Shown here: piece after piece, positions 1 through 64,000 of the stretch
Layout: the number at the start of each line of letters is the position of its first letter
Position numbering within the stretch: position 1 is the stretch's first letter
Origin: Verrucomicrobiota bacterium
GTDB taxonomy: Bacteria; Verrucomicrobiota; Lentisphaeria; JABSQK01; JAJFLO01
Direction of reading: 5' to 3'
DNA: 64,000 nucleotides
Assembly (NCBI GenBank): GCA_021772675.1
Contig: JAJFLO010000244.1
Span: 1,468 to 65,467 of the forward strand
Position numbers and translations under genes: made by a program
The notes under the pieces: model-generated
Told to the model about the DNA's origin: nothing
Databases searched by the model: none
The model's input: the letters and a program-made list of their open reading frames with translations, nothing else

Positions 1-176
1 GCTCACAAATAAATAACTTGGATTTTTTGCATCTTATCTTCACGTCATACTTTGCCCGATCCAAATGTCGAAAGACATTGAAATATGGCAATATTCCTAC
101 AGTTTTTCGCCATTCCGATCGATCAAACCTGATATAAATCTGAGCGCAAAATTATCCAAGTTATTTATTTGTGAGC
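1..176. repeat. Perfect 23-bp inverted repeat (1-23 / 154-176) enclosing 130 bp; truncated by the window edge
   Basis: gctcacaaataaataacttggat at 1-23 is the exact reverse complement of 154-176. The repeat may extend beyond position 1. Confidence 0.6.
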
Positions 177-305
177 CCTTAACGTCACGGATTCAGGTAT
201 CTCTGTAAGAATCAATCCTTAATTGCGTAGTTCAGTGGTAATCGCCAAATATTTTAAAAAGTTTTATAAACTTTGGCAATTTAGACAACGGATGGTAGGT
301 TGTCC

Positions 306-516
306 GCTGACAAGTGTTTGTTTAGCGTTGGTAGCTCGTGCCGCCGCCTCGCGGGGCCTGAGTAAAGCGTTTTAGCGCAGCCAGGAGCCGAGCGTAAAGC
401 GAGACAGCAATTTGCGATAGCGAATTAGTGAAACGGCAACGCCGCGTTACCATGCTTGTCCGGTTTACTCAGGCAGGAATGCCCGAGCTACTAACGCTAA
501 ACAAATACGCTGACAA
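306..516. mobile_element. MITE-like non-autonomous element (195 bp, 314-508) with 25-bp terminal inverted repeats and an 8-bp target-site duplication
   Basis: TIR-L 314-338 gtgtttgtttagcgttggtagctcg vs the reverse complement of TIR-R 484-508 (23/25 identical). Direct repeat GCTGACAA at 306-313 and 509-516. The interior is GC-rich in an AT-rich intergenic region and has no ORF. Confidence 0.7.
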
Positions 517-643
517 TTTGTCGATAGAATCGTCAATTTATTGGTCGTTTTTATCGAAAATCATCACCTAATTTTATTTAGATTTAATAATTCTTATGTT
601 GAATAACCTTAAAAAATTCAGCTAATTTTAATAACCCAGATGC

Positions 644-650
644 AAAGGAG
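644..650 (+). promoter_or_regulatory. Shine-Dalgarno-like site (AAAGGAG) 6 nt upstream of the giant-ORF ATG
   Basis: Sequence aaaggag-ttttcc-ATG. Most other CDS in the window have no comparable purine-rich site at this spacing. Confidence 0.6.
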
Positions 651-656
651 TTTTCC

Positions 657-875
657 ATGCAGCAATTCAATTCCAACAAGATGTGGTCCCATGTCTTTCT
701 ACGTTTACAATTTCTTATCTATAGCTTTAGCCGAATCAAATCTCGTTTAAACGGCGTGCATCCCCAACAGAGCAGATGCGGCAGTCAGCTCAGGCTGTCG
801 TCATTAATACATTCGCTGACGATGACGGTAATGATGGTTTTGACATTGTCATTAGCCGTTGATACTTCGTTTGCT
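657..875 (+). other. N-terminal 55-aa basic extension followed by a signal-peptide-like segment (MTVMMVLTLSLAVDTSFA|AD)
   Basis: Translation: MQQFNSNKMWSHVFLRLQFLIYSFSRIKSRLNG...SLT then M56 (ATG 822), a hydrophobic core and an A-x-A-like SFA|A site (cleavage between nt 875/876). Which start is used (657 or 822) is unresolved. Confidence 0.5.
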
Positions 876-3800
876 GCCGACGGCGGTATTATATCCGGGG
901 CCGCTACTATTGACATCGCCTCAAACCGGCAAGACCCAAATGCTGGCGGCGCGGTCTATATCGCCTTGTTTACCGACAACGATTTTCAAATCAGTGCCGG
1001 ATTTGTCGATAAAACCAATTCCGTTGCAAATGGTAACTGGGTTGGAACCTTTCCCTACTCGTTCGGCACGATTGCAACACCGGTCACTAACGGCGACTAT
1101 TTCCTGGGTGCATTCATCGACCTGAATAGTGATGATAGGTGGACTATCGGTGAGCCACGCAGCGCCGCGACTACTCTGACAGTTGCCGATGCCGACGCAG
1201 TTGACACTGACCCAAATGATATTAAAACGTCACAGAATGTTATCATTGATGAGGATTTCGATAATGATACACTCCCAGATTGGTGGGAGGTTGAATACTT
1301 TGGCGATCTTGATGAAGATAGCGGTACAGATTCTGATAATGACGGTCTAACCAACCTTGAAGAATTTAATATCAGCATTGCTGCATCGAACTCAGTACCC
1401 GGGATTGATCCAAGTCATTGGGATACTGACGGCGACCAGATGGATGATAAATGGGAATATGATTTTTTCGCTAATGGCAGTGGACTGGATCCTGATGATG
1501 CTACAGGTGCAGAAGGATCAGATGGGGATATTGATAATGATGGTTTGACCAACCTGCAGGAATATCAGGGGGTTGACGGTAATCCGCTTAAAGAACTTGG
1601 CAGTTCAGCAAATAGTATTACCTTGGCATCTGATACCGGCAGTGCCGATGATTTAAGCCCGATTAATATTGATACGGATAATGATACGCTTGTTGATAGT
1701 TTTGAAGCAGCCTGGTACGATACTGGGAATGGAATTGATCCGAATAGTGCGGGTGACGCGGGTGCCGACCCGGACGCAGACGGTTTAAGCAATTATCGTG
1801 AGCAGGCGCTCTTAGCCGAATTCAGGAGCGGCGGTACGATCAATATCTGGACGAATGGCTCATCGTCTACCAATTATCCGACGACGGATGGCAACGGGGT
1901 GCGTGCTTTTGGAACAGCCTTATTCCCCCTTATACAGGATGATGACGCGGATCCAACCGGTACGGTTATCGCGAATTTAAACGAATTGCGTTTCAACGGT
2001 GATGGCAATGCCGGCGGTAACGAATGGACTGATCCAACCAATGGGACGTCCTATGACGAAGTGTTACACGAAGGTTATGATACAGATGATGACGATCTCC
2101 CGGACGGTTGGGAAGTTCAGTTTGGGCTGGATCCCAAAAGCTCAGCCGGAGATGATGGAAAATTTGGTAATCCGGATGGAGATAAATTGTTGAATTTCGA
2201 AGAGTATCTGGGGCAGGATGGCGAACGCTCCGGTACATTACCGTTTATTAACGGTACGGGAGATGAGACGAACCCAAATGTTTATTATTCCCGTCCCGAA
2301 TCAACGACTGCCGGAACCGGAATATCGAGAAATCAGACGCTCGGTTCCGCATTGCCGACAACCAATCTGGTTTCGCAATCCGGGTTGGACAATGATGATG
2401 ACGGTACTGATGATGAAGTCGAAATTCAAACAAATAGTTCAAGTCCGGTTCACTCGATGCATCCGTTCGTAAGACACTCCGCTAAAATTACCTCCGATAC
2501 AGGTATTTTTATACCCGATCCTGAACCCAGCAGTGGTTTAACTCCGGGTCTTAGAGAAGATTTGATATCTCGTGACTGGACACTGGAGTCCTGGGTTAAA
2601 ATCAACGCGGGAGTTACGCTGTCGGTTTACCTGATTGATTTTACTGCCGATACGTCATCTGCCGGGCTGACGAAAAACTTAGTCGCATATCGTTTAGAAT
2701 TGGTTGATAATGTTCCGCAGGCGTCCTTCGAAACCATTGGCAGTGCAAAATACACTGTTACAGGGAAGCCATTAACGACCGGGACATGGATTCACCTTGC
2801 TGCGGTATGGGACCATGCTAATAATCAATTTGCATTGTATGTCGATGGGTTTCTGGCCCAGGAAGAACGGGTATTTGAGGAATCTGTTTCAAATCTGGGA
2901 ATTGGTGGTGACAGTGCGACAAATCGTCCGATTTTGGCTTTAAGAAATGGCGGCGCGACTGCTCTGAATGCTAATTTATGGATTGATGAAGTTCGAATCT
3001 GGACGAGAGCAAGGACGCAAGTGGAAATCTACAATAATCGGAACGTCTTAATTGATCAAAGTACCTCAAACCTGGCGGCCTATTATCGATTTGATGATAA
3101 TGGTGTAACCGCAGAGGACTTCACAAGAAAAGCAAAGAATGGTTTGCTAAGCGCAACCGATGAAAACTTCTTTTTTGGCGATTTCGGTTATGCGTTGCCT
3201 ACCACAAGTTTCAGTTTTGTCACCGACGCCGCTCCGGTTCTTGGTTCCGATCCCAAGGGCGCTGATGACACTGATGGTGACGGAATGACGGATGGCTGGG
3301 AGTTGATTAATAATCTTGATTTAACCTCGGCAGTCGGAAATGGGGGTGCTTCCGGGGATCCTGATGGTGACGGACTGACAAATATTTATGAATTCCGGTC
3401 CGAAACCAATCCAAATGCCCAGGATACTGATGATAACGGCGTTCTCGATACCCTGGAAGATTTTGACGGGGATAATGTCAGCAATATAGCGGAGCAGAAT
3501 TTCGGCAGCCGGCCGGATCTTGCTGATACCGATGACGACGGAGATGCAGACGGGACCGAAGTCACAAACGGCACCAGCCTTACAGATGCTACTGAAAATT
3601 CTGATGATGACGGTGCAAGAAGTTTAAGACTGCCCGGCGCTGCAACCGATTATGCCGAGGTCCCAAACTCGTCCGTTCATTTCCTCACAAGCTGGACATT
3701 GGAGGCATGGATTTATGCAGACGCCGCGCTGGAGACGGGTACAATTGTTCGTAGAGTCGTTGAGCAAGATGCCGAATTCACAAATAATTTGACGACATTT

Positions 3801-6800
3801 GAACTGGGTATAACGGCCGGAAAACCCTATGCAAGATATGTGGAAGATAATGATAGGGATGCAACGGATGTTGAACATCGAGTCAATGCCGCTAATTCCG
3901 GTCCTGTCGGTGATGGAGTGGTTGCGCCGGCAACCTGGACCCATTTGGCAGGAACATTTGATTTTTCATCCGGTGTACTCACCTTGTATGTAGATGGTGT
4001 TCTTGATGATACGAATACCGGTAATACAGAGTCTCCGCCGGCAAATGGTGAAGGCAGTCAGGTATTTCTCCGAATTGGCGAATCATTTGACGGAGATATT
4101 GACGACGTTCGAATCTGGAGTACAATTCGTTCTGAAAGCCAGATCTCCGGTAATAAAGACGCTACAATTGACGGATCAACCACGGGACTGGTAAATTATC
4201 TTCGTTTTGACGATGGACAAGCCGCAGCAGACCCCCGGGGCGCTCAAGATTTCACGGTGTCCCGGGATTGGGATAATCAGTGGACATCTGCTGCAACTCT
4301 AAACGGAGCGGCGGCATTTGAAGTTACGAATGTTCCAATTTTGGTTTCAGCTTCCAGTACAACTGATTCGGATAATGATGATATGCCCGATAGCTGGGAA
4401 ATTGGTGAATTCGGCAATCTTACCACGGCGGAAAACGCCACAAATGCCGGTGGCGGCGCAACAATAGTCAGCGGTTATACGGACAGCGACGGCGACGGTC
4501 TGAACGACTTTTATGAATATTTGTCCGGAACGGATCCCAATGTATCAAACCCGGCACACTTAAGCAGCAACGCTGACACGGATGGATTAACAAATTTTCA
4601 GGAGCAGCAGCGGTCAACAGATGCCAGTAACAATGACACTGATAACGATGGTGTCACCGATGGCGATGAGGTATCTATGCATGGAACGAATCCTCTGAAT
4701 TCGTTAAGCAGCAATTCATTTTCATTGCAGGCCGTTGAATTTACTAACGATACAGATCAGGTAGCGATACCGGTTAATTCGAAATTCGATTTTTCTTCAT
4801 TTACTGTTTCCGCCTGGATTTTCCCAAAAACTGCGTTTGGCGAGGGTGTAATCATCAATAAGCTTGCGGATGGCGGGGGGGTGCATTATCGATTGGGTGT
4901 TACCGCAAAAAAAGCCTATATCAGAATCGGTGCCGTCACGGTTACGGATGCCAATAATTTGACCGCAGATAAATGGGCTCACATCGCGGCAACTTATGAT
5001 TCCAGTACCGGAACAATTACGTTGATAGTAAATGATGATAATGGAACTGGAACTCGCCTGGACAGTGTAACAACAGGGTCATTGGGCGCTTCCGTGATAG
5101 CTGATTCCAGTGAGGCAGTAACAATTGGTTTAAGCGGGTCCAGTGATACTGAAACACTGATTGATCAGGTGCGGCTGTATAATACAGCTTTAACTTCCTC
5201 TCAAATTACATCGGATAGACAGTCTTTTACGACCACCCAATCCTCTAATCTGGTGGGGCATTTCCGATTCGATGATCAGGGAACAACCGTAGAAGATTTT
5301 TCAGAACCCATCGGAAGCAACGCTGTGACTGCAATTACTAATTTAGCAAAGAGTGGAGTTCGAACCACCGGTGCAAAATTAGTTTCCAGCAGTACCCTCG
5401 ATGCGGTGATAAACAGCAGCGATGATACCGATGGTGACGGCCTGTCGGATGTATTTGAAGATGCGACAACTGGAGTCAGCTCAACCGATGCGGATTCAGA
5501 TGACGACGGCATATCGGATGCAAATGAAGATCTCGATAATGACGGCCTGACAAACTTACAGGAATTTCAGGGAGCCGACGGCATTGCAGGTACCGGTGAC
5601 GAGACTGATGCGAATAGCGCAGATACCGATAGCGATCAACTGAACGATAACGACGAGATCACAGCGGGCACTAATGCACTGGATGTTGATACGGATGACG
5701 ATGGAGAAGCCGATATTGAAGAGGTGGAAAAAGGTACCAATCCATTGAACAGCTTAGATCCGCTGGTGCGCCGTGTATTGGATTTTGCCGCTGCCGGGGA
5801 TGTAGCGACGATACCTGCACAAAGTAATTTGTCACTCCATAACATGACGATCAGTGTTTGGGTTAACCCGGATGGTGATGGAAATATTGTCGACAAGGGT
5901 ACCAATTACACCTTGAGTCGTACCGGAGGTGTGGGTGTATTTACCTTTACGATGGTGAAAGTAGATGGTGGAGTTGGCTCTGGTGAAGAGACAGTTACCG
6001 GAGTGACGCCTATACCGACAGCGACGTGGACTCATCTAACAGCCACAGTGGATACAATCAACGATGAGGCTGTATTATATGTTAACGGGGTGGAAGATAA
6101 GAAAATTACCCTACCGAGCCAGGAAGTCCCGGCTACAGTGCTGGGTACAGTCGTTCTTGGCGGCGGAAATTTGACCGGGCAGATTGATGAACTTCAGATC
6201 TGGAACCGACCATTGAGTTCGGCCGAAATATTAACCAATTATGTCTCAAGTCTTGCGGGGACCGAATCAAATTTAGTTGCATATTTCCCGTTTGATGACG
6301 GTCAATGGAACACCAGCGCTGCGCCATATGAGACGCCAAATGGCGCAGAAGATATGACGAATCGTTTGGACTTTACCGTTTCAGCGGTGCTTGGAGGCAC
6401 AACCACGTTTGTTGCTGCGTCCAGTCCGATTAACGTTGACACCGATAATGACGGGGTGTCCGATGGCAATGAACTATTGCTCGGAACAGATTTACTGGTA
6501 ACCGACAGTGATGGTGACGGTTTCCTGGACGGTCAGGAGGATGCAAATAATAATGGCGCCGTTGACGCCAATGAAACTAATCCGGCCAATGCAGATTCTG
6601 ATGGTGATGGCGTCAATGATAATATTGAAGGCCAGACAGCCGATACGGATCTTGACGGGACCATAGATGCCCGTGATACTGACAGTGACGGGGACAACTT
6701 GCTGGACGGTGCAGAAGACCTTGATGGTGATGGTGTTGTTGATAACGGGGAAACAAGCCGGGTTCTTAAGGATACCGATAATGACGGGCTTGATGATGAT

Positions 6801-9800
6801 AAAGAGGCGACGCATGGCACAAATCCGAGAATAACGGACAGTGACGGCGATAGTCTGCTTGATGGAGCTGAGGATGCCGATAATGATGGTGTTGTCGATA
6901 CAAGTGAAACTGATCCGGCCAATGCAGATTCCGATGGTGATGGTGTAAATGATGGCATTGAAGGCACAACGGCGGATACCGATCTTGATGGGACCATTGA
7001 TGCCCGTGATACGGATAGTGATGGTGACGGTCTCCCGGATGCTACGGAAGATGTTGATGGAGATGGTATTGTTGATGCTGGTGAATCAAGTCGACTTTTA
7101 AAAGATACCGATAGTGATGGGCTTGATGATAATAACGAGGTGACGCATGGCACTAATCCGCAATTGTCAGATAGTGATGGAGATGGCTTGGAAGACGGTG
7201 CTGAGGACCAGAACAATAACGGGGTTGTTAACGCAACAGAAACCAATCCGAATAATCCCGATACTGATGGCGACGGTGTCAATGATGGCGTTGAGGCTGG
7301 TAATATTAATTCTTTTGTAGATACTGATCTTGACGGAACAATCGATGCTCGTGACACCGACAGTGATGGTGACGGGTTATTGGATGGCGCTGAAGATCTT
7401 AATGGGGATGGCGATGTTGATGGTGGTGAAACAAATCGAGTTAATGTCGATACGGACTCAGATGGTCTAAATGATGATAAAGAATTGGCTCATGGTTCAA
7501 ATGCACAATTACAAGACAGCGATGGAGATTCGTTAAATGATGGAATAGAGGATGCCGATAATGATGGCGTCGTTGATGCGAATGAAACCGATCCCACTAA
7601 TGCAGATACGGATGGAGATGGATTTAATGATGCCGTAGAAGGCGTTGTTGATACCGATAACGATGGAACGGTTGATGCCCGTGATGCCGATAGTGATGCT
7701 GACGGTGTCACGGATGCCCAGGAATTTGCTGATGGCACCAACCCTAAACTTGCTGACAGTGATAGCGATGGCATTGATGACTTGTTTGAGCGTAATACGA
7801 CGGGTTTAGACGGAACCGTTAGTACCGACGCCGCCGGTGATATTGATAGTGATGGTCTTACAAATTTATTTGAGTATCAGGGTATTGACGGTATTCCGGG
7901 AAGCGGCGATGAATCCAGTTTGACAGATCCTGATACCGATGATGACGGATTATTGGATGGAGCAGAGTTTACTGCTCAAACTAATCCACTAGACGTTGAT
8001 ACGGATGACGATGGTGAAACGGATCAAGAAGAGGTGTTTCAAGGAACAAACCCGCTGGACAGTATTGATCCCAGGGTTCGCAGAGTATTAAACTTTTCTG
8101 ATACAAATGCAACAGATACCGCAACAATTCCTGCTCTGGCAAAATATCAGACCACAAGTTATACCATTGCATTGTGGGTTAGAGCCGCGGCAACGGGCAT
8201 TTTACTTAAAAAAGGGGCCGATTATACACTGGATCTGGTTGCATTGGTTCCTGAATTTACATTTACGATGGTCGATATTGACGGAAACAATCCGGTTGCC
8301 GAAACCGTAACAGGTCCGGATGCATTGACCGCAAATGCATGGACTCATCTAGCTGTGGTTGTCGATTCCGTAAACAATCAGGCGATTCTTTATATCAACG
8401 GTGTGTCGGTTGCCACCGAACCCATTGATAGTCAGAAAATTCCCGGTTCATCACTGACGACGATCGTGTTAGGTTCCGGCGGTGCATTTGTGGGTGATAT
8501 TGATGAACTTCAATTTTGGAGTAAATCATTAACGCAATCGGAGATTACAACAAATTCAAGAACGGATTTAACCGGAGCTGAAACCGGACTCATCGGTTAT
8601 TTTTCATTTAATGACAGTCAATGGAATAGAACAAATGAGCCAACATTTGAGTCTGCCAATGGTGCTGAAGATTTTACGGCGAGACGGGATTTTACCCAGT
8701 CAGCAGGTATTGACAGTGCGAATGTTACATTTGCCGAGTTGACGGAACCTTCGTTTTCGTTTAATTCATCCCATGAGACCGGAGCCACCGTCAGCGTTGA
8801 TCTGGGAGAGTCCAAGAGCATCACATTGTATCGATCGTTTACGGGATCGGGCAGTGCGACTACGGTAAATCTGGTATCAAGTGATCCGTCTAAATTTTCG
8901 GTAGGTTCCGAGGCAATATTCACCGTCAATTCAACGACAACAGATATTGTGATCACTGGAATTGCCGCCGCCGCCGATGCAACGTTCACAGGAATCCTTT
9001 CAGTATTAATAAATGGCGTACAACAAACATCTGTAAATGTTTCTGTTCAACCTACTGCCTTGACGATTACCGGACCAGCAGCAGTCGTTGCGGGTGATCT
9101 GGATACCTATACAGTGACACGACCTGCAAGCAGTGATGTCTCTCAATCCGTTTCTGTCAGTCTGTCAATAGATAACAATGGTGCATTTCAGGGGTTTGAT
9201 GGGCAGGGGAATTTTATTTTTGTTCAGGGAGCAGCTGTGGTTATTCCTGCCAATACTGTGAGCGCTACAATTGACGTTTATGGCGTATCGCCGGCATCCA
9301 ATGTGAGAATACGAGCGACGGCAACCAATCTCGTTGATGGTACTTTGGATATTAATGTTAGTAATCCAACATTGACATATGCCCCAAATACTAATCCTAC
9401 GGTTGTTCTGGTCGGGGAAACAAAGTCGATTTTGATTGAGCGCCAGTTCAATCAATCTCAGGGGCAGTTAGTGTTGAGTTTTATAAGCAGTGATACCAGT
9501 TTGTTTACTATTACTGGGGCGCTTACGTTTGGACGGAATCAGGTGCCGGGCATTATTAATGTAACCGGTGTGTCGTTGTCCGCGGGTGATAAAGATGGAT
9601 CAGGGCAGATTTTAGTGCGTGCCGGAACCGCGACCATAGACACATTAAGCATCAAAATCGATGCAAACACAAGTTTGACATTGACTGTCCCGAACGACAA
9701 CCAGGTGGTTGCGGGTGATACGGCGACGATGACCGTAACCCGTAACGGATCAACATCGGACAATTTGGTTGTTTCTTTAGTCAGCGATGATGAATCATTA

Positions 9801-12800
9801 CTGACCATTTCGAATTCTGTTACAATCCTGGCAGGAGAAACTGCCGCGAGTTTTGCTATGACCGGCGTGAGCCCCGGCAATAATGTTACGGTGAGGGCAA
9901 CGGCGCCGGGCTTTCCGGTCGACACGAATTCTAATCTGAATATTAATGTACTTAACCCGACAATTATCGCACCGGCCAGTGTTTCGACTCTTGTTAACAA
10001 TACCAAACGAGTCACGATTTCCAGACCGTTTGATGAAACGGGAGCCAACTTGAATGTTCAATTGCTGAGCACAAATACAACTGCATTTACCGTTCCCGGA
10101 ACCATCACGATTCCCGCTTTAAATACCAGTGTCAGTTTTAATGTTTCCGGAGTAAACTTAGGGTCGGGTCAACTGCTTATGGTTGTCGGACCGTATGCGG
10201 TGGGTACAAATGTGACTGTGACCGCACTGGACATCACCGGCGTTGAATTTCAGGACGGTAATGCAAATGGCCGGATTGATCGTGCCAGAGTGGTCTTTTC
10301 GTCACCGGTTTTAGACCACACAGTTAATGTTTCGCAGTTTGATGTTGTTTCAATCAATGAATTTGACTATGCAAACGAAACCTTAACTGTGCTTACCGAC
10401 ATTGCTAATGATGCGGTAATCTATATCACATTTGATGAACGAACCGTCGGTTATGACACGGGTATCATTCCTGATTTATTAATTACGACGCCAACGCTCA
10501 CCGACTTTTCAAGTCGACTGTTGAATAACGGGAGTTCATTGGGGCAGGATAATTTAATTGAGACAGATCAAGCGTCGCCGGTTCCGGTACAGGTTTTTAG
10601 AAGCGATCCGATTGCAGCGGGAGGAAATCTTCCGGACGGTACTGTGTTAACGGTTGTATTCAGTGAACCGATTGTCAATAATGCCTATGTCGAAGCCGCC
10701 GCAAATTTTGGTGTGGATCCGGACGGTCCGGGTGGTGGAGTCTCTTTATTTGCACAGGGACTAGATGGTTCGGCTGTATTAGCTGCCAGTTCGGCGTTTA
10801 ATGGGAATCGACTGATATTTACTCTTAGCGGTGCGACAACGAGCGGGAACTGGACGAATAATGCAACATTTAATTTGTTTAATTCACCATTTTTACAAAT
10901 CAGAGATGGAATTAACAATAATAGCAATAGAAATGTTGCTAATATTGTTGTCCGGGCTGATGAGCGTTTTATTGATGCGCCAAATGATACGGGTGAAGCA
11001 ATCATAGGACTAAATCTGAATCAACTGACGACAACATCGTCCTCCAGGCTTTCAAGTGTGATTGTAAATGTCGGCAATGTAGGAACCTTTCCGCCTTATG
11101 ATATTAGCGGTGATTTGAACTTTACATTATATAGAGATATCAATCATAACGGGACACTGGAAATTGGCACTGATGAAATAATTTCAAGTACAGGAACTCC
11201 AGGGGCATCAACATTTAGGCTTGAGCTCGACAATGGCCAATTATTACCCGCTGATGATAGTGATAATACGCAATTGTTTACTATTCAGGGAGTCGCTGTA
11301 GCAGATTTCACAACCCTGGATTCGGGTACATTAGTTCCGGATGTGATTGTTACAGCATTTGCAAATAATGCACGTACCCTATCATCGGATGCACACATAA
11401 ATGTTAATACTCAGGGAACTCAGTGGCAAATCGTTGATTCTAGTAATTTGTATTTATTAGTTAATGAAGCTGGAACAGTTCGTGTATTTTATAATAATGC
11501 AGGATTGGACTACCTTGTTGTCTTACGCACGACGGCCTCCGCAGGCTACTCAAAGGCCGGCCAATTTACGATTAATCCCGGTGACTTGATTATAAGCGAT
11601 GTAAACAATTTGCCTTTGGTGCCAATCCGTACCCCCGTGTATCGGTCAAGATTAAGTTCTGTAATTTCTGATGTTGTTGCCCGGAACTGGGCGATTTTTT
11701 CACTTGATCCTGACGAAACAATTGGTGAAACGATGGACACAATCACCTCAGATAATGCAAAAGTAGTTTCGTTTAATGCCAATTCAGGTCGTATTACAGA
11801 CTTTCCGGCAAGATTGGAAGCAAGGAACAGTAATTTTTCTAATGCGGTCGAAATCACATTTTCCGGAAGACTAACAGATGAAAGTACCCTTACTATCGCG
11901 GGTAGTGGCAATGTAACGGTAGAAATTGTTGATGAAACGACAGGAAATGTGATCGTATCATTAGGTACTCTAGCGTTGGATCAATCTGGTTCAAGTTTGT
12001 CAATTTCAGCAGCTGCCACACTCGATCCTGATACCAATCACGTACTACGATTAAAAAATGATAGCGATAATGTTGTTGATTTCGTAAGTGTATCGTTAAC
12101 AAATACAGGTGCTACCATAAGATTCAATACTCCGTCAGCACTCTTGCGTGTTGATGCCCAAAATAATTCCGCAACCTCAGTAAACCTTACGGAAATGCAT
12201 ATTAATTTCAGTAGTACGAATGGTGTATTTACACCAGAAGATTTATTAGATATTGATAATACAGCAACTAGCGGTGTTGCAATTTATAAGGATAACGGAG
12301 ATGGAATTTTTTCGTCTGTAACCGATACATTAATTCCATCTGCGGCTTCAACCGATGTCTTTTGGAATGGTTCCGGGCCTTATACGGTAAATTTACAAAA
12401 TTTAGCTGGTGCGATGATAAACGCGGCAACAACAGATATCTACTTTATTGTTGTTCGGGTAAGTCAGAATGCTGAAGATAATGAGCAATTTTCGGCAGCA
12501 ATAAAGGCCGGCGGTCTTGTTTACAGTGAGCCAGCTGTAAGCTCGGAAATTACAAGTGTTAACGTGACATCTTCGTCGCTAAAAGTGGATACCATTCCAC
12601 CGGCTCTAAAATTGGTTTCGTTTGTCGATGTCGATGGCAGTCAGAATGCCAATGCCGGTGATAATTTTCGATTTGAATTTAGTGAACCGATAGATTCTTC
12701 ATCGATTACTATAGCAACGATCAATGCTGCTCTTCCCATTACTTCAGGAAATTCATTTAATGCAACGTCATTGTTCTGGAGTGCTGATGGATTAACGCTA

Positions 12801-15800
12801 ACTATTGAATTAGGTGCATTGCTTACCGTGTCCGACGGTGACGTGATTAATCCGGCGAATTCTGTTGTCGACTATGCGGGCAATGCTGATGCAACCGTCA
12901 ATGATATAGAGATTCGTATTGATAGTACTAAGCCCACCTTAGATTCGATAGAATGGGTCGATAATGGAGATGGATTCATTTCAGTTGACGATGTTTTGGA
13001 ATTGACGTTCAGCGAAATTTTATCAACTACATTCAGCAATATATCTTTAAATTCACAACTGTTGGTTTTCCCGCTGGACGGTATAACGCCAGTTCCAACT
13101 CCATGGGGATCAGCGACAGTTTCATCTAGTGTTGCAACAGGAACCACCGTTGTCAGAATTACGTTGACATCAGATTCTACCATAGCAAATGGAATGACAA
13201 TCGATCCGGCTGATACTGTTATTGATCAATCTAACAACCCCGATGGAACACCTGCTCCAGGTATTCGAATTCTTGATAATGTCCGTCCAAGACTCGTTAA
13301 TATTTCCTTCGAAGATCTGACGCCGGCGGACGTCACGACAGAATATGATACTAGCGATGTATTTATATTGACATTTACTGAACCGCTGAAGGTACAAACT
13401 TCAGCTACGCCACCAGTAGGCATTACATTTGATTCTTTCTCTGCTGATGGTATTTCCGTTACAGTTAGCAAATCAGAATTTGTAAATAATAACACGGAAA
13501 TAAGGTTAACGGTTGGAACTGGAGTGGAACTTTTAATACCCGGTCTGGCTATCGATCAATCATTTTTAGATACGATCAGCGATCCTGCGGGTAATTTGGC
13601 AAGAAATACAGATATACCGCAGAAATTGCCAAAAGCTGAAGCGGATACTGATAATGATGATTTAGATGATGTCTGGGAAATTCAACATTTTGGCAATTTG
13701 AACTTTAGTGGATTGGATGATCCGGACGGAGATGGACTGCGTAATTTAAATGAATTATTAACCGGAACCCTGCCAAACGACCCTGATACAGATGATGATT
13801 CATTTAATGATCTTACGGAGGTGACCGATGAATTTGGTGATCCGTTAGACTCGCTTGTTCCGGATATTGTTAACAATAATCCTCCATTTCGTTCTCTTGT
13901 TTTTGATGGGACGAATCGTATTAAACTGCCGGTGAACAACCGATTCGTGCTAAATACCTGGACAATCGCAGCCTGGGTAAACCCTGTCGCAGCGAGTGAC
14001 GGCGGTGTTGTCATTCGAAGAGTTGTACAAAAGTTGGGTAGTGGTGATCCGGTCATCGCTTATGAATTGGGTTTGGATGCATCGCTCACACCATACGTTA
14101 AATATACAGACATTAATGGACAGGAAGTATTATTAACCGCAGACGCACCTATAAGCGGGGGTGAGTGGTCGCACATTGCAGGTCGATATAATCCAAACAA
14201 CCTGCAGTTGGCCATCGTCGTTGATGGCTTCAAAGTAAAAAGAATATTGGCACAACGACAGGCAGCCGTTGTTGTCACAGGAGGATTTAACTTTTTGACA
14301 TTGGGCGCTGGTGGTTTTGAAACCGAACCTGTTGTTGACGGATTTAATGGTAAAATAGATGAAGTTCGATTGTGGAATAGAGCCTTGACATCTAAAGAAA
14401 TTGCTGATGTAAGATCATCTGTATCTGCCTCAAGTGCTATATCCTGGTTCAAATTCGATGATAAAGGGTTGCATGCTGAAGATTTTGTTCAGGTGCGCGA
14501 TTGGGAAACTAATTGGGCCAATGCTGCCCGCGTTGATACGCTCGGCTCGTATGCTGATTATGCGTCTATGCTGGTCGTTGAAAACTTTTTCCCACACGAA
14601 GAATTCGACCAGGACGATGATAGCGTATTTGATGGCTCGGGTAATCCCATAACATTGCAAATCGGCACAACAGAATCACCGATTAATGTAATTGCTGATT
14701 TTTCCGATATATCCGAAACCGAAGCGAGTTTTACAATTTCTGATTCTCTTTCACCTTATAAATCAATGAGTTTGGCATTTGCCGGAAATACTGGTGCTAA
14801 TGAGAATATAATTGAAGTCCCGGAAATTATAGATGTTGTCACGGACACAAGTGAATTATATAGTCTTTCATCATGGACAATTGAATTGTGGGTTAAGGTG
14901 GACGCTGCCCCAAGTGCAGATCAATCTCTCGTTCGTCGCGATTTGGCCAGTACGAAAATAAATTATGATCTTGGAATAATGCCAGGGGGCAGTGGATTTA
15001 TTCCCTACATTCAATACAGTCGGTCTGATGACGCTCCTGACGTTGTAGGCACGCCTGAAAATGAGAGTATAATCCGATTAGAAAGTACATTCAGTCTGGA
15101 GTTGGATACGTGGTATCATCTTGCGGTACGATTTCTGGATGATGATTTAAGGATGTTTATTGATGGAAACATCGTCGATAATATCAGTACAGGATTGGGT
15201 TGTAAGACTGGCCGTGGACAACTTGTGATTGGATCACCTGGGTTTACTGGTGGGATGGATGAAATTAGAGTTTGGAAAAATGATCCAACGGCGCGGAATG
15301 ATAGTGATATACTCGAATTTAAAAACAGGAATCTATTTTTTGGAACAGAAGCGGCTGGGGCGGCAAGTCTATCTGTTGACGGAAACGGTTTCATTCAGGA
15401 ACTTGCTCGCGAGGATTTTGTTGGTGATAGATTGCTTGAATGGACTGTAGAGGCCTGGTTTAAGATTAGTGATCCTTCAGCATCGGGAACTATTATTGGT
15501 CGGACAACTGGATTTGATGGAGAAGGAGCTCGCCTTTGGAATTATCGGTTGTTTATCGATGCAAATGGTAAGGTCACTGGTGAAGGAATTACACGGGCAA
15601 CATCACTTTTTGACGTTCGTGATGGAAATTGGCATCACGCTGCGTACATCTATAATAATAATGATGGTTCTGTATCTTTATACGTTGATGGCATTCCTCA
15701 TGACCGTGTTTCAGCGATAGGTACCATACAATTCGGTGCCGGACCACTTATTGTCGGCGAGGGATTAAATGGTTTTATCGATGAAACGCGGGTATGGAGT

Positions 15801-18800
15801 ACAGCTCGAACATTATCGGATATTAGATTGACACAAAATCAATCATTAACAGGAGGTGAATCCTTTCTGGTTCATTATTACGACTTTGATTTTCAACGGG
15901 ATACCTTTGGCAATATTTCTTTGATTCGCGAGCGTGCGTCTACCCGAAATCCCGATGAAGAATTTGGGTTGCTTATTAACGGAGCGTCTCTAACTGTTGG
16001 TGAGTCAAATAATGCACCTGTAAGTATTGATCCACTTAAACAATATGCCGGTAATCTTCTGTTATACATGGCGGCAGACGACGGTGGAAAAACGGTTGAA
16101 AACTTGATGCAACGGAATGACTTCCGCTTTGCAGGCGAACTAACTCCTGGTGTTCTGTTTTCCAGTAGTGACCGAGCACCGCTTGTTGTTGATGGTGATA
16201 ATGACGGATTGTTAGATGACTGGGAAACATTTTTTGGCTTAAGTCCAAATGACAATGGGGAGCTTGTGAGTAATAACGGTCCGTTGGGTGACCCTGATAA
16301 CGATGGATTAACTAATCTTTTCGAACAGATTTTAGGCATTGATCCTGGTGATATTGACACAAATAATGATAATACATTAGACGGGGATGAAGATTTTGAT
16401 GGTGACGGATTATCCAATCGTGAAGAAATCGCGTTGGCACTTGATCCATCAAAGACGGATACGGACGATGATGGATTAACTGATCAGCAGGAGTTGACGA
16501 GCAATTCACTCGCTGGGAAATCGGATGATCCGTTTGTTTTGCGCGTTCTTAATTTTCCCGGAAATGGTATTCTTGATAATGCTGCTCGAGTTATCGGTGT
16601 CGCCGGTGTTTCTAAGCTGGAGCGACGAACCTTTGTTATCGAAGCCTGGATTAACCCTGACAATCAAAACGGTGCCATGGGTGAAATTCTCCGCAAGGAA
16701 TCGACGTTATCGGGAAATAGAATCAATTATTCTATTTCTTTAAATGCTGATAATGAAGTTTCTCTCTCTTACGATACTATTTCAGGGGTAAGAAAAACGT
16801 TAACATTATCTGGCCGACCTCTACCTCGGAATCGTTGGTCACATGTTGCCATTGAAGTTGTGGGTGGGTTTACTGCAAGTATCAGTGGATTTGGTAGTTT
16901 TGACTCGGATTGGCGCAGTGAGTCTATTACAATTTACGCCTTCATTAAGAATCCGTTGGGAGTATTTGAAGAGCATTCAATTTCAGAATCTGCCTCTGCA
17001 ATACCGGCTGTTGGTTTAGGCGACTTGGTTCTCGGTGAAAATTTTGATGGACAAATCGATGAGATCAGGATATGGAACCGCGAGATTGCGGGTGGACAGC
17101 GAACGCTTACTGACATTCAGAATAATCGATTCAATATACTGGATACGTCATCCTTTGTGACTGGTGAATTGGTTGCTTATTTCAGGTTTGATGATGGACA
17201 AAGTGACTACGTCGCACTAACTGACACTGAAGCGGATTGGACTGAAGTATTTCATGTTGAAAGCGGTGATCAGATATGGAACGAAGCGGATGATTTCATC
17301 TTTCTCGATAACAACAATAATGATATCTTTGATGAAGGTATTGATGATGAACTTGCCGGTAATAAAAATGCTGCAGGCGCTGTAGTTGCCGGTGTCAAGG
17401 ATGCGAATTGGACACGTGTTAAAATTTTTGATCAATCGGATGGTGGTAATTATGATAATGCTCGAGATGCAATTGTGTTTTCCATTAATAATCTATATGA
17501 TCCTAAAAATAGTGATGATGCTGTATTAAGCGGTAAAACTCCAGATTTTCCAACAGGTGCTGAAGATTTTACGGATCGATTAAAGGCGTCAAGTTCTGCA
17601 GTTCTTGGACTATATGTTAATTTTGAAGATAATTTTGGTGGTTTTGATTCTGTCGATATTGATGGTGATAATTTGCCTGATGGTTGGGAATTAAGATTTT
17701 TCCAATCAATTACGATTACGGATGGAGCCAATGATTTTGATTCAGATGGGTTAAATGATTTTTATGAATTTCTCTCTGGAACCGATCCCACAAAAATCAA
17801 TACTGATGGCGTCGGCAAAAATGATGCAGATGAAGATCTTGATGTCGGTGGGCCAGATGGTTTATCGAATATTGAGGAACAGCAAAACGGGACGAACCCA
17901 TTAGTAGCGGATACTGATGATGATGGTAGCGATGATAAATTTGAAATTGATAATGTAACGAATGCACTTCATCCGATGAGTGTACCAAACCTAGCAAACC
18001 TTAATGTAGCCACAGAGCGCAGCTTAAGTGTCGGAGATATTGGTTCCAATGGCGTTGAGTTACCTTTTTCTGATCGGTTTGCATTTGGACGTGACGCATG
18101 GACTGTTGAAGCCTGGGTGAATCCGGGTAATAATGTCGCTTCAACAAATGGTGATATTTTTGTATTTACTAGTAATATTGTCGGAACAGGATATCGATTG
18201 TCATTGCAGAATGGTCGGCCACATGGTGTTATATTTCAGGGAACAAATGTTATTGTAGAGGTTGGTGGAGATGGAAAGACGCCGGAATTGGAGGCAAATG
18301 AGTGGACTCATTTGGCAATTACATGGTCGCCATTGGAAAATTCATTTCGGTTATATCACAATGGTCTGCTGCTCATGGCAAATCAATCGATTGCTAATCC
18401 GGAAATCCCAATTCCGGGTGTTGCTTATATTGCCCGTGGGGCGGATACGAATGGAGATAATACTCGAGATGGATTTGACGTTAGTAACAGCAGTGTTTAT
18501 TTAGATGAAATAAGAGTGTGGCGACAACTAAGGTCGACTGTAGAAATTGAAGCGGCTCATAATCGCTTAATCCCTGTTGGGGTTAATACGGCTCCCACCT
18601 TATTGGCATATTACCGCTTTGATGATGGTGGAAATTTCGTAGAAGACTTCGCACAACTGAACAATTCTGATTTTGTATTAGATATCAAATCAATTAATGC
18701 CAATGGAATATCAAGTGCAGAAGCCATTTCTGTTCTCGGTACCGATGACAATGATGGTGACGGACTTCCGGAATGGTGGGTTGTTCTCCATGGTTTGCAA

Positions 18801-21800
18801 CTAAATGATAATGATCCCGATGGTGATGGCTTAGAAAATATTCATGAATTTATTATTGGTACCAATCCACTTGATGTGGATTCTGATAATGACGGTATTT
18901 TCGACAGTGAGGAAGATTTTGATAATGATGGGTTAAGTAATCTACGTGAAATTTTTATTACGTCAGACCTCACTAAATCTGACACAGATGATGACAACGT
19001 AAGCGACGGTCAGGAAGTTAGCTCGCGATTTAATCCTGTTGATGGAAACAGCCCTAGGAAACTTCGTGCATTATTATTTGATGGATCTGCAAATCAATTT
19101 GTTGAATTGCCAGTACAATCCAGATTTGCTCTGGATAATTTTTCCATCGAAGCCTGGATCAAACCGAATGCTGCGAGTGACGGTGGTGTAATTATTCAGC
19201 GCGTCGTTGGAACCGTAACAAATCCTCTGCTTGTAAACTATGGTGTGCGATTAACTGTTACTAATAATTTATATTTTCCTGAGGCATTTTTTAGTAATAG
19301 TTCAGGTATAGAAACGGCTGCGACTGCTCGAGACGAAATTGGCAATGATGGCAATACCTGGACGCACATTGCTGTGACCTTCAATCAAAACCTGCAAACC
19401 TTGACACTTTATGTCGATGGACGGTTGTCTCGTATTAGCCCGAGTCAGAGTACCCCAATTAAAAATGGTCCAGGCGAAATTTATACTCGGATCGGTGAGC
19501 AGTTTGAAGGATCTATCGACGAGCTCAAGATTTGGAGCAGACCGTTAACACAGATTGAGATTCAAGCAGGTATGATTTTTAATCTTTCGGGTAACGAGTC
19601 TGATCTGGTAGCATACTATCGATTCGATGATGATAGTTCATTATCTCCGAAACGTGCTCAAGATGGATTGGCACTTTTCTCACGGGACTGGGAAAATAAT
19701 TGGCAAAATGCAGCCCTGCTTTTGGGCGGCGCTGATTTTGTCGAGATCACTAATAGCCCTGTAGATAACCTTATTGACCGTGATGATGATGGTATCGCCG
19801 ATACTTGGGAAATGGACTTTTTTGGCGATTTGACTACTGCCAACAACACAACGGATTTTGAGAATGATGGGTTAAATGACCTTTATGAGTATCTTTCCGG
19901 TACTCATCCGGATCGTTTTGATACGGATGATGATGGAATATTGGATCCGGCTGATGATGATGGTGATAATGACAGCCTGGTTAATGTTGACGAACAACAA
20001 CGTGGGTCCGATCCTACTTTGGCAGATACAGACGATGATGGACGCAATGATAATGATGAAGTTGAACAAGGAAGTGACCCTGCCTCGTCATTATCACCAT
20101 TTTTTAGAAAGACGCTGCAATTTAGTGATAATACGGGTTGGGTTGAGCTCCCAGATGATCAACGGTTCTCCTTGGATGATTGGACAATTGAGGGGTACGT
20201 GTTCGCTAATAGCAGTACCGTTGGAAACTGCACAATAATACAACGTTCAGTTGGCCTGACTGGCCGTTGGAACTATTTCCTGGGCTTGGATGCAAACCTG
20301 GTTCCCTATACGAAAATAAATGATAGTAGCGATGGTGATAGCAACGATGATGCTATTTTGACAGGCGATTTGGCTCTGCGAGTCGATGTTTGGACCCATA
20401 TTGCCGCAACGTATGACAGTGCTGCCAGAATACTTCGTTTATTTATTAACGGTGAATCAGTAAGCGCCGGTGCATTAATAAGTACAACACTGCCGTCCAC
20501 AGTCGGCCCTGTGACTAATATTGCTCGCATTGGAGAAGGGTTTATCGGTCAATTAGATGAGATCAGGATTTGGAATGTATCAAAAAGAGAAAACCAGATC
20601 CGGGCAAGTATCATCCAGACGCTGGTTGGTATAGAACCCGGACTCATTGCTTACTATAGTTTTGACGATGATACTTCGGGCGGACAGTCGTTATCGGGAC
20701 AGGTGGAAGATTTTGTCACCCTGTTTAGCAAAGACTGGTTGACCGGCTGGAGCAATGCTGGAACTCTGAATGGAAATGTTGCATTTATAGAGCCGACTAC
20801 TCCTTCACCTGTGTTACCTCCTTTCATCGATAATGATAATGACGGGCTGCCAAACTGGTGGGAAAATTCATTTAATCTTGATCCAAATAGCGCGGAAGGA
20901 GATGATGGCGCCAATGGTGATCCGGATAGCGATAATGTCAGTAATTTAACTGAATTTCGTTCAAGTTTTGATCCGAAAAACCCGGATTCTGACGGGAACG
21001 GAATTGAAGACGGAGCGCAGGATACTGATGCTGACGGTCTTTTGGATGTCGATGAAATTGCGCTCTATAATACCTATCCATGGGACGATGATACCGATGA
21101 TGATGGACGCTTGGATGGTGCGGTCGAGGTTGCAAATGGTACTGATCCCGCCAATTCACTGGATCCATATATCCAGAATTATATGAGATTTGAACCGGGC
21201 GGAACGGTTGTCTCTTCGCATTCTCCCGAAACAGGGATTAATGACTGGACGGTTGAATTTTTTGCAAAGGTCAATCAATTTCAAACTGGTCGATCAATAT
21301 TCCTTCGTCGTACAAATGACGCTGAAACACGGATAAATTTTGAGGTGGGTATGTTTGGAACAGCAGGCGAAGCGGATCTCACACGAACGGTAGGTAAAAT
21401 TTTCGTGCGATTCACCCATGGTGGTGTTGAAGAAATTTTGCAAACGCCAACAGAAATTGATAATGAATGGAATCATATCGCTGCACGATATGGAATTGGT
21501 GATGCTGATGGAGATCGTCAGTTAAGTTTGTTTGTTAATGGTGAAATTGTTGCAAACAAAAGTGTTGATTGGATCAGTGATAGTGTCGATAGTAATATTA
21601 TAATTGGAGAAAATTTGGCTGCGGATATTGATGAACTTCGAATCTGGAATATTGCCAGAACTCGTGACGAAATTTTCAGCAATTTCGAACGAACACTATT
21701 GTTTGGTAATGCTGCCGCCGACAGCGGCGTGTTAGAGGTAAGCGGGGGACAATTAGATTTCATGCGTCAAGTATCAACAGATAATATTGATACACTGTCA

Positions 21801-24800
21801 CAATGGACGGTGGAAACATGGTTTAAGACGGGATCCTCAGATGGTAATTTGATCGCAAAAATCAATGAAAATATTTCGATTGATTCCGGCGATCCGGTAT
21901 CCTATAATTTTAATCTGCAAATATCTCAAGGTCGACTACGGGGACGCAATACTGTCATTTTTACTGATACTAGCAAAGTTGACGTTGTTGTTAATACTGA
22001 ACAACATTTTGACATAGAAGGTGATCAGTTTGTCAATGATGGTGAATGGCATTATGCGGCTTATACCTGCGATGGCGATAATGTAACCCTGTATCTTGAC
22101 GGAGACATAGAAGCAAAAGGTAGTTTTTCAACTGCTGATTTCGCGTCAATAGGACCAATTGCCGGTGTTGGCCCTATTCGATATGGTGATGGTATAATCG
22201 GTCAACTCGATGAAATCAGAGTTTGGAATCGCGCTATAGCAGCAGCTGAATTAAATAAAAATAGAAAGAAAACGATTCGGGGAGATGAAACGGGTTTAAT
22301 TTCTTATTTCAGTTTTGACTATCAACCCAAGTTGGATGGAAATCAGTTATTAGTTAATGTTCTGGATCGATCCGTTCTCAGAGAACCGAGTGAAGCGTTT
22401 GGAATATTAATTAATAATGCTCGTCGAATTACGCTTAGCTTAGATGGGCAGCATGTTAATGCCCCGATTGATATCGATGTGCTGGCAACTTACCAGAACA
22501 TTATGCTTCGCTATTACTCTTTTGATGATGGTGGAGAAAAAATTGAGGACCTGTTGCATCGAACGCGTCAGGCGATCAGTGTTGATTCAGCACCGAATGA
22601 GGACGGTGAATTATTCTCCGCAACGTTGTTTAACCAGGTTCAGTTTGTAGAAGGTCCGGGGGCGTTGATTGTGGATGCTGACGAGGATGGATTGCCCGAT
22701 GCCTGGGAATTGCAATTTGGTTTAAATGCCGGAGCTAATTTCGGAGCCGATGGCAAAGATGGCGACCCGGACCAGGACGGTATCAGCAATCTTCTGGAAT
22801 ATTTATTGTTTGAAAATACAGGTGTTAGCTATAATCCCATGAATATCGATACAAACGCAAATGGTATTATTGACGGCAATGAGGATGAAGATGGTGATGG
22901 TTTAATTAATGCAGAGGAATCATCTATCGGCGCACTGCCCTGGCGATTTGATACAGATGATGATGGTGTGTCAGATAAAGATGAAGTCGAAAATAAAACA
23001 GATCCCGATTTTTCAGTGGATCCCTCACAAAAGCTCTCGGTTAATTTCAATGGTGGAGTACACGATTATCTGGTGGTTAAAGGCTTGCCAGCGGAACAAA
23101 AACTTGAATTGTCTGACTTTGCCGTTGAAGCCTGGTTAAATCCTGATAATGATAGTGGTAACTCTGGAATTATCGTTCAAAAACTACGGAATCTGGACAG
23201 CCGGGCGAACTTCACTCTCGGTATCACTGCCAATAATGAACCCTATGTTGAATACGAAACCATTAGCGGTGCAAAAGTTAATGTGACCTTACAGGAAGCA
23301 GTACCTAAGGGACAGTGGAGTCATATTGCTGCAACATTAAATCGTCAATTAGTCTTCCAGGCGAATGATGAACCATTTGATGAACTCATATTGTATTTAT
23401 ACAAGCCAAACAGCGATAATACTTTTACGTTATTTCGTACGATAAGCAAATCATTTGGTATTCCGTCTCAGGGGACCGGTGATTTGCGTATAGGTGAGAC
23501 ATTTGACGGTCAATTGGATGAGGTTCGCATCTGGAATCGTGCCCGAACGCAAGAAGAAATCACCGATTTTAGAGATCGTACCATTTTTGGGGATGAAGAG
23601 GAGCAGGATGGTAAAGATAATAACGGCAATACCTTAATTGATGAAAATGGAGAATCGACATTGGCGGCGTATTATCGGTTCGATGATTTTGAAAATACAG
23701 GTGTTCGCTTTGTCGATACAGATGGTAATGGAAGCTATAGTGATAATGAACCTGTATGGGTAGAAGTTGGCGGCAATCCGGCAAACAACGGGAGTCGGAC
23801 CGCATTTAATACGGAAGTTCTTGATGGCAATAATAATGTAATCGCTGTCGCGGATATTATCATTAATGGCGCCCCGGCCAATGGGAATGAAGGCCTGGGG
23901 TTAATATCGTCAGTATTATTCTTTGATAAAGACGACAGTAAAGGCTTTACCTCAGGTGATTTAGTATGGCAGGAATTATCCGGGGATAAGTTTTTTGATG
24001 CAGGCAAAGATATCGTTATTTTAGATGATGCAGCCGAGCTGCCGGCGTTGATGGTACATCTGCTTGCAGATCCGCAAGATCCTCGAAGGGCATTTATTCG
24101 ATTTCTCTCCGATCCAAACGGCGCTGAAGATTTTACCGACCGGTTGAATTGGAATTTTGCGGCAAGGCGTAATGCTGTTAATATCACCTGGGTTGTGGAA
24201 GAAAACTTCCTAAATGCCGATACGGATGGCGATGGGCTACCTGATTTCTGGGAGGATCAATTTTCTGCCCAAAATCCGAATAATCTATTAAAAAACAATA
24301 CCGACAGTGATGGTGACGGCATTGATGATGAGGCAGAAGATTTTGATGGAGACGGGTTAACAAATCTTCAGGAATATCTGGGTGCCGACGGTTTTCCCGG
24401 TACGGGTGACGGCACGAATCCTCAACAAGCTGATAGTGACGGAGACGGTCTGGGAGACCGTTGGGAAATTGATTTTCAAACTATATGGAAAACTGATAAA
24501 AGTGTATTGGATGATGTGAATTTGGGTACAGCTGATCCGGTTCAGTTATTTAATTCCACTATATTTGATACAGTGACAACTGATGCGGCAGATTCCGACG
24601 GAAATGCTGACTATGATGCGGATGGTGCGACCAATATTATTGAACAAAATCTTGGCTCAAATCCGTTCATCAAAGACACCGATGGCGACACTCTTAGTGA
24701 CGGTGAGGAAAATAATTTTGGTACAAATCCAACGCTGGTTGATTCGGATGGTGATCAATTAAGGGATGATTGGGAAATTCGTTTTGGATTTAATCCTTTG

Positions 24801-27800
24801 GTCCTGATGGATAACACCACTGATTTTGATAATGACGGTTTAATACTGCTGGAAGAAAGTCTTGCTTTAACTGATCCCACCAATGCTGATACGGATAATG
24901 ACGGGATTATTGACGGGGATGAAGTCAATTTATATCAATCTTCTCCCCTGCTTCCTGACACAGATGACGATGAAGTAAACGATAAACTTGAAGCTGAAAA
25001 CGGTAGTATCCTGGTTGATTCGCTAAGCCCGTTATTGGATCGTGTTTTGAGGGTGACTGCAGACAATAGTGATCCATCATTAGATTCTTACGTTTCGTTC
25101 TCTGATAATGATCGTTTTGTGTTAATAGATTTTACCATTGAGGCATGGGTCTTTCAGGACTCACTTTCTGAAAGTGTCATCGCAAAACGATATATCGAAA
25201 ACGTCACTTTCCCGAATAACGAACAAATTAATTATGAATTAGGTATTGACGGAAATTCGCTTCCCTATATAAGATATTCTGATGTTCTGGGCATTGAACA
25301 CAAGTTGACAGCGATAGCTGCAATAGGAGGAGGAGTTCAGACCGGAGTCTGGACACATATAGCCGTCAGTTTCAATTCAATAACTCGGGAACTAAGAATT
25401 TATTTGAATGGACTGCTGGTTGGTTCAAATCGCAATACTGCTGTCCCCTGGATAGGCGGTGAAAATGCAATCATCCAAATCGGCAAAGGCTTTACCGGAT
25501 TAATCGATGAATTAAAAATCTGGAATATTACCAGAAGCGCTAACGAAATTGCTGATAACAGAATATTGTTTTCGACGGGCAACGAAACGGGTTTGGTTTC
25601 ATATTTAAGATTTGACGATGGTGGAATATTTGTTGAAGATTTTACGCAACTAAATGATTGGCAGAATAATTGGATCAATTCAGCAATGTTAATCAATGGA
25701 AGTATTACTGAAAGTGCTCCAAGTGACGCACCGGTTACAAGTAAAGATGTTGATACGGATGGCGATGGCTTGCCGGATTTCTGGGAAGATTTACATGGCT
25801 TGAATCCTCTGGACAGTAGTGGTTTAAATGGCGCTGATGGTGATTTGGATGGTGACGGGATCATAAATTTAAATGAATTTCAGGCTGGGTTAAATCCAGG
25901 CAATGAAGATACGGATGCAGACGGTACCAGCGACGGTAACGAAGATACGGACCTTGACGGATTGTCAAACTTTGATGAACAAAACAATTATAACACAAAT
26001 CTGGGCAGCAGAGATTCCGATGAAGACGGAGTTAGTGATGGTGCGGAGGTTTCCGGTGATCCAAATAACAGCGGTGTTATAAATCCTGAATTAATTTCCA
26101 ATCCAAAATTAAGCATGTCACATTTTGATCCCGTTACCAATGATTTTACACCGGCGCGCAGTTTGGATTTTGGCATTGTTGCTTCCGAATTGACGTCTCA
26201 AGTGCCCCCTTTGACCTGGACAGGGATTCAAGTACCGCTTGGAAGTCGATTTAATAGAGCCGGAAACCCGTGGTCCATTGAATCATGGATCAAACTGGGC
26301 AACGATGATACTGGTATTATTGCAATATATAAGGTGGAGGGTAAGGCTGCAATGGAACTGGGTATGGAAGCAGGAGCGCCTTATGTTAGTTTTGAAACCG
26401 GAGGTGGCCGCAGCTATAAGGCGGGTGGTTCCAATGCACTCGATTCTTTAAAACCCAATGAATGGAATTATGTCGCTGGAGTATGGGATGTAGGCAATTT
26501 TCAAAACGTATTATTAATTTATGTAAATGGAATACTGAAAGGCAGCTTTATTTCAAACGAAATACCCATTGTGGGAACCGGAGAAATGATTATCGGGGGT
26601 GACGGCAGTGGAACTTCAGATACGACATTTAGTGACGGTAAGATTGATGAGGTTCGAATTTGGAAAACAGCGCGGTCTGCTCAAGACATTAAAGCTAATT
26701 TCAGAAAGCAAATTAGTGAGAAGAACACCGACCTAATCGCGTATTATCGGTTTGATGATGGTGGACTTACTATCGAAGATTTTTCCAATTCAATTCAATT
26801 GGATTCTTCAGCAGATGAATTTGCATTAGATTTGACTGCATTAGGAGTCTCCACGTCGAATGGAACTTCAAACGCGCTTATTACGGACGACGTACCTAAT
26901 ATAACAGGATTTGACAGCGATGACGACGGCCTCCTGGATTTATGGGAAATACAATTTTTTGGAAATGCCGAAAGTAAGGATGGAATGGAAGACAGCGATG
27001 GAGATGGATTGACCGACATCTCAGAATTTTGGTCCAATACCAATCCGTTGGTATCAGATTCAGATGGTGACGGTATTCCGGATGGAAAGGAAGATTTTGA
27101 TGGAGATCAGCTGCAAAATATTGAAGAGCAGAGTCTACAGACATTCCCTCAATTCGAGGATTCCGATGATGATGGACTTAATGATGGATTTGAATTATCG
27201 GACGTGGGAACTTTACCAAATGATCCGTTATCGCCATCTACTCAAATAAGTTTGGACGTTAAGGAGGGGCTGTTTGCAAGTGTCGAACATCAGGATCGGC
27301 ACGATTCGGAAAGCTGGACAATCGAAGCATGGGTTTACCCGCGAGGGCATCGAGCAGGGAATAATACGGGGGGACTTTTAAACATTGTTCAGCGACAAAC
27401 AGGAGCAATTAATGCTGGGGACCTCATTCACTATGAGATGGGTGTTGATGAAGATTTTTACTATCCGTATGCACGATTTACCACACGGTTTCAGCAGAAT
27501 GAAATCGACAGTATAGAAGTAACACGGTTGGATATAAAGGGTATTAACACAGGAATCTATTACTTTGATGCGAATGCAAGCGGGGACTATACTGCAGGAG
27601 AGTTTATCTGGAGGGATGAAATTGCAATAAATTCTAATTCTCAGGTTTATGATGATTTGACCGATGTCCGAATTCTTCCTGAAGCAGACGACAATGCATG
27701 GGCCGCATTAAATGGAAACCGGGGTATCACTAAGGGAGTTTTCTATTTTGATCTTGATAATAACGGCATCTTCACACCGGGGGAAGAGTTATGGAAGGAT

Positions 27801-30800
27801 GAAAGCACAGGTCGAAGCGGCCTCTATGATTCCGGTATAGATTCACGGATTAATACTATTAATACGTTTGGCTGGGAGGTTAAGAACGGCGATGGCGGTG
27901 TTAATCATGGAGATATTTTCTTTTATGACGTGAATGGAAACAATGTTTTTGACGGAACAGAAGATGTGTGGCAAGATGTTGAAGTACCTGGTGTTACGGT
28001 TTTAGGAACATTTGATTTTGGTCTCGATACCCAAATCGCTGGTGGGGCGGATGGATGGAATACCTCAGACGGACAGCTCGGTGCGGCTGAAAGTAATATG
28101 TTATTGTATAATGACGCGGATACCAACAATGAGTATACGATCGGTGAGAATATTTGGTTCGATAATAACGACAACGGACTTTATGATGCTGGGAGCGATG
28201 GTATACCGTTAACCAGTGATGATGACGATGCTTATGTTTATGATGGCGGTGTGTCTAAATGGACTCATTTAGCGGTGACTTATGATTTTGAATCAAGGGA
28301 ACTTTCAATATATCTTAATGGCGAGTTAAGAAATTCCGTGAAATTAAGTATACTAAACCGTCCTTCTGTGGTCGGAAACGGACAAAGCATCATACGTATT
28401 GGAGAGAATTTTGATGGATATATTGACAATGTCAGAATATGGGCCGTTTCTCGAAGTGCTACTGAAATACTTGATAATTTCGAATCTGCATTCAGCCAGT
28501 CACAAGCGCTGAACCAGGCGGTAATAAGAGTTTTTGGTGACTTTCTTACAGATGTTCGCTATCGCGAAAATGGCGATGGCGTGTTTACTCCGGGTGTAGA
28601 TGATGTCTGGATAGATGTGGGATTTTCACATGACAGAACAGATCCATTTACGGCACTTGATACCACGGTATTCGCTCTGGATGATCTGGGCATTCCGATC
28701 GATCAGCAAGGTCTTGCACTTGCAAACTTTCGGTTTAAAGATAATGATTCTAATTTTCTTTTTACAACCGGTGTCGACGATGCCTGGATTGACGTTAACA
28801 GAAATTCTCGTTTTGATAGTTTTGAGTTGATTGTTGTTGAAAATGGCAGTCTGTCCGAGGGCGATTTCGGGCGTTCTAGGAATGGTGTTTTTTATAGAGA
28901 GAGGAGCGCAAATGGTAAGTTTGATCAAGGAAATGATGACGCCTGGATTGACAGAAATGCAAACGGTTTTTTTGATACGGGTTCCGTCGTGTTTGACGAT
29001 ATCTTAGGGGAATTTGTTCAATTACCAAATGAGACTGTTCTCTCTCAGGGAAAGACATTAAGAAATTTCGATGCCGGTGTTAATTTGTTAAATGTTCTTT
29101 TTAGAGACAATAATCTTGACGGTATTTTTACCGAAAATGTGGACGATGCATGGCTTGACGCTGATTCCAATAAACGCTTTGATATCGGAGAAAATATTGT
29201 TGTTAATAATGGGGAACCTCTTGGTGTCGGCAAGCCGTTGTTGATCGCAAATTTTAATTTCGATGATGGTGGTAATTTTGCGAATGACGATACCATAGTG
29301 AATACTCCTCTAGATAATTGGTTTTATTCTCTAAGAATCTCCGATAGCAATGGCTTCAATTCTCTGACAGATGTAAATTCAAGCCTGACTTTTGTTGTCA
29401 CCCGCTTCCAGGATTTTGACGGTGACGGCCTTGACGATACTTGGGAATTTGAAAATTTTGGAGATTTATCAGCGACAAATGGCGGCACCAGTGATGCAGA
29501 TTTGGATGGTTTAACCGATACATTGGAATTTCTATTTGATTCGGATCCTAATGATCCGGATGGAGATACCGATAACGACGGGTTATCGGATTTAGATGAA
29601 TTTAATTCAGGTTCAAATCCGCTGGTTTCCGATACCGATGATGATGGAATTAGTGATAAGCAGGAAGTGGATTTTGACTATGATCCGATTGAATCGGCAA
29701 ATGTGTATCATCAACGCTATCTTAGATTTGACGGTACTGGGGAAATGGTGGTACCCGCCAAAGTTAACAATTCCTCCGCGTCTGAACAACGATTTAATTT
29801 AAGAGAATGGACGATAGAAACCTGGCTCCGCATCAATGAGCCAAGTAACGGGGCAAATATATTCAAAAATGTTATCAAAACCGATTTGGGGTCGGTGATC
29901 AATTATGAACTGGGCATTGATGATGGAGCCGAAACTGAGGCCGACATGGGGAAACTTTTTGTTAAGACACAAGTTCCTGCATTGTCACCGGCAATCATGC
30001 AAAAATCTAAGGATCCGATTCAAATTGGAAATTGGGTACATGTTGTCGCCCGGCTTACTACAACCAGTTTGGATTTGATCGTAGATGGTATCATATCTAC
30101 AAGAATCGCAGTTATCCCGGATGCAATAAATTTTCCTGATGAGCCGGGAAAATTAAGTATAGGCGGAGCAGGATTTAAAGGTGATTTACATGAAACACGA
30201 TTGTGGAATCACAGTCGAAGTGAGAGTGAATTAGCGACGTGGCGTCAACGATCGCTATTGTTTGACCGACAGTCCTCCAGTGATGATGCCGATTCTGCTG
30301 AATCATCAGGCAACTCCTTTACAGCAAAGAGCATTAGAGGCATAGATGTCGAGTTTATTCCGGAAACAAAGGCGGGTACCATTACCAGACCTCCTCTTCC
30401 GGCGATCAAGGTGCCTCACGTTATTCAGTATGTCTATGAGGAAAGTAAGAACTCGAAAGATTTTCTCAGACAGATGACACTGTCAGCCCGGGCAAGAATC
30501 CTTAAACTGCCGGAGACATTTGCAGTGATTGTCGGGCGGCATCGCGATGGGCTATTGGATCAAACAAGAGGGGAAACTCCACTTTCTTTTCATAATATTG
30601 ATGTTGATACACGCAATGAAATCAGCAATATTGATTTCGGTATAGTTGTTACTAATGAAGGTACGGTATTTGGAATAGTCAATGGTGTCTCAGTAGCACG
30701 AAATGCGATACAGGTATACGAACCTTTGGTAACTGATGATCAAGGTGTAGTGGCGGAAGCTACCTGGAAAAATCTTGTTTTAGTTAATGATGGAGTCACC

Positions 30801-33800
30801 GTAAGATTATATGTTGATAACAGTCTAATCGGGAGCAGCCCTACACCGAAGATTGTTAATTATGACATTAATGGTGTTATTGTTGTGGGCCTGTCGAAAA
30901 CGATTACTACATTACTGACAGAGGCTATCCCGGAAATTAAGGAATTGCGAAATGATGGTGCGACCACCTCTAACCCTGACTGGGTTCCACAGTGGGAAGC
31001 TGATATTGATGAAGTTTCTGTTTGGGATCGAGCCTGGCGTGATGATGAACGTGATTTGTATGCTGAGTTTTCATTATTGGGTACTGAAAAGGGGCTTGTC
31101 AGTTATTTTGATTTTAATTCATGGATAGTAGAGGATGAAACCGTCACCGATTCAGCATTGATCAGGCAGGAGTCCAACGATCTTTCAGGTAATATTGATG
31201 TCGGACGTCTGACGCCGTGGATGGACGCTCAATGGCGTGATCTCATTGAGGCTGCTGTTCATCCTGACGGGACAACCTATTCTCCAATTGCTGAAGCAAA
31301 TGGAAGTGAAACTGTTGGATTGAGTAGAGTGGCATTAAAGAACCATATCAACAATCTTGCCGGTTACTGGCCCTATATAGATGGTGGAAAAAGAGTGGAG
31401 GACTTTGTATTTCCCCGTGTTTTGGCCTATGCGGCGCAGGGTAGCACTGCAAATGCGATAACGTTCCATACATTTAGTAATGATCTGAATAACAATCGAC
31501 AGTTGGATCCCTCAGAGTCTATACCCGTAATAGATCGTGTCGCATATACCAATAATGTGGGTACAGTTTTCGATACCAATTTGGATCAATTAATTCAGAT
31601 TGGAGTCCTGAACTATAATGATTTAGACAATAGCAGGGATTATTCGTCAGGGGAAGATATTTGGAAAGACAGTACGTCAGGGTTATTCTCCGGATTTTAC
31701 GAACATGGTATTGATATTCAAATATTTGACGGGGGTAATGGCTGGGAAACCAATGATGGTCAAAGTGGCATTATTTCAGGTCTCTTTTTTCATGATACTG
31801 GTGAAACGGGTGACTATACGGTTGGCGTAGATGATATATGGTTAAATAAATCTAATATGGAGGATCGTCTATATAATGATGGTATAGATGTACAACTATT
31901 CGATGGTGGTGACGGTTGGACCACAGTTGACGGAGCGTTGGGGGTAGGTATATATCGTGAATTTACACCGACGTTTGATGATTCAGATTTTGACGGTCTA
32001 CCTGATACATGGGAAATATTTTACAGAATGGATCCGAATCTTACACTTGACAGCGCTGCGACTGAAGGTGGTTCGGGAGATTCAGATGGGGACGGCCTGA
32101 TCAATATCGTTGAATTTCGTGTCGGTCTTAATCCCACATCAGTTGATACTGACGGCGATGGTATTTCGGACGCAAATGAAGACGCAGATAATGATGGATT
32201 AGGAAATCTTGACGAACAAAGCATTGAAACAAATCCATTTTTCGCGGATTCCGATGATGATGGTTTCGATGATCTGGAAGAATTCAATCAGGGCTCTGAT
32301 CCCACATTATCGACAAGTTTCTACGAACAGCGTTTAGGTCGATTTGACGGGAACCAAACGTTAGAAATCAATGCAGCAATACCCGGCACTGATGAAGCAC
32401 GACGATATAATTTGGAGGAATGGACCATCGAGACATGGGTTAAATTGTCAACTTTTAATGCAAACTCAACAATAATACTAATTCAAAATCAAGTCATCGT
32501 TGATAATGTATTTCGGACAAATTATGAGTTAGGTATTGAAGTGGATAGTTTGGGTATTGCTAAACCGTATGCCAGATTTGAAAATAATGCCGGTACAGAA
32601 TCCAAAATAGTCGGACCAAGATCAATTTCAGTAAATGAATGGACGCATCTTGCCGCTGCAATGAATGGCGCTACTCTTGTTCTCTATCAGAATTTACACA
32701 TCTCTCAGCGGGATGTCATATTTACGCTGGGTTTAATTCAAGACAGTAATTTGACGGTCGGTCAAAATTTGAATGGTGATATGGATGAGGTGCGAATTTG
32801 GAATCGAGTGCGCAGTTTCAATCAGCTTGTTCAAAATCATAATACCACGCTGTTTTTCAATTCACAGCAAGCGGATCGAGGATTAGGATTGGAAACGGGT
32901 CTTGCCGCCAATGGCGACGATACATTTTTGCAGCAGATTACCTTTGATGATAAAGATATATTAATCGAAGCAACAATATCAGCATGGTTCAGGACGACTG
33001 GTTCAGGAGTATTAGTTCGACATGGCGAGCAAGGTGCCGTCACCGACATTGGCAATCAATTTAATAAAGATGATTACCGGATTGAAATCGGTACCGATGG
33101 TAAACTCGCTGTATTCTGGTTTGAAAATCGGCCCGATAGTGTTACCCGAGGAGACAATGATTTTGCCAGGTTGCAGTTTAAGTCGATTGAGGATGTCAAT
33201 GACGGGCTTTTCCATCATGTTGTTTTAACACAAGATACTCAGGGCAGAGCGACTCTCTATGTCGACGGTATAGCAAACGCGGTTAAAGATACTCGATGGT
33301 TTTGGTGGAGTCAATATTTGGCTGGACGTAGAACGACGGAACTGCGTATTGGTGAAGGGTTTGTTAACGGGGCCATCGATGAAGTTTCTATATGGAATAT
33401 TGCTAAACCGTCATTGTGGGTTCAGGAGACATTCGATACCAAACGCCAACTCCAGGGTAGCGAGGATGGTTTGATTACATATTTTGATTTTAATGGTGAA
33501 GAAATTGCAAAAGGTAGAATTGCTGATAGAGCTTTAATTCGTCAGGGAACGGGTGAAGATGGATTTCTATTTAATGGTGCCTCGCGTACACGAGAGGCAA
33601 ATTCTCCAGTGTTCATGGACCCGTTATTATCGTTTCAGGGATTAATTGTTGGCTATTGGGCATTTGATGATGGTGGAATGACGATTGAAGATTTTGCTCA
33701 TCGTGGTGAGCGTAGTTTTTTTGCAACAGGACCTACCATCGTTGCGCATGACGAGGACTTAGCTATTCCGTTTGAATTTGATGGTGATGGTGATGGATTA

Positions 33801-36800
33801 TCGGATGAATGGGAGGTTGCAAATGGACTCAATCCTAATTCACCTCTTGGAAATAATGGATTTGATGGCGATCCCGATAATGATGGATTAAATAATTTGG
33901 AGGAGTTTCAGGCTGGGACAGATCCTCTTGTTCTTGACACGGACAATAATGGCGTCAACGATGGGTTTACTGATCTGGATAATGACGGTTTAATTGCATT
34001 AGACGAAATTAAATTTGGAACAAATCCTGGGGTCGCGGACACTGATGACGACGGTATTATTGATGGTCGGGAAATCCATTTATTGAAACCAACACAAAAT
34101 GCGAGTCAAACTGGACTTTTTTATAATGACCTTAATGGTAATAGCAGTTATGACTTGGGGGAAGATCTATGGAAAGATGAAGCGTATAAGGTTCTTTTCT
34201 CTGCTGAGTCTGATTTTCAATCAGAATTGAATAAAGGAGAAATACCATTTAGTTTGATGAGCAATTTTGAGGATAACGGCATTTCGTTATCCACTACTGC
34301 GGTTGTTACTGTGATATTAGAAAGTAGTGAATGGAGAATCACGAGTGATACAAGAGAATTCATTCTCAATAAGAAAACTGATGAATTAATTGTCGCAGAT
34401 TTTTTAATTACGGGAACAAATAGTGAATATGATGATGGTGTTGATATTCCTGTATATGATGGTGGTGATGGATGGGAGACGGACAGTACCAATGATATTC
34501 CTGAAATCATGGGTGTCTACTTTAATGATGCAAATAATGACTCTGAATACAGTATTGGTGAGGATATCTGGGATGATCAAGTTTCAGGCAGGGACGGGTT
34601 ATATGATGATGCGATCGACAAGCGATTATTCAATGGAAACGATGGCTGGATCACGCACATAGAGCAGATAATTACCAGCCCGATTTATTCCAGAAGTCCA
34701 TTGATTCAAAGAAGTTTTATGCTACCAGAATTGAGTATAGAATTACCGGATCCGGTAATTCTTGTAACCGATGTTCAACGATACAACCGGCGGCGTTGGA
34801 CATTGGAAGTATGGATAAAACCAGCGTCTGCTAACGAAGTAGGTTCAATCGTTACTCGAATTCAAGATCTTACCAATCTCGTACAATTTGAACTTGGCTT
34901 GGAGCATAATATCCCCTATGTTCGATTTGAAACGCCTGCCAATGTTGAATATAGGGCCGTTGCGAATGGTATTATTCTTGAAAATGGTGTTTGGACCCAT
35001 ATTGCAGGCAGTTTTGATCCGGAAAGCAAATCTTTGAGACTGTATGTAAACGGACGCCTGTTTCAATCGTTTACTACCCTTGAAAATCCAGTATCGGGAT
35101 TCGGAAAAACATTCATAAACGGAATACCAGATGACGTTGATCGATTAAGTGGAATGATTGATGAATTCAGAATTTGGAGTTATGTAAGGTCAAATGAAGA
35201 AATTGAAAATAATTATAATACTACAATATTGGATGAAATTGGGATCGTATTAGATCGAGAAACTTTCGCTGAACCAATGTCTGAGTTAGACGTTGCTATA
35301 GATCCGGTTACAAAGTTGCTAAATGGTTGGTCAAAAACTCCAAATGTGGATGTGAACCAGTGGGAGTATGGCGTTCCTGTGGGAGGTGTTGCTACCGGCG
35401 AGAATGCATTCGCCTATAATTTAATCGGTAACTACCCCGCAGATTTGGGAAAGCAATTTTTACTTTCCCCAATTTTTGATGTCAGTGATTTTAGTCAGGT
35501 ATTGTTAGAATACAACCGCTTTCTTGCAGTCGATGCATCGTCAAATGCAAGTATCGAGATAAGTAATGGATCACGCGACGGTGATGGAAATTTAATATGG
35601 TTTGAAATATTCAGGAATTCTGGAAGATTGAGAGATAGCGAGTGGAGTAAGCGAACACTCGATATCTCACAATTTGCTGACGGCAAATCTAATGTCCAGA
35701 TACGATGGATTATGGGACCAACTGGCAGTGCTACAGCCCCCGGAGGGGCGGGCGGTTCCGGATCAGGTAGTCAAGCTGTTTTTAATGGTGAATTTGGTTG
35801 GCGAATTGATGATGTCGTTTTAACAGGACGGAACACATCACAAACCGTGACAGCTTACTTTCCATTTGATGATGGCGGAAAATTTATCGAAAATTTTGCT
35901 GCATTGGGAAATTTTGATTTGGCATTGGATCGTATTCGCCATGATTTAGTCATTGTCGACACTAATGAAGAAGTTAAACAGCTTCCTGGTCTTGCTGACA
36001 TTGACAATGATGGCCTGGCAGATTGGTGGGAAAGGCTGTTTTTTGGCAACAATCTTCTTATCACTGATGGAACTATTGATAGCGATGGTGATGGATTACT
36101 TGATAAATTTGAATTTATTCTTGGGACAAACCCATTTGATCTGGACAGTGACAGTGATGGGTTTAGTGATGCCAGCGAGGATTTTGATGGCGATGGGGTG
36201 TTTAATCTACAGGAACAATTATTGACCACCGATCCAACTCTAGTTGATACAGATGATGATAATGTCCTTGATGGAGACGAACTTGATGACAATACGGACC
36301 CAGCGGATGGCAATAGTCATATTTCGCCAACTGAATTGGCAATAAATTTTGCAGGCAATAGCCTTGATTACGTTCAGCTACCCCAGCAAGAGCGCTTCGT
36401 TTTAGATAAATTTACTATTGAAGCCTGGGTACGGCCATTTGCAGAAATACACACTGGTGAATCGGTTGCAAGTTTTAATGATGGGGAAATTATTCGAAGA
36501 GTATCTGGAAGTACATTTTTGGGAGGGGATCCCAATTCAATAATTTTCATAACAAATTTTGGCCTCAGGATCGTGGGTGGTCAATTTCAAGCGTATTTCA
36601 GCAGTAATCAAGAAGGTGGTGAAGTCGTTGCAGCGAGCCCTACGATTTTGCCTGCCGAAGTTGGGCTTATATCCTGGGTTCACGTGGCCGCAAGTTATGA
36701 TCCTTCTTTGAATGCCCTTCGCTTATTTGTTAATGGTCAACTTGTACAGTCTACAGTAAGCTCAAAAAGTTTAATCACGGATGGACCAGGTAGGGAATTC

Positions 36801-39800
36801 GTTCGAATCGGGGAGCAATTCAATGGAGATATCGATGAAGTCCGAATTTGGAAAGCGTCATTAAGTCAGCAAGTTATTGAAACGAATCTTGTCACGGCGC
36901 TGAATGGAACAGAAACTAATCTTATCGCCTATTATAATTTTAATGACAATAGTTCACTCAATCCAAAAAGTACCCAGGATAACGTCGGTGAATTCACAAG
37001 GGATTGGGAGAATAATTGGGGTAATTCAGGCATATTGATTGGCAATACAGCTTTCTTTGAAGTTATCGATAATCCACTGAACCCAGATGTTGATAGTGAC
37101 GGTGACAAATTACCTGACCGCTGGGAATTGGACAATTTTGGCGATCTTTCCATTGCCGATTCAACGACGGATGTCGATGGCGATAAATTACTGGATATAA
37201 ATGAATTTCTTATTGGATTAAATCCAAACGCCGTTGACTCAGACAGCAATGGAATATTAGATAGCGATGAAGATAGTGATGCAGACGGATTGATTAATGT
37301 TGAAGAGCAAAATGATTTCCAAACTCGTTTAGATTCTGCTGACAGTGATGATGATGGAATTAATGATAATATTGAAATTTCGTTTACCCTGCCAACAATT
37401 GATTCCGTTGAAGGTATCGCTAGTGGTTACAGTGGAGCCAGAACTCCGTTATCTCCATTTGTTCCCAGAAGTTTACGGTTGGAAGGCAGTGTCATATCCA
37501 TTCCAAAACCGGATCGGTTTGCGTTTGTTAGCACTGAAACAGTTGTTCAGGAGGGACCCACGGTAAATATTACCAGTCCTACGGACTCTTCAGATATAAA
37601 TGTGAGATTCGTAAATGTTTCCGGAACGATTGAATCGACATCAGATATCATTGGAATTCAATTTTTTGTAAATCAGCTTCTCGCAGATGAATTTCCGCTT
37701 AGTGAAGCCAGTTTTTCAAGGGATATAATTATCAGTTCAGGCATGAATGAAATCGCTGTCAAGGTTGAAAATGTTGAGGGACAATTTGGATTAGCTTTTG
37801 TTACAGTCAACGGAAGCTTTGCACCTGCAGATATTCGAGTTACCCAAACCTGGGGGCCCGCAGGGGATCTTGATACGTGGCTTGTCGATCCTCAAAACCG
37901 GCATATGGGCTGGACCGGATCCGGCCCGACATTTCCTCTGGAGCAGGCCGGTGAATCGGGGAATCCAGGACAAATTCCCGGTGCACAATTAGACATTGAT
38001 GATATACCCGGCACAGGACCAGAAAATATTACGCTAGAGCGCGACAACGCAGTGCCAGGCACCTATCAGGTTTGGATGAACAATTATTCAAATTCCAATA
38101 GCCCAGAATCGACGGTAAGAATATTGCTTCATGAAGGTACTCCAAATGAGAAACTAATTGAATTTGGTCCACAAAGTATGCCAACAAGTGATACTAACAG
38201 AAATGTTTCCGCCGCCTGGTGGAATACCACGAACATTGAGTGGCCAAGCGGCGTGTTAAGTCCTTCAGGGACAGAAATCTCACCAAGGAGTACTCGGGAA
38301 TCACTGGTAATTACAGAGCAATCTAATACTGGCTTTACAATTGAATTTTGGATTTATCCTGGTAGTGCCTCAGAAACTGGTTCAGTGATCGAATATCTTA
38401 ATTCCAGTGGCACTGCAGCCTATACTCTTGGTCTTAATGTGAACCGACCATTCATGCAGGTCTTGTCCGAATTACCAACGGGTTACGAGTCATTGACAGT
38501 TGATACCGCATTACCTGAAAATGTATGGTCTCATTTAACGTTCAGATATCGTTTTGACGTAAATGAAATGAGCATATCAGTCAATGGATCGTTTGCTGCA
38601 AAAACGGTTAAAACCATTATCTTAAATGAAGGCGGTACCGCAGTCATAGATAGTTCGTTTAACGGAATTTCATTTACCAATACAGGTATCGATGAATTAA
38701 GAGTCTGGAATACTATAAAAACAGAAAATAGTATAAATGCATTCAGACACAAATTTGTCGATGGTGCTAACGCCGCTTTAGTCGCAAATTTCCGATTTGA
38801 CGATGGTGGAAAAACGATCACCGATTACGCAAATACAGCGATCGAATTTGATTTACTTTCATTACTTGATCAACGAATTGATATATTGCCGGGAGGTGAC
38901 GATACCTGGGGCAATGCAGATGATGTGTTTGCATCTGATAGTGCAAAATGGATTGATGTTAACGCGAATAATATATTTGATATCGAAGACGAAGTGTTTA
39001 CCGACGCGAATAATGATAATATTTATAATGTCGGCGAAACGCAATTATTTGATGGTGGTGATGGTTGGACAAGTGTTCCGGATGTCTCCGTTGGACGTGT
39101 GGACAATCATAATGATCGGATTACCGCATTTCGGGCCGCATTAATAATCGGATCTGCGGAAGATTCCGACGGGGATGGCATAGAAGACTGGTACGAATCA
39201 TTCTTTTTCCGTGGCTTGACTGCAACTTCAGGACTAAATGACGGAGATAGTGATGGTCTGATAGATCGATATGAGTTCTTTGCTGGCACTAGCCCTCTAA
39301 ATAGTGACACGGATAGTAATGGAAAATCCGATGGCTTCGAAGATTCAATCGATGGAGATGGTCTTAGTAATCTTGATGAACAGGCACACTCCTCCGATCC
39401 GCGTTTGAGCGACACTGATGACGATGGAAAATCAGACAAAGCGGAAGTCTTAAGCGGAAATAATCCGACAGATTCTTTGGATCCTGTAGAAGCCAGGGCA
39501 CTGCATGTGTTAGGTAGCAGCTATGCAGAATCACCTATCGATACTCAACGCTATGGGTTCGACAGTTTTACAATTCAGGCGTGGGTTTACCCTTCAGATC
39601 TGGCTGCCGGTGGTGGTACTATTGACTCATCCATAATTTCCAGACAAGTCGGAACAGGAAAATATAACTACGATCTTGGTGTTAGATATAACACAGATTC
39701 CGATAAGGTTCAACCCTATGTAACCGTTTCTCCTAAAGATGGATCCACAAATGTTCAACTGATAGGAAATGTGATCTATTCAATTCCAATTAGTGATTGG

Positions 39801-42800
39801 TCTCATATTGCTGCAACATATAGTCGTGGTAGTCGATCGTTGGAGCTTTATGTTAATGGTCAAAAAATTTCTTCTACAGTTGTTACGAATGGCATAATGA
39901 CAACCGGTTTTGGACCAATCTGGGTGCGGTTTGGTGAAGGATTTACTGGATTTATTGATGAGGTTAGATTGGAGAAAACAGCTATAAGTCTATCACGAAT
40001 TCAGTTCGGCATGCATAGCCAGCCTGATATTAGTTCAGGACAATTGGCAGCCTATTTTAATTTTGATGATGGTGGAGATAATATTCATAATTTGGTATCA
40101 TCATTTAGCAGGGATTGGGAAGAGCAGTGGCTGCATTCTTTGATTGTGATTGGCAATGCTGTGGTTGAATCAGCCCCGATGGCTGTTCCAACAGTACAAT
40201 CTGGTATTGATAAAGATGGTGATGGTATCAGCGACAGCTGGGAACTACAACATTTCGGTTTAATTTCTCAAGTAAATGGCCGTGGTGATTTTGATAACGA
40301 TGGTGTCAATGATCTGTATGAATTTTTGAATGGTTCAGATCCACGATCGATTGGCTCAGATGCTGAAGATGACAAGGATAGTGATGGACTATCTACCATT
40401 GAAGAGCAGGCACATGGAACATTACCGCAAGAGCAAGATACTGATGATGATGGCCTGAATGATAAGGCTGAAATAGCGGCCGGGTCAAGTCCATTACATT
40501 CAATGAGTCCTCTAACAGAACGAGCATTGGATTTAGCACAAGTCGCTGCGACGGGAGTACAATTACCGTTTGCTGCAAATGAACTAAATAATCGGTTAGT
40601 CGATTGGACAATAGAATCTTGGATTCTAATAAAAGGAAATCAGACTGGGGCAATTTTAAGTAAATCTATCAATGGCCGTATCGGGTTTGAACTTGGATTA
40701 GTGGATAATGTGCCTTATGTCAGATTTCAAAAAGCAAGTGGAGATGTTAATATCGACTATTCTTCAAGCCAAAGTTCAGTGACTACGCCAGCCCTCCAGG
40801 TAAATAATGGGTGGGTACATTTAGCGGGTGTCTGGAATCGAGGCACTAATGTGCTTCGGCTTATTATTAATGGAAACACAATTATCGAGACACTGGTAGG
40901 CAGTTCCGTTTGGCCAATAGATGGATTTGGTTTAGTCACATTAGGTGCGGGGTTGGATAATGTTGTCATTGATGAGGTCCGAATTTGGAAAACCTTTCGT
41001 AGTCAAGTCGACATTGATAGTGATAGATGGAATTTGATTTCGTCAAAGAGTGCGGGTTTAGTTCGTTATTTCAGGTTCGATGACGGTGGTGATACTATTG
41101 AAGATTTTGCTCATCCCGGATTTAAAAATGAGTCAATATATGCATTTATAGCGCCGGGTGTTACCGTGTCTGATGCCCAAGCATATTTTGGATTAGATGA
41201 CCGTGACGATGATGGGATGCCGGACTGGTTTGAAAGTCTTTACAACGTTTCTGACGCTAATGAGGATTCGGATGGGGATCAACTTACAAATCTATACGAG
41301 TATTTTGGTAAGACTGATCCAATAATTAATCTTACGAGTGATTTGAAATCGGATCCGGATGGAGACGATCTTGATAATATTACTGAACAGAAATGGGGAA
41401 CTAATCCAAATATGTGGGATACGGATAATGACGGTTGGTCCGATGGGCATGAAGTGCTGGGTAAGGATGATATTGCTTTTGATGCAGATAATGATGGTAC
41501 TAGCGATCTAGCATCAAGTACCATATTACCACGTCGTCCAAGTAGTTTCACTTTTGCCAGTGATCCGCTAAGCCCATTACAGCCTGTTCAGCAAGCAAGT
41601 ATAAAGCTTACGGGATTGAATGTTGGTGCTGTGGTACCAGACAACAGTAAGTATGCTTTAAACAGCTGGACTATTGAAGCTTGGATTAGACCTACAGCGG
41701 ATAATTCTGGCGTGATCCTAAACCGTTCAGTTGGCTACAATAATGGATCATCCATTATTAATTACGAACTTGGTATCGCTAACGATAGCGGAGTGCTGCG
41801 ACCTTATGCAAAATACGTCACTCAATCCGGTGTTACCTATAGCGTTGGTGGTGCGGATGCTATCGTTCCTTTTGGCCATGTTTTGTCTGTATCCAATGGT
41901 GTCTGGACTCATTTGACTGCAACATTTGATCAAGCAAGTTATACATTGAGACTCTTTATTAATGGTATGCCGGTTGGCGAACGGATTGATTCGAGTGAAT
42001 TTCCAGTTTGTCCAGTGGCAGGAAATGGGCAGGCACTGGTCAGTACAGCTCCTGATACGTTTGTATTCGTTGGAGCAAGTGTTCAAATTGGCAGTGGATT
42101 TACAGGCAATATTGATGATATAAAAATTTGGGCTGGTGCTCGAGATGGCGACATAATATTCGATTCGTATCGTTCGGTTGATGCAAATGCCAGGGGCGGT
42201 GTCGAGCCTTTGAGTCATGATTCGTCCATCGTTGGCTCTGGTTTGGTTGATGTCAGTGTTTTGTTAAATGCGGATCACGAGACAGACGAATTATTGGTAT
42301 GCTATCGTCATGATTTGAATAAAATACAACGCGATGAACTCAATGAATCCATGAACGTCGTATTGATTAGAGAAAGTCCTTTGACGGGAATTCAGTTGGT
42401 TAAAATCGCGAAAGATAAATCGATGGCAGATAAGATTCTTGAGTTCAGGTCAAATAACGATGTGTTATATGTCGAACCAAATTACAAACTTAAAATTCCA
42501 AATGATATTATCGAATCGAATCAATCTGTACCGGATTCATTTTCCTTTCCTAATGATCCGAATTTCGATCAACAGTGGGGACTTCATAATATTGGACAAA
42601 CCGGTGGTTCCGCTGGTGCGGACATTAATGGTCCACAAGCCTGGGATATTACACGAGGTTCACGGGATGTTATCGTCGCTGTAATTGATACTGGTGTTGA
42701 CTATAATCATCCCGATATTGCTGGAAACATGTGGGTGAATGAAGGAGAAATACCCGGCAACAGCATTGATGATGATAACAATGGGTTTATAGATGACATT

Positions 42801-45800
42801 TATGGTTATGATTTTGCCAATAATGACAGTGATCCAGTAGACGATAATTTTCATGGTACACACGTTGCCGGTATAATTGGGGCCATTGGCAATAATAATG
42901 AAGGGATCGTCGGGGTTAACTGGAATGTTCGCATTATGGCACTTAAAATATTCAATAGTTCCGGTGTTGGTAACGCTGGTACGACAGATGATGCGATACA
43001 GGCCATCGAATATGCGATTCAAATGGGTGCAACATTTACCAACAACAGCTGGGGAGGTGGGGGCTTCTCGCAAGCCTTGAAGGACACGATTGAACGAGCA
43101 GGTGAAGCAGGTCAGCTTTTTGTTGCCGCAGCTGGGAACGATAACTCAGACAACGATGCCACGCCATCATATCCTGATTCATATGATTTGGATAATATTA
43201 TTTCAGTTGCTGCGAGTACCGATCGCGATAGTTTGGCGTCATTTAGTAATTTCGGCGCGGAAAATGTTGATTTGATGGCCCCAGGTCAAGGGATTATAAG
43301 TACTGTTCTAAATAATCAATATGAAACAGTTTCTGGAACGTCACAAGCAGCACCTCATGTTTCAGGTGTGGCCGCATTAATTCATGCAGCAAATCCTAGC
43401 TGGTCGTGGGATCAGGTTAAAAACGCGATTCTTAATAATGTTGACGAAATCCCAGATATTGAAGGGAAAATAGCAACATCTGGGCGCCTAAATGCCGTGT
43501 CAGCACTTAGTCGCGGAGGCGCGTTGAATCTGGTTGCATATTTTCGTAGTGATGCAGGTATCGGCGTCCAAGGCGCAATCGCGTCCAGCCTAGTAAGCGC
43601 TGCAAGTATAATTCATGATTTAACAGAAATGGACGATTGGTCCCTGAACCTTAATGGACGAACTGGGAAATTTGCGGCCAAATTAGTTAATGCGTCTATT
43701 GACGACGTCGAGTTTGCCTTGATGCCTGGAGATATTGACGGTGACGGTATGCCAGACTGGTTTGAAACTGCTTATGATCTCAATGTATTCGGTGAGGACG
43801 CAAATGACGATGAAGACGTAGATGCTTTAACCAACTATTACGAATTTTTAGCTGGTACAAGCCCAATCGATTTTGCAACCAATGGTCAAACCGCTGACAT
43901 AATTGCAGATTCAGATATTGACCAGATTTCGAATCAAGATGAACAAATTACTGGCTCACATCCCGGCGATATCAATGCGGACACGGACAACGATGGGTTG
44001 ACCGATATTATTGAACAATCGGGGGACAATCCGACATCTGTAACGGATTCATTATCACCCTTTAAGGATCGTGCATTAAAGGTTAACTCAAGTACCAATG
44101 ACTTTTTAGTATTACCAAATCAACCTCGATTTTCTATGGGTAACAGTTGGACGGTTGAAGCAATGGTAAATCTAGACAAATTCTGTAAAGATAATCAAGA
44201 TAATATCGTAAATGGTGGAGTCGTTGATGATAAGGCCGTTATCATCAGCAGAGCAATTGATGATAATGCCGATGGTGCGTTTAATGCAATAAATTATGAG
44301 TTAGGAATTAGCGCGATTGGAAAACCCTATGTGTTGTTTACTAGTGCAACTATTCCAGGTACAAATTTTAATATTGAGTTTAAAGCGGAAGCCTCAACTC
44401 AATTAGAATGTGGTTTATGGACGTTTATCGCAGGTAGTTATAATGCACAAGAACAAACATTGGGGATTTACGTCAATAAAGTGTTGTGGGTGGAAATTTC
44501 GACTGCATTTGAACCGGCTGGGTCCGAACCGGGTAAAACTGAAGTTGTTGCTGGTAATAACTTAACGGGTCAAATTGATAATTTAAGGATTTGGAACAGT
44601 CACTTTGGCAGCATTGTTGCCGCTGAGATTGAAAGTAACGGATTCGATCTATCAAATGATTTGGTTGCATTTTACAGTTTTAATGACGGTGGAACTCACA
44701 TTCAGGATTTTGCCTCAGGATTTGAAGATGATTGGAAAACAGGCTGGTTTAATGCAGCACAGTTTGCTGGAAGCGCGGCACTAAATGACCAACTTGGTGA
44801 TGATGGAGTTGATCTGAATGCTGACAGTGATGACGATGGTATTCCGGATTGGTGGGAACTGCTTCATTTTGGACATTTGAGTATCGTGGAAAAAGATAGT
44901 AAGTCTGATTCAGATGGGGATGATTTGACTGATATCTTTGAGTATTTATCAGCGACAAATCCCAATTTAGTGGATTCCGACGGAGATGGAATTGAAGACT
45001 TTGACGAAGACGTAGATAATGATAACGTCTTAAATCTTGACGAACAGGATTTTGGAACTAATCCCGGATTGAAGGATACTGATGACGATGGTAAAAGGGA
45101 TGATGTAGAGTTATTTACGAATTTTACTGATGCCAGGGATAGTCTAAATCCAAGAGTTGAACGTGTCTTAAACATTAATAACGGCTATTTATCGGTAAGC
45201 AATAACGATAACTTAAGTTTGTCAGAATTTTCAGTCGCCGTTTACGTAAATCCAAGTGTTAACGCATTAGTTGATCAAGTCATTCTTGAGAAAGTTGGAG
45301 ATGATGAAAAGCTGAATTACCAACTGGTACTTCAGGCAAATAACAAGGTCAAATTTCTATATCATCGCGATCAGTCCGGTACACCACGCGAGGTTACTTC
45401 GACAGCAACATTGAGTTTTAATTTATGGTCGTTGATAATTGCCGAACTTGATAGTACCAACGAGAAAATCAAGTTAACGATATATGCCCGCGACAATATC
45501 AATAATTTAATCGAAAAATCGTTTAATGAAAATGATGCCTTTGGTGACCCGGTTACTGGTGTGGGTCCGTTGTATATTGGATCATCAAAACCTGTTTCTG
45601 GAACAACACCAGTAGGGCAATTTCAAGGGATGATTGACGAACTATCAATTTGGCCTAATCCATTGACCAGTACGGAAGTTAATGATATTCAAAATCTTTC
45701 TATAAGCGTAAATGACGAAGTTTCACGTGCCAAGTTAGCTGCGTATTACAAGTTTAATGACGGGGGTGAAACTGTCGAAGATTTCGCTCATGATAATGAC

Positions 45801-48800
45801 ATAAATTTTGCTGCAAAATTTAGTGTCTTGGTGCGAAATAATACAACAATTCACTTTTTGGACAATACATCAACGCTACCTGTAGGTACGACAATTGGCA
45901 ATGTTGAAGATTCCGATACTGACGGTTTGCCCGACGATATTGAACTGCTTATTATCGAAGCTATTGGTAATGATGGAATTGATGATCTGGAACATGTTGA
46001 TCCAGAGGGTGATTTTGATAGTGATGGTTTGACTAACCTTCAGGAAGTTCAGTTCGATGGTGATCCTGCTTATAATAATCTGACTGATACAAATCCAATT
46101 GAATTTGATTCAGACAGTGATGGTATGGCGGACGGTTGGGAAGTTCAATTTTTATTAAATCCATTGAGCAGCACTGATCGAGATACGGATAATGATGGAG
46201 ATGGTCTCACGAATCTCGATGAGTATCTTGGAGAAAACGGAAAGATCGATGGTAACGACATCATATTGACTGCGACACCTATTGTATGGGGTGATTCCAC
46301 TGATCCAGGTAATGTTGATACTGATAGCGACGGTTTAAGTGATTTTTGGGAAGTGAATTTTAAAATCGATGCATTGACAGCAAATGCCGATGCCGATCCC
46401 GATTTAGATGGATTAATAAATATTGTGGAACGTGATAACCAGACCAATCCAAATAAGAGAGATAGCGACAATGACGGATTAGTCGATAAATGGGAAGTCG
46501 ACAATGGTTTTAATCCTGTTGATATCCTTAATCCAGATACAAATGGCGATCCAGATGCTGATAACTTAAATAATGTCAATGAACAATCTGCAGGAACAGA
46601 TCCCAGAAATCCAGACACAGATGGTGATGGCCTACCGGACGGGTGGGAAAAAATGAGTGTTAATAGCCAGGGCACATCTCTCAATCCGTTAGATGACGGA
46701 ATCGATGATACCGATCCAACAATCACGAATGGAATTCACGGAGCTAATGGCGATCCAGACCTGGATGGTATTTTTAATAAAGATGAGTTTACTGACCTGA
46801 CAGATCCCTGGGTAGCAAATAATGTTAATGTTGTGGAACCAAATATTGCAAATACTATCGCTCCCAATATTGATGACATCAGTGTCAATATTTCACCTCT
46901 CAAACCATTTATTGGTAGTGAATTGACATGTACGGTTGATGGCGGTTCTGATCCCGATCTTGATGACTTTTTTCCAAAGTTTCAGTGGTATCGGGCTATC
47001 TCTGGAAATGGTCGCATAGTGGTGAATGCAACCCCATTGATTGGAATCGGCGAACAGCAGCTATTTGAGATAGTCGCCGCCAATTCCGATGATATAATTA
47101 ATCTTAATAACCAGATAATTACGACTAATTTAGATTCAGAGTTTACCACTGGAGGTCACGAGTTATCGACCGGAGCGCTGGTTACAGTAATATCGCCTGA
47201 TGAAGAATGGTACATTAAGGATGGCGTGAATGAATTCGCACTGAGGAAAGAGGGAACTAAAGTTGTCGTATATGATCGTGGAACCTTTACGGATGACACA
47301 TCTAACCTCAATGGAAATAATATTACTGCTAACTTAAGATCACAGTTTATCTCTGGGGGGCAAACCTTATCGGAAGCTGCCAAGGTTCGATTGATTTTGG
47401 GCGATTCAGAATGGCATATCAAAGATGGAACTGATGATTATGTGCTTAAATTGGAAGCTGATGGAACGAAACCGATACTAAATGTCTATGATGGTATTGA
47501 TCCTACGGGTCTAGACCCTGGATTAGTGGATGCAAATGGAGATGCCATTACTCAGGGAGCAGATAAAGGAAACTGGGTGGCAATAATCGGAGCGACGAAT
47601 AATACCTATATGGCGGGCAATATTCCACAGGATTATGTGTGTATTGTCTACCTTGAAGATGAATTTGGTAATTCTACCGATCGCATTTTTAGTAATGTCA
47701 TTTTCTCCATAGAGGAGATTGTCATGACTGATCAAGGGCAGCAGGTTAACGTTATTGACCTATCACCCAAGGTGAAAATCACGGAAGACAAGGTCAATAA
47801 CAAGTTAGTTGCCGCAATCACAAATGAACCGGCTAATTTGGAAACCGGAACAACAATTGGATATAATTATCGATGGTTTAGAAACTTTGGTGATCGCGCT
47901 GGTGAGGATCTAAACCGTACTGGGTCAATTTTAACTATCGATGAGGAAGTTTTAAACGGCGATGTCTGGTATGTTAGAGTCAGCAGTACGATTACAAAAG
48001 GAGGAGTTAGTGGTATTGAAATTCCCGATGTGTTTAGCAATTCCATAACAATTGGGGGAGGCGTGACTGAAAATAGCAAACCGACGAACCCAACGGTTTC
48101 AATAATTCCTTCGAATCCACAAGCAGCATTTGATGATATTACATGTGTTCCCTCGGGTTCTGTAGACCCTGACGGAGATTTATTCTTGTTCGACATTAAA
48201 TGGTTTGAATTTAACTCAACAACCAATTCCTTAGACCCATTACTAAACAGCTCAGGCGCACAATTCACGACTGAAACAATATTGGCGGAAGATACTGCAA
48301 CCTTTACAGGAAAACTTATTTCCTGTCGCGTTACCGCGGTTGATATTTTTGCTAATTCAAGTGCTCCAATTGATAGTGCAAATGTAACAGTAAAATCGGC
48401 TGAGAGTGGATCTGGCACAGGTGGTACGATAAATGGCGACGGCTTTGAACCAGATAATAGTGTGGCAACCGCTCGGCCAATTGAAGTCAATACCCAGGTT
48501 CAACAGCATGACTTACGTGAAGACGCGGACGAACAGGATTGGGTTAAATTCAGGATAAAAACAAGGTCAAAAATCTCAGTTTTTACCGGAAATAGTGAAA
48601 CGGTTATCAATCAAATTCAATCCAATAGTAATCTCAATGGACAAGGGGATTCGCATGTAGATACATTTTTGGAGTTGTTCAGTTCCGGTAATACCAGCTC
48701 TGCATTGAGGTTTAATGATAATACCGGTGATACTGCTCGAAATGATTTTACATTGTCCGCAAAGATTCTTAATGCTATTTTGAATCCGGGTACCTATTAT

Positions 48801-50261: not shown

Positions 50262-50535
50262 TGGCCCGGTGCGGACTGAATTGAGGTAATATTAGAACTA
50301 TGATCAAAAAGTTCATTAACTGAGGGGAAATAAAGGAAGTCAAAGGCGTGTCGCTTGTGGGAATTTACTGGTTACTGGCGTGTGAAGGTTATTGAATTAA
50401 GAATATTTTAGCAAGTAAATAAACGTTAAAGCCTTAATCTCAACAGACCTATTAGGGATGTCTAGTAATCCATGGCCAGGTGATATTTTATTCTATTAGG
50501 CGGAGCTGCATCGTCCATGCATCACTTTAATAAAT

Positions 50536-51669
50536 TTATAATTTTAGTTTATCCTTCACATATATTGAATAGATTTTATACAGACTTTCCATTGATTCAA
50601 TATCAATCCATTCATTTTCGGTGTGGAGATTCCCAACCAGCGGACGTGAAATAATAACCGGGATATCATTATACGAAAAAAAACGCCCGTCGCTACCGCC
50701 ATGCGAATGACACAATGCCGGTTTCGAACTGGTTACCTGCTCAACTGCATTCAGGAAGATTGGATCGGGTTCAAACTGTGTTGGTTCCGCACAAATGATT
50801 ATGTTCAAATTCATTGATTTATTAAGCAACTCTTTTATGTCATCTAGGATTGCATCAACCGAATGCGGGAAAGGGAAGCGAATGTCAAAAACGCAAGATG
50901 CTTCCGCAGGAATACAATTGATAGTTTTATTTGGGGTGTGGATTTGAGTGACTGCGCAGGTCGGGTGCCAATGATTTTTACTGGTTTTGTAGGACTCAAA
51001 AAGTTTTTGGAGCTTAACGATTACTTCGGTAATTTGTTGAAGTGGATTTACGCCAAGCCAGGGACGAGCAGCGTGTGCTTCATGCCCTTTACAATCCAAT
51101 CGTAAATGAATAAGGCCTTTTTCTTCAACAATTATTTCTGTTAATGATCCACCGTCCGGTATTAATACAACGCCACATCGCAGACCGATTTCATTGACCA
51201 GATAGCGAATGCCGGAGTATCCGCCAGTTTCCTCATCTGAAGTGACGACTAATCCAAGTGAAAGGCCATTGTATTGACTATGAGCCTCTCGGAATAGTTC
51301 AAGCATAACGGCTAATGCCCCTTTCATATCCCCTGCGCCTGGACCATATATGCGCCCATTGGTAATTGTGGATCGATAAATCGAAAGATCTGGATGGCTC
51401 ACAACATCCACGTGACCACATAACAAAATATCGGGCGTCCTAATTCCTTTTGGCAATGCCAATAGCGATGGAATGCCATTCGGTCTAAACTCCTGTAAAT
51501 TGATTTGATCCAATGATTCCAGATGATATTTGATTACTTCCAATCCACGTTCGCGCTCCTTAGGATTGGCTTCGGCGCTAGGGATCAAAACGAGGTCCCG
51601 TGTCAAAGAAACCAGTGATTCCTGAAGATGATTAAATGCAGGCGACTGGTCAATTGGATTATGATTCAT
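50536..51669 (-). CDS. M20-family metallopeptidase / deacylase (ArgE/DapE-like)
   Basis: 377-aa ORF with M20 metal-ligand motifs: LCGHVDVV (H-x-D), GPGAGDMKG (bridging Asp), TSDEETGG (Glu-Glu) and a lid/dimerisation insert. Confidence 0.85.
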   Translation of the reverse strand: MNHNPIDQSPAFNHLQESLVSLTRDLVLIPSAEANPKERERGLEVIKYHLESLDQINLQEFRPNGIPSLLALPKGIRTPDILLCGHVDVVSHPDLSIYRSTITNGRIYGPGAGDMKGALAVMLELFREAHSQYNGLSLGLVVTSDEETGGYSGIRYLVNEIGLRCGVVLIPDGGSLTEIIVEEKGLIHLRLDCKGHEAHAARPWLGVNPLQQITEVIVKLQKLFESYKTSKNHWHPTCAVTQIHTPNKTINCIPAEASCVFDIRFPFPHSVDAILDDIKELLNKSMNLNIIICAEPTQFEPDPIFLNAVEQVTSSKPALCHSHGGSDGRFFSYNDIPVIISRPLVGNLHTENEWIDIESMESLYKIYSIYVKDKLKL

Positions 51670-52107
51670 TTTGATGTAATAAATCTAAATTTAATTTTAA
51701 TTCTCTCTAACCTGAATAATCCAGGCTAGTAAGCTCGTGGTTATTGTCTTGTCATTATGACATTTGGCCATCGTTTCACGCTTTTGTGCGCCTAAGGTTG
51801 GACGTTCCGTCTTTTGACGTGCGTTTCTAAATAGGCAGTCTAACCCGGATTTTTCACACTACTTTGTTACAAAAGCGTATATCACCTAAATTCAATGTCT
51901 TAACTTACCTCGCGAACTCAATATGTTTCGACTTACTGTCATCTGCTCGTCTAGGTCAAACCATTGAATATAGGCAATCTAAACTTTCTCACCACAAAGT
52001 TTGTGAGAAAACCGGGCAAAAAACGGAACTTCATACTAACCACCTCAGAATACAAATTCGTCTTATGTTAATCGAGGTCACGCAACGGGCTGGAACGTTA
52101 TACTCCC

Positions 52108-53472
52108 TCAGTCCCTGTCATAACCCCAGGCAACCGGGAGAATGAGATCCATTTGGGATAATAATGAAGTGCATTCCTGCAAGTCTCGACCAAGAAATAG
52201 AAATTGACCTTTGTTGACGTCTTTATTCTCATCAAAATTAAAATTAATCGGTAAAATACCACGTTCATTGCCGGGGATATAAAGTTTATTATTTCTTTTA
52301 AGTATATCAAGCAAATCTAATCCCGTTAATGATGTAAAAAATTTTATATTCCTCATCAGCCATGCCATTTCAGGCATGAAATGTCGTGCCAAAATTGCCG
52401 GGTAAGTGGCTCCGGTTACACGAGCGTTAATTTCACAGATACGCACTTCGACGTTGCCCTTTCTCTCAATTATATGAAAATCTATACTCGCAGTTCCACG
52501 GTATCCACTATCATGCAGCCACATTCCAGCCTTTTTCCCCAGTTCATTTATCTGTTCAAAAAATGACGTATTGTTTGTTATGTATTCCGGCGGTGAAAAA
52601 TTGCCTTCATGGATACTATCCGGACTTAAAATCTGTTCTGTTAAATCATAAAGAAACAGGGTGTCATTATTTAAGAAAATCTGAATGCTTGGCGATCCCA
52701 GAAATCTGACGCTTTTTACTTTCCTATCTAACCAACCTTGAACAAGGGCAGGCCCTTCATAAAAAAGATATTCAGGGATGTCACGCGCATTTTTAATTGA
52801 AGTGTCTAACTTCAACATGCCAATTCCCGAGGCGCCAATTTGTGCTTTGATGACGGCTTCCGTATAACCCAGGCAATGCAAATTATTTAAACAATCAAAT
52901 ACATCTGCGACGGACTCAGCAATACAGGTGTCGAACAATGGCAAGTCATTTTTCAATAGAAACTGATGAAGAAGAAATTTGTTGTTTCCTGCTTTACTGG
53001 ATACTTCTGTATTAATTGTTGATTTTTGAAGCCGTTTAGCGACGCAAGACAACGCCTTGTCGGTGACAAATCCATCAATGGTTTGCGCGGAATGATCTGA
53101 TAAATGGTTAATTAAGGAATAAAAGGGTGCTGCAACCCTATTTGACGACAGTTCTGAAAATGAATGATAAACTGAATAAGGTAAAACTTCTATTGACGGT
53201 AATTTGAGGCCTAGACTGTCAATAAAATAATGAATTAAACTCTCATCTGGTTTTGTTTCAAGAATTAATACATTATCGTTGCCCTGAAACATGAGATTGA
53301 TGATGGGTGCCAGTCGACCACCGTAACTTTCCAATCCGTCGACAAGTTTTTTTAGATTTTTGATTTCGCCTTCATTACCATAAAAAAGACCAGGTAAATT
53401 GGCAAAAAAAATTATGTTCCTATTCCAGAATGTCGGTAACCTCCCAATGGCAGTTTTGATTTCAGGATTCAT
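52108..53472 (-). CDS. ATP-grasp family ligase with an N-terminal pre-ATP-grasp-like region (PGM1-like peptide ligase candidate)
   Basis: 454-aa ORF. ATP-grasp core: VIKAQIGASGIGM ... GTASIDFHIIERKGNVEVRICEINARVTGATYP (E-x-N motif). It starts 40 nt after the rapA stop on the same strand. Confidence 0.7.
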   Translation of the reverse strand: MNPEIKTAIGRLPTFWNRNIIFFANLPGLFYGNEGEIKNLKKLVDGLESYGGRLAPIINLMFQGNDNVLILETKPDESLIHYFIDSLGLKLPSIEVLPYSVYHSFSELSSNRVAAPFYSLINHLSDHSAQTIDGFVTDKALSCVAKRLQKSTINTEVSSKAGNNKFLLHQFLLKNDLPLFDTCIAESVADVFDCLNNLHCLGYTEAVIKAQIGASGIGMLKLDTSIKNARDIPEYLFYEGPALVQGWLDRKVKSVRFLGSPSIQIFLNNDTLFLYDLTEQILSPDSIHEGNFSPPEYITNNTSFFEQINELGKKAGMWLHDSGYRGTASIDFHIIERKGNVEVRICEINARVTGATYPAILARHFMPEMAWLMRNIKFFTSLTGLDLLDILKRNNKLYIPGNERGILPINFNFDENKDVNKGQFLFLGRDLQECTSLLSQMDLILPVAWGYDRD

Positions 53473-53512
53473 ATCATGATTCGATAAAATTTTTTAGATG
53501 TGAATTTATCGC

Positions 53513-56359
53513 TTATGTTGTCGGTCCCCGCCATATAAGTCGAATCGCATCGAGTTTTATTACAGAATCAATAAAATAATTTTCCAATCGATTGAACTCA
53601 TCTCTAAGATGGGTAATTTCCTCTTCGCGTATAGGCGCCTTTGCAGCTAATAGTATTGACAGGCGGTCTATTTCTGGTTGTATTGTTGATCGCATTGCTG
53701 AAATAGCCTGCTTGACTAATTCATTTTTTTTTATTTCCGCCAGTTCCCGAGATCGTTTTGTTAAATGTGGCAATAACTGTTGTGTCACTTCTGTTTTCTT
53801 TAACAACGGCGTTTGATTATCATCTTTAAGTACTTCTTTTAGTTTTTTATGGGTGATTTTACTGCTTACATCGGCGCCATCATGACTAACCATAATTCGT
53901 AATGGAGTCGCAGCAAGAAAACGGTCTGGTCGCAAATCTTCTGGAGCTAATGAGTGTATTATAAAAATTGCTTCAACATATATGATGCGGCTATTCTGGT
54001 CTTCCCAGACACCATAAGATGATCGTCCGTCAGCTGAACCAATTAGCTGGTCAATCGCCCCAGTCACCATTGGATGTTCCCAAGTTAAAAAGGTATAGTC
54101 TTCTCTGGCGATGGCCCGCTGTCGACTGAAAGTGACTGGAAGACCTGCATCCGGCAGTCCCGGCAACCCATGATAATGATCGCCAGGCAAATAGAATAAA
54201 CTGTTATGATCATGATCTTCAATCTGAATACCTATATGATTACATACTGAATCCATAAAAGAGGAAAGGTTAGAGTGGGCCTCAATGCTCTCAACCTCAT
54301 CTACGAGAGCTTCTCCAATAGAAGGCTGATGCGAATGCCACTCCAATAATCTATCTCTGCCAGCCGCCATTTTCTTTACAATATCGTCTTTTGATCTTTT
54401 TGTATCATCTATAAGCTTTTTGAGCTCTTCTGGCTTCCCGTTATCAAACCAACAATGTCCGAATTTGTGAACTTTGTTTCCCAACTCCTGGTAAAGTTTA
54501 TTTGCCCCCTGAAGCGGTTTGCAAAATGCATTGAGTCCATCACCATACCATTTTGCTAGGACCTCCTGAAATGTCTGTTCCAGGTAAATTACATGAATCG
54601 TGACATTATTCATCTGTCCGATTCGAGCAAGCCGGCCAATTCGCTGTTCTAATAATTCGGGATTTTCAGGTAAATCAAAAAGTAGTAAATGATGGCAAAA
54701 CTGGAAATTTCTCCCTTCACTGCCAATTTCTGAGCATATAAGTAGGCGTGCACCATCAGGATCAGCAAAATAAGCTGCATTACGATCTCGTACAATCAAT
54801 GATAATCCTTCATGAAATACGGCCATGCGAATACTGATCTTTTGTTCGATCTCATTCTGAATTGCTTGAACAGTTTTAGGGGAGGAACAAATAAGTAATA
54901 TTTTTTCATAGGGGTTTTTATTCAAAATATCTATGATCATAGTTAATCGCAGATCATGTTGCCACCAATCGTTGCGGTATTTTTTTGAAACTTGAAATTC
55001 GGGAAGAATACTATCGATTGATGGATCATAAATACTAGCGCACTTGTCATTTAACTTTACGGGGTAGAAGGTTGCCTTGCGTTTGGGAAATCCGGCAATA
55101 TTATTTCGTTGATTTCGGTAAAACAGCCTTCCGGTACCATGATGATCGACCAATTCAGAAATTAATTGTTTCTGGGCGTGGGTATCGCCATTTGTTAACC
55201 GTTGTAACAGGTCAACCAGTCTTTTAGGATCGTAGTGATAGTTTTTGCTTAGATTTTCTTGTTCAGAGGTGCTTAATGATTCCCCAGACAATAGTTTGTT
55301 GATAACACTGGCGACGGCGGTATAATTTATTTGTTCCCCTTTAAATTTCTGTAGGTCATAAAATCGTTTTGGATCAAGTAGATGCAACCGAGCAAAATGA
55401 CCTTCTTCGCCTAATTGTTCCGGTGTTCCACTGAGCAGCAGGACACTGGGAACAGTTTTTGAAAGGTTTTCCACAAGTTGATACTCAGTACTTGGATTTC
55501 CCTCGGCCCACTGCAAATGATGAGCCTCATCGATTACCAGAATATCCCAATCAATATCGCAAATTTCTTTCATGCGTTTTGGGTTTTTAACTAAAAATGT
55601 CAGACTGCAAATGACCAGGGAACTATCTGAAAACGGATTTATTTCTGAATTGCTCGTTTGGATGGCGCTGCAACGTTCTTCGTCAAATATACTGAAGGTT
55701 AGATTGAAACGTCGCCAAAGTTCGAGAAACCATTGATGGGTTAACGATTCTGGTAATATAATTAGAATACGAGTGGCCACACCTAATAATAATTGCCTGG
55801 ATAGAATTAATCCTGCTTCAATTGTTTTCCCTAATCCAACCTCGTCACCTAACATCACCCGAATATGATAGCGGGAGGCAATTTCTGATACGACATAGAG
55901 TTGATGTGGCAGCAGAGAAATTCTTGCCCCTAGTAACCCTCGAACAGGTAACATTTGCAGCCAATTGCGTTTTGTTATAGCCAGAAATCTAAGATTAAAA
56001 ATTTCATTTGAGTCTGCAATACCCATGATCAAGCGTTCTTCAGAACCTGTGAAATCTATGCTTTCACTTAGAAGTGACTCATGAATTGATTTGTCTGAAT
56101 CCTTATAGATCAATAGACCGTTTTTATCTTCCAATTTTTCAATAATCATTGAGCGGCCATCTATTGAGGAAATGCTATCACCAATTGAAAACTGTAGTCG
56201 GCGCAGGGGAGCAGTTTCAGTTGCGTAAGATCGGGTGATATTTCTATTTGGAAATTTAATTTCTACATTTCGGCTATCAGCGGCAATAACAGAACCCAAT
56301 CCCAATTCCGGTTCTGATTCACTGTACCAACGTTGTCCAGGGATGAATTTTTCTTTCAT
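53513..56359 (-). CDS. rapA: RNA polymerase-associated SNF2-family ATPase RapA (HepA)
   Basis: 948 aa. RapA-type N-terminus FIPGQRWYSESEPELGLGSVI. SNF2 motifs GDEVGLGKT (I), VIDEAHHL (II), LLSGTPEQ (III), QRIGRLARIGQ (VI). Confidence 0.9.
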   Translation of the reverse strand: MKEKFIPGQRWYSESEPELGLGSVIAADSRNVEIKFPNRNITRSYATETAPLRRLQFSIGDSISSIDGRSMIIEKLEDKNGLLIYKDSDKSIHESLLSESIDFTGSEERLIMGIADSNEIFNLRFLAITKRNWLQMLPVRGLLGARISLLPHQLYVVSEIASRYHIRVMLGDEVGLGKTIEAGLILSRQLLLGVATRILIILPESLTHQWFLELWRRFNLTFSIFDEERCSAIQTSNSEINPFSDSSLVICSLTFLVKNPKRMKEICDIDWDILVIDEAHHLQWAEGNPSTEYQLVENLSKTVPSVLLLSGTPEQLGEEGHFARLHLLDPKRFYDLQKFKGEQINYTAVASVINKLLSGESLSTSEQENLSKNYHYDPKRLVDLLQRLTNGDTHAQKQLISELVDHHGTGRLFYRNQRNNIAGFPKRKATFYPVKLNDKCASIYDPSIDSILPEFQVSKKYRNDWWQHDLRLTMIIDILNKNPYEKILLICSSPKTVQAIQNEIEQKISIRMAVFHEGLSLIVRDRNAAYFADPDGARLLICSEIGSEGRNFQFCHHLLLFDLPENPELLEQRIGRLARIGQMNNVTIHVIYLEQTFQEVLAKWYGDGLNAFCKPLQGANKLYQELGNKVHKFGHCWFDNGKPEELKKLIDDTKRSKDDIVKKMAAGRDRLLEWHSHQPSIGEALVDEVESIEAHSNLSSFMDSVCNHIGIQIEDHDHNSLFYLPGDHYHGLPGLPDAGLPVTFSRQRAIAREDYTFLTWEHPMVTGAIDQLIGSADGRSSYGVWEDQNSRIIYVEAIFIIHSLAPEDLRPDRFLAATPLRIMVSHDGADVSSKITHKKLKEVLKDDNQTPLLKKTEVTQQLLPHLTKRSRELAEIKKNELVKQAISAMRSTIQPEIDRLSILLAAKAPIREEEITHLRDEFNRLENYFIDSVIKLDAIRLIWRGPTT

Positions 56360-56933
56360 GAAATGATTTATCTCACAATACGCTAAGGTTTTTGCTAAAT
56401 CTCAATTCTATTGTAACGGTTCACACGTGTTTGATTTTGATACTATACTTTTTGCGACTTTGAGTTGGGTGTGGACAGTTTATTCATTGCAAAAGGATGG
56501 ATCTTTATAGAAATTTTATAAAGCCCTTTAACCTGTCAGGAATTAATGGTAACACATTATAACTGTCTTCATTTGATAACAGATAATGAACCCAATTTGT
56601 TGGATACGTATTAGTTGAAGAGATTAAAATGGCCTCTCAATCTAAATCAATTTGACCAACTCTATATGAGATACTTTAGATATCAATCGAATCCATTCAA
56701 GAATAGTATCCAATTATAAGTATCTTAGCATGAATTATTCAGGCTAAATGAATTCGCGCGTTTAATATATAAAAACGGGTTTGGAAATTGAAGATTTTAA
56801 GTTTGCCCACAATATCACTGCATTTACTATATAAAATGCTTACATTCGTGCTCAAGCTTCTGAGCGAATCTATGAATTGCTTCAAGTTTCAAAGGAACTG
56901 TCCCTCGTTTATTTACAACAACCAACGTTTGGA

Positions 56934-58031
56934 TCAGCTGTTCAAATAATCCATCTTCGTTAACATTCTGACGGGCTGTCGTTTCGTACCCCAGGTTCCT
57001 GGTTGAGCTTCAAATCGGCCTGAACATCGTGTGCCGCATTGGTTGCATATACCCGTGTTATTCAAATTCCAGTCACTTAAATTATACCAATCTCGACCGA
57101 TGAGTAGATGGCCACATTCATGGCAATAAGTGCTTGCTCCTAATTTGTCATGAACGTTGCCAGTGTATGCATAACGCACTCCATTTTTTATAGCTATGTC
57201 CCTGGCTCGGGTAAGAGTTGCTGAGGGTGTTCTCGGTTTATCTAACATTTTAAAATCAGGGTGAAATGCTGTGAAATGCATTGGGACATCTGGGCCGAGA
57301 TATTCAACAACCCATTGCGTCATTTCTTCAAATTCTTTATCGGAATCGTTTTCATCAGGGATTACCAGGTTTGTCAGTTCAAACCAGACGTTAGTTTCAT
57401 GCTTTAAATATTCCAAAGTTTCAAGAACTGGTTTAAGTTCGCCTGCACATATTTTTTTGTAGAACCGTTCCGTAAATCCTTTAAGATCGACATTGGCAGC
57501 GTCAATATGTCGATAAAATTCGGTACGGGGATCAGCGCACATATATCCGGCTGTTACGGCAACGGCTTTAATTCCGACATCATGACATGCTTGGGCGATA
57601 TCAACCGCATATTCGTAAAATATGACTGGGTCATTATAAGTAAATGCGACACTTGAACAACCCAAACGTTTTGCTTCACTCGCGATGCGTGCTGGGGTTG
57701 CGGAATCCATCAGCGTATCCATTTCCCGTGATTTACTCATATCCCAGTTTTGACAAAATTTACAGGCGAGGTTGCAGCCCGCTGTACCAAATGACAAAAT
57801 CGGAGTTCCGGGTAGGTAATGATTCAATGGCTTTTTTTCAATGGGATCAATACAAAAACCACTTGAGCGTCCGTAGGTAGTTAAAACCATCGTATCGCCT
57901 TGCCGCATTCGCACAAAACATAGGCCGCGTTGTCCGTCTTTGAGTTTGCAGAAGCGTGGACACACATCACATTGAATCCGATTATCCTGCAGTAGATGCC
58001 AGTGTTTGACGGGTATTATACTTGGTTTCAT
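56934..58031 (-). CDS. amrS: AmmeMemoRadiSam-system-type radical SAM enzyme (PflA-like activase fold)
   Basis: 365 aa. N-terminal Cys cluster CDVCPRFCKL..GLCFVR, radical-SAM CNLACKFCQNW (CxxxCxxC), C-terminal Cys cluster CHECGH...CNQCGTRC. Confidence 0.8.
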   Translation of the reverse strand: MKPSIIPVKHWHLLQDNRIQCDVCPRFCKLKDGQRGLCFVRMRQGDTMVLTTYGRSSGFCIDPIEKKPLNHYLPGTPILSFGTAGCNLACKFCQNWDMSKSREMDTLMDSATPARIASEAKRLGCSSVAFTYNDPVIFYEYAVDIAQACHDVGIKAVAVTAGYMCADPRTEFYRHIDAANVDLKGFTERFYKKICAGELKPVLETLEYLKHETNVWFELTNLVIPDENDSDKEFEEMTQWVVEYLGPDVPMHFTAFHPDFKMLDKPRTPSATLTRARDIAIKNGVRYAYTGNVHDKLGASTYCHECGHLLIGRDWYNLSDWNLNNTGICNQCGTRCSGRFEAQPGTWGTKRQPVRMLTKMDYLNS

Positions 58032-58081
58032 TTTGTCTATCCGAATATACTTAAGTGATTTTTAAAAGATGTGCGTTTATT

Positions 58082-58111
58082 TTTACAAAAAAAATTGCAT
58101 TATACTATATT
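58082..58111 (+). promoter_or_regulatory. Sigma-70-like promoter candidate facing a structured intergenic region
   Basis: TTTACA (58082-58087), an 18 nt spacer, then TATATT (58106-58111). The GC-rich helices start about 20-40 nt downstream. Confidence 0.3.
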
Positions 58112-58596
58112 CACATTGTTTTGAGAGGTTGTTGCGGCGCTCATTTTGAGCGTCTTTGGAGTGCGGAGACCTGTCTCCGCTTTCAAACATTACGGAGTAA
58201 TGGGAGGAGTACCAACGTCAGCTATAAACTATCATTACCCCTCATTTTCTCCGAAAATTTCCAAAGCGCTGACAGGCCAGTGCACTCCAAAGGTGTCAGG
58301 CTCCACAGCCACATTTACGACAAGTTTTTAGGTTTTTTTCTTTTTCAGTCTCTACACTGGTTATCATGTTTGAAGTGATGCCGATATTTTTGCATTTACT
58401 GTATTGTTATATGTTAAAAATAAATAAGTTAGGTCAATGAGGGAACTGTTTTTAAAAAATATGTAAATGTGTATTTTTTAAGGCACTTATTAAATGGGCA
58501 ATTCACATATATTGATATTGTATACGTTAGTGTAATATTTTATGAATTCTCATGTTTTTCAATGGACACAATGAATTACCTAGATAATTTGATTTA

Positions 58597-59127
58597 ATGA
58601 TTAGCCCATCAACAAGATTATTTATTGTAGTTTTACTAACATTTCCGTGGCTGTATACTGGCTATCCCAACAATATTAGGACTGCATTCCGTCGTGATTG
58701 TGAGACGCTCCTGCTTGATAGTATTCGACTGGCAAAATCTGAAATTCTGGTTGCTGTGTATTCGTTTTCCAATAGAAAGATCGCTAGAGCATTAATCAAA
58801 AGATCAAAAGAGGGTGTCTCTATTAAACTAAAAGTTGATAAAAAACAAGCATCCTATGACTATAGTAAATTTGTGTTTGATTTAATGAAATCTAAACATT
58901 TAGATATTGAGTATATATCGATGGAAAAACATCATTCGATGCATAACAAATTTTTAGTTATTGATAAGGAATTGGTACTTACTGGGAGTTATAATTTTAC
59001 AAAAAATGCAACTAAATTCAACTGGGAAAATTTAGTACTCATTAAAGATAAATTAATCGCCAAGAAGTATATTGATGAATGGGAAAAGATTCGAAGTTTA
59101 AAGGCGAAGAAAACGAAAAGGGATTAG
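58597..59127 (+). CDS. Small secreted phospholipase-D-superfamily nuclease (Nuc-like, single HKD motif)
   Basis: 176 aa. Hydrophobic N-terminus LFIVVLLTFPWLYTG. HKD signature HNKFLVIDKELVLTGSYNFT. Confidence 0.75.
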   Translation: MISPSTRLFIVVLLTFPWLYTGYPNNIRTAFRRDCETLLLDSIRLAKSEILVAVYSFSNRKIARALIKRSKEGVSIKLKVDKKQASYDYSKFVFDLMKSKHLDIEYISMEKHHSMHNKFLVIDKELVLTGSYNFTKNATKFNWENLVLIKDKLIAKKYIDEWEKIRSLKAKKTKRD

Positions 59128-59178
59128 GTTTTACAGATTTAAGATTGGTCAATATTCGTTCTCTGATTACAACCAGAA

Positions 59179-59208
59179 TTGACATGGTATACGGCAATTT
59201 GTTAATAT
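59179..59208 (+). promoter_or_regulatory. Sigma-70-like promoter candidate for ribD-ribE
   Basis: TTGACA (59179-59184), a 17-18 nt spacer, then TTAATA/TAATAT (59202-59208), about 100 nt upstream of the ribD ATG. Confidence 0.4.
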
Positions 59209-59306
59209 TACCAAATCAAGTGCTGGACATTGCTTAAAGTAATTCAGCATTTGTTTATTATGTTAATTTATACTCAGAAAAAATAGGAAGAAAATTATAG
59301 CTCACC

Positions 59307-60347
59307 ATGGCTGACGATATAAAATTTATGCGACGGGCATTAATGTTAGCGAAGAAGGGATGGGGGAGAACCTCTCCTAATCCGATGGTTGGCGCTGTAA
59401 TAGTGAAAGATAATACAATAATTGGAGAGGGGTGGCATAAAAAAGCTGGCGAGGCCCACGCCGAAATTAATGCGATCAACGATGCAGACCAGGTTGTAAG
59501 TGGCTCAACTTTGTACGTTACTCTGGAACCTTGCAGCTCTCATGGAAAGACATTGCCGTGTACTGATGCTATCATTAATGCAAAGATTAAGAGAGTTGTA
59601 ATTGCCACTTTAGACCCAAACCCTAAACATCAAGGCAAAGCGATAAATTTACTTGCTGGAAAAGGTATTAAGGTTACGGTTGATGTTGAAAAAGAAAAAG
59701 GGCAGGAATTGAACGAAGCTTTTTTTTGTTGGATACAGTATAAACGACCTTACGTTTTACTAAAGATGGCGATGACTCTCGATGGAAAAATTGCGACGAA
59801 AAATGGTATTTCTCAATGGATTTCATGCCAGACATCGCGAAGCAAAGTTCAGAGAATACGGCAGTGGGCCGACGCCATTATGGTTGGAGCTGAGACGATT
59901 CGAGTAGACAATCCGCAGCTTAAAGTAAGACGGCCCAAAAATTGGCAAAATCAACCGAAACGAATCGTGGTAAGCAAAAGCCAAAATTTTGGAAGTTCAA
60001 CGTATGTAATTGATGATAAGAATAATTCGGCGGAAATTGTTAGTTTCAACACCGTTGATGAATGGCATAAGTATTTCAAACAATTAGGAAAAGAAAACAT
60101 TACGTCCCTGCTTGTTGAAGGCGGCGGAGAATTAGCTGGCCAATTGGTGCATTATAATTTAATCGATAAGATTGCAATATTTATTGCACCCAAATTGTTG
60201 GGTGGAAAAGACAGCCGCACCGTGATCGGGGGATTTAATCCTGAAAGTTTAATTGGAGCTAAGACTATAAACGATATGAAATTCACTCGCTCTGGAAGTG
60301 ATTTTTTAATAACAGGATATTTAAACCATGTTTACCGGATGCATTGA
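59307..60347 (+). CDS. ribD: Bifunctional diaminohydroxyphosphoribosylaminopyrimidine deaminase / 5-amino-6-(5-phosphoribosylamino)uracil reductase
   Basis: 346 aa. Start MADDIKFMRRALMLAKKG, zinc motifs HAEINA and PCSSHGKTLPC, reductase half KMAMTLDGKIA ... LLVEGGGELAG. Confidence 0.92.
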   Translation: MADDIKFMRRALMLAKKGWGRTSPNPMVGAVIVKDNTIIGEGWHKKAGEAHAEINAINDADQVVSGSTLYVTLEPCSSHGKTLPCTDAIINAKIKRVVIATLDPNPKHQGKAINLLAGKGIKVTVDVEKEKGQELNEAFFCWIQYKRPYVLLKMAMTLDGKIATKNGISQWISCQTSRSKVQRIRQWADAIMVGAETIRVDNPQLKVRRPKNWQNQPKRIVVSKSQNFGSSTYVIDDKNNSAEIVSFNTVDEWHKYFKQLGKENITSLLVEGGGELAGQLVHYNLIDKIAIFIAPKLLGGKDSRTVIGGFNPESLIGAKTINDMKFTRSGSDFLITGYLNHVYRMH

Positions 60348-60927
60348 GTCTACTGGAAAACTATTATCGCGGTCAAAAATTGCTGATGGCGAGAAAATCG
60401 TTATTTCTACACCATGGGGTAATGAAGCCAAACCTGGTCAAAGCATTGCTGTTAACGGTGCTTGTTTGACTGTCGATGCAATTAATCATAACGATAATTC
60501 ATTTGAGTTTCATACATTATCTGAAACATTAGAGAAAACCAATTTAGATTCGGTGGCTATCGGAGCTGTTGTTAATCTCGAACGTGCACTAAGGGTAGGA
60601 GACCGCCTTGATGGCCATTTTGTTACCGGTCATATCGATTATTCCGGTAAAATTTTGGATGTGGCCAAATGTAGCAATGATATAGTAATTGAAATTGAAC
60701 TGAAAGCCGAATTTGCCGGGCAGATCGTGGCGAAAGGAAGTATTGCTGTTGATGGTATATCATTAACCGTTGTTGATGTTAATAATTCTTCATTTACAGT
60801 ACACATCATCCCATTCACCTTTAATAATACCAATCTCAAAGAAGCAATAGCTGGTAGTCTGGTCAATCTTGAAATGGACCTTATTGGAAAATATATAGTG
60901 CGATCGCAAATTTTGAATGAATCTTAA
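60328..60927 (+). CDS. ribE: Riboflavin synthase (alpha chain)
   Basis: 199 aa. MFTGCIESTGK N-terminus and duplicated lumazine-binding barrels (AVNGACLTV / AVDGISLTV; GHFVTGHID). Overlaps ribD by 20 nt. This gene is called ribC in E. coli nomenclature. Confidence 0.9.
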   Translation: MFTGCIESTGKLLSRSKIADGEKIVISTPWGNEAKPGQSIAVNGACLTVDAINHNDNSFEFHTLSETLEKTNLDSVAIGAVVNLERALRVGDRLDGHFVTGHIDYSGKILDVAKCSNDIVIEIELKAEFAGQIVAKGSIAVDGISLTVVDVNNSSFTVHIIPFTFNNTNLKEAIAGSLVNLEMDLIGKYIVRSQILNES

Positions 60928-61150
60928 ATCCTATTTGATGCTTTAACACGTTTCGCAAAGCTTGCCGCAAATTCGACTAAATGGGAAATTGTTATTGTAT
61001 GAACATGTTGATCAAGCGGTAATTGTCTCATTTTGTGAAGTATGTTTTAATTGTCATGAATGCCAAACTCTTATTACAATTATTGGTCAGAGTGATAGAA
61101 GGATATGACTATGATTGGAAAAATCACATTCCAAAACCTAACATCTTTGA

Positions 61151-61419
61151 CTAGATAAGCTCGGCGTAAGTCCTTCGGGTGTGCACGGAGCAGTTCTTGA
61201 TGGAGTTTCGTTTGCATGGAAGTAAGTCGATCCGAGGATCGACGTCTTCTACGCAAATGAAATTCTGCCAGAAATGCCCGCCCTTTGGGTTGTCTGTACA
61301 GGCGGATTTGCATCCTTAGAAGATCGGGGAGTACCTCAGTACGCCTCAATCCTCCAAAGATACAACTCCATCCAGTACAGACAATGGACACCCGAAGGAC
61401 TTATGCCGAGCTTGTCTAG
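61151..61419. repeat. 269-nt GC-rich inverted-repeat-bounded element: structured RNA leader or MITE
   Basis: 61151-61182 pairs with 61388-61419 over 32 positions (30 Watson-Crick plus 2 that are G-U only if the + strand is the RNA). Inner helices: 61199-61207/61364-61372 (9 bp), the extended hairpin 61211-61257 (7-bp apical stem gtcgatc/gatcgac with loop cgag), and 61292-61299/61375-61382 (8 bp). Confidence 0.5.
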
Positions 61420-61445
61420 GTGTGTTCTTTAGTTATTGTGAAGAA

Positions 61446-62402
61446 ATGAATCACAAAATTCATATAATTGTCATTGTTTTTTCGACGTTTCTTTGTTGTC
61501 TCACGTTTAACAACTGCCGAAAAGCAGAGCAGGCGACGGAAGCTGATGCTCAATTATGGTTAGATGCGGTAAAACAAAATGATTCCAAAACAGCAATTAG
61601 GATTGCAAAACGAATTGTTGCAACGCAACAGTCAAGCGAGGCACCGAACTCCAACCCTCAATATCAGCAGATGGCGTTAGACCTTGGTGTGGGAAAAGCT
61701 TTCATTACTAGTAATAAGTTTAGTGAATGGGATTTTCGGGTATGGCACGATGCGTTGATAATGAAACGGGTAGGAATTTCAGACGCAAATCAAAAACCGC
61801 TTGATTTACCCAATTTATTTAAGCAGGTGGTTGATAAAATAAAAAACTCAGATAATGATTTGGCGGATTTTCCGGTAAACATATGGAATCGGGGACATGG
61901 TTATTGCGATCGGCAGGTTTGGACATTATGTGAAATCGCTTATCAACAAGGCTGGGAAACAACAGTGATTTACCTTCGTGATTGTGAAAAATTGATTTCT
62001 CCTCATACAATTTGTGAGCTCCGAAGAGGTAATGAAGTTTGGGTTGCGGATCCTTATAGCAAAGTAATACTAAAAGATCATTCAATACTATCTATATCAA
62101 ATAATCCAGATTTATTAGAAAAAATCTGGCCGAATAATCAAAATTGGCAAAATGCTATAAAGTGTTTTATCGCCTGGATTCCTGCATACCCTCAAGATTA
62201 TTCACCTAGAAACCAGATTCTTTATAAATATTTGAAAAATCGACTTGGTAATAAAATGCCTCGATTTGCAGTAGATCCCTCGATACGACTGAACTTTTAT
62301 CGGTCATTAATTGCATCAAAAAATGCTGAATTAATTACCAAATTTCCAGTTTATTTTTGGGACTTTCCGTTTCAAGTCATGAATCACCATATGAAGAATT
62401 AG
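61446..62402 (+). CDS. Secreted transglutaminase-like (papain-fold Cys-His-Asp) protein
   Basis: Signal-like N-terminus MNHKIHIIVIVFSTFLCCLTF. Core GHGYCDRQVWTLCEIAYQQGWETTVIYL...SPHTICELRRGNEVWVADPY matches the transglutaminase-like order G-x-C...G-x-x-x-x...H...D-P. The ORF track begins at an upstream GTG (61422); I prefer ATG 61446. Confidence 0.55.
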   Translation: MNHKIHIIVIVFSTFLCCLTFNNCRKAEQATEADAQLWLDAVKQNDSKTAIRIAKRIVATQQSSEAPNSNPQYQQMALDLGVGKAFITSNKFSEWDFRVWHDALIMKRVGISDANQKPLDLPNLFKQVVDKIKNSDNDLADFPVNIWNRGHGYCDRQVWTLCEIAYQQGWETTVIYLRDCEKLISPHTICELRRGNEVWVADPYSKVILKDHSILSISNNPDLLEKIWPNNQNWQNAIKCFIAWIPAYPQDYSPRNQILYKYLKNRLGNKMPRFAVDPSIRLNFYRSLIASKNAELITKFPVYFWDFPFQVMNHHMKN

Positions 62403-62832
62403 TAACTATGTATTTAGCGTTAGATTATTTTATATTTTATTGAGTTCCAATTTTTACTATAAATTAAAATAAAAAATAGGTCTGACTTCGTTGTTTGTTC
62501 TGTGGTAGAGCCAGTTTGTTCTAGGATCATACTGAACGCTATATTTGTACCTATTTATGGAGCTTTTTCTTCCAATAATTAACGCGCATGACTGAATGTT
62601 CCATTTCACGAAAACATCTATTAAAATTAATTTCCTTCTTGCCAGTCTTTGGATCCCACATTCCTCCCTTTTTTTGTTCCTTTTTTGCAATTATTAAGCG
62701 TGTGTACATTTGTACGCTCCAATACTGCCTTGATGTTCAGACTTGTTTTCTTATCATTCCTCAATAAATAAAATTCATCTTTTTTACGTTTTTTATTTGC
62801 ATAGCGTATATTCTATAGGCTATCGTTTGGCT

Positions 62833-63183
62833 ATGTCAAATATAAATGTAAAAAAATTAATAAACGAACGTTCACAGTTGCTCGAGGAACTGAAATCACT
62901 GACTCAGATCCTTCACGGCAGCTGGGTTGAACGTTATTCGATCTGTTCAAGAAAAAACTGTAAATGTCACAAGGGCGAACGTCATGGTCCGCGACATTAT
63001 CTGGTAATCAATAATTATGGGCGCCAACGTCAAAAATATATTCCAAATTCACTGGTCGATTCAACCCAGAAAGGAGTACGGCAATACCAGAGGTTAACAG
63101 ATATTATCGACAGGATCACATGTATTAATCTGGAACTTATAAAGGAAAGAAAATATGGACAAAATGAACCCACTGTCATGTGA
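62833..63183 (+). CDS. Small Zn-ribbon-like protein (DUF6788-like) preceding the IS1634-family transposase
   Basis: ATG at 62833 (the track ORF starts at an upstream TTG, 62743). Motif GSWVERYSICSRKNCKCHKGERHGPRHYLV. The stop overlaps the transposase start by 29 nt. Confidence 0.5.
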   Translation: MSNINVKKLINERSQLLEELKSLTQILHGSWVERYSICSRKNCKCHKGERHGPRHYLVINNYGRQRQKYIPNSLVDSTQKGVRQYQRLTDIIDRITCINLELIKERKYGQNEPTVM

Positions 63184-64000
63184 ACTTGAAGTCCTTTCCG
63201 GAGCGCATTCATATACACATGGTTTCCTGCCGCTGGCAGCGGCTTACTGCCGACGTCTCGGGATTGTCGAACTGGTAAATACACTGGTTCCTTCAAAAAT
63301 GAATGTCAGCCCCGGACTTGTTGTTCAGGCAATGGTGCTGGATACTCTTTCCGGCAGGTCTCCTCTATACCGACTTGAAGAATTTTTAGCTGAAGAGGAC
63401 ATTGAATTATTACTCGGAACGCCTATCGAAGCACATAATTTCAACGATACAAACCTTGGACGCTCTCTGGATGCAGTTTTCAATGCCGGACCGTCAAAGA
63501 TTTTAACAGAAGTCGGAATTCGTGCAGCAAAAACATTTAGCCTGGAAGCCAAAGCTGTCAGTTACGATACGACTTCCACCAGTGTATGGGGAGATTACCG
63601 TATATGCGAGAATGACGAAGAATCTGATGCGCCGAAGATAACTTATGGACACAGCAAGGATAAACGTGGAGACCTCAAGCAATTCATGACAGAGCTGTTA
63701 TGCGTAGAACGGGGTATTCCCATATTCGGTAGAACGCTTGATGGCAACTCTTCCGACAAAAACTCAAACAACAAAATGCTTTCAAAGATAAGCGGTATCA
63801 TGGCTAAGCATGGTCTTGGACCTGGAGCATTTGTATATGTAGCTGATTCTGCAATGATAACGGAAAAAAATCTCAAAGAGCTTGGTGATAATCAATTTGT
63901 GTCCCGTCTTCCTGCAAACTATGGAATCTGCAACGAAACTATAATCAAGGCCGTTAATGCAGATGAGTGGTTTAAAATAGGAGTGCTGGCAGAAACTCCG
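63155..64000 (+). CDS. IS1634-family transposase, N-terminal 282 codons (runs off the window)
   Basis: Open frame from ATG 63155 to the window end. It is absent from the ORF track because there is no stop. DUF4277-like N-terminus (LPLAAAYCRRLGIVELVN...GLVVQAMVLDTLSGRSPLYRLEEF...NDTNLGRSLDAVF) and the hallmark YGHSKDKRGDLKQF motif. Confidence 0.85.
   Translation, partial: MDKMNPLSCELEVLSGAHSYTHGFLPLAAAYCRRLGIVELVNTLVPSKMNVSPGLVVQAMVLDTLSGRSPLYRLEEFLAEEDIELLLGTPIEAHNFNDTNLGRSLDAVFNAGPSKILTEVGIRAAKTFSLEAKAVSYDTTSTSVWGDYRICENDEESDAPKITYGHSKDKRGDLKQFMTELLCVERGIPIFGRTLDGNSSDKNSNNKMLSKISGIMAKHGLGPGAFVYVADSAMITEKNLKELGDNQFVSRLPANYGICNETIIKAVNADEWFKIGVLAETP

Follow-up and report, generated by a model that had tools for sequence, protein, structure and literature searches.

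Is the 49.6-kb open reading frame in this 64,000-nt stretch of DNA (the window) a genuine gene and, if so, what kind of protein would it encode? From ATG 657 to TGA 50259-50261 on the forward strand, the ORF listing and our own translation give one frame of 16,534 codons whose sole stop is the terminal one, as the first-pass annotation of this DNA had claimed; the product finishes ...KERN. The closest in-frame stop 5' of the start is at position 600, and the window contains no N characters. At the local base composition, such a run without a stop would arise by chance with a probability of ~1e-479, and the remaining five frames of the region carry 486-2,155 stops each. The pattern GC1>GC2>GC3 holds throughout the frame and is the same as in the flanking genes, an AAGGAG ribosome-binding sequence precedes the start, and domains are recognisable over most of the length. 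These data agree with the earlier view that this is not a chance frame, and we conclude that 657..50261 is a genuine, intact giant gene. GC3 falls along the frame, from 0.40-0.45 over the bulk of codons 1-3,300 to ~0.32 thereafter. A search 3' of the TGA found no intrinsic terminator, and Rfam and tRNA scans of the whole window gave no matches.

The product has a computed mass of 1,787,778 Da, matching an earlier estimate of ~1.8 MDa. It is Asp/Asn/Gly/Thr-rich and Cys-poor, again as first described (D 11.5, G 9.2, S 8.2, N 8.1 and T 7.6 %; 12 Cys among 16,534 residues). A hydropathy scan identified aa 49-67 (nt 801-857) as the only strongly hydrophobic segment in the whole protein, which bears out the signal-like N-terminal segment noticed previously. 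This is the h-region of a predicted signal peptide, preceded by a 48-aa N-extension and followed by an S-F-A/A cleavage-type site and then D; no lipobox was found in this region. These features suggest Sec-type secretion of the giant protein. The 48-aa stretch ahead of the h-region is unusual for a signal peptide. The features of the locus are collected in Table 1.

Table 1. Features of the giant gene, with positions in the window (nt) and in the protein (aa)
Feature	nt	Strand	aa	Basis or remark
Shine-Dalgarno AAGGAG	645-650	+		6 nt 5' of ATG 657; read from sequence
Giant ORF	657-50261	+		16,534 codons + TGA; product 1.79 MDa, pI 4.05 (computed)
Predicted extended signal peptide	657-878	+	1-73/74	hydropathy scan, sequence reading
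N-terminal region: beta-rich domain, then TSP3-like acidic loops	879-2456	+	75-600	self-matches, motifs
LamG/TSP3 supermodule block I	2469-6281	+		Pfam Laminin_G_3, own HMM
LamG 1-4	2469-3065, 3612-4181, 4719-5243, 5763-6266	+		Pfam, own HMM
Tandem TSP3 array	6282-7736	+	1876-2360	period 111 aa (333 nt)
LamG 5	8073-8582	+		own HMM
Ig-like array, ~110-aa repeats	8604-10106	+	2650-3150	self-BLAST, copies 30-38 % identical
Unique region	10107-12563	+	3151-3969	no Pfam or PDB-sequence match
Big_5 (SbsA-type) Ig-like array	12564-13481	+	3970-4275	Pfam Big_5 at aa 3979-4077
LamG/TSP3 supermodule block II (LamG 6-28)	13482-42188	+		Pfam, own HMM, supermodule alignment A2
LamG 6-10	13884-14438, 14757-15347, 15354-15860, 16533-17153, 18009-18581	+		
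LamG 11-15	19056-19598, 20100-20636, 21168-21710, 21717-22289, 23025-23597	+		
LamG 16-18	25032-25586, 26190-26726, 27237-28505	+		LamG 18 split by insertion
~55-aa repeats, EF-hand-like DxNxNGxF..GEDxWxD motif	27534-29216	+		self-comparison
LamG 19-23	29706-30269, 30393-31088, 32322-32864, 32889-33464, 34701-35237	+		
LamG 24-28	36327-36914, 38262-38771, 39486-40037, 40512-41051, 41586-42188	+		
Glucodextran_B/Big_7-like beta-sandwich + DUF2135-like stretch	37557-38153	+	12301-12384, 12465-12499	Pfam
Fervidolysin_NPro-like prodomain	42267-42482	+	13871-13942	Pfam PF22148, 2.1e-7, 31.7 bits, above cut-off
Peptidase_S8 catalytic domain	42663-43526	+	14003-14290	Pfam PF00082, 1.2e-62
LamG 29 + 30	44061-45716 (44061-44657, 45153-45716)	+		own HMM
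C-proximal TSP3 array	45774-46916	+	15040-15420	Pfam TSP3_bac 2.2e-8; motif density
~45-aa repeat, two copies	47064-47516	+	15470-15620	self-comparison
Conserved C-terminal beta-rich region	47574-49178	+	15640-16174	alignment A1 with P0007
Weak PPC-like domain	48537-48812	+	15961-16052	Pfam 8.7e-4, below cut-off
Conserved C-terminal module	49179-50258	+	16175-16534	conservation in relatives
Twin GWNL(I/V)..P ... GYW(V/I)YS domain	49719-50258	+	final ~180 aa	within C-terminal module

The dominant building block of the protein is LamG. A home-made HMM counts 30 such modules, in line with the ~30 proposed at the outset, and Pfam Laminin_G_3 matches run from aa ~600 to 15,020 at up to 192 bits per tile (cut-off 27.6). 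The supermodules follow a regular period of ~350 aa in alignment A2, in which the mutually divergent LamG modules (~30 % identity) conserve core positions W114, A118, G159 and D167, and the linkers conserve the Asp, Gly and Glu of a TSP3-type Ca2+-binding motif. AlphaFold2 models the LamG jelly-roll fold at pLDDT 81, and Foldseek matches the model (E=1e-11) to the LG domain of PAPP-A, the carbohydrate-binding protein BACOVA_03559, pentraxins, CBM40 and neurexin LNS. On this modelling the LamG modules are jelly rolls of the lectin/pentraxin type, for which ligand binding is predicted. LamG folds are also found in non-adhesive contexts. The acidic TSP3-type motif DxDxDGxxDxxE occurs 152 times along the protein and is predicted to bind Ca2+. 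TSP3 repeats had been anticipated under the eukaryotic TSP_3 model (PF02412); the repeats are present, but they are recognised by the bacterial model TSP3_bac (PF18884), which exceeds its threshold in several tiles with a best score of 41.7 bits, and the eukaryotic model gave no match. The copies of the tandem array at aa 1876-2360 are the most alike repeats in the gene (65-76 % aa and 72-80 % nt identity).

The remaining segments are a mixture of recognisable and unassigned parts. The N-terminal region (aa 75-600) has no Pfam match at E<=1, the Ig-like array at aa 2650-3150 has a weak DUF4183 match below cut-off (Pfam E=3e-4), and a comparison of aa 3151-3969 with 1.84 billion representative proteins returned weak homologues only. 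The Big_5 assignment made from the letters was upheld by Pfam (1e-5, 26.7 bits vs cut-off 23.6); most representative-library matches fall on this array, the best of them, P0247, having three Big_5 domains. The ~55-aa EF-hand-like repeats, which have no Pfam match, lie at aa 8960-9180 (within LamG 18) and aa 9300-9520, with more copies, some containing DGGDGW(E/T)T, at nt 31554-31946 and 34434-34661. Of the two assignments at nt 37557-38153, the Glucodextran_B/Big_7-like one is above cut-off (4.5e-7), and the DUF2135 suggested previously is seen as a weak match (2.3e-4) that falls just short of its threshold (21.6 bits vs 22). The ~45-aa repeat has a third copy at aa ~11205-11250. A MAM domain (PF00629), also suggested, has no Pfam match in the protein. 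LamG, TSP3, Ig-like, subtilase and PPC-like parts are thus all found, and we concur that no named family fits the whole combination.

The one enzyme recognised is the internal subtilase, as had been read from the letters; its S8 domain reaches 212 bits, where 21.8 would suffice for the Pfam model. The triad stands in subtilisin order (D14011, nt 42687; H14066, nt 42852; S14229, nt 43341) with N14161 as the oxyanion residue, and these motifs align with those of the closest solved relative, deseasin MCP-01 (3vv3, 5.8e-98). The prodomain had been expected to be an Inhibitor_I9, which gave no match; it is Fervidolysin_NPro-like instead. With the triad, the oxyanion Asn and a prodomain directly upstream, the pro-subtilase is intact as judged from its residues, and both activity and autocleavage are predicted. 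Secreted subtilases of the deseasin MCP-01 type share the prodomain and an S8 domain with an intact triad, thousands of S8 proteins are ~50 % identical to the S8 domain here, and the giant protein has in common with multidomain secreted subtilases that PPC-like or beta-sandwich domains come after S8. In those enzymes, however, which are 600-1,700 aa long, the pro-S8 unit sits right behind the signal peptide, whereas here ~13,800 residues precede the prodomain.

Downstream of the protease, the beta-rich region at aa 15640-16174 comprises three 'WF.N'-type sandwich-like units and has a weak NCBIfam FDP_fam match. The PPC domain proposed earlier corresponds to a weak PPC-like match within it, which at 20.6 bits stays under the cut-off of 25.9. 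The C-terminal module shares 90 % identity with its counterpart in the sister species and 39-45 % with those of two further relatives (L002 and L004), and its final 351 codons give a dN/dS of 0.04 against the sister species, which comes from the sponge Mycale hentscheli. The module is under strong purifying selection. Its GWNL twin domain has no match in Pfam or PDB sequences, and profile searches of PDB sequences with alignments A3 and A4 returned nothing below E=0.1. Similar GWNL units close the unrelated multidomain proteins P0247, P0256 and P0298, and one partial copy occurs in an S8 peptidase of an Aenigmatarchaeota MAG. An anchoring role for the module is a guess, because AlphaFold2, run on a 3-sequence alignment, models it only at pLDDT 36.8. 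The hydropathy scan detected no C-terminal hydrophobic segment; PEP-CTERM, LPXTG, GlyGly-CTERM, the T9SS CTD and autotransporter/TpsA signals were considered and rejected, as no Pfam or NCBIfam model for any of them matches the last 534 aa. The GWNL...GYW twin is a concrete candidate for defining a new anchoring or sorting domain.

The C-terminal part of the gene has relatives elsewhere. A Verrucomicrobia MAG (L004) contains an open frame, 4,244 codons long or longer, that runs colinear with the last 3,700 aa at 39-46 % identity. The shared stretch takes in six LamG modules, S8 and the C-terminal module; the only match among species-representative genomes is labelled Verrucomicrobia. A common core of four LamG, pro-S8, two LamG, TSP3, beta-sandwiches and the ~350-aa C-terminal module is colinear in the window, L004 and L002, and the sister species also has the C-terminal module. 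Giant LamG/TSP3 proteins that end in S8, PPC-like and GWNL-twin parts are grouped here as an unnamed family. The apparent rarity of relatives is an underestimate, because the protein collection searched seems to be without giant proteins; it returned neither the protein itself nor the L004 homologue. In the sister species, homology ends near aa 16,184-16,197 with in-frame stops directly 5' (three contigs), and in L002 a stop and a change of frame separate the regions that correspond to aa 15,452 and 15,640. In a relative with 77 % RapA identity, whose 1.95-Mb contig looks closed, RapA has no giant gene next to it. Among close relatives the gene thus gives the impression of being dispensable or unstable, and a search of more distant relatives found no case of RapA adjoining a giant gene. 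In the window the flanking genes encode an M20 peptidase, an ATP-grasp-like protein, RapA, a radical-SAM enzyme, a PLD nuclease, RibD and RibE, with no secretion genes adjoining the giant gene in 13.7 kb downstream or 0.65 kb upstream. Among named RapA relatives at 43-44 % identity, three of five are Verrucomicrobiota and none is gammaproteobacterial. A gammaproteobacterial origin was therefore rejected; the gene probably belongs to an uncultivated bacterium of the PVC/Verrucomicrobiota type.

These data allow us to propose what the protein might do. Its features are of extracellular type: the sole strong hydrophobic segment is N-terminal, the chain is acidic and Cys-poor, and TSP3_bac, LamG, Big_5 and pro-S8 domains are present. 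Reading from these parts, we consider it reasonably probable that the gene encodes a Sec-exported, Ca2+-stiffened, multivalent lectin-like fibre, an adhesin or matrix protein, processed by its own subtilase. The long signal peptide would take the unfolded chain through Sec, and the product would have to be one chain because a single export signal serves ~100 extracellular-type domains. Outside the cell, ~150 acidic TSP3-type loops would bind Ca2+ and stiffen the linkers between the 30 LamG modules, giving a very long, highly acidic, multivalent fibre. Since the modules share ~30 % identity, their binding surfaces could recognise many ligands, candidates being glycans or matrix components, whether from a host or from other cells. 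From what is typical of subtilases, the prodomain would aid folding of the protease, followed by a cut at the prodomain/catalytic junction (aa ~13,950-14,000) into a ~1.5-MDa N-terminal fibre and a ~0.28-MDa C-terminal piece, which may stay associated via the prodomain; the subtilase might also act on bound substrates. Finally, the C-terminal module with its GWNL twin may hold the assembly on the surface of the producer or mediate a conserved interaction. The net function would be that of a Ca2+-dependent adhesin or extracellular-matrix-like surface fibre. No outer-membrane route or anchoring mechanism was identified from the protein or the adjoining genes.

A more elaborate picture, which we regard as speculative and rather doubtful, is of a self-severing, self-tethered giant adhesin. 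The autocleaved ~1.5-MDa LamG/TSP3 fibre would be held non-covalently, via its C-terminal prodomain, on the ~0.28-MDa protease-bearing base, with the GWNL...GYW twin attaching this base to the cell as an uncurated anchoring or sorting module, possibly also used outside bacteria. Degradation of the prodomain would then free the fibre, as an in-cis analogue of the LapG/LapA release switch, in a sponge-associated lineage with a genome of maybe ~2 Mb, of which the gene would make up ~2.5 %.

The embedded protease invites other explanations. It could be the effector of a secreted degradative scaffold, with the 30 LamG modules acting as CBM-like targeting to glycoprotein or polysaccharide, for nutrient acquisition or attack on cells, as has been proposed for giant proteins of predatory Omnitrophota. 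The intact triad, the collagenolytic nature of deseasin MCP-01 as nearest solved relative, the PPC-like domain downstream of S8 (typical of secreted proteases) and the LamG fold's matches to CBM40 and a Bacteroides carbohydrate-binding protein are all consistent with this, and degradation of cell-surface polymers has been proposed for giant proteins (10.1101/2023.11.21.568195). We nevertheless find it unlikely: a single catalytic domain of 290 aa is very little enzyme for a scaffold of 16,534 residues, profile searches of every tile found no glycoside hydrolase, lyase or second catalytic domain, and a protease beside its own prodomain inside the chain fits self-processing equally well. The chain might also be a polyprotein precursor, exported once and then broken up at numerous positions, by the embedded subtilase or other proteases, into released LamG/TSP3 lectins. 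The literature suggests that giant proteins may be split into shorter chains (10.1101/2023.11.21.568195), and the pro-subtilase and the regular ~350-aa supermodules with acidic, probably exposed linkers would suit it. However, A2 reveals no conserved cleavage motif between supermodules, the conserved linker residues being those of the TSP3-type motif; Ca2+-loaded TSP3 linkers would be expected to resist proteases, and such an architecture has no precedent as a polyprotein. We judge this very unlikely.

The protein resembles the RTX adhesins secreted by type-I systems (LapA, MpIBP and SiiE type) in that it is similarly large and acidic, with repeats of Ca2+-binding type and a modular beta-sandwich make-up. 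Against this, there are no GGxGxD nonapeptide motifs in 16,534 aa and no HemolysinCabind (PF00353) match in any tile, a Sec-type signal stands in place of an N-terminal retention module, and no ABC, MFP, TolC or LapG/LapD genes occur in 13.7 kb downstream or 0.65 kb upstream. These findings rule out membership of this class, and we give it practically no chance. There is also a slight chance that the locus is an assembly artefact, a chimeric join of related repeat-bearing genes, or a dead, non-expressed relic. The GC3 drop around codon 3,300, the fragmented or interrupted state of the homologous locus in relatives and the Logan short-read assembly of the same run, which holds only a 6-kb contig for the RapA region, would agree with this. 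Yet the best internal DNA repeats (72-80 % over 333 nt, 84 % over 44 nt, none near-identical) are too divergent to drive assembly collapse or mislead an assembler, and a chimeric join would also need to keep frame. A relic would have gained stops, of which there are none within 16,534 codons as opposed to hundreds in every other frame, and the canonical ribosome-binding site, the strong purifying selection at the C-terminus and the colinearity of the last 3.7k aa with an independent MAG argue for a living gene. The concern over misassembly, judged from the assembled sequence, is reduced, not removed.

How does a Ca2+-stiffened lectin-like fibre compare with known giants? It was too strong to say, as the first-pass annotation did, that none of these giants has a function defined by experiment, because MpIBP, a 1.5-MDa adhesin of Marinomonas primoryensis, has been characterised structurally and functionally (PMC5550230), and rigidification of giant adhesins by Ca2+ is established (PMC5550230, PMC7493085). 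Both proteins are MDa-scale, very acidic and Cys-poor, extracellular in the one case and predicted to be so in the other, with runs of beta-sandwiches, Ca2+-binding linkers, lectin-type modules and a presumed role in attachment. MpIBP, however, is secreted by a type-I system and has ~120 Ig-like spacers, nearly identical to one another, and RTX repeats at its C-terminus (PMC5550230, PMC7493085), whereas the protein described here has a Sec-type signal, no RTX, 30 LamG modules that are ~30 % identical, TSP3-type linkers, a pro-subtilase and a different C-terminus. Nor is the size exceptional, as the first-pass annotation had supposed in placing the product among the largest bacterial ones: a survey finds 7,478 proteins in databases with a length of 10,624 aa or more, with proteins of 10-20 thousand aa in PVC phyla including Verrucomicrobia, and proposes that S8 domains in giant proteins autoprocess (10.1101/2023.11.21.568195). 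Since giant genes of 10-20 thousand codons are catalogued by the thousands, size alone is not new, and the finding is one more architecture, LamG/TSP3/S8/GWNL, among the giant surface proteins already known from bacteria, not a new principle.

Other PVC giants are alike in part. The 'dockerin-type' giants of Omnitrophota and other PVC bacteria also have a single giant ORF, many TSP3 repeats, suspected S8 autoprocessing and a predicted extracellular location (10.1101/2023.11.21.568195). In contrast to them, our protein has no dockerin, discoidin (F5_F8_type_C) or HEAT domain by profile search and no multiple transmembrane segments, LamG is its dominant module, its S8 domain lies near the C-terminus rather than at the N-terminus, and it is 16.5k aa long against >30,000 aa for Omnitrophota giants. 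Membership of this type was rejected, with no dockerin or discoidin Pfam match and no transmembrane segment besides the signal peptide. The giant genes of planctomycetes are likewise very long PVC genes that mostly encode surface proteins, with predicted adhesion or carbohydrate binding (Kohn et al. 2016, PMC5177795; Reva and Tummler 2008); they reach at most ~36 kb, in cultured strains with 6-12-Mb genomes (PMC5177795), as against 49.6 kb here and a 1.95-Mb contig in the relative with 77 % RapA identity. Outside PVC, Myxococcus CglD, a gliding-motility adhesion lipoprotein, and MtsD share TSP3-type acidic Ca2+-binding repeats. The NCBIfam CglD matches, which reach 1.9e-57 on the tandem array at aa 1876-2360, all stay far short of the family cut-off (best 195 bits vs 400) and cover the repeats only; unlike CglD, the giant protein lacks a lipobox, a VWA domain and anything else specific to CglD.

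If the fibre reading is right, the protein would exemplify MDa-scale surface fibres built by bacteria without RTX/T1SS-type adhesins, by a recipe of a Sec signal, LamG modules on Ca2+-binding TSP3 linkers, and a subtilase that possibly controls maturation or release. LamG and thrombospondin-type repeats are motifs of the animal extracellular matrix, and the closest sampled relative of the organism carrying the gene is in the sponge Mycale hentscheli, which makes the protein a candidate host-interaction factor.

The open reading frame from ATG 657 to TGA 50259-50261 translates as 16,534 codons and occupies 77.5% of the window, whose sequence contains no N bases. The nearest upstream in-frame stop lies at nt 600, and a canonical AAGGAG is placed 6 nt 5' of the start codon. 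At the base composition of the window the stop probability per random codon is 0.0645, giving ~1e-479 for a stop-free run of this length, and the other five frames contain 486-2,155 stops over the same stretch. Along the frame GC1>GC2>GC3, which is the pattern of the flanking housekeeping genes. Frame, stop statistics and codon-position GC bear out the single ORF at 657-50261 described in the first-pass annotation, which was largely right overall: the gene is real and its product is a real giant protein. The product has a mass of 1,787,778 Da and a pI of 4.05, with 2,755 acidic and 927 basic residues; it is rich in D (11.5%), G (9.2%), S (8.2%), N (8.1%) and T (7.6%) and contains only 12 Cys.

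The main worry attached to that ORF was repeat-driven misassembly. The most similar internal DNA repeats, a tandem of four 333-nt units (nt 6,499-7,735), share 72-80% identity; among short matches within the gene the highest identity is 84%, over 44 nt. As protein the modules are 30-50% identical, and the TSP3 tandem array 65-76%. These are old repeats that have diverged, and none would collapse or mis-join in an assembler. One oddity is a shift in GC3, with 0.40-0.45 across codons 1-2,100 and 2,700-3,300 against ~0.32 in the remainder of the ORF and 0.33-0.37 in the flanking genes. A mosaic origin, gene conversion or a join made during assembly could each account for it.

Features of the giant gene and its product (aa, residues of the 16,534-aa protein)
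Feature	Window (nt)	Protein (aa)	Remarks
Extended signal peptide, predicted		1-73/74	48-aa N-extension, then aa 49-67 hydrophobic, then S-F-A|A-D
Pure TSP3 tandem array		1876-2360	breaks LamG run
~110-aa Ig-like repeat array		2650-3150	breaks LamG run
Unassigned stretch		3151-3969	breaks LamG run
Big_5 Ig-like array		3970-4275	breaks LamG run
~55-aa repeats	27534-29216, 31554-31946, 34434-34661, about 38870-39080		EF-hand-like 'DxNxNGxF(T)xGEDxWxD' and 'DGGDGW(E/T)T'
~45-aa repeat, three copies	about 34270-34400 and 47064-47516	~11205-11250, 15500-15545, 15570-15615
Jelly-roll-like domain	about 35274-35756	11540-11700	ends 'GEFGWRIDDVVLTG'
Fervidolysin-type prodomain		13871-13942	Pfam; Peptidase_S8 directly after
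Peptidase_S8 domain		14003-14290	Pfam, 1.2e-62
Twin GWNL...GYW domain	49719-50258	16355-16534	extreme C-terminus; ~180 residues, two ~85-aa units
GC3 shift	657-10550 vs 10551-50258		third-position GC
Homology edge in sister species	~49180-49250		L003 1-30, L008 1-30, L009 1-105

The hydrophobic part of the predicted signal peptide is the sole strongly hydrophobic segment of the protein, and a lipobox is absent from the N-terminus. Pfam matches to Laminin_G_3 span aa ~600 to ~15,020; an HMM built from the copies within the protein itself gave 31 matches, corresponding to 30 LamG modules, one of which is split by a 210-aa insertion. Twelve regularly spaced units could be aligned as a ~350-aa supermodule, comprising a LamG jelly roll ('WTIEAW...WTHIA...LYVNG...IDEVRIW'), a strand ('LVAYYRFDDGG..EDF') and then three to four TSP3 loops ('D.D.DGLPD.WE...DPDGDGL.N..E...GT.P...DTDDDG..D..E'). 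Acidic loops of the TSP3 type number 152 across the whole protein. One supermodule, modelled with AlphaFold2 from an alignment of the 12 paralogues, reached a pLDDT of 81.3, and its best structural matches were the PAPP-A LG domain, a Bacteroides carbohydrate-binding protein, pentraxins, CBM40 and the neurexin LNS domain (E down to 8e-12).

Several short unassigned repeats are placed within or between LamG modules. The ~55-aa EF-hand-like repeats have no Pfam match, and one set sits within LamG module 18; the ~45-aa repeat follows the consensus 'S..A.V.(V/L)I....EW.I.DG...(F/Y).L.K......V.D'. The jelly-roll-like domain matches no Pfam or NCBIfam model at E<=0.01 and is probably what had been taken for MAM. 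Pfam found neither MAM nor the proposed Inhibitor_I9 in the protein, the prodomain being of the Fervidolysin type.

The S8 domain retains the catalytic D14011, H14066 and S14229 as well as the oxyanion N14161, and among solved structures its nearest relative is deseasin MCP-01, a collagenolytic enzyme (5.8e-98). The protease unit is an ordinary subtilase of the fervidolysin/deseasin type, about 50% identical to thousands of them. Downstream of the protease the chain continues with two LamG modules and a TSP3 array, then beta-rich units that match PPC weakly, and it closes with a terminal module of 350 aa. This module ends in the twin domain, whose units follow 'GWNL(I/V)(S/G).P ... VW.YD ... 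G.GYW(I/V)', also written as 'GWNL(I/V)..P ... GYW(V/I)YS'. The twin has no match in Pfam or among PDB sequences. It also terminates three unrelated multidomain proteins with Big_5 arrays (P0247, P0298 and P0256, the last with a beta-helix), and an S8 peptidase of an Aenigmatarchaeota MAG (P0057) carries a partial single copy near its C-terminus. It appears to be an anchoring or sorting domain that has not been curated. A hydrophobic anchor was not found at the C-terminus. Three proteins of ~1,475 aa (P0008, P0009 and P0010) have an unusual architecture of three tandem pro-subtilase units ending in a very basic Lys/Arg-rich tail, and the S8 domain is their sole kinship with the giant protein.

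We then evaluated relatives of the locus. The proteins flanking the giant gene, on a 65,950-bp NCBI contig, are all singletons at 90% identity, and the Logan assembly of SRR15505515 contains the window's RapA as well. Among RapA relatives that carry a name (43-44% identity), Verrucomicrobiota are in the majority and none is gammaproteobacterial. Searching the C-terminal 634 aa against 5.8 billion proteins returned only a 351-aa fragment (90%) and an 858-aa protein (42%). DNA-level scans added two further 90% fragments and L004, a locus in a 'Verrucomicrobia bacterium' MAG (one species-representative genome). From the edge of the fetched stretch its frame stays open for 4,244 codons or more; it aligns colinearly with residues 12,836-16,531 of the giant protein at 39-46% identity and has four LamG, pro-S8, two LamG and the C-terminal region in the same order; the last quarter of the giant ORF is therefore independently corroborated. 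Since the protein search returned neither the giant protein nor this homologue, the collection evidently omits giant proteins, and the family is therefore rarer in tables than in nature.

Two of the three 90% fragments, which are assigned to a sister species, come from published metagenomes of the sponge Mycale hentscheli (PMC7157528, PMC7196800), and the third (WLWI01) is identical to them across the overlap. The sister-species assemblies keep the order giant C-terminus, M20 peptidase, RapA, and the C-terminal module (90% identity) is better conserved there than RapA (82%) or M20 (61%). Over the last 351 codons dN/dS is 0.04 (dS 1.48), and this region is under strong purifying selection.

The giant gene is intact here yet not universally retained, given stops or absence in relatives. 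Nucleotide and protein homology to the sister species starts near window nt 49,245 (aa ~16,184-16,197). Directly 5' of it all three contigs carry in-frame stops ('...FKAPL*AMFFRNNQ...') and end 24-100 nt beyond. Either the sister-species module forms an ORF of its own, 351 aa long and lacking a signal peptide, or it is what is left of a giant gene interrupted, for example, by a repeated element. In L002, a relative's locus, a stop and frame change (4152-4235) separate parts matching aa 14,722-15,452 and aa 15,640-16,531 (the 858-aa ORF), and two ~45-aa repeats (aa 15,470-15,620) are absent; on this low-coverage long-read contig the break could be genuine or an error of sequencing. L005, a relative with 77% RapA identity, keeps the order RibE, RibD, PLD, RapA and lacks the giant gene within 10 kb; its 1.95-Mb contig is read as circular from the final 'c' of its hifiasm-style name. 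Adjacency of RapA and the giant gene was not found in more distant relatives, and the RapA flank appears to be a variable region.

The analysis establishes the ORF, its domain content, the intact triad, conservation and purifying selection. Going beyond these, we propose that the product is probably a Sec-exported, Ca2+-loaded, self-cleaved adhesin or extracellular-matrix-like protein. The whole product would be exported by Sec as one chain. Once it is outside, about 150 TSP3 loops would bind Ca2+, and the result would be a stiff and highly acidic fibre displaying 30 diverse lectin-like LamG surfaces. Like other subtilases, the protease would cut its own chain at the prodomain/S8 junction, leaving a fibre of ~1.5 MDa and a C-terminal piece of ~0.28 MDa, with the C-terminal module providing retention or a conserved interaction. 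The adhesin or matrix role is possibly directed at an animal host. If true, the self-severing/tethering idea or an anchoring role for the GWNL twin would raise interest in the protein.

A scaffold for protease delivery or degradation is an unlikely account. We consider a polyprotein cut into many lectins improbable, and several independent genes are unlikely because the only predicted export signal serves about 100 extracellular-type domains. An assembly artefact, such as a join at the GC3 shift, or a relic is very improbable. There is next to no chance of an RTX adhesin: the protein is functionally like MpIBP, the 1.5-MDa RTX adhesin of Marinomonas primoryensis, and other Ca2+-rigidified giant adhesins (PMC5550230, PMC7493085), but it fails every defining test of the RTX family, with RTX motifs not found in the protein, a Sec-type signal at the N-terminus and T1SS genes absent from the 13.7 kb downstream and the 0.65 kb upstream.

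The preferred adhesin or matrix-like protein is of a known type, the giant bacterial surface protein. It resembles TSP3-rich, S8-bearing giants of Omnitrophota and other PVC bacteria (10.1101/2023.11.21.568195) but is without their dockerin, discoidin and transmembrane features, and its likeness to CglD and MtsD is limited to the TSP3 repeats. Size alone is not novel: 7,478 database proteins have at least 10,624 aa, and proteins of 10-20 thousand aa have been shown in PVC phyla (10.1101/2023.11.21.568195). [quoted passage not shown] What is new is the architecture, in which a Sec-type signal, 30 LamG/TSP3 supermodules and an internal pro-subtilase occur together with a twin C-terminal domain that is uncurated.

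The neighbourhoods differ in smaller ways. MnmE lies downstream of the giant homologue in L002 (6820-8193) and L004 (13832-15220), with 56% mutual identity; these two share a locus unlike the window's. At L005 13359-14227 a ThsB-like TIR gene and an 8xMP gene, among other small genes, occupy the side of RapA where the window has M20 and the giant gene. Window 56934-58031 (-), flanked by RapA and the PLD nuclease, encodes an AmmeMemoRadiSam-system radical-SAM enzyme (TIGR04337, 648 bits), present in L001 too and missing at the same position in L005; the other flanking ORFs scanned gave no AMMECR1 or Memo family matches. Between M20 and RapA lies a 454-aa ORF with weak RimK/ATP-grasp similarity (52108-53472, -), which the sister species lacks, its M20 coming immediately after RapA (L010, L011).

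What the first reader, a model, noticed from the sequence alone, without database searches (positions are those of the whole stretch)
2450..45700. Rigid repeat grammar iterated about 30 times: TSP3 Ca-loops, then a LamG jelly roll, then a YYRFDDGG..EDF junction strand
Almost every module has the same order. It opens with a run of DxDxDG[LI]xNxxE loops ending in a short 'NP.[DN]S.[DS]P' linker. Next come the LamG strands (F[ST][IV]EAW[IV].P ... W[TS]H[IVL]A ... L[YF][VI][ND]G ... G.[IL]DE[VI]R[IV]W.R.L[ST]..EI). About 20 residues later comes a strand of the type [LV][VIA]AY[YF][RS]FDDGG...[VI]EDF. In ordinary LamG_3 proteins that last strand is the first strand of a jelly roll. If that holds here, the Ca-binding loop arrays sit inside or between split jelly rolls rather than acting as simple linkers. 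That would give a rod or bead chain whose stiffness could depend on Ca2+. This degree of regularity over 43 kb is unusual.
Basis: partly seen in the sequence, partly recalled or inferred. Interest (0 to 1): 0.65.

Follow-up and report, generated by a model that had tools for sequence, protein, structure and literature searches.

The report
Giant calcium-linked chain of LamG domains
The region is most of one 16,534-residue bacterial protein in which 30 complete lectin-like (LamG) domains are strung on calcium-binding linkers; the puzzling "junction strand" simply belongs to the domain before it, so the repeat is real but built from known parts in a rearranged strand order.

Summary
The window holds one ORF (nt 657-50261, 16,534 aa). 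Pfam and a self-built HMM confirm 30 Laminin_G_3 cores, 163 DxDxDG calcium-loop motifs (11 expected) and, after every core, a "tail" made of the YYRFDDGG strand plus two more strands. The grammar is less rigid than described. Nineteen modules are simple. Eight form four core-core-tail-tail pairs. Three carry a foreign insert between core and tail, including an intact subtilase with its prodomain. A 1,700-aa stretch of Ig-like domains interrupts the array.

The first core has no tail before it and the last tail has no core after it. Cores and tails match 30:30, and no calcium loop ever lies between a core and its tail. AlphaFold folds tails that follow a core and leaves the one that only precedes a core disordered. 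Core similarity tracks the following tail, not the preceding one. PDB entry 4DQA has the same core-then-strand order, and 150 related giant proteins behave the same way at their ends.

So each LamG is a self-contained circular permutant, the TSP3 arrays are plain linkers, and the core-tail hairpin is an insertion hot spot. Function is inferred: probably a calcium-stiffened surface fibre. Relatives are mostly Lentisphaerota.

The parts
657..50261 (+). Single giant ORF, 16,534 aa. AGGAG lies 8 nt upstream of the ATG. A hydrophobic signal-like segment spans aa 56-73. Composition: Asp 11.5%, Cys 0.1%.
2556..45875 (+). The LamG array, from the first core (aa 634) to the last tail (aa 15073): 30 cores and 30 tails. 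nt = 657 + 3*(aa-1). Core/tail starts in aa: 634/800, 987/1172, 1356/1526, 1700/1867, 2470/2639, 4412/4589, 4698/5137, 4903/5069, 5291/5501, 5785/5978, 6132/6311, 6479/6658, 6835/7281, 7025/7208, 7454/7663, 8123/8307, 8522/8687, 8858/9525, 9684/10228, 10009/10145, 10574/10993, 10751/10937, 11347/11727, 11892/12083, 12557/12704, 12941/13125, 13283/13463, 13641/14278, 14466/14663, 14830/15022.
18756..19049 (+). Example TSP3 linker between modules 10 and 11: 4 DxDxDG loops in about 100 aa. AlphaFold predicts short helices between the loops, pLDDT 62-84.
19050..19586 (+). Example LamG_3 core (module 11, aa 6132-6310). It starts at the 'R.L.F.G...VELP' strand and ends at 'IDELKIW...EI'.
19587..19760 (+). 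Example tail of module 11 (aa 6311-6368): 'DLVAYYRFDDD...RDWENNWQNAALLLGGADFVE'. It forms three strands in the model, at construct residues 343-348, 379-382 and 386-389.
6432..8063 (+). Long TSP3 run (aa 1926-2469) with 36 DxDxDG motifs. It contains a 333-345-nt super-repeat.
8754..13646 (+). Interruption of the array: Ig-like beta-sandwich repeats (Big_5, and a weak DUF4183 hit), with no LamG.
14748..16196 (+). Nested LamG pair 1 (core A, core B, tail B, tail A; aa 4698-5180).
21159..22670 (+). Nested LamG pair 2 (aa 6835-7338).
29706..31481 (+). Nested LamG pair 3 (aa 9684-10275). The inner core carries extra inserts.
32376..33791 (+). Nested LamG pair 4 (aa 10574-11045).
27228..29381 (+). 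LamG 18. The core is split by a 239-aa insert, and a further 241 aa lie between core and tail. Both inserts are made of 'YFDxNxNG..GEDxW' repeats.
34695..36002 (+). LamG 23. A 201-aa unassigned beta domain lies between the core and the tail.
41577..42176 (+). Core of LamG 28 (aa 13641-13840). Its tail comes only after the protease.
42267..42482 (+). Fervidolysin-type subtilase prodomain (PF22148, aa 13871-13942).
42663..43481 (+). Peptidase_S8 catalytic domain. D14011, H14066, N14161 and S14229 are all present.
43488..43697 (+). Tail of LamG 28 (aa 14278-14347): 'LNLVAYFRSDAG...DDWSLN...AAKLVNASIDDVEF', followed directly by TSP3.
45876..50258 (+). C-terminal 1,460 aa with no LamG: a TSP3 run, Ig-like repeats, a weak PPC domain (nt 48537-48812), and an unassigned terminal duplication 'GWNL..P...GYW.YS'.

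Best explanation
Shown. The finding is the central 43 kb of one gene for a 16,534-aa, very acidic, cysteine-free protein. It carries 30 concanavalin-like LamG_3 jelly rolls separated by runs of bacterial TSP3 Ca2+-binding loops.

Strongly supported. Each LamG is a circular permutant of the conventional LamG_3. In the conventional domain three strands open the fold: 'LVAYWxFD.G', then 'N..L.GG', then 'A.F/W'. Here they are encoded after the core, about 20 residues past the 'IDEVRIW...EI' strand, and fold back onto that same core. The domain boundary therefore falls after this tail. The TSP3 arrays are linkers between complete domains, not insertions into split domains.

Supported by sequence. 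The hairpin between the last core strand and the tail is an insertion hot spot. It holds a second complete LamG in four modules (a LamG-in-LamG 'double module'), repeat inserts in module 18, an unassigned beta domain in module 23, and a prodomain plus catalytically intact S8 subtilase in module 28.

Inferred, confidence about 0.4. The protein is exported and forms a long pendant-bead fibre. Its roughly 160 Ca2+ loops stiffen the linkers, the LamG domains bind ligands (probably glycans), and the embedded subtilase acts on the fibre itself or on what it binds.
For: 1. Array ends and counts. The tail HMM finds nothing upstream of the first core; its first hit is at aa 804. The last tail (aa 15022-15073) is followed by 1,460 aa with no LamG. 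Cores and tails number 30 and 30.
2. Distance to the next core. Tail 5 is separated from the next core by 1,711 aa of Ig-like domains.
3. Position of the calcium loops. No DxDxDG motif ever lies between a core and its tail. Three to 36 lie between a tail and the next core.
4. Pairs. The core-core-tail-tail pairs cannot be paired up if tails belong to the following core.
5. AlphaFold2 on the construct tail-TSP3-core-tail-TSP3-core-tail (aa 5975-6725). The upstream tail has pLDDT 26-43 and no structure. Both tails that follow a core form three strands in blocks of pLDDT 72-81. This includes the last tail, which has no core after it in the construct.
6. Mantel test on 18 modules. Core similarity correlates with similarity of the following tail (r 0.28, p 0.001; r 0.24, p 0.013 without the closest pair). 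It does not correlate with the preceding tail (r 0.06-0.08, p about 0.3).
7. Solved structures. A native-order profile aligns continuously through core, linker and Y strand of 4DQA, a two-domain DUF1735+LamG3 protein whose chain ends there (profile 35-210 = residues 159-335 of 355). The score is 54.5 bits, against 44.7 bits for a de-permuted profile (PMC11216935). 4QVS has 48 residues before its core and only 7 after, the opposite order.
8. Relatives. In the 150 best representatives from 1.84 billion proteins, the first core has an upstream Y strand in 1 of 78 cases. The last core has a downstream Y strand in 73 of 120. Of 667 Y motifs, 501 lie within 55 aa after a core.
9. Conservation of the inserts. 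The four pairs and one from a Verrucomicrobia MAG (L026) align end to end. Forty-one of the 150 representatives carry a full pair, median 500 aa. L026 has the same core - pro-S8 - tail order at 42% identity.
Against: - No model coordinates were available, so the tail-to-core contacts are inferred from pLDDT and DSSP only.
- The disordered upstream tail also had the shallowest alignment, about 3.7 rows against 10-18 elsewhere.
- The AlphaFold model of a nested pair was uninformative: 4-row alignment, mean pLDDT 51.6, both tails below 30.
- hhalign of the de-permuted profile against a conventional LamG_3 (P0012) aligned only the core. Homology of the tail to the conventional opening strands therefore rests on motif resemblance.
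- The last core lacks a recognisable downstream Y motif in 47 of 120 relatives. This may reflect limits of the regular expression.
- Export route, Ca2+ binding, ligand and protease activity are all untested. No secretion genes lie nearby.
Confidence: 0.8

Rival explanations
1. One reading: split jelly rolls. The tail is the opening three strands of the NEXT LamG, and each TSP3 array is a large insertion in the loop between strand 3 and strand 4. Ca2+ loops would then sit inside the domains and neighbouring modules would be interlocked.
For: In conventional LamG_3 (P0012) the same motif directly precedes the core. In an uninterrupted tandem array the two readings are the same linear sequence. 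P0004 starts with a Y strand followed by short TSP3-like loops and then a core.
Against: The first core would lack three strands and the last tail would be an orphan. Tail 5 would have to reach across 1,711 aa of Ig domains. Core-core-tail-tail pairs leave one core without a tail and one core with two. AlphaFold leaves the upstream tail disordered. The Mantel test links a tail to the preceding core. First cores in 77 of 78 relatives have no upstream Y strand.
Confidence: 0.06
2. The tail is an independent small element, for example a cap for the TSP3 run or a three-stranded mini-domain. It would belong to no LamG, and the cores would be complete without it.
For: The Pfam Laminin_G_3 model covers only the core: profile positions 2-151 map to the core and end at '...EI'. 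Tails are always followed by TSP3 or another linker. AlphaFold confidence in the tails (60-80) is somewhat lower than in the cores (80-89).
Against: The core starts at the strand that is fourth in conventional domains and has no equivalents of strands 1-3. An isolated three-strand piece would not be expected to reach pLDDT near 80. In pairs and in insert-bearing modules the tail follows the insert rather than staying next to a TSP3-free junction, so tail number tracks core number, not TSP3-run number: 30 tails for 30 cores. 4DQA carries the Y strand with no TSP3 at all.
Confidence: 0.1
3. Artefact: an assembly collapse or expansion of repeats, or a non-coding region that happens to be open.
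For: Very long repetitive genes are prone to mis-assembly.
Against: The frame is open for 49.6 kb. Modules are only about 25% identical at protein level and DNA repeats 60-85% identical, so there is nothing for an assembler to collapse. HMM E-values reach 1e-63 per module. Homologous giant proteins exist in many metagenomes.
Confidence: 0.01

Closest known systems
Giant 'tandem-repeat scaffold' proteins rich in PF13385 (up to 36 copies) and PF18884 TSP3 repeats (up to 41 copies), described for Omnitrophota (bioRxiv 10.64898/2026.06.07.730766); NCBI names such proteins 'LamG-like jellyroll fold domain-containing protein'
   Same: Size class, the two dominant Pfam families, and copy numbers (30 LamG_3 here).
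   Different: The named relatives of this protein are Lentisphaerota and Verrucomicrobia MAGs, not Omnitrophota. The strand-order permutation, the nested LamG pairs and the protease insertion were not found in the passages of that preprint that a term search returned; the paper was not read in full.
DUF1735+LamG3 SusE/F-like surface glycan-binding proteins of Bacteroidota (PDB 4DQA BACOVA_03559; BT3986)
   Same: A LamG_3 whose Y strand follows the core, shown by continuous alignment through residues 159-335 of 355. LamG3 in BT3986 is reported as a sugar-binding module (PMC11216935).
   Different: These are small two-domain lipoproteins encoded in PULs, with no TSP3, no iteration and no inserts.
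Thrombospondin signature domain (type 3 Ca2+-binding 'wire' followed by a ConA-like L-lectin domain; see PMC6526912, and own knowledge of the TSP-1/TSP-2 structures)
   Same: DxDxDG-type Ca2+ loops directly followed by a concanavalin-like jelly roll.
   Different: It occurs as one copy per chain, is disulphide-rich, and its wire wraps around the lectin domain. Here Cys is 0.1%, there is no Pfam TSP_C hit, the unit is iterated about 25 times, and AlphaFold gives no fixed linker-to-domain packing (pTM 0.45).
Giant Ca2+-dependent RTX adhesins (LapA, MpIBP type; own knowledge)
   Same: Very long extracellular chains of beta-sandwich domains that Ca2+ is thought to rigidify.
   Different: Those are built of BIg repeats with RTX nonapeptides and a C-terminal T1SS signal, and their genes usually sit beside T1SS genes. 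None of these features was found here.
Circular permutation within the concanavalin-like fold (concanavalin A versus other legume lectins; permuted 1,3-1,4-beta-glucanases; own knowledge, and PMC3416981 for the glucanase context)
   Same: The same superfold tolerates relocation of its termini.
   Different: In ConA the permutation is post-translational. Here it is encoded in the gene, lies at a different cut point, and is coupled to domain insertions.

Membership tests
Laminin_G_3 (PF13385) | Match to the Pfam HMM above the gathering score (27.6 bits) | tested here: met
   59-192 bits per 1000-aa slice, in 14 of 17 slices. Thirty cores found by the self-HMM.
Laminin_G_3 (PF13385) | Concanavalin-like jelly-roll fold | tested here: met
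   AlphaFold cores have pLDDT 80-89. Foldseek hits to laminin LG4-5, PAPP-A LamG, 4DQA and pentraxins, E 1e-10 to 1e-7.
Conventional LamG_3 topology (as in P0012 and 4QVS) | The 'LVxxWxFD' strand and the next two strands lie N-terminal to the core | tested here: not met
   Here they follow the core in all 30 modules. The order matches 4DQA instead.
Bacterial TSP3 repeat (PF18884) | Match to the Pfam HMM above 25 bits | tested here: met
   36.2, 35.6, 26.8, 41.7, 26.0 and 34.2 bits in different slices. 163 DxDxDG motifs against 11 expected.
Bacterial TSP3 repeat (PF18884) | Ca2+ binding by the loops | not testable with these tools
   Inferred from the motif only.
Peptidase_S8 (subtilases) | HMM match plus the Asp/His/Ser triad and the oxyanion Asn | tested here: met
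   212 bits, E 1e-62. D14011, H14066, N14161 and S14229 present. About 50% identity to ordinary secreted pro-S8 proteases.
Peptidase_S8 (subtilases) | Proteolytic activity and prodomain autoprocessing | not testable with these tools
Thrombospondins | TSP C-terminal L-lectin domain (Pfam TSP_C) with Cys-rich type 3 repeats and EGF domains | tested here: not met
   No TSP_C or EGF hit anywhere in the protein at E <= 0.01. Cys is 0.1%.
RTX / T1SS giant adhesins | RTX nonapeptide repeats (PF00353) | tested here: not met
   No HemolysinCabind hit.
RTX / T1SS giant adhesins | Neighbouring T1SS genes | tested here: not met
   Neighbours are an M20 peptidase, RapA, a radical SAM protein, PLD, RibD and RibE. 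Only 0.6 kb upstream is visible.
T9SS cargo | C-terminal Por_secre_tail / T9SS CTD | tested here: not met
   No Pfam or NCBIfam hit in the last 434 aa.
Giant LamG_3/TSP3 tandem-repeat scaffold proteins | A polypeptide of several thousand residues dominated by PF13385 and PF18884 copies | tested here: met
   16,534 aa, 30 LamG_3, about 160 TSP3 loops. 2,203 library proteins match the double-module profile at E <= 1e-30.

The most novel reading that the evidence does not exclude
The prodomain-S8 cassette sits between the core and the tail of LamG 28. If the subtilase removes its own prodomain as free subtilases do, the 16.5-kaa chain would be cut in two inside a folded LamG domain. The N-terminal roughly 14,000-aa fragment and the C-terminal roughly 2,500-aa fragment would then stay joined only by strand complementation: core from one fragment, three-strand tail from the other, plus the prodomain-enzyme complex. 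That would be a self-made, non-covalent clasp comparable to GAIN or SEA autoproteolytic modules, and force or loss of Ca2+ could release it. The same core - pro-S8 - tail arrangement in a Verrucomicrobia MAG at 42% identity suggests that the arrangement is selected.
Probability: 0.1. Interest if true: 0.7.

Novelty: new variant of a known kind. Interest (0 to 1): 0.4.

Why it matters
Giant LamG/TSP3 proteins are common in metagenomes of PVC-group and other uncultured bacteria, and they are annotated only as strings of Pfam hits. Three points follow from this analysis.

- The true domain unit is core plus a following three-strand tail, which sets correct domain boundaries for structural and expression work on the whole family.
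- The 'junction strand' grammar is explained without invoking exotic split domains.
- The core-tail hairpin emerges as a recurrent insertion site. It has produced LamG-in-LamG double modules (found in 41 of the 150 closest representative proteins) and a protease embedded in a lectin-like domain.

These are useful examples of circular permutation and recursive domain nesting. They do not bear on a long-standing open question, and the protein's biological role remains inferred.

Tried and rejected
- AlphaFold2 of nested pair 2 with only its four paralogues as alignment: mean pLDDT 51.6, both tails below 30, so uninformative.
- An alignment for the core - pro-S8 - tail segment (A3): MAFFT smeared the LamG paralogues across the S8 region, so it was not submitted. 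Adding single modules to the pair alignment produced chimeric alignments.
- hhalign of the de-permuted profile against conventional P0012, and phmmer/hmmsearch of de-permuted modules against PDB: only the core aligned, so these gave no sequence-level proof that the tail equals the conventional N-terminal strands.
- Orthologue search with the S8 segment in GTDB genomes: only the S8 domain matched widely, and only L026 shared the LamG context.
- Taxonomy. RapA is not on record by exact look-up. The nearest RapA relatives (82% and 77%) are unnamed. The 77% relative keeps PLD-RibD-RibE-RapA synteny but has no giant gene beside rapA.
- Rfam and tRNA scans of the window found nothing.
- Pfam and NCBIfam at relaxed thresholds assigned nothing to the N-terminal 230 aa, the 201-aa insert of module 23, or the last 434 aa.
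- Literature searches found no description of a permuted LamG_3 or of LamG/TSP3 grammar.
- Recent tandem amplification was considered and rejected. Adjacent modules are no more alike than distant ones (0.26 against 0.255), and DNA repeats are at most 85% identical.

Full report
WHAT IS THERE

The window contains one open reading frame on the + strand, nt 657-50261, encoding 16,534 aa. An AGGAG lies 8 nt before the ATG, and a hydrophobic signal-like segment spans aa 56-73. The protein has 11.5% Asp and 0.1% Cys. The finding's range, nt 2450-45700, is the central part of this gene. Downstream genes are housekeeping: an M20 peptidase, RapA, a radical-SAM protein, PLD, RibD and RibE. No secretion system is visible.

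CHECK OF THE OBSERVATION

Pfam finds Laminin_G_3 in 14 of 17 consecutive 1000-aa slices, with E-values down to 6e-57. It finds TSP3_bac at up to 41.7 bits against a cut-off of 25. An HMM iterated on the protein itself finds 30 LamG cores between aa 634 and 15048, with per-domain E-values of 1e-34 to 1e-63 for complete copies. A second HMM, together with reading of the sequence, finds 30 'tails'. Their consensus is SNLVAYFRFDDGGKTIEDFAALFSRDWEANWTNSAIVSGNAAF.

There are 163 [DN]x[DN]x[DN]G motifs against 11.2 +/- 3.5 in shuffles. Of these, 88 fit DxDxDG[LIV]x[ND]xxE. Typical linkers are 100-130 aa with 3-6 loops. One run, aa 1926-2469, has 36. So the elements and their order are real and far beyond chance.

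The grammar is less rigid than described:
- Nineteen modules are simple.
- Eight cores form four core-core-tail-tail pairs.
- Three modules have 200-440 aa inserted between core and tail.
- aa 2700-4330 are Ig-like domains with no LamG.
- A subtilase lies inside the stated range.

WHAT THE TAIL IS

The Pfam LamG_3 model covers only the core. The core starts at the 'R.L.F.G...V.LP' strand, immediately after the last TSP3 loop ('DTDDDG..D..E...G.NP..S L.P'). In a conventional LamG_3 such as P0012, the motif 'ELVGHWKFDG...NHGTF.G.A...' comes straight after the signal peptide and before that same strand, and nothing like it follows the core. The question is which jelly roll it joins here.

WHICH JELLY ROLL IT JOINS

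Nine independent lines of evidence point to the preceding one.
1. The first core has no tail before it; the first tail hit is at aa 804. The last tail is followed by 1,460 aa with no LamG. Cores and tails number 30 and 30.
2. Tail 5 is followed by 1,711 aa of Ig-like domains before the next core.
3. No Ca loop ever lies between a core and its tail.
4. Core-core-tail-tail pairs cannot be resolved if tails belong to the following core.
5. AlphaFold2 on aa 5975-6725, a construct running tail-TSP3-core-tail-TSP3-core-tail, gave mean pLDDT 72. The upstream tail is unstructured (pLDDT 26-43). Each tail that follows a core forms three strands in blocks of pLDDT 72-81. This holds even for the final tail, which has only the preceding core available.
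6. Across 18 modules, core-core similarity correlates with similarity of the following tails (Mantel r 0.28, p 0.001; r 0.24, p 0.013 without the closest pair). It does not correlate with the preceding tails (r 0.06-0.08, p about 0.3). The one young pair, modules 4 and 5 at 45% identity, shares a unique insertion in its following tails.
7. A native-order profile aligns in one piece through core, linker and Y strand of PDB 4DQA (residues 159-335 of 355; 54.5 bits). A de-permuted profile aligns only the core (44.7 bits). 4DQA is a DUF1735+LamG3 two-domain protein whose chain ends there (PMC11216935). 4QVS has 48 residues before its core and 7 after it, the opposite order. Both strand orders therefore occur among solved structures.
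8. Among the 150 best of 1.84 billion representative proteins, the first core has an upstream Y strand in 1 of 78 cases. The last core has a downstream Y strand in 73 of 120. Of 667 Y motifs, 501 lie within 55 aa after a core end, against a background expectation of about 5% per window.
9. The best hit among the few homologues found by word search (P0001, Lentisphaeria) shows the same order, TSP3-core-tail-TSP3.

The conclusion is that each LamG is a complete, circularly permuted domain and that the TSP3 arrays are inter-domain linkers. In an uninterrupted tandem LamG_3 array the two readings are indistinguishable. Here the position of the linkers and the ends of the array reveal the boundary.

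AN INSERTION HOT SPOT

In simple modules the tail follows 'IDEVRIW...EI' by about 20 residues. In several modules this hairpin holds something else.
- In four modules it holds a whole second LamG with its own tail at the normal spacing, followed by the outer tail (aa 4698-5180, 6835-7338, 9684-10275, 10574-11045). From the spacing, this reads as core A, [core B, tail B], tail A, i.e. nested.
- The four pairs align end to end with each other and with a pair in L026, a 65%-GC Verrucomicrobia MAG.
- Forty-one of the 150 representatives carry at least one full pair, median 500 aa. The double module is therefore old and widespread.
- Module 18 has two inserts of a second Ca-loop-like repeat. Module 23 has an unassigned 201-aa beta domain.
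- Module 28 has a Fervidolysin-type prodomain plus a Peptidase_S8 domain with an intact triad. Its tail, 'LNLVAYFRSDAG...', comes directly after the protease.
- The closest S8 relatives (about 50% identity) are ordinary secreted pro-S8 enzymes without LamG. L026 has the same core - pro-S8 - tail order at 42% identity.

HISTORY OF THE ARRAY

Cores average 25.5% identity, with a maximum of 45%. Adjacent cores are no more alike than distant ones (0.26 against 0.255). DNA repeats are only 60-85% identical. The youngest is a 333-345-nt super-repeat inside the long TSP3 run. The array is therefore ancient, not a recent tandem amplification. The double modules spread as blocks.

SOURCE ORGANISM

The organism was not identified. 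RapA has unnamed relatives at 82% and 77% identity, the latter on a 1.95-Mb contig. Named relatives reach only about 44% (Verrucomicrobiota and others). The 77% relative keeps the PLD-RibD-RibE-RapA synteny but has no giant gene next to rapA. Named members of the giant-protein family are Lentisphaerota MAGs, plus the Verrucomicrobia MAG L026. A PVC-group origin is likely but is an inference.

HOW IT PROBABLY WORKS (INFERENCE)

Because the permuted domain starts at strand 4 and ends at strand 3, the chain enters and leaves each LamG at neighbouring points. The LamGs would therefore hang as pendant beads on a TSP3 wire. About 160 Ca2+ loops, by analogy with thrombospondin type 3 repeats and RTX adhesins (own knowledge), would make the wire Ca2+-dependent in stiffness. 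AlphaFold gives no fixed packing between linker and domain (pTM 0.45). LamG3 domains of the 4DQA/BT3986 type bind glycans (PMC11216935), so a multivalent surface adhesin or capture fibre with one embedded protease is the most likely role, at a confidence of about 0.4. The export route and the anchor are unknown. No RTX, T9SS or other sorting signal was found.

COMPARISON WITH WHAT IS KNOWN, AND NOVELTY

Giant proteins dominated by PF13385 and PF18884 are already described as a class (bioRxiv 10.64898/2026.06.07.730766). Relatives of this one are numerous: 2,203 library proteins match at E <= 1e-30. The core-then-tail strand order already exists in a solved structure (4DQA), although I found no paper remarking on it. 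What is new relative to that knowledge is a set of architectural points: the reading of the grammar as permuted domains, the LamG-in-LamG double module, and the protease nested in a LamG. I rate this a new variant of a known kind, with moderate interest.

Noticed in passing
window 42267-43697: A complete subtilase cassette (Fervidolysin-type prodomain plus Peptidase_S8 with an intact D/H/N/S set) is inserted between the core and the tail of LamG 28. The same arrangement occurs in a Verrucomicrobia MAG (L026, aa 1970-2664 of its 4,521-aa ORF).
   Followed up: partly
window 27561-28166, 28734-29216, 31566-31676, 34122-34586, 38949-39056 (aa 8969-9170, 9360-9520, 10304-10340, 11156-11310, 12765-12800): A second, unassigned Ca-loop-like repeat, '[FY][FY]xDxNxNGx[FY]xxGE[DE]xW[KQ]D', occurs in about 15 copies. 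It is found only in inserts and long linkers and matches no Pfam family.
   Followed up: no
window 6499-7735: A super-repeat of 333-345 nt (3-4 copies, 72-80% identical) lies inside the 36-loop TSP3 run. It is the youngest duplication in the gene.
   Followed up: no
window 314-508 (also 1-21 / 156-176): Upstream of the giant ORF, a 25-bp near-perfect inverted repeat encloses a GC-rich interior of about 145 nt. The RNA fold is -96.8 kcal/mol with z -5.9, and there is no Rfam match. A second inverted repeat lies at the very start of the window. These could be a structured RNA, a terminator or a small mobile element.
   Followed up: partly
window 49600-50258 (aa about 16330-16534): The extreme C-terminus carries two copies of a 'GWNL[IV]..P ... 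G[KV]GYW[VI]YS' unit with no Pfam or NCBIfam match. It is a candidate anchoring or sorting domain.
   Followed up: partly
window 8754-13646: About 1,600 aa of Ig-like beta-sandwich repeats (Big_5, and a weak DUF4183 hit) interrupt the LamG array between modules 5 and 6.
   Followed up: partly
L081 10001-22847, compared with window 50536-60927: A relative with 77% identical RapA, on a 1.95-Mb contig, keeps RibE-RibD-PLD-RapA synteny. Where this window has the giant gene, it carries ThsB-TIR, 8xMP, RDD and Band_7 genes, so the giant gene sits in a variable region.
   Followed up: no
window 52108-53472 (-) and 61422-62402 (+): A 454-aa ORF has only a weak RimK/ATP-grasp resemblance, and a 326-aa ORF has no family match.
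   Followed up: no
window 23643-24191 (aa 7663-7845): Module 15 has a Y strand (aa 7667-7677), then an insert of about 110 aa, then a second tail-like piece ('AFIRFLSDPNGAEDFTDRLNWNFAARRNAVNITW'). This is either a tail split by an insertion or a duplicated tail.
   Followed up: no

Follow-up and report, generated by a model that had tools for sequence, protein, structure and literature searches.

What is the run of acidic, calcium-loop-like repeats that lies within a LamG module of a giant bacterial protein, and do the sequences on either side of it belong to one domain? The window (the whole stretch that we analyzed, 64,000 nt of a Verrucomicrobiota contig, by which all positions are numbered) holds a single ORF encoding a secreted bacterial multi-module protein of 16,534 aa, with about 30 Laminin_G_3 modules, TSP3-like acidic linkers between them, and an embedded S8 subtilase; we infer that it is an adhesin-like giant surface protein. 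An initial annotation had placed an insert at 27521-28255, which corresponds in frame to nt 27522-28256, or aa 8956-9200 of ORF 657..50261. This placement needed little change, with refined limits (approximately aa 8946 to 9184/9198, nt 27492 to 28208/28250) that differ by only about 30-50 nt. The base composition along the DNA does not break at the insert, and thus gives no sign of foreign DNA or of an assembly join. The features discussed below are as follows.

657..50261, forward strand: host ORF (16,534 aa), encoding all features below
27231..27491, forward strand (aa 8859-8945): LamG N-terminal half ('SWTIEAWVYP ... IHYEMGVD ... YPYARFTT'), from the paralogue HMM
27492..28250, forward strand (aa 8946-9198): inserted array 1, a linker and four calcium-loop units, from the internal HMM, paralogue profile and motif
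27552..27731, forward strand (aa 8966-9025): unit 1, EF-type loop DANASGDYTAGE at nt 27567-27602
27732..27908, forward strand (aa 9026-9084): unit 2, EF-type loop DLDNNGIFTPGE at nt 27750-27785, tail 'FGWEVKNGDG'
27909..28094, forward strand (aa 9085-9146): unit 3, EF-type loop DVNGNNVFDGTE at nt 27927-27962, tail 'DGWNTSDG'
28095..28208, forward strand (aa 9147-9184): unit 4, truncated, EF-type loop DADTNNEYTIGE at nt 28113-28148
28209..28496, forward strand (aa 9185-9280): LamG C-terminal half ('AYVYDGGVSKWTHLAVTYD ... LSIYLNGE ... GYIDNVRIW'), from the paralogue HMM
28509..29234, forward strand (aa 9285-9526): inserted array 2 in the same LamG module, from the internal HMM and paralogue profile
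29235..29291, forward strand (aa 9527-9545): trailing 'LIANFNFDDGGNFANDD' segment, HMM positions 183-201

The Pfam Laminin_G_3 model (PF13385) matched 27240-28460 in two stretches (E 1.4e-12, 48.5 bits versus a cut-off of 27.6), with the C-terminal half covering profile positions 79-146. On the paralogue profile, which has 205 positions, the N-terminal half matched positions 2-83 (E 3e-12) and the C-terminal half positions 100-179 (aa 9199-9280; E 1e-25). The flanks are therefore complementary parts of one LamG profile and not two domains, in agreement with the domain-in-domain arrangement originally proposed. In this module, 315 aa separate 'WTIEAW' from 'WTHLA', compared with 63-88 aa in 12 sister modules. 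The trailing segment matches the C-terminal 'LVAYYRFDDGG..EDF' element that is present in every sister module, with an E-value of 2.4e-4 in a 331-aa search space and low AlphaFold2 (AF2) confidence. A search of genome contigs with the 407-aa module found only three distant LamG relatives, from Verrucomicrobiota, Victivallales and Bacteroidota.

AF2 modeled both halves (aa 8855-8953 and 9185-9284, overall pLDDT 62-97), with pLDDT values of 62-96 for the N-terminal and 76-97 for the C-terminal half. Because MAFFT misaligned mixtures of LamG paralogues with repeat arrays, or of LamG pieces, the input for this whole-module model was a clean alignment of 28 LamG paralogues only; it covered neither array, which is why both arrays came out at a pLDDT of about 30. 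Foldseek matched the module model to pentraxin, PAPP-A LamG, neurotoxin Hc jelly rolls and ConA-like structures in the PDB (E down to 6e-5), in local alignments of about 100 columns that do not alone place both halves on one template. Closure of the fold is argued from pLDDT and profile complementarity, which support a model in which the flanks form one Laminin_G_3 jelly roll split by array 1. As in nested jelly-roll lectin insertions, the guest enters and leaves at one loop and the core motifs of the parent LamG are all kept, but the guest in this case, instead of being a compact globular domain, is a tandem repeat that is open and varies in length.

Within array 1, the repeat motif, slightly relaxed, matches four times (aa 8969, 9030, 9089 and 9151; spacings of 61, 59 and 62 aa), bearing out the four units first described; it was reproduced in none of 20,000 composition-preserving shuffles of the insert residues, and an internal HMM recognized the four units with E-values of 3e-18 to 6e-16. 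In every unit, short beta-strands flank an EF-hand-type loop of 12 residues, D-x-[DN]-x-[DNS]-[GN]-x-[FY]-[TD]-x-x-E, and all four loops fit D-x-[DNS]-x-[DNS]-[GN]-x-h-[DTSN]-x-x-[ED], with suitable residues at EF-hand ligand positions 1, 3, 5 and 12. The strict form of the loop motif, with G at position 6, holds for units 1 and 2 but not for units 3 and 4, which have N there. The G-W-x-x-x-[DN]-G tail is clear in units 2 and 3, is degenerate in unit 1 ('NAWAALNG'), and is missing from unit 4. Units 1-3 have a degenerate second loop, while unit 4 has a near-canonical one (DNNDNGLYDAGS, nt 28161-28196). Array 1 is strongly acidic: its 253 residues include 50 D+E, 10 K+R, 26 N and 33 G; hydrophobic residues are scarce, and the net charge is about -40. 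A unit of about 57-62 aa contains two sub-repeats of about 17 aa each, in which a short beta-strand with a terminal aromatic leads into a Dx[DN]x[DN]G...E loop of EF-hand type and 12 residues; after these come a third strand and, in the long subtype, a 'DGGDGW...G' connector.

The insert had been called unassigned, and it remained so in our searches, with no Pfam, NCBIfam or PDB-sequence match above threshold. NCBIfam yielded chance-level matches only, and in the PDB sequence search the only matches were spurious ones, to the linkers of MBP fusion constructs. Given a family alignment of 32 rows, AF2 modeled the array at a mean pLDDT of 77 with three short strands per unit and no helices, although the arrangement between units is uncertain given a pTM of only 0.56. 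Foldseek found no significant match for this model in the PDB or BFVD (TM at most 0.15, E at least 1.6), the best rows, none of them significant, being tectonin 2, CRTAC1, an RCC1-like propeller and beta-trefoil lectins. The families that the initial annotation had set aside were also missing from the insert: the DxDxDGxxDxx[DE] pattern of TSP3 has 85 matches in the host protein, all outside the insert, which has no TSP3_bac (PF18884) match either; GGxGxDxUx nonapeptides of RTX type number zero in the insert and zero in the whole protein; and no FG-GAP, FG-GAP_3 or VCBS model of Pfam matched the insert even at E<=1.

The only Pfam family to match the insert was SdrD_B (PF17210), at an E-value of 0.0027 over profile positions 2-25. 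This covers 24 of 112 positions at 18.3 bits versus a cut-off of 29.7, well short of a full-length match. The two have in common the signature h-W-x-D-x-N-x-[ND]-G-x-x-D-x-G-E and the strand after it, as well as their occurrence in extracellular adhesin-type proteins, and hhalign placed 'DLVWDDANFNGIQDPGE' of a true SdrD_B on the first strand and loop of the unit, at a probability of 3.6%. The insert lacks the rest of the SdrD_B B-repeat domain, and here the strand-loop element is itself tandemly repeated. For the dockerin-like reading of the loops, the EF-type loop was upheld, whereas the closest sequence echo is the SdrD_B strand and calcium loop and not dockerin. The unit resembles an EF-hand in that its loop is 12 residues long and has ligand-type residues at 1, 3, 5 and 12, either G or N at 6, and a hydrophobic side chain at 8. 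In the AF2 model, however, the loop lies between beta-strands instead of helices, and position 8 is aromatic. EF-hand models of Pfam had no match in the insert, and neither did the PROSITE pattern PS00018, which misses the insert because of the aromatic residue at position 8. Rigden et al. (2011, PMC3123361) describe near-identical Ca2+ binding by Dx[DN]xDG loops in at least 12 structural contexts. TSP3 and dockerin EF-hand pairs are likewise acidic calcium-binding repeats of giant extracellular proteins, and 'dockerin-type' giant proteins are rich in EF-hand and TSP3 repeats (bioRxiv 10.1101/2023.11.21.568195); compared with these, the unit is longer, aromatic-rich and, as modeled, strand-based.

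To what extent is the repeat peculiar to this protein? An exhaustive HMMER search of metagenomic proteins with the HMM of the units found 352 protein clusters at E<=1e-3, including 87 at E<=1e-10 and 11 at E<=1e-30; the clusters are 50% identity representatives from marine and other metagenomes, and 352 is a lower bound. A word-index homologue search with the insert and with 14-unit and 40-unit profiles returned no match, not even the query itself, and this index evidently misses the family. Family members are mostly large extracellular proteins, with dockerin, cohesin, PKD, cadherin-like, BNR, LamG, FG-GAP, SdrD_B and glycoside-hydrolase domains. Across 601 units from 150 proteins, the loop has D at position 1 (97%), N/D at position 3 (90%), N/D/S at position 5 (94%), an aromatic W/Y/F at position 8 (88%) and E/D at position 12 (98%), and the second loop of the unit follows the same pattern. 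Four aromatic positions are conserved in the unit. A W that does not vary in the 40-sequence unit alignment is also the commonest residue at its position (59%) over the 601 units. Judged from these profile matches, the repeat is a widespread uncurated family and not a peculiarity of the host protein.

The split module itself harbors a further array. Array 2 follows the helix that comes after 'RIW' and precedes the trailing strand. Its four units belong to a shorter subtype ('DDAWID', without the GW tail) and are closest to one another (33-42% identity); array 1 units group with other long-type arrays. The 'FDDGG..AEDFT' motif of sister modules is interrupted by the arrays at aa 5531 and 7682, and other arrays of the same repeat lie between modules (aa 10318-10430, 11153-11333 and 12766-12812), with one to nine units per array. 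In the metagenomic protein P0126, two units are inserted after Laminin_G_3 profile position 110 and before the 'LDEVQFWN' strand, in a LamG loop different from that of array 1. Overall, the repeat family occurs at a minimum of four different LamG-module sites. One unit in the host protein also appears to host another small domain.

Several other explanations were weighed, and those invoking TSP3, RTX, a propeller, two domains or disorder were rejected. The flanks could be remnants of two LamG domains joined by repeats that act as an ordinary inter-domain linker, with no nesting, as the three inter-module arrays of the host protein would allow. We regard this as hardly credible: the flanks cover consecutive, non-overlapping profile parts, no missing half was found nearby, the adjacent modules (aa 8522-8711 before and aa 9707-9866 after) are complete, and both halves were modeled with pLDDT values reaching 96-97, when an isolated half of a jelly roll is unable to fold. 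It is also highly improbable that the region is an acidic, low-complexity disordered spacer whose repeats reflect composition only. The compositional bias is indeed strong, and pLDDT is about 30 without a covering alignment, but conservation is position-specific (including the invariant W), shuffled sequences never yield the motif, and the model gains regular strands and a pLDDT of 77 once homologues are supplied. Very little likelihood attaches, too, to a small closed FG-GAP/VCBS (integrin-type) beta-propeller with each unit a blade bearing a calcium hairpin, even though a closed ring would bring the array ends together and so suit insertion. The units do recall such blades in their repeat length of about 60 aa, their acidic loops of DxDxDG type, an all-beta makeup and an extracellular setting; propellers occur among the non-significant Foldseek rows, and protein P0016 has true FG-GAP repeats elsewhere in its sequence. 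The profile and structural comparisons speak against it, as hhalign aligned the unit profile to an FG-GAP_3 segment over 3 columns only (E 0.36), a count varying from 1 to 9 fits no fixed blade number, and the model has three short strands per unit in place of four-stranded blades.

The LamG/ConA-like fold is a common scaffold for carbohydrate and ligand binding, and the array might accordingly be mainly a ligand-binding surface (lectin-like, or mineral/cation-binding) and not a structural spacer, in which case its exposed aromatics and acidic loops would bind glycans or a cationic surface and widen LamG specificity. The four conserved aromatics, the glycoside-hydrolase, BNR, dockerin and cohesin modules of family members, and the beta-trefoil lectins among the non-significant Foldseek rows are in keeping with this role. 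It nevertheless seems to us rather unlikely, given that the aromatics are more simply explained as a mini-core in units with few hydrophobic residues and that no lectin family or fold matched significantly.

We therefore favor, at a probability of roughly 70%, the reading that array 1 is a four-unit calcium-loop repeat array lodged within a Laminin_G_3 module at a surface loop, likely forming a calcium-stabilized arm. By sequence and by analogy with other Dx[DN]xDG contexts, the acidic loops would bind Ca2+. Because hydrophobic residues are few and the net charge is about -40, we propose that folding of the array would depend on available calcium and hence take place only outside the cell. The product would be a beta-rich arm, stiffened by calcium, that projects from the LamG sandwich and gives an adhesin-like surface protein reach or extra binding surface. 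Tandem duplication at its present site is the probable way in which the array grew, and this type of repeat is probably unusually tolerant of lodging in loops. A bolder and distinctly more doubtful reading is that the units represent a new fold class that depends on calcium, in which three-stranded mini-units clamped by paired EF-type loops would form an open array. The array would behave as a loop-insertable cassette that entered at least four LamG sites; these would be two in the split module, a third common to two sister modules, and a fourth in the unrelated metagenomic protein.

As a building block the repeat is real and modestly novel, but it does not amount to a biological system of a new kind. 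Its family is absent from current curated libraries, and a seed alignment and signature are now ready for curators. It is also a clear example from nature of an open tandem repeat housed in several different loops of a jelly-roll domain, useful for understanding the diversification of giant adhesin-like proteins and for loop-insertion engineering of LamG/ConA scaffolds. If the cassette reading is true, such repeats would offer a general route to new projections on giant surface proteins that leaves the parent domains undisturbed.

The window holds a single huge ORF (657..50261, + strand; 16,534 aa, with nt = 657 + 3(aa-1)). In two 4,900-aa blocks of its product, Pfam recovers 11 and 9 Laminin_G_3 stretches as well as an embedded S8 subtilase and repeats of the bacterial TSP3 type. 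The LamG modules number about 30 according to a 205-position paralogue HMM derived from ten clean examples in this protein. The initial annotation had described one of these, which begins at aa 8859, as a LamG domain interrupted by a repeat array, and this domain-in-domain arrangement is borne out. 'WTIEAW' and 'WTHLA' stand 315 aa apart, compared with 63-88 aa in twelve sister modules; paralogue HMM positions 2-83 match aa 8859-8945 (E 3e-12) and positions 100-179 match aa 9199-9280 (E 1e-25), with about 253 residues occupying the place of 16 profile positions between them. The Pfam Laminin_G_3 match also falls in two stretches, the second covering profile positions 79-146. By profile comparison, the two flanks are complementary halves of one LamG domain. 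When aa 8855-9590 were modelled using AlphaFold2 with a clean 28-paralogue alignment (A4), aa 8855-8953 and 9185-9284 had pLDDT values of 62-97 with the expected strands present, and the module model gave jelly-roll matches in Foldseek with E down to 6e-5 (pentraxin, PAPP-A LamG, neurotoxin Hc N-terminal domain, AbnA domain 4); two inserted arrays, where A4 has no cover, stood at about pLDDT 30. Closure of the LamG fold around the insert is inferred from profile complementarity and the high confidence of both halves. Model and alignment place LamG re-entry at 'AYVYDGGVSKWTHLAV', which would place the insert in the turn at the end of the 'YPYARFTT' strand; alternatively, 'EIDSIEVT' may form the following LamG strand, with the insert coming after it.

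The array first reported corresponds in frame to aa 8956-9200, and its boundaries are now slightly corrected to about aa 8946 to 9184/9198 (nt 27492 to 28208/28250). Its four calcium-loop units are confirmed: a slightly relaxed form of the motif originally proposed matches four times, at spacings of 61, 59 and 62 aa, and none of 20,000 same-residue shuffles of the insert contained it. In iterated internal HMM searches the units scored E 3e-18 to 6e-16, and each carries a 12-residue loop with the EF-hand ligand pattern D1-x-[DN]3-x-[DNS]5-[GN]6-x-[FY]8-[TD]9-x-x-E12, position 6 being N in units 3 and 4.

Units of array 1 (+ strand), with the aa position of the motif match and the EF-hand-type 12-residue loop
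Unit 1, aa 8969: DANASGDYTAGE
Unit 2, aa 9030: DLDNNGIFTPGE
Unit 3, aa 9089: DVNGNNVFDGTE
Unit 4, aa 9151: DADTNNEYTIGE

The insert is strongly acidic (50 D+E vs 10 K+R among 253 residues) and has 31 aromatic residues, and the composition profile has no break there. The GW motif said to alternate with the loops can be recognised plainly in units 2 and 3, but unit 1 has a degenerate form and unit 4 lacks it.

An exhaustive HMMER search of 1.84 billion representative proteins with a 14-unit profile, the kind of metagenomic search that had been proposed at the outset, returned 352 proteins at E<=1e-3, of which 87 reach <=1e-10 and 11 reach <=1e-30. Many of them run to thousands of residues with up to dozens of units each, and short matches such as P0009 (197 aa) are nearly pure repeat without any Pfam family. 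Sources include TARA mesopelagic and other ENA/JGI metagenomes, one Kiritimatiellota MAG and one Thermodesulfobacteriota genome; none of the members carries a repeat-derived name. The Pfam domains found alongside the repeat are extracellular ones: dockerin, cohesin, PKD, cadherin-like, BNR, LamG, FG-GAP, SdrD_B, FGE-sulfatase domain and GH2 barrel. The profile of 601 units, drawn from the 150 best proteins, shows sharp position-specificity, starting with h-x-[FY]-x-D(97%)-x-[ND](90%)-x-[NDS](94%)-G-x-[WYF](88%)-[DTS]-x-G-[ED](98%) and continuing with -x-[VIL]-[W..]-x-D(84%)-x-[ND]-...-[ND]-G-x-[YF](94%)-D-x-G-[DE](96%)-x-x-[IVL]; about one third of units end in a 'DGGDGW..T..G..G' tail. Read from this profile, the unit is an internal duplication of a ~17-aa 'strand + 12-residue EF-type loop' element, to which a third strand and, in some units, a connector are added. 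A short 40-50-aa repeat form ('IKFVDTNANGVWDSGEPVVYDANGNGVYDAGETVI'), also without a Pfam family, fills the whole of the library proteins P0018, P0020, P0032 and P0045, which are dockerin-ended (in P0018 the Pfam match at this end is sub-threshold, and P0020 has no more than a weak EF-hand match there).

The view that the insert belongs to no named family holds in that nothing exceeds a Pfam threshold, although a nearest relative can now be named. SdrD_B is the sole Pfam match to the insert at E<=1 (E 0.0027; 18.3 bits, with the cut-off at 29.7; positions 2-25 of the 112 in the profile), and a genuine SdrD_B domain aligns in hhalign with the unit profile only over the first strand, calcium loop and next strand (E 0.012, probability 3.6%). 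NCBIfam gave nothing relevant for the insert, and a PDB sequence search with it returned fusion-linker noise only. As originally stated, the repeat is neither an RTX nonapeptide, whose pattern is absent from the insert, nor the TSP3 loop, whose pattern has 85 occurrences across the protein and none in the insert; the FG-GAP pattern is likewise absent there. An AlphaFold2 model of aa 8950-9210 from a 32-row family alignment (A3; mean pLDDT 77, pTM 0.56) gives each unit three short strands and is without substantial helices, with low confidence only at the LamG-derived ends. Foldseek found no significant match to it in PDB (best E 1.6) or BFVD (best E 0.78).

About 13 further units were found by iterated internal HMM searches at six other places in the host protein.

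Further units in the host protein (+ strand, internal HMM)
aa 5531-5571: repeat units
aa 7682-7791: repeat units
aa 9299-9520: repeat units
aa 10318-10423: repeat units
aa 11153-11333: repeat units
aa 12766-12805: repeat units

The third of these places belongs to array 2 (aa 9285-9526; four units), which had a chance-level Pfam match to GEVED (E<=1). This array separates the helix that follows 'RIW' from the 'LIANFNFDDGGNFANDD' segment, which matches profile positions 183-201, a C-terminal element present in every sister module; array and segment together span window 28509-29291 (aa 9285-9545). A single LamG module thus seems to host two inserted arrays. On sequence grounds, a third insertion site is marked by two arrays, one at aa 5531 and one at aa 7682, which split a 'FDDGG..AEDFT' motif that is contiguous in other modules, with 'YYRFDD' and 'GAEDFTD' about 115-135 aa apart (window 17247-17516, aa 5531-5620; 23700-24056, aa 7682-7800). 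In the unrelated protein P0126, Laminin_G_3 profile positions 1-110 (E 7.7e-17) are followed by two repeat units and then by a 'LRGHLDEVQFWN ... LVGYYQLD' LamG end, an insertion in a different LamG loop. Array 2 units are nearest one another (33-42% identity) and are of the shorter 'DDAWID' subtype without the GW tail, while three array 1 units (1, 2 and 4) cluster with the long-type arrays (aa 10316, 11152 and 11285; 33-54% identity); this pattern points to separate insertions, probably with later duplication in place. MAFFT aligns the 'LVAYYRFDD' strand of the paralogues with the unit start 'LALANFRFKD' (window 28716-28745, aa 9354-9363), and the repeat's first strand and acidic turn resemble the LamG trailing strand, a likeness that could be a clue to the repeat's origin or simply convergence.

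Several other features of the host protein were observed.

Other features of the host protein (+ strand)
Window 657-830 (aa 1-58): listed ATG start, ~55 residues before a likely signal peptide; the true start may be the internal Met at 'MTVMMVLTLSLAVDTSFA', aa 56
Window 34182-34391 (aa 11176-11245): ~60-aa small domain ('LN..I..L.S.F..GG..LS..A.V.vI...EW.I.dg..f.L.k') nested in one repeat unit
aa 11550-11740 (approximate): putative MAM-like segment
Window 37557-38153 (aa ~12301-12499): non-LamG stretch between modules, with sub-threshold matches to Glucodextran_B (24.7 bits vs cut-off 27) and DUF2135 (17.3 bits vs cut-off 22)
Window ~42264-43526 (aa ~13870-14290): S8 subtilase (Pfam E 8.7e-62) between LamG modules deep within the protein, preceded by a fervidolysin-like N-terminal prodomain
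Window 47124-47492 (aa 15490-15612): the same 'LN..I..L.S.F..GG..' domain twice in tandem, close to the C-terminus
Window 49644-50258 (aa 16330-16534): C-terminal ~200 aa with repeated 'GWNL[IV]..P' and 'G.GYW[IV]Y' motifs, which may be a sorting or anchoring domain

Loops of the Dx[DN]xDG type bind Ca2+ in a near-identical manner across many structural contexts (PMC3123361). Since each unit has two such loops, keeps aromatic residues at four conserved positions and is otherwise poor in hydrophobic residues, the best reading is a small beta unit with calcium clamping its loops. Folding would then be confined to the calcium-rich exterior, where the folded unit would stiffen, and four units nested in a LamG turn would project from the sandwich as an arm, which might give more reach or extra contact surface to a secreted multi-LamG/TSP3 protein; surface attachment is the supposed role of such proteins (cf. 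bioRxiv 10.1101/2023.11.21.568195). The main live alternative to this inferred mechanism is that the array binds a ligand directly. A propeller is disfavoured by the range of 1 to 9 units per array, which argues against a closed toroid, by the mere three columns that hhalign aligned between a genuine FG-GAP_3 segment and the unit profile, and by Foldseek TM values of <=0.15 against PDB. Disorder of the array fits poorly with the position-specific profile, the confidence of the array model and the shuffling result, and a division of the flanks between two LamG domains is disfavoured by their complementary HMM positions. The nested-array interpretation is therefore supported, as a beta-context EF-type calcium repeat within a host domain, with only its boundaries and nearest relatives slightly corrected, and its main value lies in family curation and in insight into the assembly of giant surface proteins.

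Follow-up and report, generated by a model that had tools for sequence, protein, structure and literature searches.

A pro-subtilase module inserted within a LamG repeat connector of a giant bacterial protein

The window (the whole 64,000-nucleotide stretch of Verrucomicrobiota DNA that was analysed) encodes a giant repeat protein in which a 443-aa pro-S8 module is cleanly inserted into the fixed 32-residue connector following one of its LamG domains. Judged from its sequence, the module is a genuine pro-subtilase composed of a fervidolysin-type N-prodomain and a deseasin/thermitase-like S8A domain, and it is apparently catalytically competent. We give roughly even odds (about 0.5) to the reading that this inserted pro-subtilase nicks its own giant chain and matures as a fibre-borne protease. 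For Omnitrophota, giant proteins with S8 domains have previously been suggested to undergo self-cutting; what is new here is the clean insertion into a connector and its recurrence in ~30 proteins.

The giant protein and the insertion point

The 16,534-aa protein is encoded by a single-frame ORF without an internal stop (657..50261, on the + strand, as are all features below), with an AAGGAG Shine-Dalgarno sequence located 6 nt 5' of the ATG at 657. Its computed mass is ~1.79 MDa and its computed pI ~4.05, and at least 31 LamG end motifs and 120 TSP3-like Ca-binding motifs were counted along its length. The long N-terminal leader (657..875) resembles a Sec signal peptide, with a hydrophobic segment followed by ...SFA/AD. 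This segment (aa 50-68, nt 804-860) is the sole hydrophobic segment of the protein, and a scan for such segments found no C-terminal hydrophobic anchor. Most likely, the product of the ORF is a LamG/TSP3 fibre that is secreted, strongly acidic, and calcium-binding and that carries a pro-subtilase in one repeat.

The insertion is defined by the repeats on either side of it. The upstream LamG core (41595..42131; Laminin_G_3 E 2.8e-9) ends with IDDIKIW (aa 13819-13825) and is followed by the first half of the post-LamG connector and a linker into the prodomain (42132..42275), where AGARDGDIIFDSYRSVDANARGG is similar to the corresponding stretch of the homolog P0227. Normally, an AYYRFDDGG element is found 32 aa past each LamG end motif. 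Here, a degenerate version of the element, AYFRSDAG (43536..43559), assigned by repeat-motif spacing, is found at 475 aa, which is 32 + 443, and the repeat array picks up in register past the protease. It continues with a linker and TSP3-type Ca-binding repeats (43560..44093; DIDGDGMPDW..., DTDNDGLTD) that are collinear with P0129, P0231, and P0238, and then with a first downstream LamG (44094..44600; Laminin_G_3 E 3.4e-7) and a second, last one (45177..45683; Laminin_G_3 E 2.6e-13). An earlier note on this DNA had described a protease flanked by LamG modules ~85% of the way along the protein, and both points hold, as the module occupies the 84-86% position and LamG_3 matches lie on both of its sides. 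The same note had also placed a PPC module at 48421-48870. The motifs DWVKF...DTFLELF...GTYYIRV are indeed visible by eye, but those coordinates are one base out of frame, and the PPC-like module (48537..48812) is below threshold for PF04151 (21.2 and 17.9 bits vs 25.9) as well as for NCBIfam FDP_fam (23.8 bits vs a cut-off of 29) and has no PDB sequence match. This weak module is 5 kb from the protease and behind two LamG, and any link to the protease is hypothetical.

Prodomain, catalytic domain, and predicted structure

The region originally singled out (42195-43520) is in frame with the giant ORF, and the prodomain and S8A catalytic domain together span aa 13,874-14,286. The catalytic domain itself (aa 13,963-14,286; 42543..43514) is supported by its Pfam match, by the deseasin MCP-01 structure 3vv3, and by Foldseek. 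A PF00082 scan, which the earlier note had suggested, gave E 7.7e-63 for Peptidase_S8, with a score of 212.9 bits (cut-off 21.8), and this is therefore far beyond a chance match. The note had also reported intact Asp/His/Ser motifs in canonical order at 42687, 42852, and 43341, and the codons were verified: GAT for Asp14011 (42687..42689, motif VIDTGVD), CAT for His14066 (42852..42854, motif HGTHVAG), and TCA for Ser14229, followed by Gln14230 (43341..43346, motif SGTSQAAPHVSG). Alignment places the oxyanion-hole Asn14161 at the AAC codon 43137..43139. This order of Asp, His, and Ser, together with the oxyanion Asn, is the arrangement expected of S8A. The catalytic domain closely resembles deseasin MCP-01 of Pseudoalteromonas sp. 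SM9913 (PDB 3vv3, S8A), with E 6e-98 and 51% identity over 328 columns. The predicted structure adopts the subtilisin alpha/beta fold, with target-normalised Foldseek TM of 0.95 to both 3vv3 and thermitase 1thm, the former at an rmsd of 1.3 A. Deseasin, however, is secreted as a free enzyme and has C-terminal domains of its own, whereas the window module lies inside a giant protein, with TSP3 and LamG modules after it.

The N-prodomain, an expected intramolecular chaperone/inhibitor, occupies aa 13,874-13,946 (42276..42494) and ends with ...VLYVEPNYKLK, the segment end also being given as DVLYVEPNYKLK. It had been described previously as an I9-like propeptide. The prodomain and its fold are upheld, but the family is not: PF22148 (Fervidolysin_NPro-like) matches directly upstream of the catalytic domain (E 1.4e-7, 32.3 bits vs 21), whereas the Pfam profile search found no match to PF05922 (I9) in the module at E<=0.01. 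As the matching HMM is PF22148, 'I9' correctly describes the fold but nothing more. The same pair of PF22148 and S8 domains occurs in most of the free-standing relatives. In the AlphaFold (AF2) model of the module (pLDDT 88.7, pTM 0.89), the prodomain (model residues 28-100) has pLDDT above 90 and a predicted beta-alpha-beta-beta-alpha-beta topology (E28-37, H43-52, E55-60, E67-71, H77-85, and E90-100), which is the topology of subtilisin-type (I9) prodomains. The whole AF2 chain also superposes by Foldseek upon the unprocessed zymogens pro-subtilisin E (3whi), pro-Tk-subtilisin (2e1p, 2z2z), PfSUB1 (8pol), and fervidolysin (1r6v), with query-normalised TM values of 0.69-0.80. The model thus bears out the docking that the earlier note had proposed to examine by structure prediction, as the prodomain is predicted to dock on the catalytic domain as it does in zymogen structures. 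Between the two domains is the pro/mature junction IPNDIIESNQSVPDSF (42495..42542), which is the predicted autoprocessing region based upon alignment, its low pLDDT, and the way subtilases mature. Because the model is of low confidence here (low pLDDT at residues 107-116), the autocleavage site is a putative one.

Homologs with the same insertion

An exhaustive search identified ~30 representative proteins of 0.6-7.2 kaa that carry a pro-S8 at the same spot and are collinear over LamG-pro-S8-TSP3-LamG, several of these being contig-truncated. Those with names come from Kiritimatiellota and Lentisphaerota MAGs and include MDP6810988.1 (5,918 aa), NOY81957.1, and MBR4219855.1, annotated as 'S8 family serine peptidase'. 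The 5,918-aa homolog, from Kiritimatiellia, is encoded by a complete gene within a 98.9-kb contig. Like the window protein, members of this family have a signal peptide and a single pro-S8 in the same post-LamG connector with D/H/N/S intact, and they share 35-41% identity with it over LamG-pro-S8-TSP3-LamG. The spacing from LamG end motif to AYYRFDDGG is similarly extended in homologs with the insertion (468 in P0236 and 460 in P0227). Several members also share a conserved N-terminal head of ~300 aa with the window protein, whose aa ~215-545 match aa ~120-470 of six homologs (P0246, P0316, P0271, P0232, P0231, and P0277) at ~31% identity. There are also differences in length and at the C-terminus. 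The longest homolog listed has 7,192 aa, and the window protein exceeds it 2.3-fold in length; it also lacks the homologs' shared C-terminal domain ending in ...FYR(V/I/L); its own last 634 aa differ, having no match to the embedded pro-S8 homologs and matching only the C-terminus of P0149.

The catalytic residues are strongly conserved. D, H, N, and S are all kept in 32/32 aligned LamG-embedded modules (the window protein and 31 homologs), while 72 free-standing relatives show no variation at D, H, or S and almost none at the oxyanion Asn. The earlier note had held that homologs lacking the triad would argue for a degenerate domain; as the triad is kept in all 31, the test is answered in favour of a catalytic one. 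Identity in the catalytic domain is 50-63%, alike for free-standing and embedded relatives, and there is therefore no sign of relaxed constraint. Two features do set the window module apart from its homologs. Its junction is ~14 aa longer than in all of them, with a duplicated PND motif in the alignment, and Ser14229 is directly followed by Gln14230, where Met is present in 31/31 embedded homologs and is near-universal in free-standing relatives too. In a substitution series at Met222 of subtilisin BPN', Gln reportedly reduces activity without abolishing it.

These two features could suggest a non-catalytic or permanently uncleaved domain serving as a binding or structural module, which we consider very improbable given the intact triad and oxyanion Asn here and in 31/31 homologs, the high overall conservation, and the confidently predicted fold. 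It is scarcely credible that the protease gene was joined to the repeat gene by an assembly or gene-calling error. Misassembly readily affects giant repeat genes, the giant protein is missing among the matches of both module searches, which appear limited by length, and the product of the neighbouring gene is not on record. Nevertheless, the reading frame stays open over 16,534 codons, the protein repeats are diverged, no long exact DNA repeats were found across the ORF, composition is even across the pro-S8 module, and both insertion junctions are reproduced in independent assemblies.

Fate of the chain and its significance

In the favoured reading, the protein would be exported via its N-terminal signal peptide, after which the prodomain is predicted from the model to chaperone the folding of the catalytic domain and to cover its active site. 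By analogy with the general maturation of prodomain subtilases, the module would then cut its own pro/mature junction (~aa 13,947-13,962), yielding two parts. The N-terminal one (~1.50 MDa) would end with the prodomain, and the C-terminal one (~0.28 MDa) would begin with the mature protease and continue with two LamG, the PPC-like module, and the C-terminal domain. Release or degradation of the prodomain would finally allow the protease to act in trans without detaching from the lectin-like LamG modules, presumably as a fibre-borne degradative enzyme acting on whatever the fibre binds. Since prodomain-bearing subtilases mature this way, self-cleavage is the option that follows most directly, and since free-standing pre-pro-S8-...-LamG proteases exist, what is left on the C-terminal side would look like an ordinary enzyme. 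The Gln in place of the near-universal Met counts against this mechanism. The suggestion of a payload on a megadalton stalk needs qualifying, because this cut would sever the covalent connection with the 1.5-MDa N-terminal part; it survives only if the parts stay joined non-covalently, either by prodomain binding or by a post-protease strand completing the LamG fold.

Several known systems share individual elements of this arrangement. Pro-subtilisin E, pro-Tk-subtilisin, and fervidolysin resemble the module in prodomain family PF22148, topology, and predicted docking. The prodomain of those zymogens directly follows the signal peptide at the N-terminus and can be removed at no cost; in the window protein, it comes after 13,873 residues, and the cut would split the fibre. 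Cell-envelope proteinases (PrtP, ScpA) display a subtilase on a long stalk. Proteinases of this lactocepin and C5a peptidase type have an N-terminal pre-pro-S8, then a stalk and a cell-wall anchor, an architecture unlike that of the window protein; with the S8 at the N-terminal end, propeptide removal leaves their stalk uncut. S8 domains have been proposed to cleave giant Omnitrophota proteins into smaller polypeptides (West-Roberts et al. 2023, bioRxiv 10.1101/2023.11.21.568195). Those domains are near the N-terminus of multi-enzyme/dockerin-type giants with transmembrane segments, and LamG is not mentioned in that paper (bioRxiv 10.1101/2023.11.21.568195), whereas the window protein carries a complete pro-S8 84-86% of the way along a LamG/TSP3 repeat fibre. 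The very large Bordetella adhesin FhaB is matured by the subtilisin autotransporter SphB1 (PMC6070651), which, unlike the embedded module, is encoded by a separate gene and works in trans.

Other outcomes of the cut deserve consideration. The protein could be a polyprotein, fused only for co-expression and co-export, in which the cut fully separates a 1.5-MDa LamG/TSP3 fibre and a 278 kDa S8-LamG secreted protease that work independently. This is possible, if unlikely. The similarity of the C-terminal product to free-standing pro-S8-...-LamG proteases would favour it, as would other proteins with two or three tandem pro-S8 units, which make sense only if each is cut out, and also the processing of Bacillus subtilis WprA into the stable propeptide-derived CWBP23 and the protease CWBP52 (PMC8767453), although this 96-kDa precursor without LamG repeats is only a functional analogy for a 1.8 MDa protein. 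Against separate halves, the insertion is inside a fixed-length repeat connector rather than between gene-like halves, the array resumes in register, and the insertion position is conserved across ~30 diverged proteins. A more doubtful reading is that of a single-turnover latch, with its own junction as the sole substrate and a retained prodomain. The fibre would then contain a nicked joint, held non-covalently and perhaps able to break, analogous to SEA or GAIN autoproteolysis. PCSK9, whose prodomain is permanently retained, would be the model. The internal position and prodomain conserved in all homologs fit such a latch, a module that only cuts itself would be expected to keep its triad just as well, and the Gln beside Ser might lower turnover, but 50-63% identity to degradative enzymes, including at (near-)invariant residues, argues for general protease function.

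A latch would also fit a possible nested topology, itself quite improbable, in which the pro-subtilase is nested within LamG and the AYFRSDAG strand completes the upstream LamG, resulting in a nicked, unsevered fibre with a switchable protease. Nesting is favoured by the fixed spacing, by the behaviour of the array's first and last LamG, which agrees with this model, and by PDB 4dqa, in which a lone LamG has this element on its C-terminal side, while the canonical LamG_3 topology counts against it. If nested, autoprocessing would nick the 1.8-MDa fibre without severing it, and the cut prodomain, tethered by the active site, would be a reversible inhibitor; force, calcium, or ligand binding could then activate a protease carried on an adhesive fibre, and the module would be a bacterial counterpart of 'cleaved but connected' SEA/GAIN-type modules with an enzymatic output.

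It is a standing question whether giant bacterial proteins, which are mostly unstudied, operate as one working chain or as cut pieces. The inserted pro-subtilase is a candidate cutting tool that is itself part of the chain, at a defined site preserved in evolution, and with mutable catalytic residues and a mappable ~16-residue junction, the question becomes directly testable with a 450-residue fragment. An ecological role, such as breaking down protein on particles or prey to which the lectin-like modules bind, is speculative. The subtilase prodomain, normally a disposable N-terminal piece, is here reused deep inside a protein, where its removal would reshape a megadalton fibre.

The giant protein and its protease

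The giant ORF (657-50261, forward strand) consists of 16,534 codons with no interruption, and its ATG is preceded, at a distance of 6 nt, by a strong Shine-Dalgarno sequence (AAGGAG). Its product has a calculated mass of 1.79 MDa and a pI of ~4.05. In tiled Pfam scans, Laminin_G_3 and bacterial TSP3 repeats were found to cover nearly the entire protein and S8 was the sole catalytic family, while a motif count gave at least 31 LamG modules and 120 TSP3-like calcium-binding motifs. The single hydrophobic segment (aa 50-68) follows a long leader and looks from its sequence like a Sec signal peptide; an alternative internal start may lie at Met56. The leader itself (aa 1-49, window 657-803) is basic, 49 residues in length, and in this respect is reminiscent of extended signal peptides known from very large secreted proteins.

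Positions 42195-43520 are in frame with this ORF, and their translation yields the motifs that the earlier note had quoted, with the catalytic codons exactly where it had placed them: GAT at 42687 (Asp14011), CAT at 42852 (His14066), and TCA at 43341 (Ser14229). The codon of the oxyanion-hole Asn14161 is at 43137. A Pfam search for PF00082, which that note had advised, matched Peptidase_S8 at E = 7.7e-63. Its proposed I9-like propeptide stood as a prodomain, with PF22148 (Fervidolysin_NPro-like) matching upstream of the protease above cut-off (E = 1.4e-7), but not as an I9 domain, since PF05922 was absent at E ≤ 0.01. Among solved structures, the top match by sequence was deseasin MCP-01 (3vv3; E = 6e-98). 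When the module was aligned with 71 free-standing relatives (72 sequences, 44-54% identical over prodomain and catalytic domain), Asp, His, and Ser were invariant and the oxyanion Asn nearly so.

With this alignment, AlphaFold modeled the module at pLDDT 88.7 and pTM 0.89; single-sequence input reached a pLDDT of only 32.5. The modeled prodomain (query residues 28-100) exceeds pLDDT 90 and has a beta-alpha-beta-beta-alpha-beta topology, and the pro/mature junction (query residues 107-116) is of low confidence. In Foldseek comparisons, the predicted catalytic domain superposes on deseasin (target-normalised TM 0.95), and the whole two-domain model superposes on the prodomain-bearing subtilases pro-subtilisin E (3whi), pro-Tk-subtilisin (2e1p and 2z2z), PfSUB1 (8pol), and fervidolysin (1r6v) with query-normalised TM scores of 0.69-0.80. 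Because the model superposes on unprocessed or prodomain-containing enzymes, the prodomain is predicted to sit at the usual zymogen position.

For the PPC module previously placed at 48421-48870, the region in question (~48,537-48,812) scored 21.2 and 17.9 bits in Pfam against a threshold of 25.9, was also below threshold in NCBIfam, and had no PDB sequence match. PPC-like motifs are visible there, and the region is set off from the protease by two LamG modules and ~5 kb.

Several other segments stand out from the repeat array. Three unusually regular 300-nt tandem copies (window 6642-7619; 72-73% identical), rich in D-x-D-x-DG motifs, look by sequence like the most recent duplication within the gene. 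Approximately 1,700 aa (aa ~2,616-4,330, window ~8500-13650) are free of LamG and are T/S/V-rich and repeat-like; this stretch partly matches aa 5,225-5,750 of the homologous protein P0231, and aa 3,001-4,000 had no Pfam match. The LamG array is also broken at aa ~12,301-12,500 (window ~37557-38150) by a Glucodextran_B match (PF09136) just above threshold and a DUF2135 match below it, the only non-repeat modules besides the protease in Pfam. The C-terminal ~175 aa (window 49734-50258) carry the motif pair GWNL(I/V).P ... G(K/V)GYW(V/I)YS twice; this segment had no Pfam or PDB match, is absent from the LamG-S8 homologs, and found its lone local match at the C-terminus of the protein P0149. PDB sequence searches with aa 2,616-4,330, aa 15,001-16,534, and the C-terminal 463 aa returned nothing significant, nor did Pfam at E ≤ 1 for the N-terminal head and the C-termini.

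Insertion into the LamG array and its conservation

In the repeat array, the element LVAYYRFDDGG..EDF comes after the LamG end motif (IDE.RIW) with constant spacing. Fourteen units have a spacing of exactly 32 residues and a few others one of 31-36. The interval between the element and the following LamG core is variable. The unit that carries the protease has a spacing of 475 residues, which equals 32 + 443; therefore, the pro-S8 is cleanly inserted into the post-LamG connector. The corresponding distances are 468 and 460 in the homologs P0236 and P0227, and the junction strings are recognizably alike. This shared spacing pattern and the similar junctions argue for a single ancestral insertion. 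The AYYRFDDGG element may be a structural part of the preceding LamG, as suggested by its fixed spacing from the end motif, by its presence after the last LamG of the window and its absence before the first, and by PDB 4dqa, a 355-aa chain that has the equivalent EVRVW...LYYKLDG at residues 279-320 and no further LamG after it. Alternatively, it may belong to the following LamG, since in free-standing S8-LamG proteases it forms the first strand of the domain whose end motif comes ~185 aa later.

Word-indexed searches were apparently limited to proteins of ~0.57-1.75x query length, so that giants were not detectable; the longest match was 774 aa for a 442-aa query and 1,996 aa for a 1,141-aa query. 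An exhaustive search of cluster representatives with the 1,141-aa query, which spans LamG-pro-S8-TSP3-LamG, recovered ~30 representatives of 0.6-7.2 kaa, several of them truncated by contig ends. Each has one pro-S8 adjoining LamG, with LamG on both sides in most, and most align in collinear order with the greater part of the query (35-41% identity). The named relatives are annotated as 'S8 family serine peptidase' in MAGs of Kiritimatiellia/Kiritimatiellota, Victivallales, and Lentisphaerota, and one is a complete gene of 5,918 aa in the interior of a 98.9-kb contig. In the contig-truncated JGI homolog P0129, the S8-TSP3-LamG junction recurs at 41% identity, and the ORF is open into the prodomain. 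Every homologous module not truncated by a contig end has a prodomain with a terminal Y-x-E-P-N-type motif. Six homologs have N-termini that match the N-terminal head of the giant protein (aa ~215-545), and the last 634 aa of the giant protein had no match in these six. A metagenome scan with the module found nothing above 55% identity. Catalytic-domain identity fails to separate embedded from free-standing subtilases; common ancestry of the LamG-pro-S8 architecture rests upon the shared insertion point and collinear flanks. Kinship between the 326-aa ORFs of the window and beside the Kiritimatiellia gene was ruled out, as the two are unrelated.

Neighboring genes

Downstream on the reverse strand, an ATP-grasp-like gene (454 aa) and an M20/DapE-like peptidase gene (50536-53472) form a pair. 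In a genome scan, this pair was nearest to Nitrospinota MAGs (49% identity, syntenic), and no giant gene is adjacent to it there. RapA is present at 100% identity on the source contig in NCBI (65,950 nt) and in Logan run SRR15505515, and has relatives at 82% and 77% identity. The closest relative found, L083 (ERZ18545485, a 1.95-Mb contig; RapA 77%), keeps the PLD/RibD/RibE/RapA order of window 53513-60927 and has no giant gene beside RapA. Beyond RapA, L083 carries ThsB-TIR and other small genes where the window has ATP-grasp, M20, and the giant gene, so that the giant-gene side is variable. An AmmeMemoRadiSam-system radical SAM enzyme is encoded at 56934-58031 (reverse strand; TIGR04337, E = 2.9e-195), with no match to an AMMECR1/Memo partner among the neighboring ORFs scanned. 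The window has no tRNA genes.

Proposed processing of the giant protein

In prodomain-bearing subtilases, the prodomain aids folding, the pro/mature bond is cut in cis, and activity follows once the prodomain leaves. By this general maturation scheme, the module would cut itself within IPNDIIESNQSVPDSF/SFPNDP (~aa 13,947-13,962, nt 42,495-42,542, forward strand). The cut would leave an N-terminal part of ~1.50 MDa with the prodomain at its end and a C-terminal part of ~0.28 MDa starting with the mature protease, and this latter part resembles known free-standing S8-LamG proteases. The junction exceeds that of all 30 homologs spanning it by ~14 aa and contains the PND motif twice (KLKIPNDII...SFSFPNDPNF), which looks like a partial duplication of the beginning of the mature domain.

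We consider a self-processing, fibre-borne protease acting in trans to be the most likely reading, with a probability of about one half. The earlier proposal of a payload on a megadalton stalk would hold only if the two parts remained attached to each other after the nick. A true polyprotein split is a less probable outcome. Two or three tandem pro-S8 units occur in many non-LamG proteins, and thus internal prodomains are not rare in metagenomic proteins; P0121 (locus L082, 6001-10416) and P0228-P0230, with two or three complete tandem units per chain, are apparent subtilase polyproteins. Additional S8 genes adjoin P0121. The LamG-embedded representatives each have one unit. It is more doubtful still that the protease serves as a self-cutting latch lacking activity in trans.

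That the module is a pseudo-enzyme seems improbable. Its single oddity is Gln14230 (window 43344-43346), directly after the nucleophile, where Met is found in at least 90% of the free-standing relatives and in 31 of 31 LamG-embedded homologs; in the Met222 substitution series of subtilisin BPN', Gln reportedly reduces activity without abolishing it. Conservation of the triad in homologous giants, which the earlier note had wished to see examined, was borne out, with D/H/N/S kept in all 31 embedded modules. An artefact is the least credible explanation: DNA repeats in the giant gene are short and 60-85% identical, no long exact copies exist within it, and base composition stays even throughout the module, all of which make misassembly unlikely.

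S8 domains in giant Omnitrophota proteins have been suggested to cleave those proteins (West-Roberts et al., bioRxiv 10.1101/2023.11.21.568195), and WprA (PMC8767453) and FhaB/SphB1 (PMC6070651) provide functional precedents. No publication describing LamG giants that contain an embedded pro-S8 turned up in our literature search. The finding is real but not categorically new, and the embedded pro-S8 provides a clean experimental handle.
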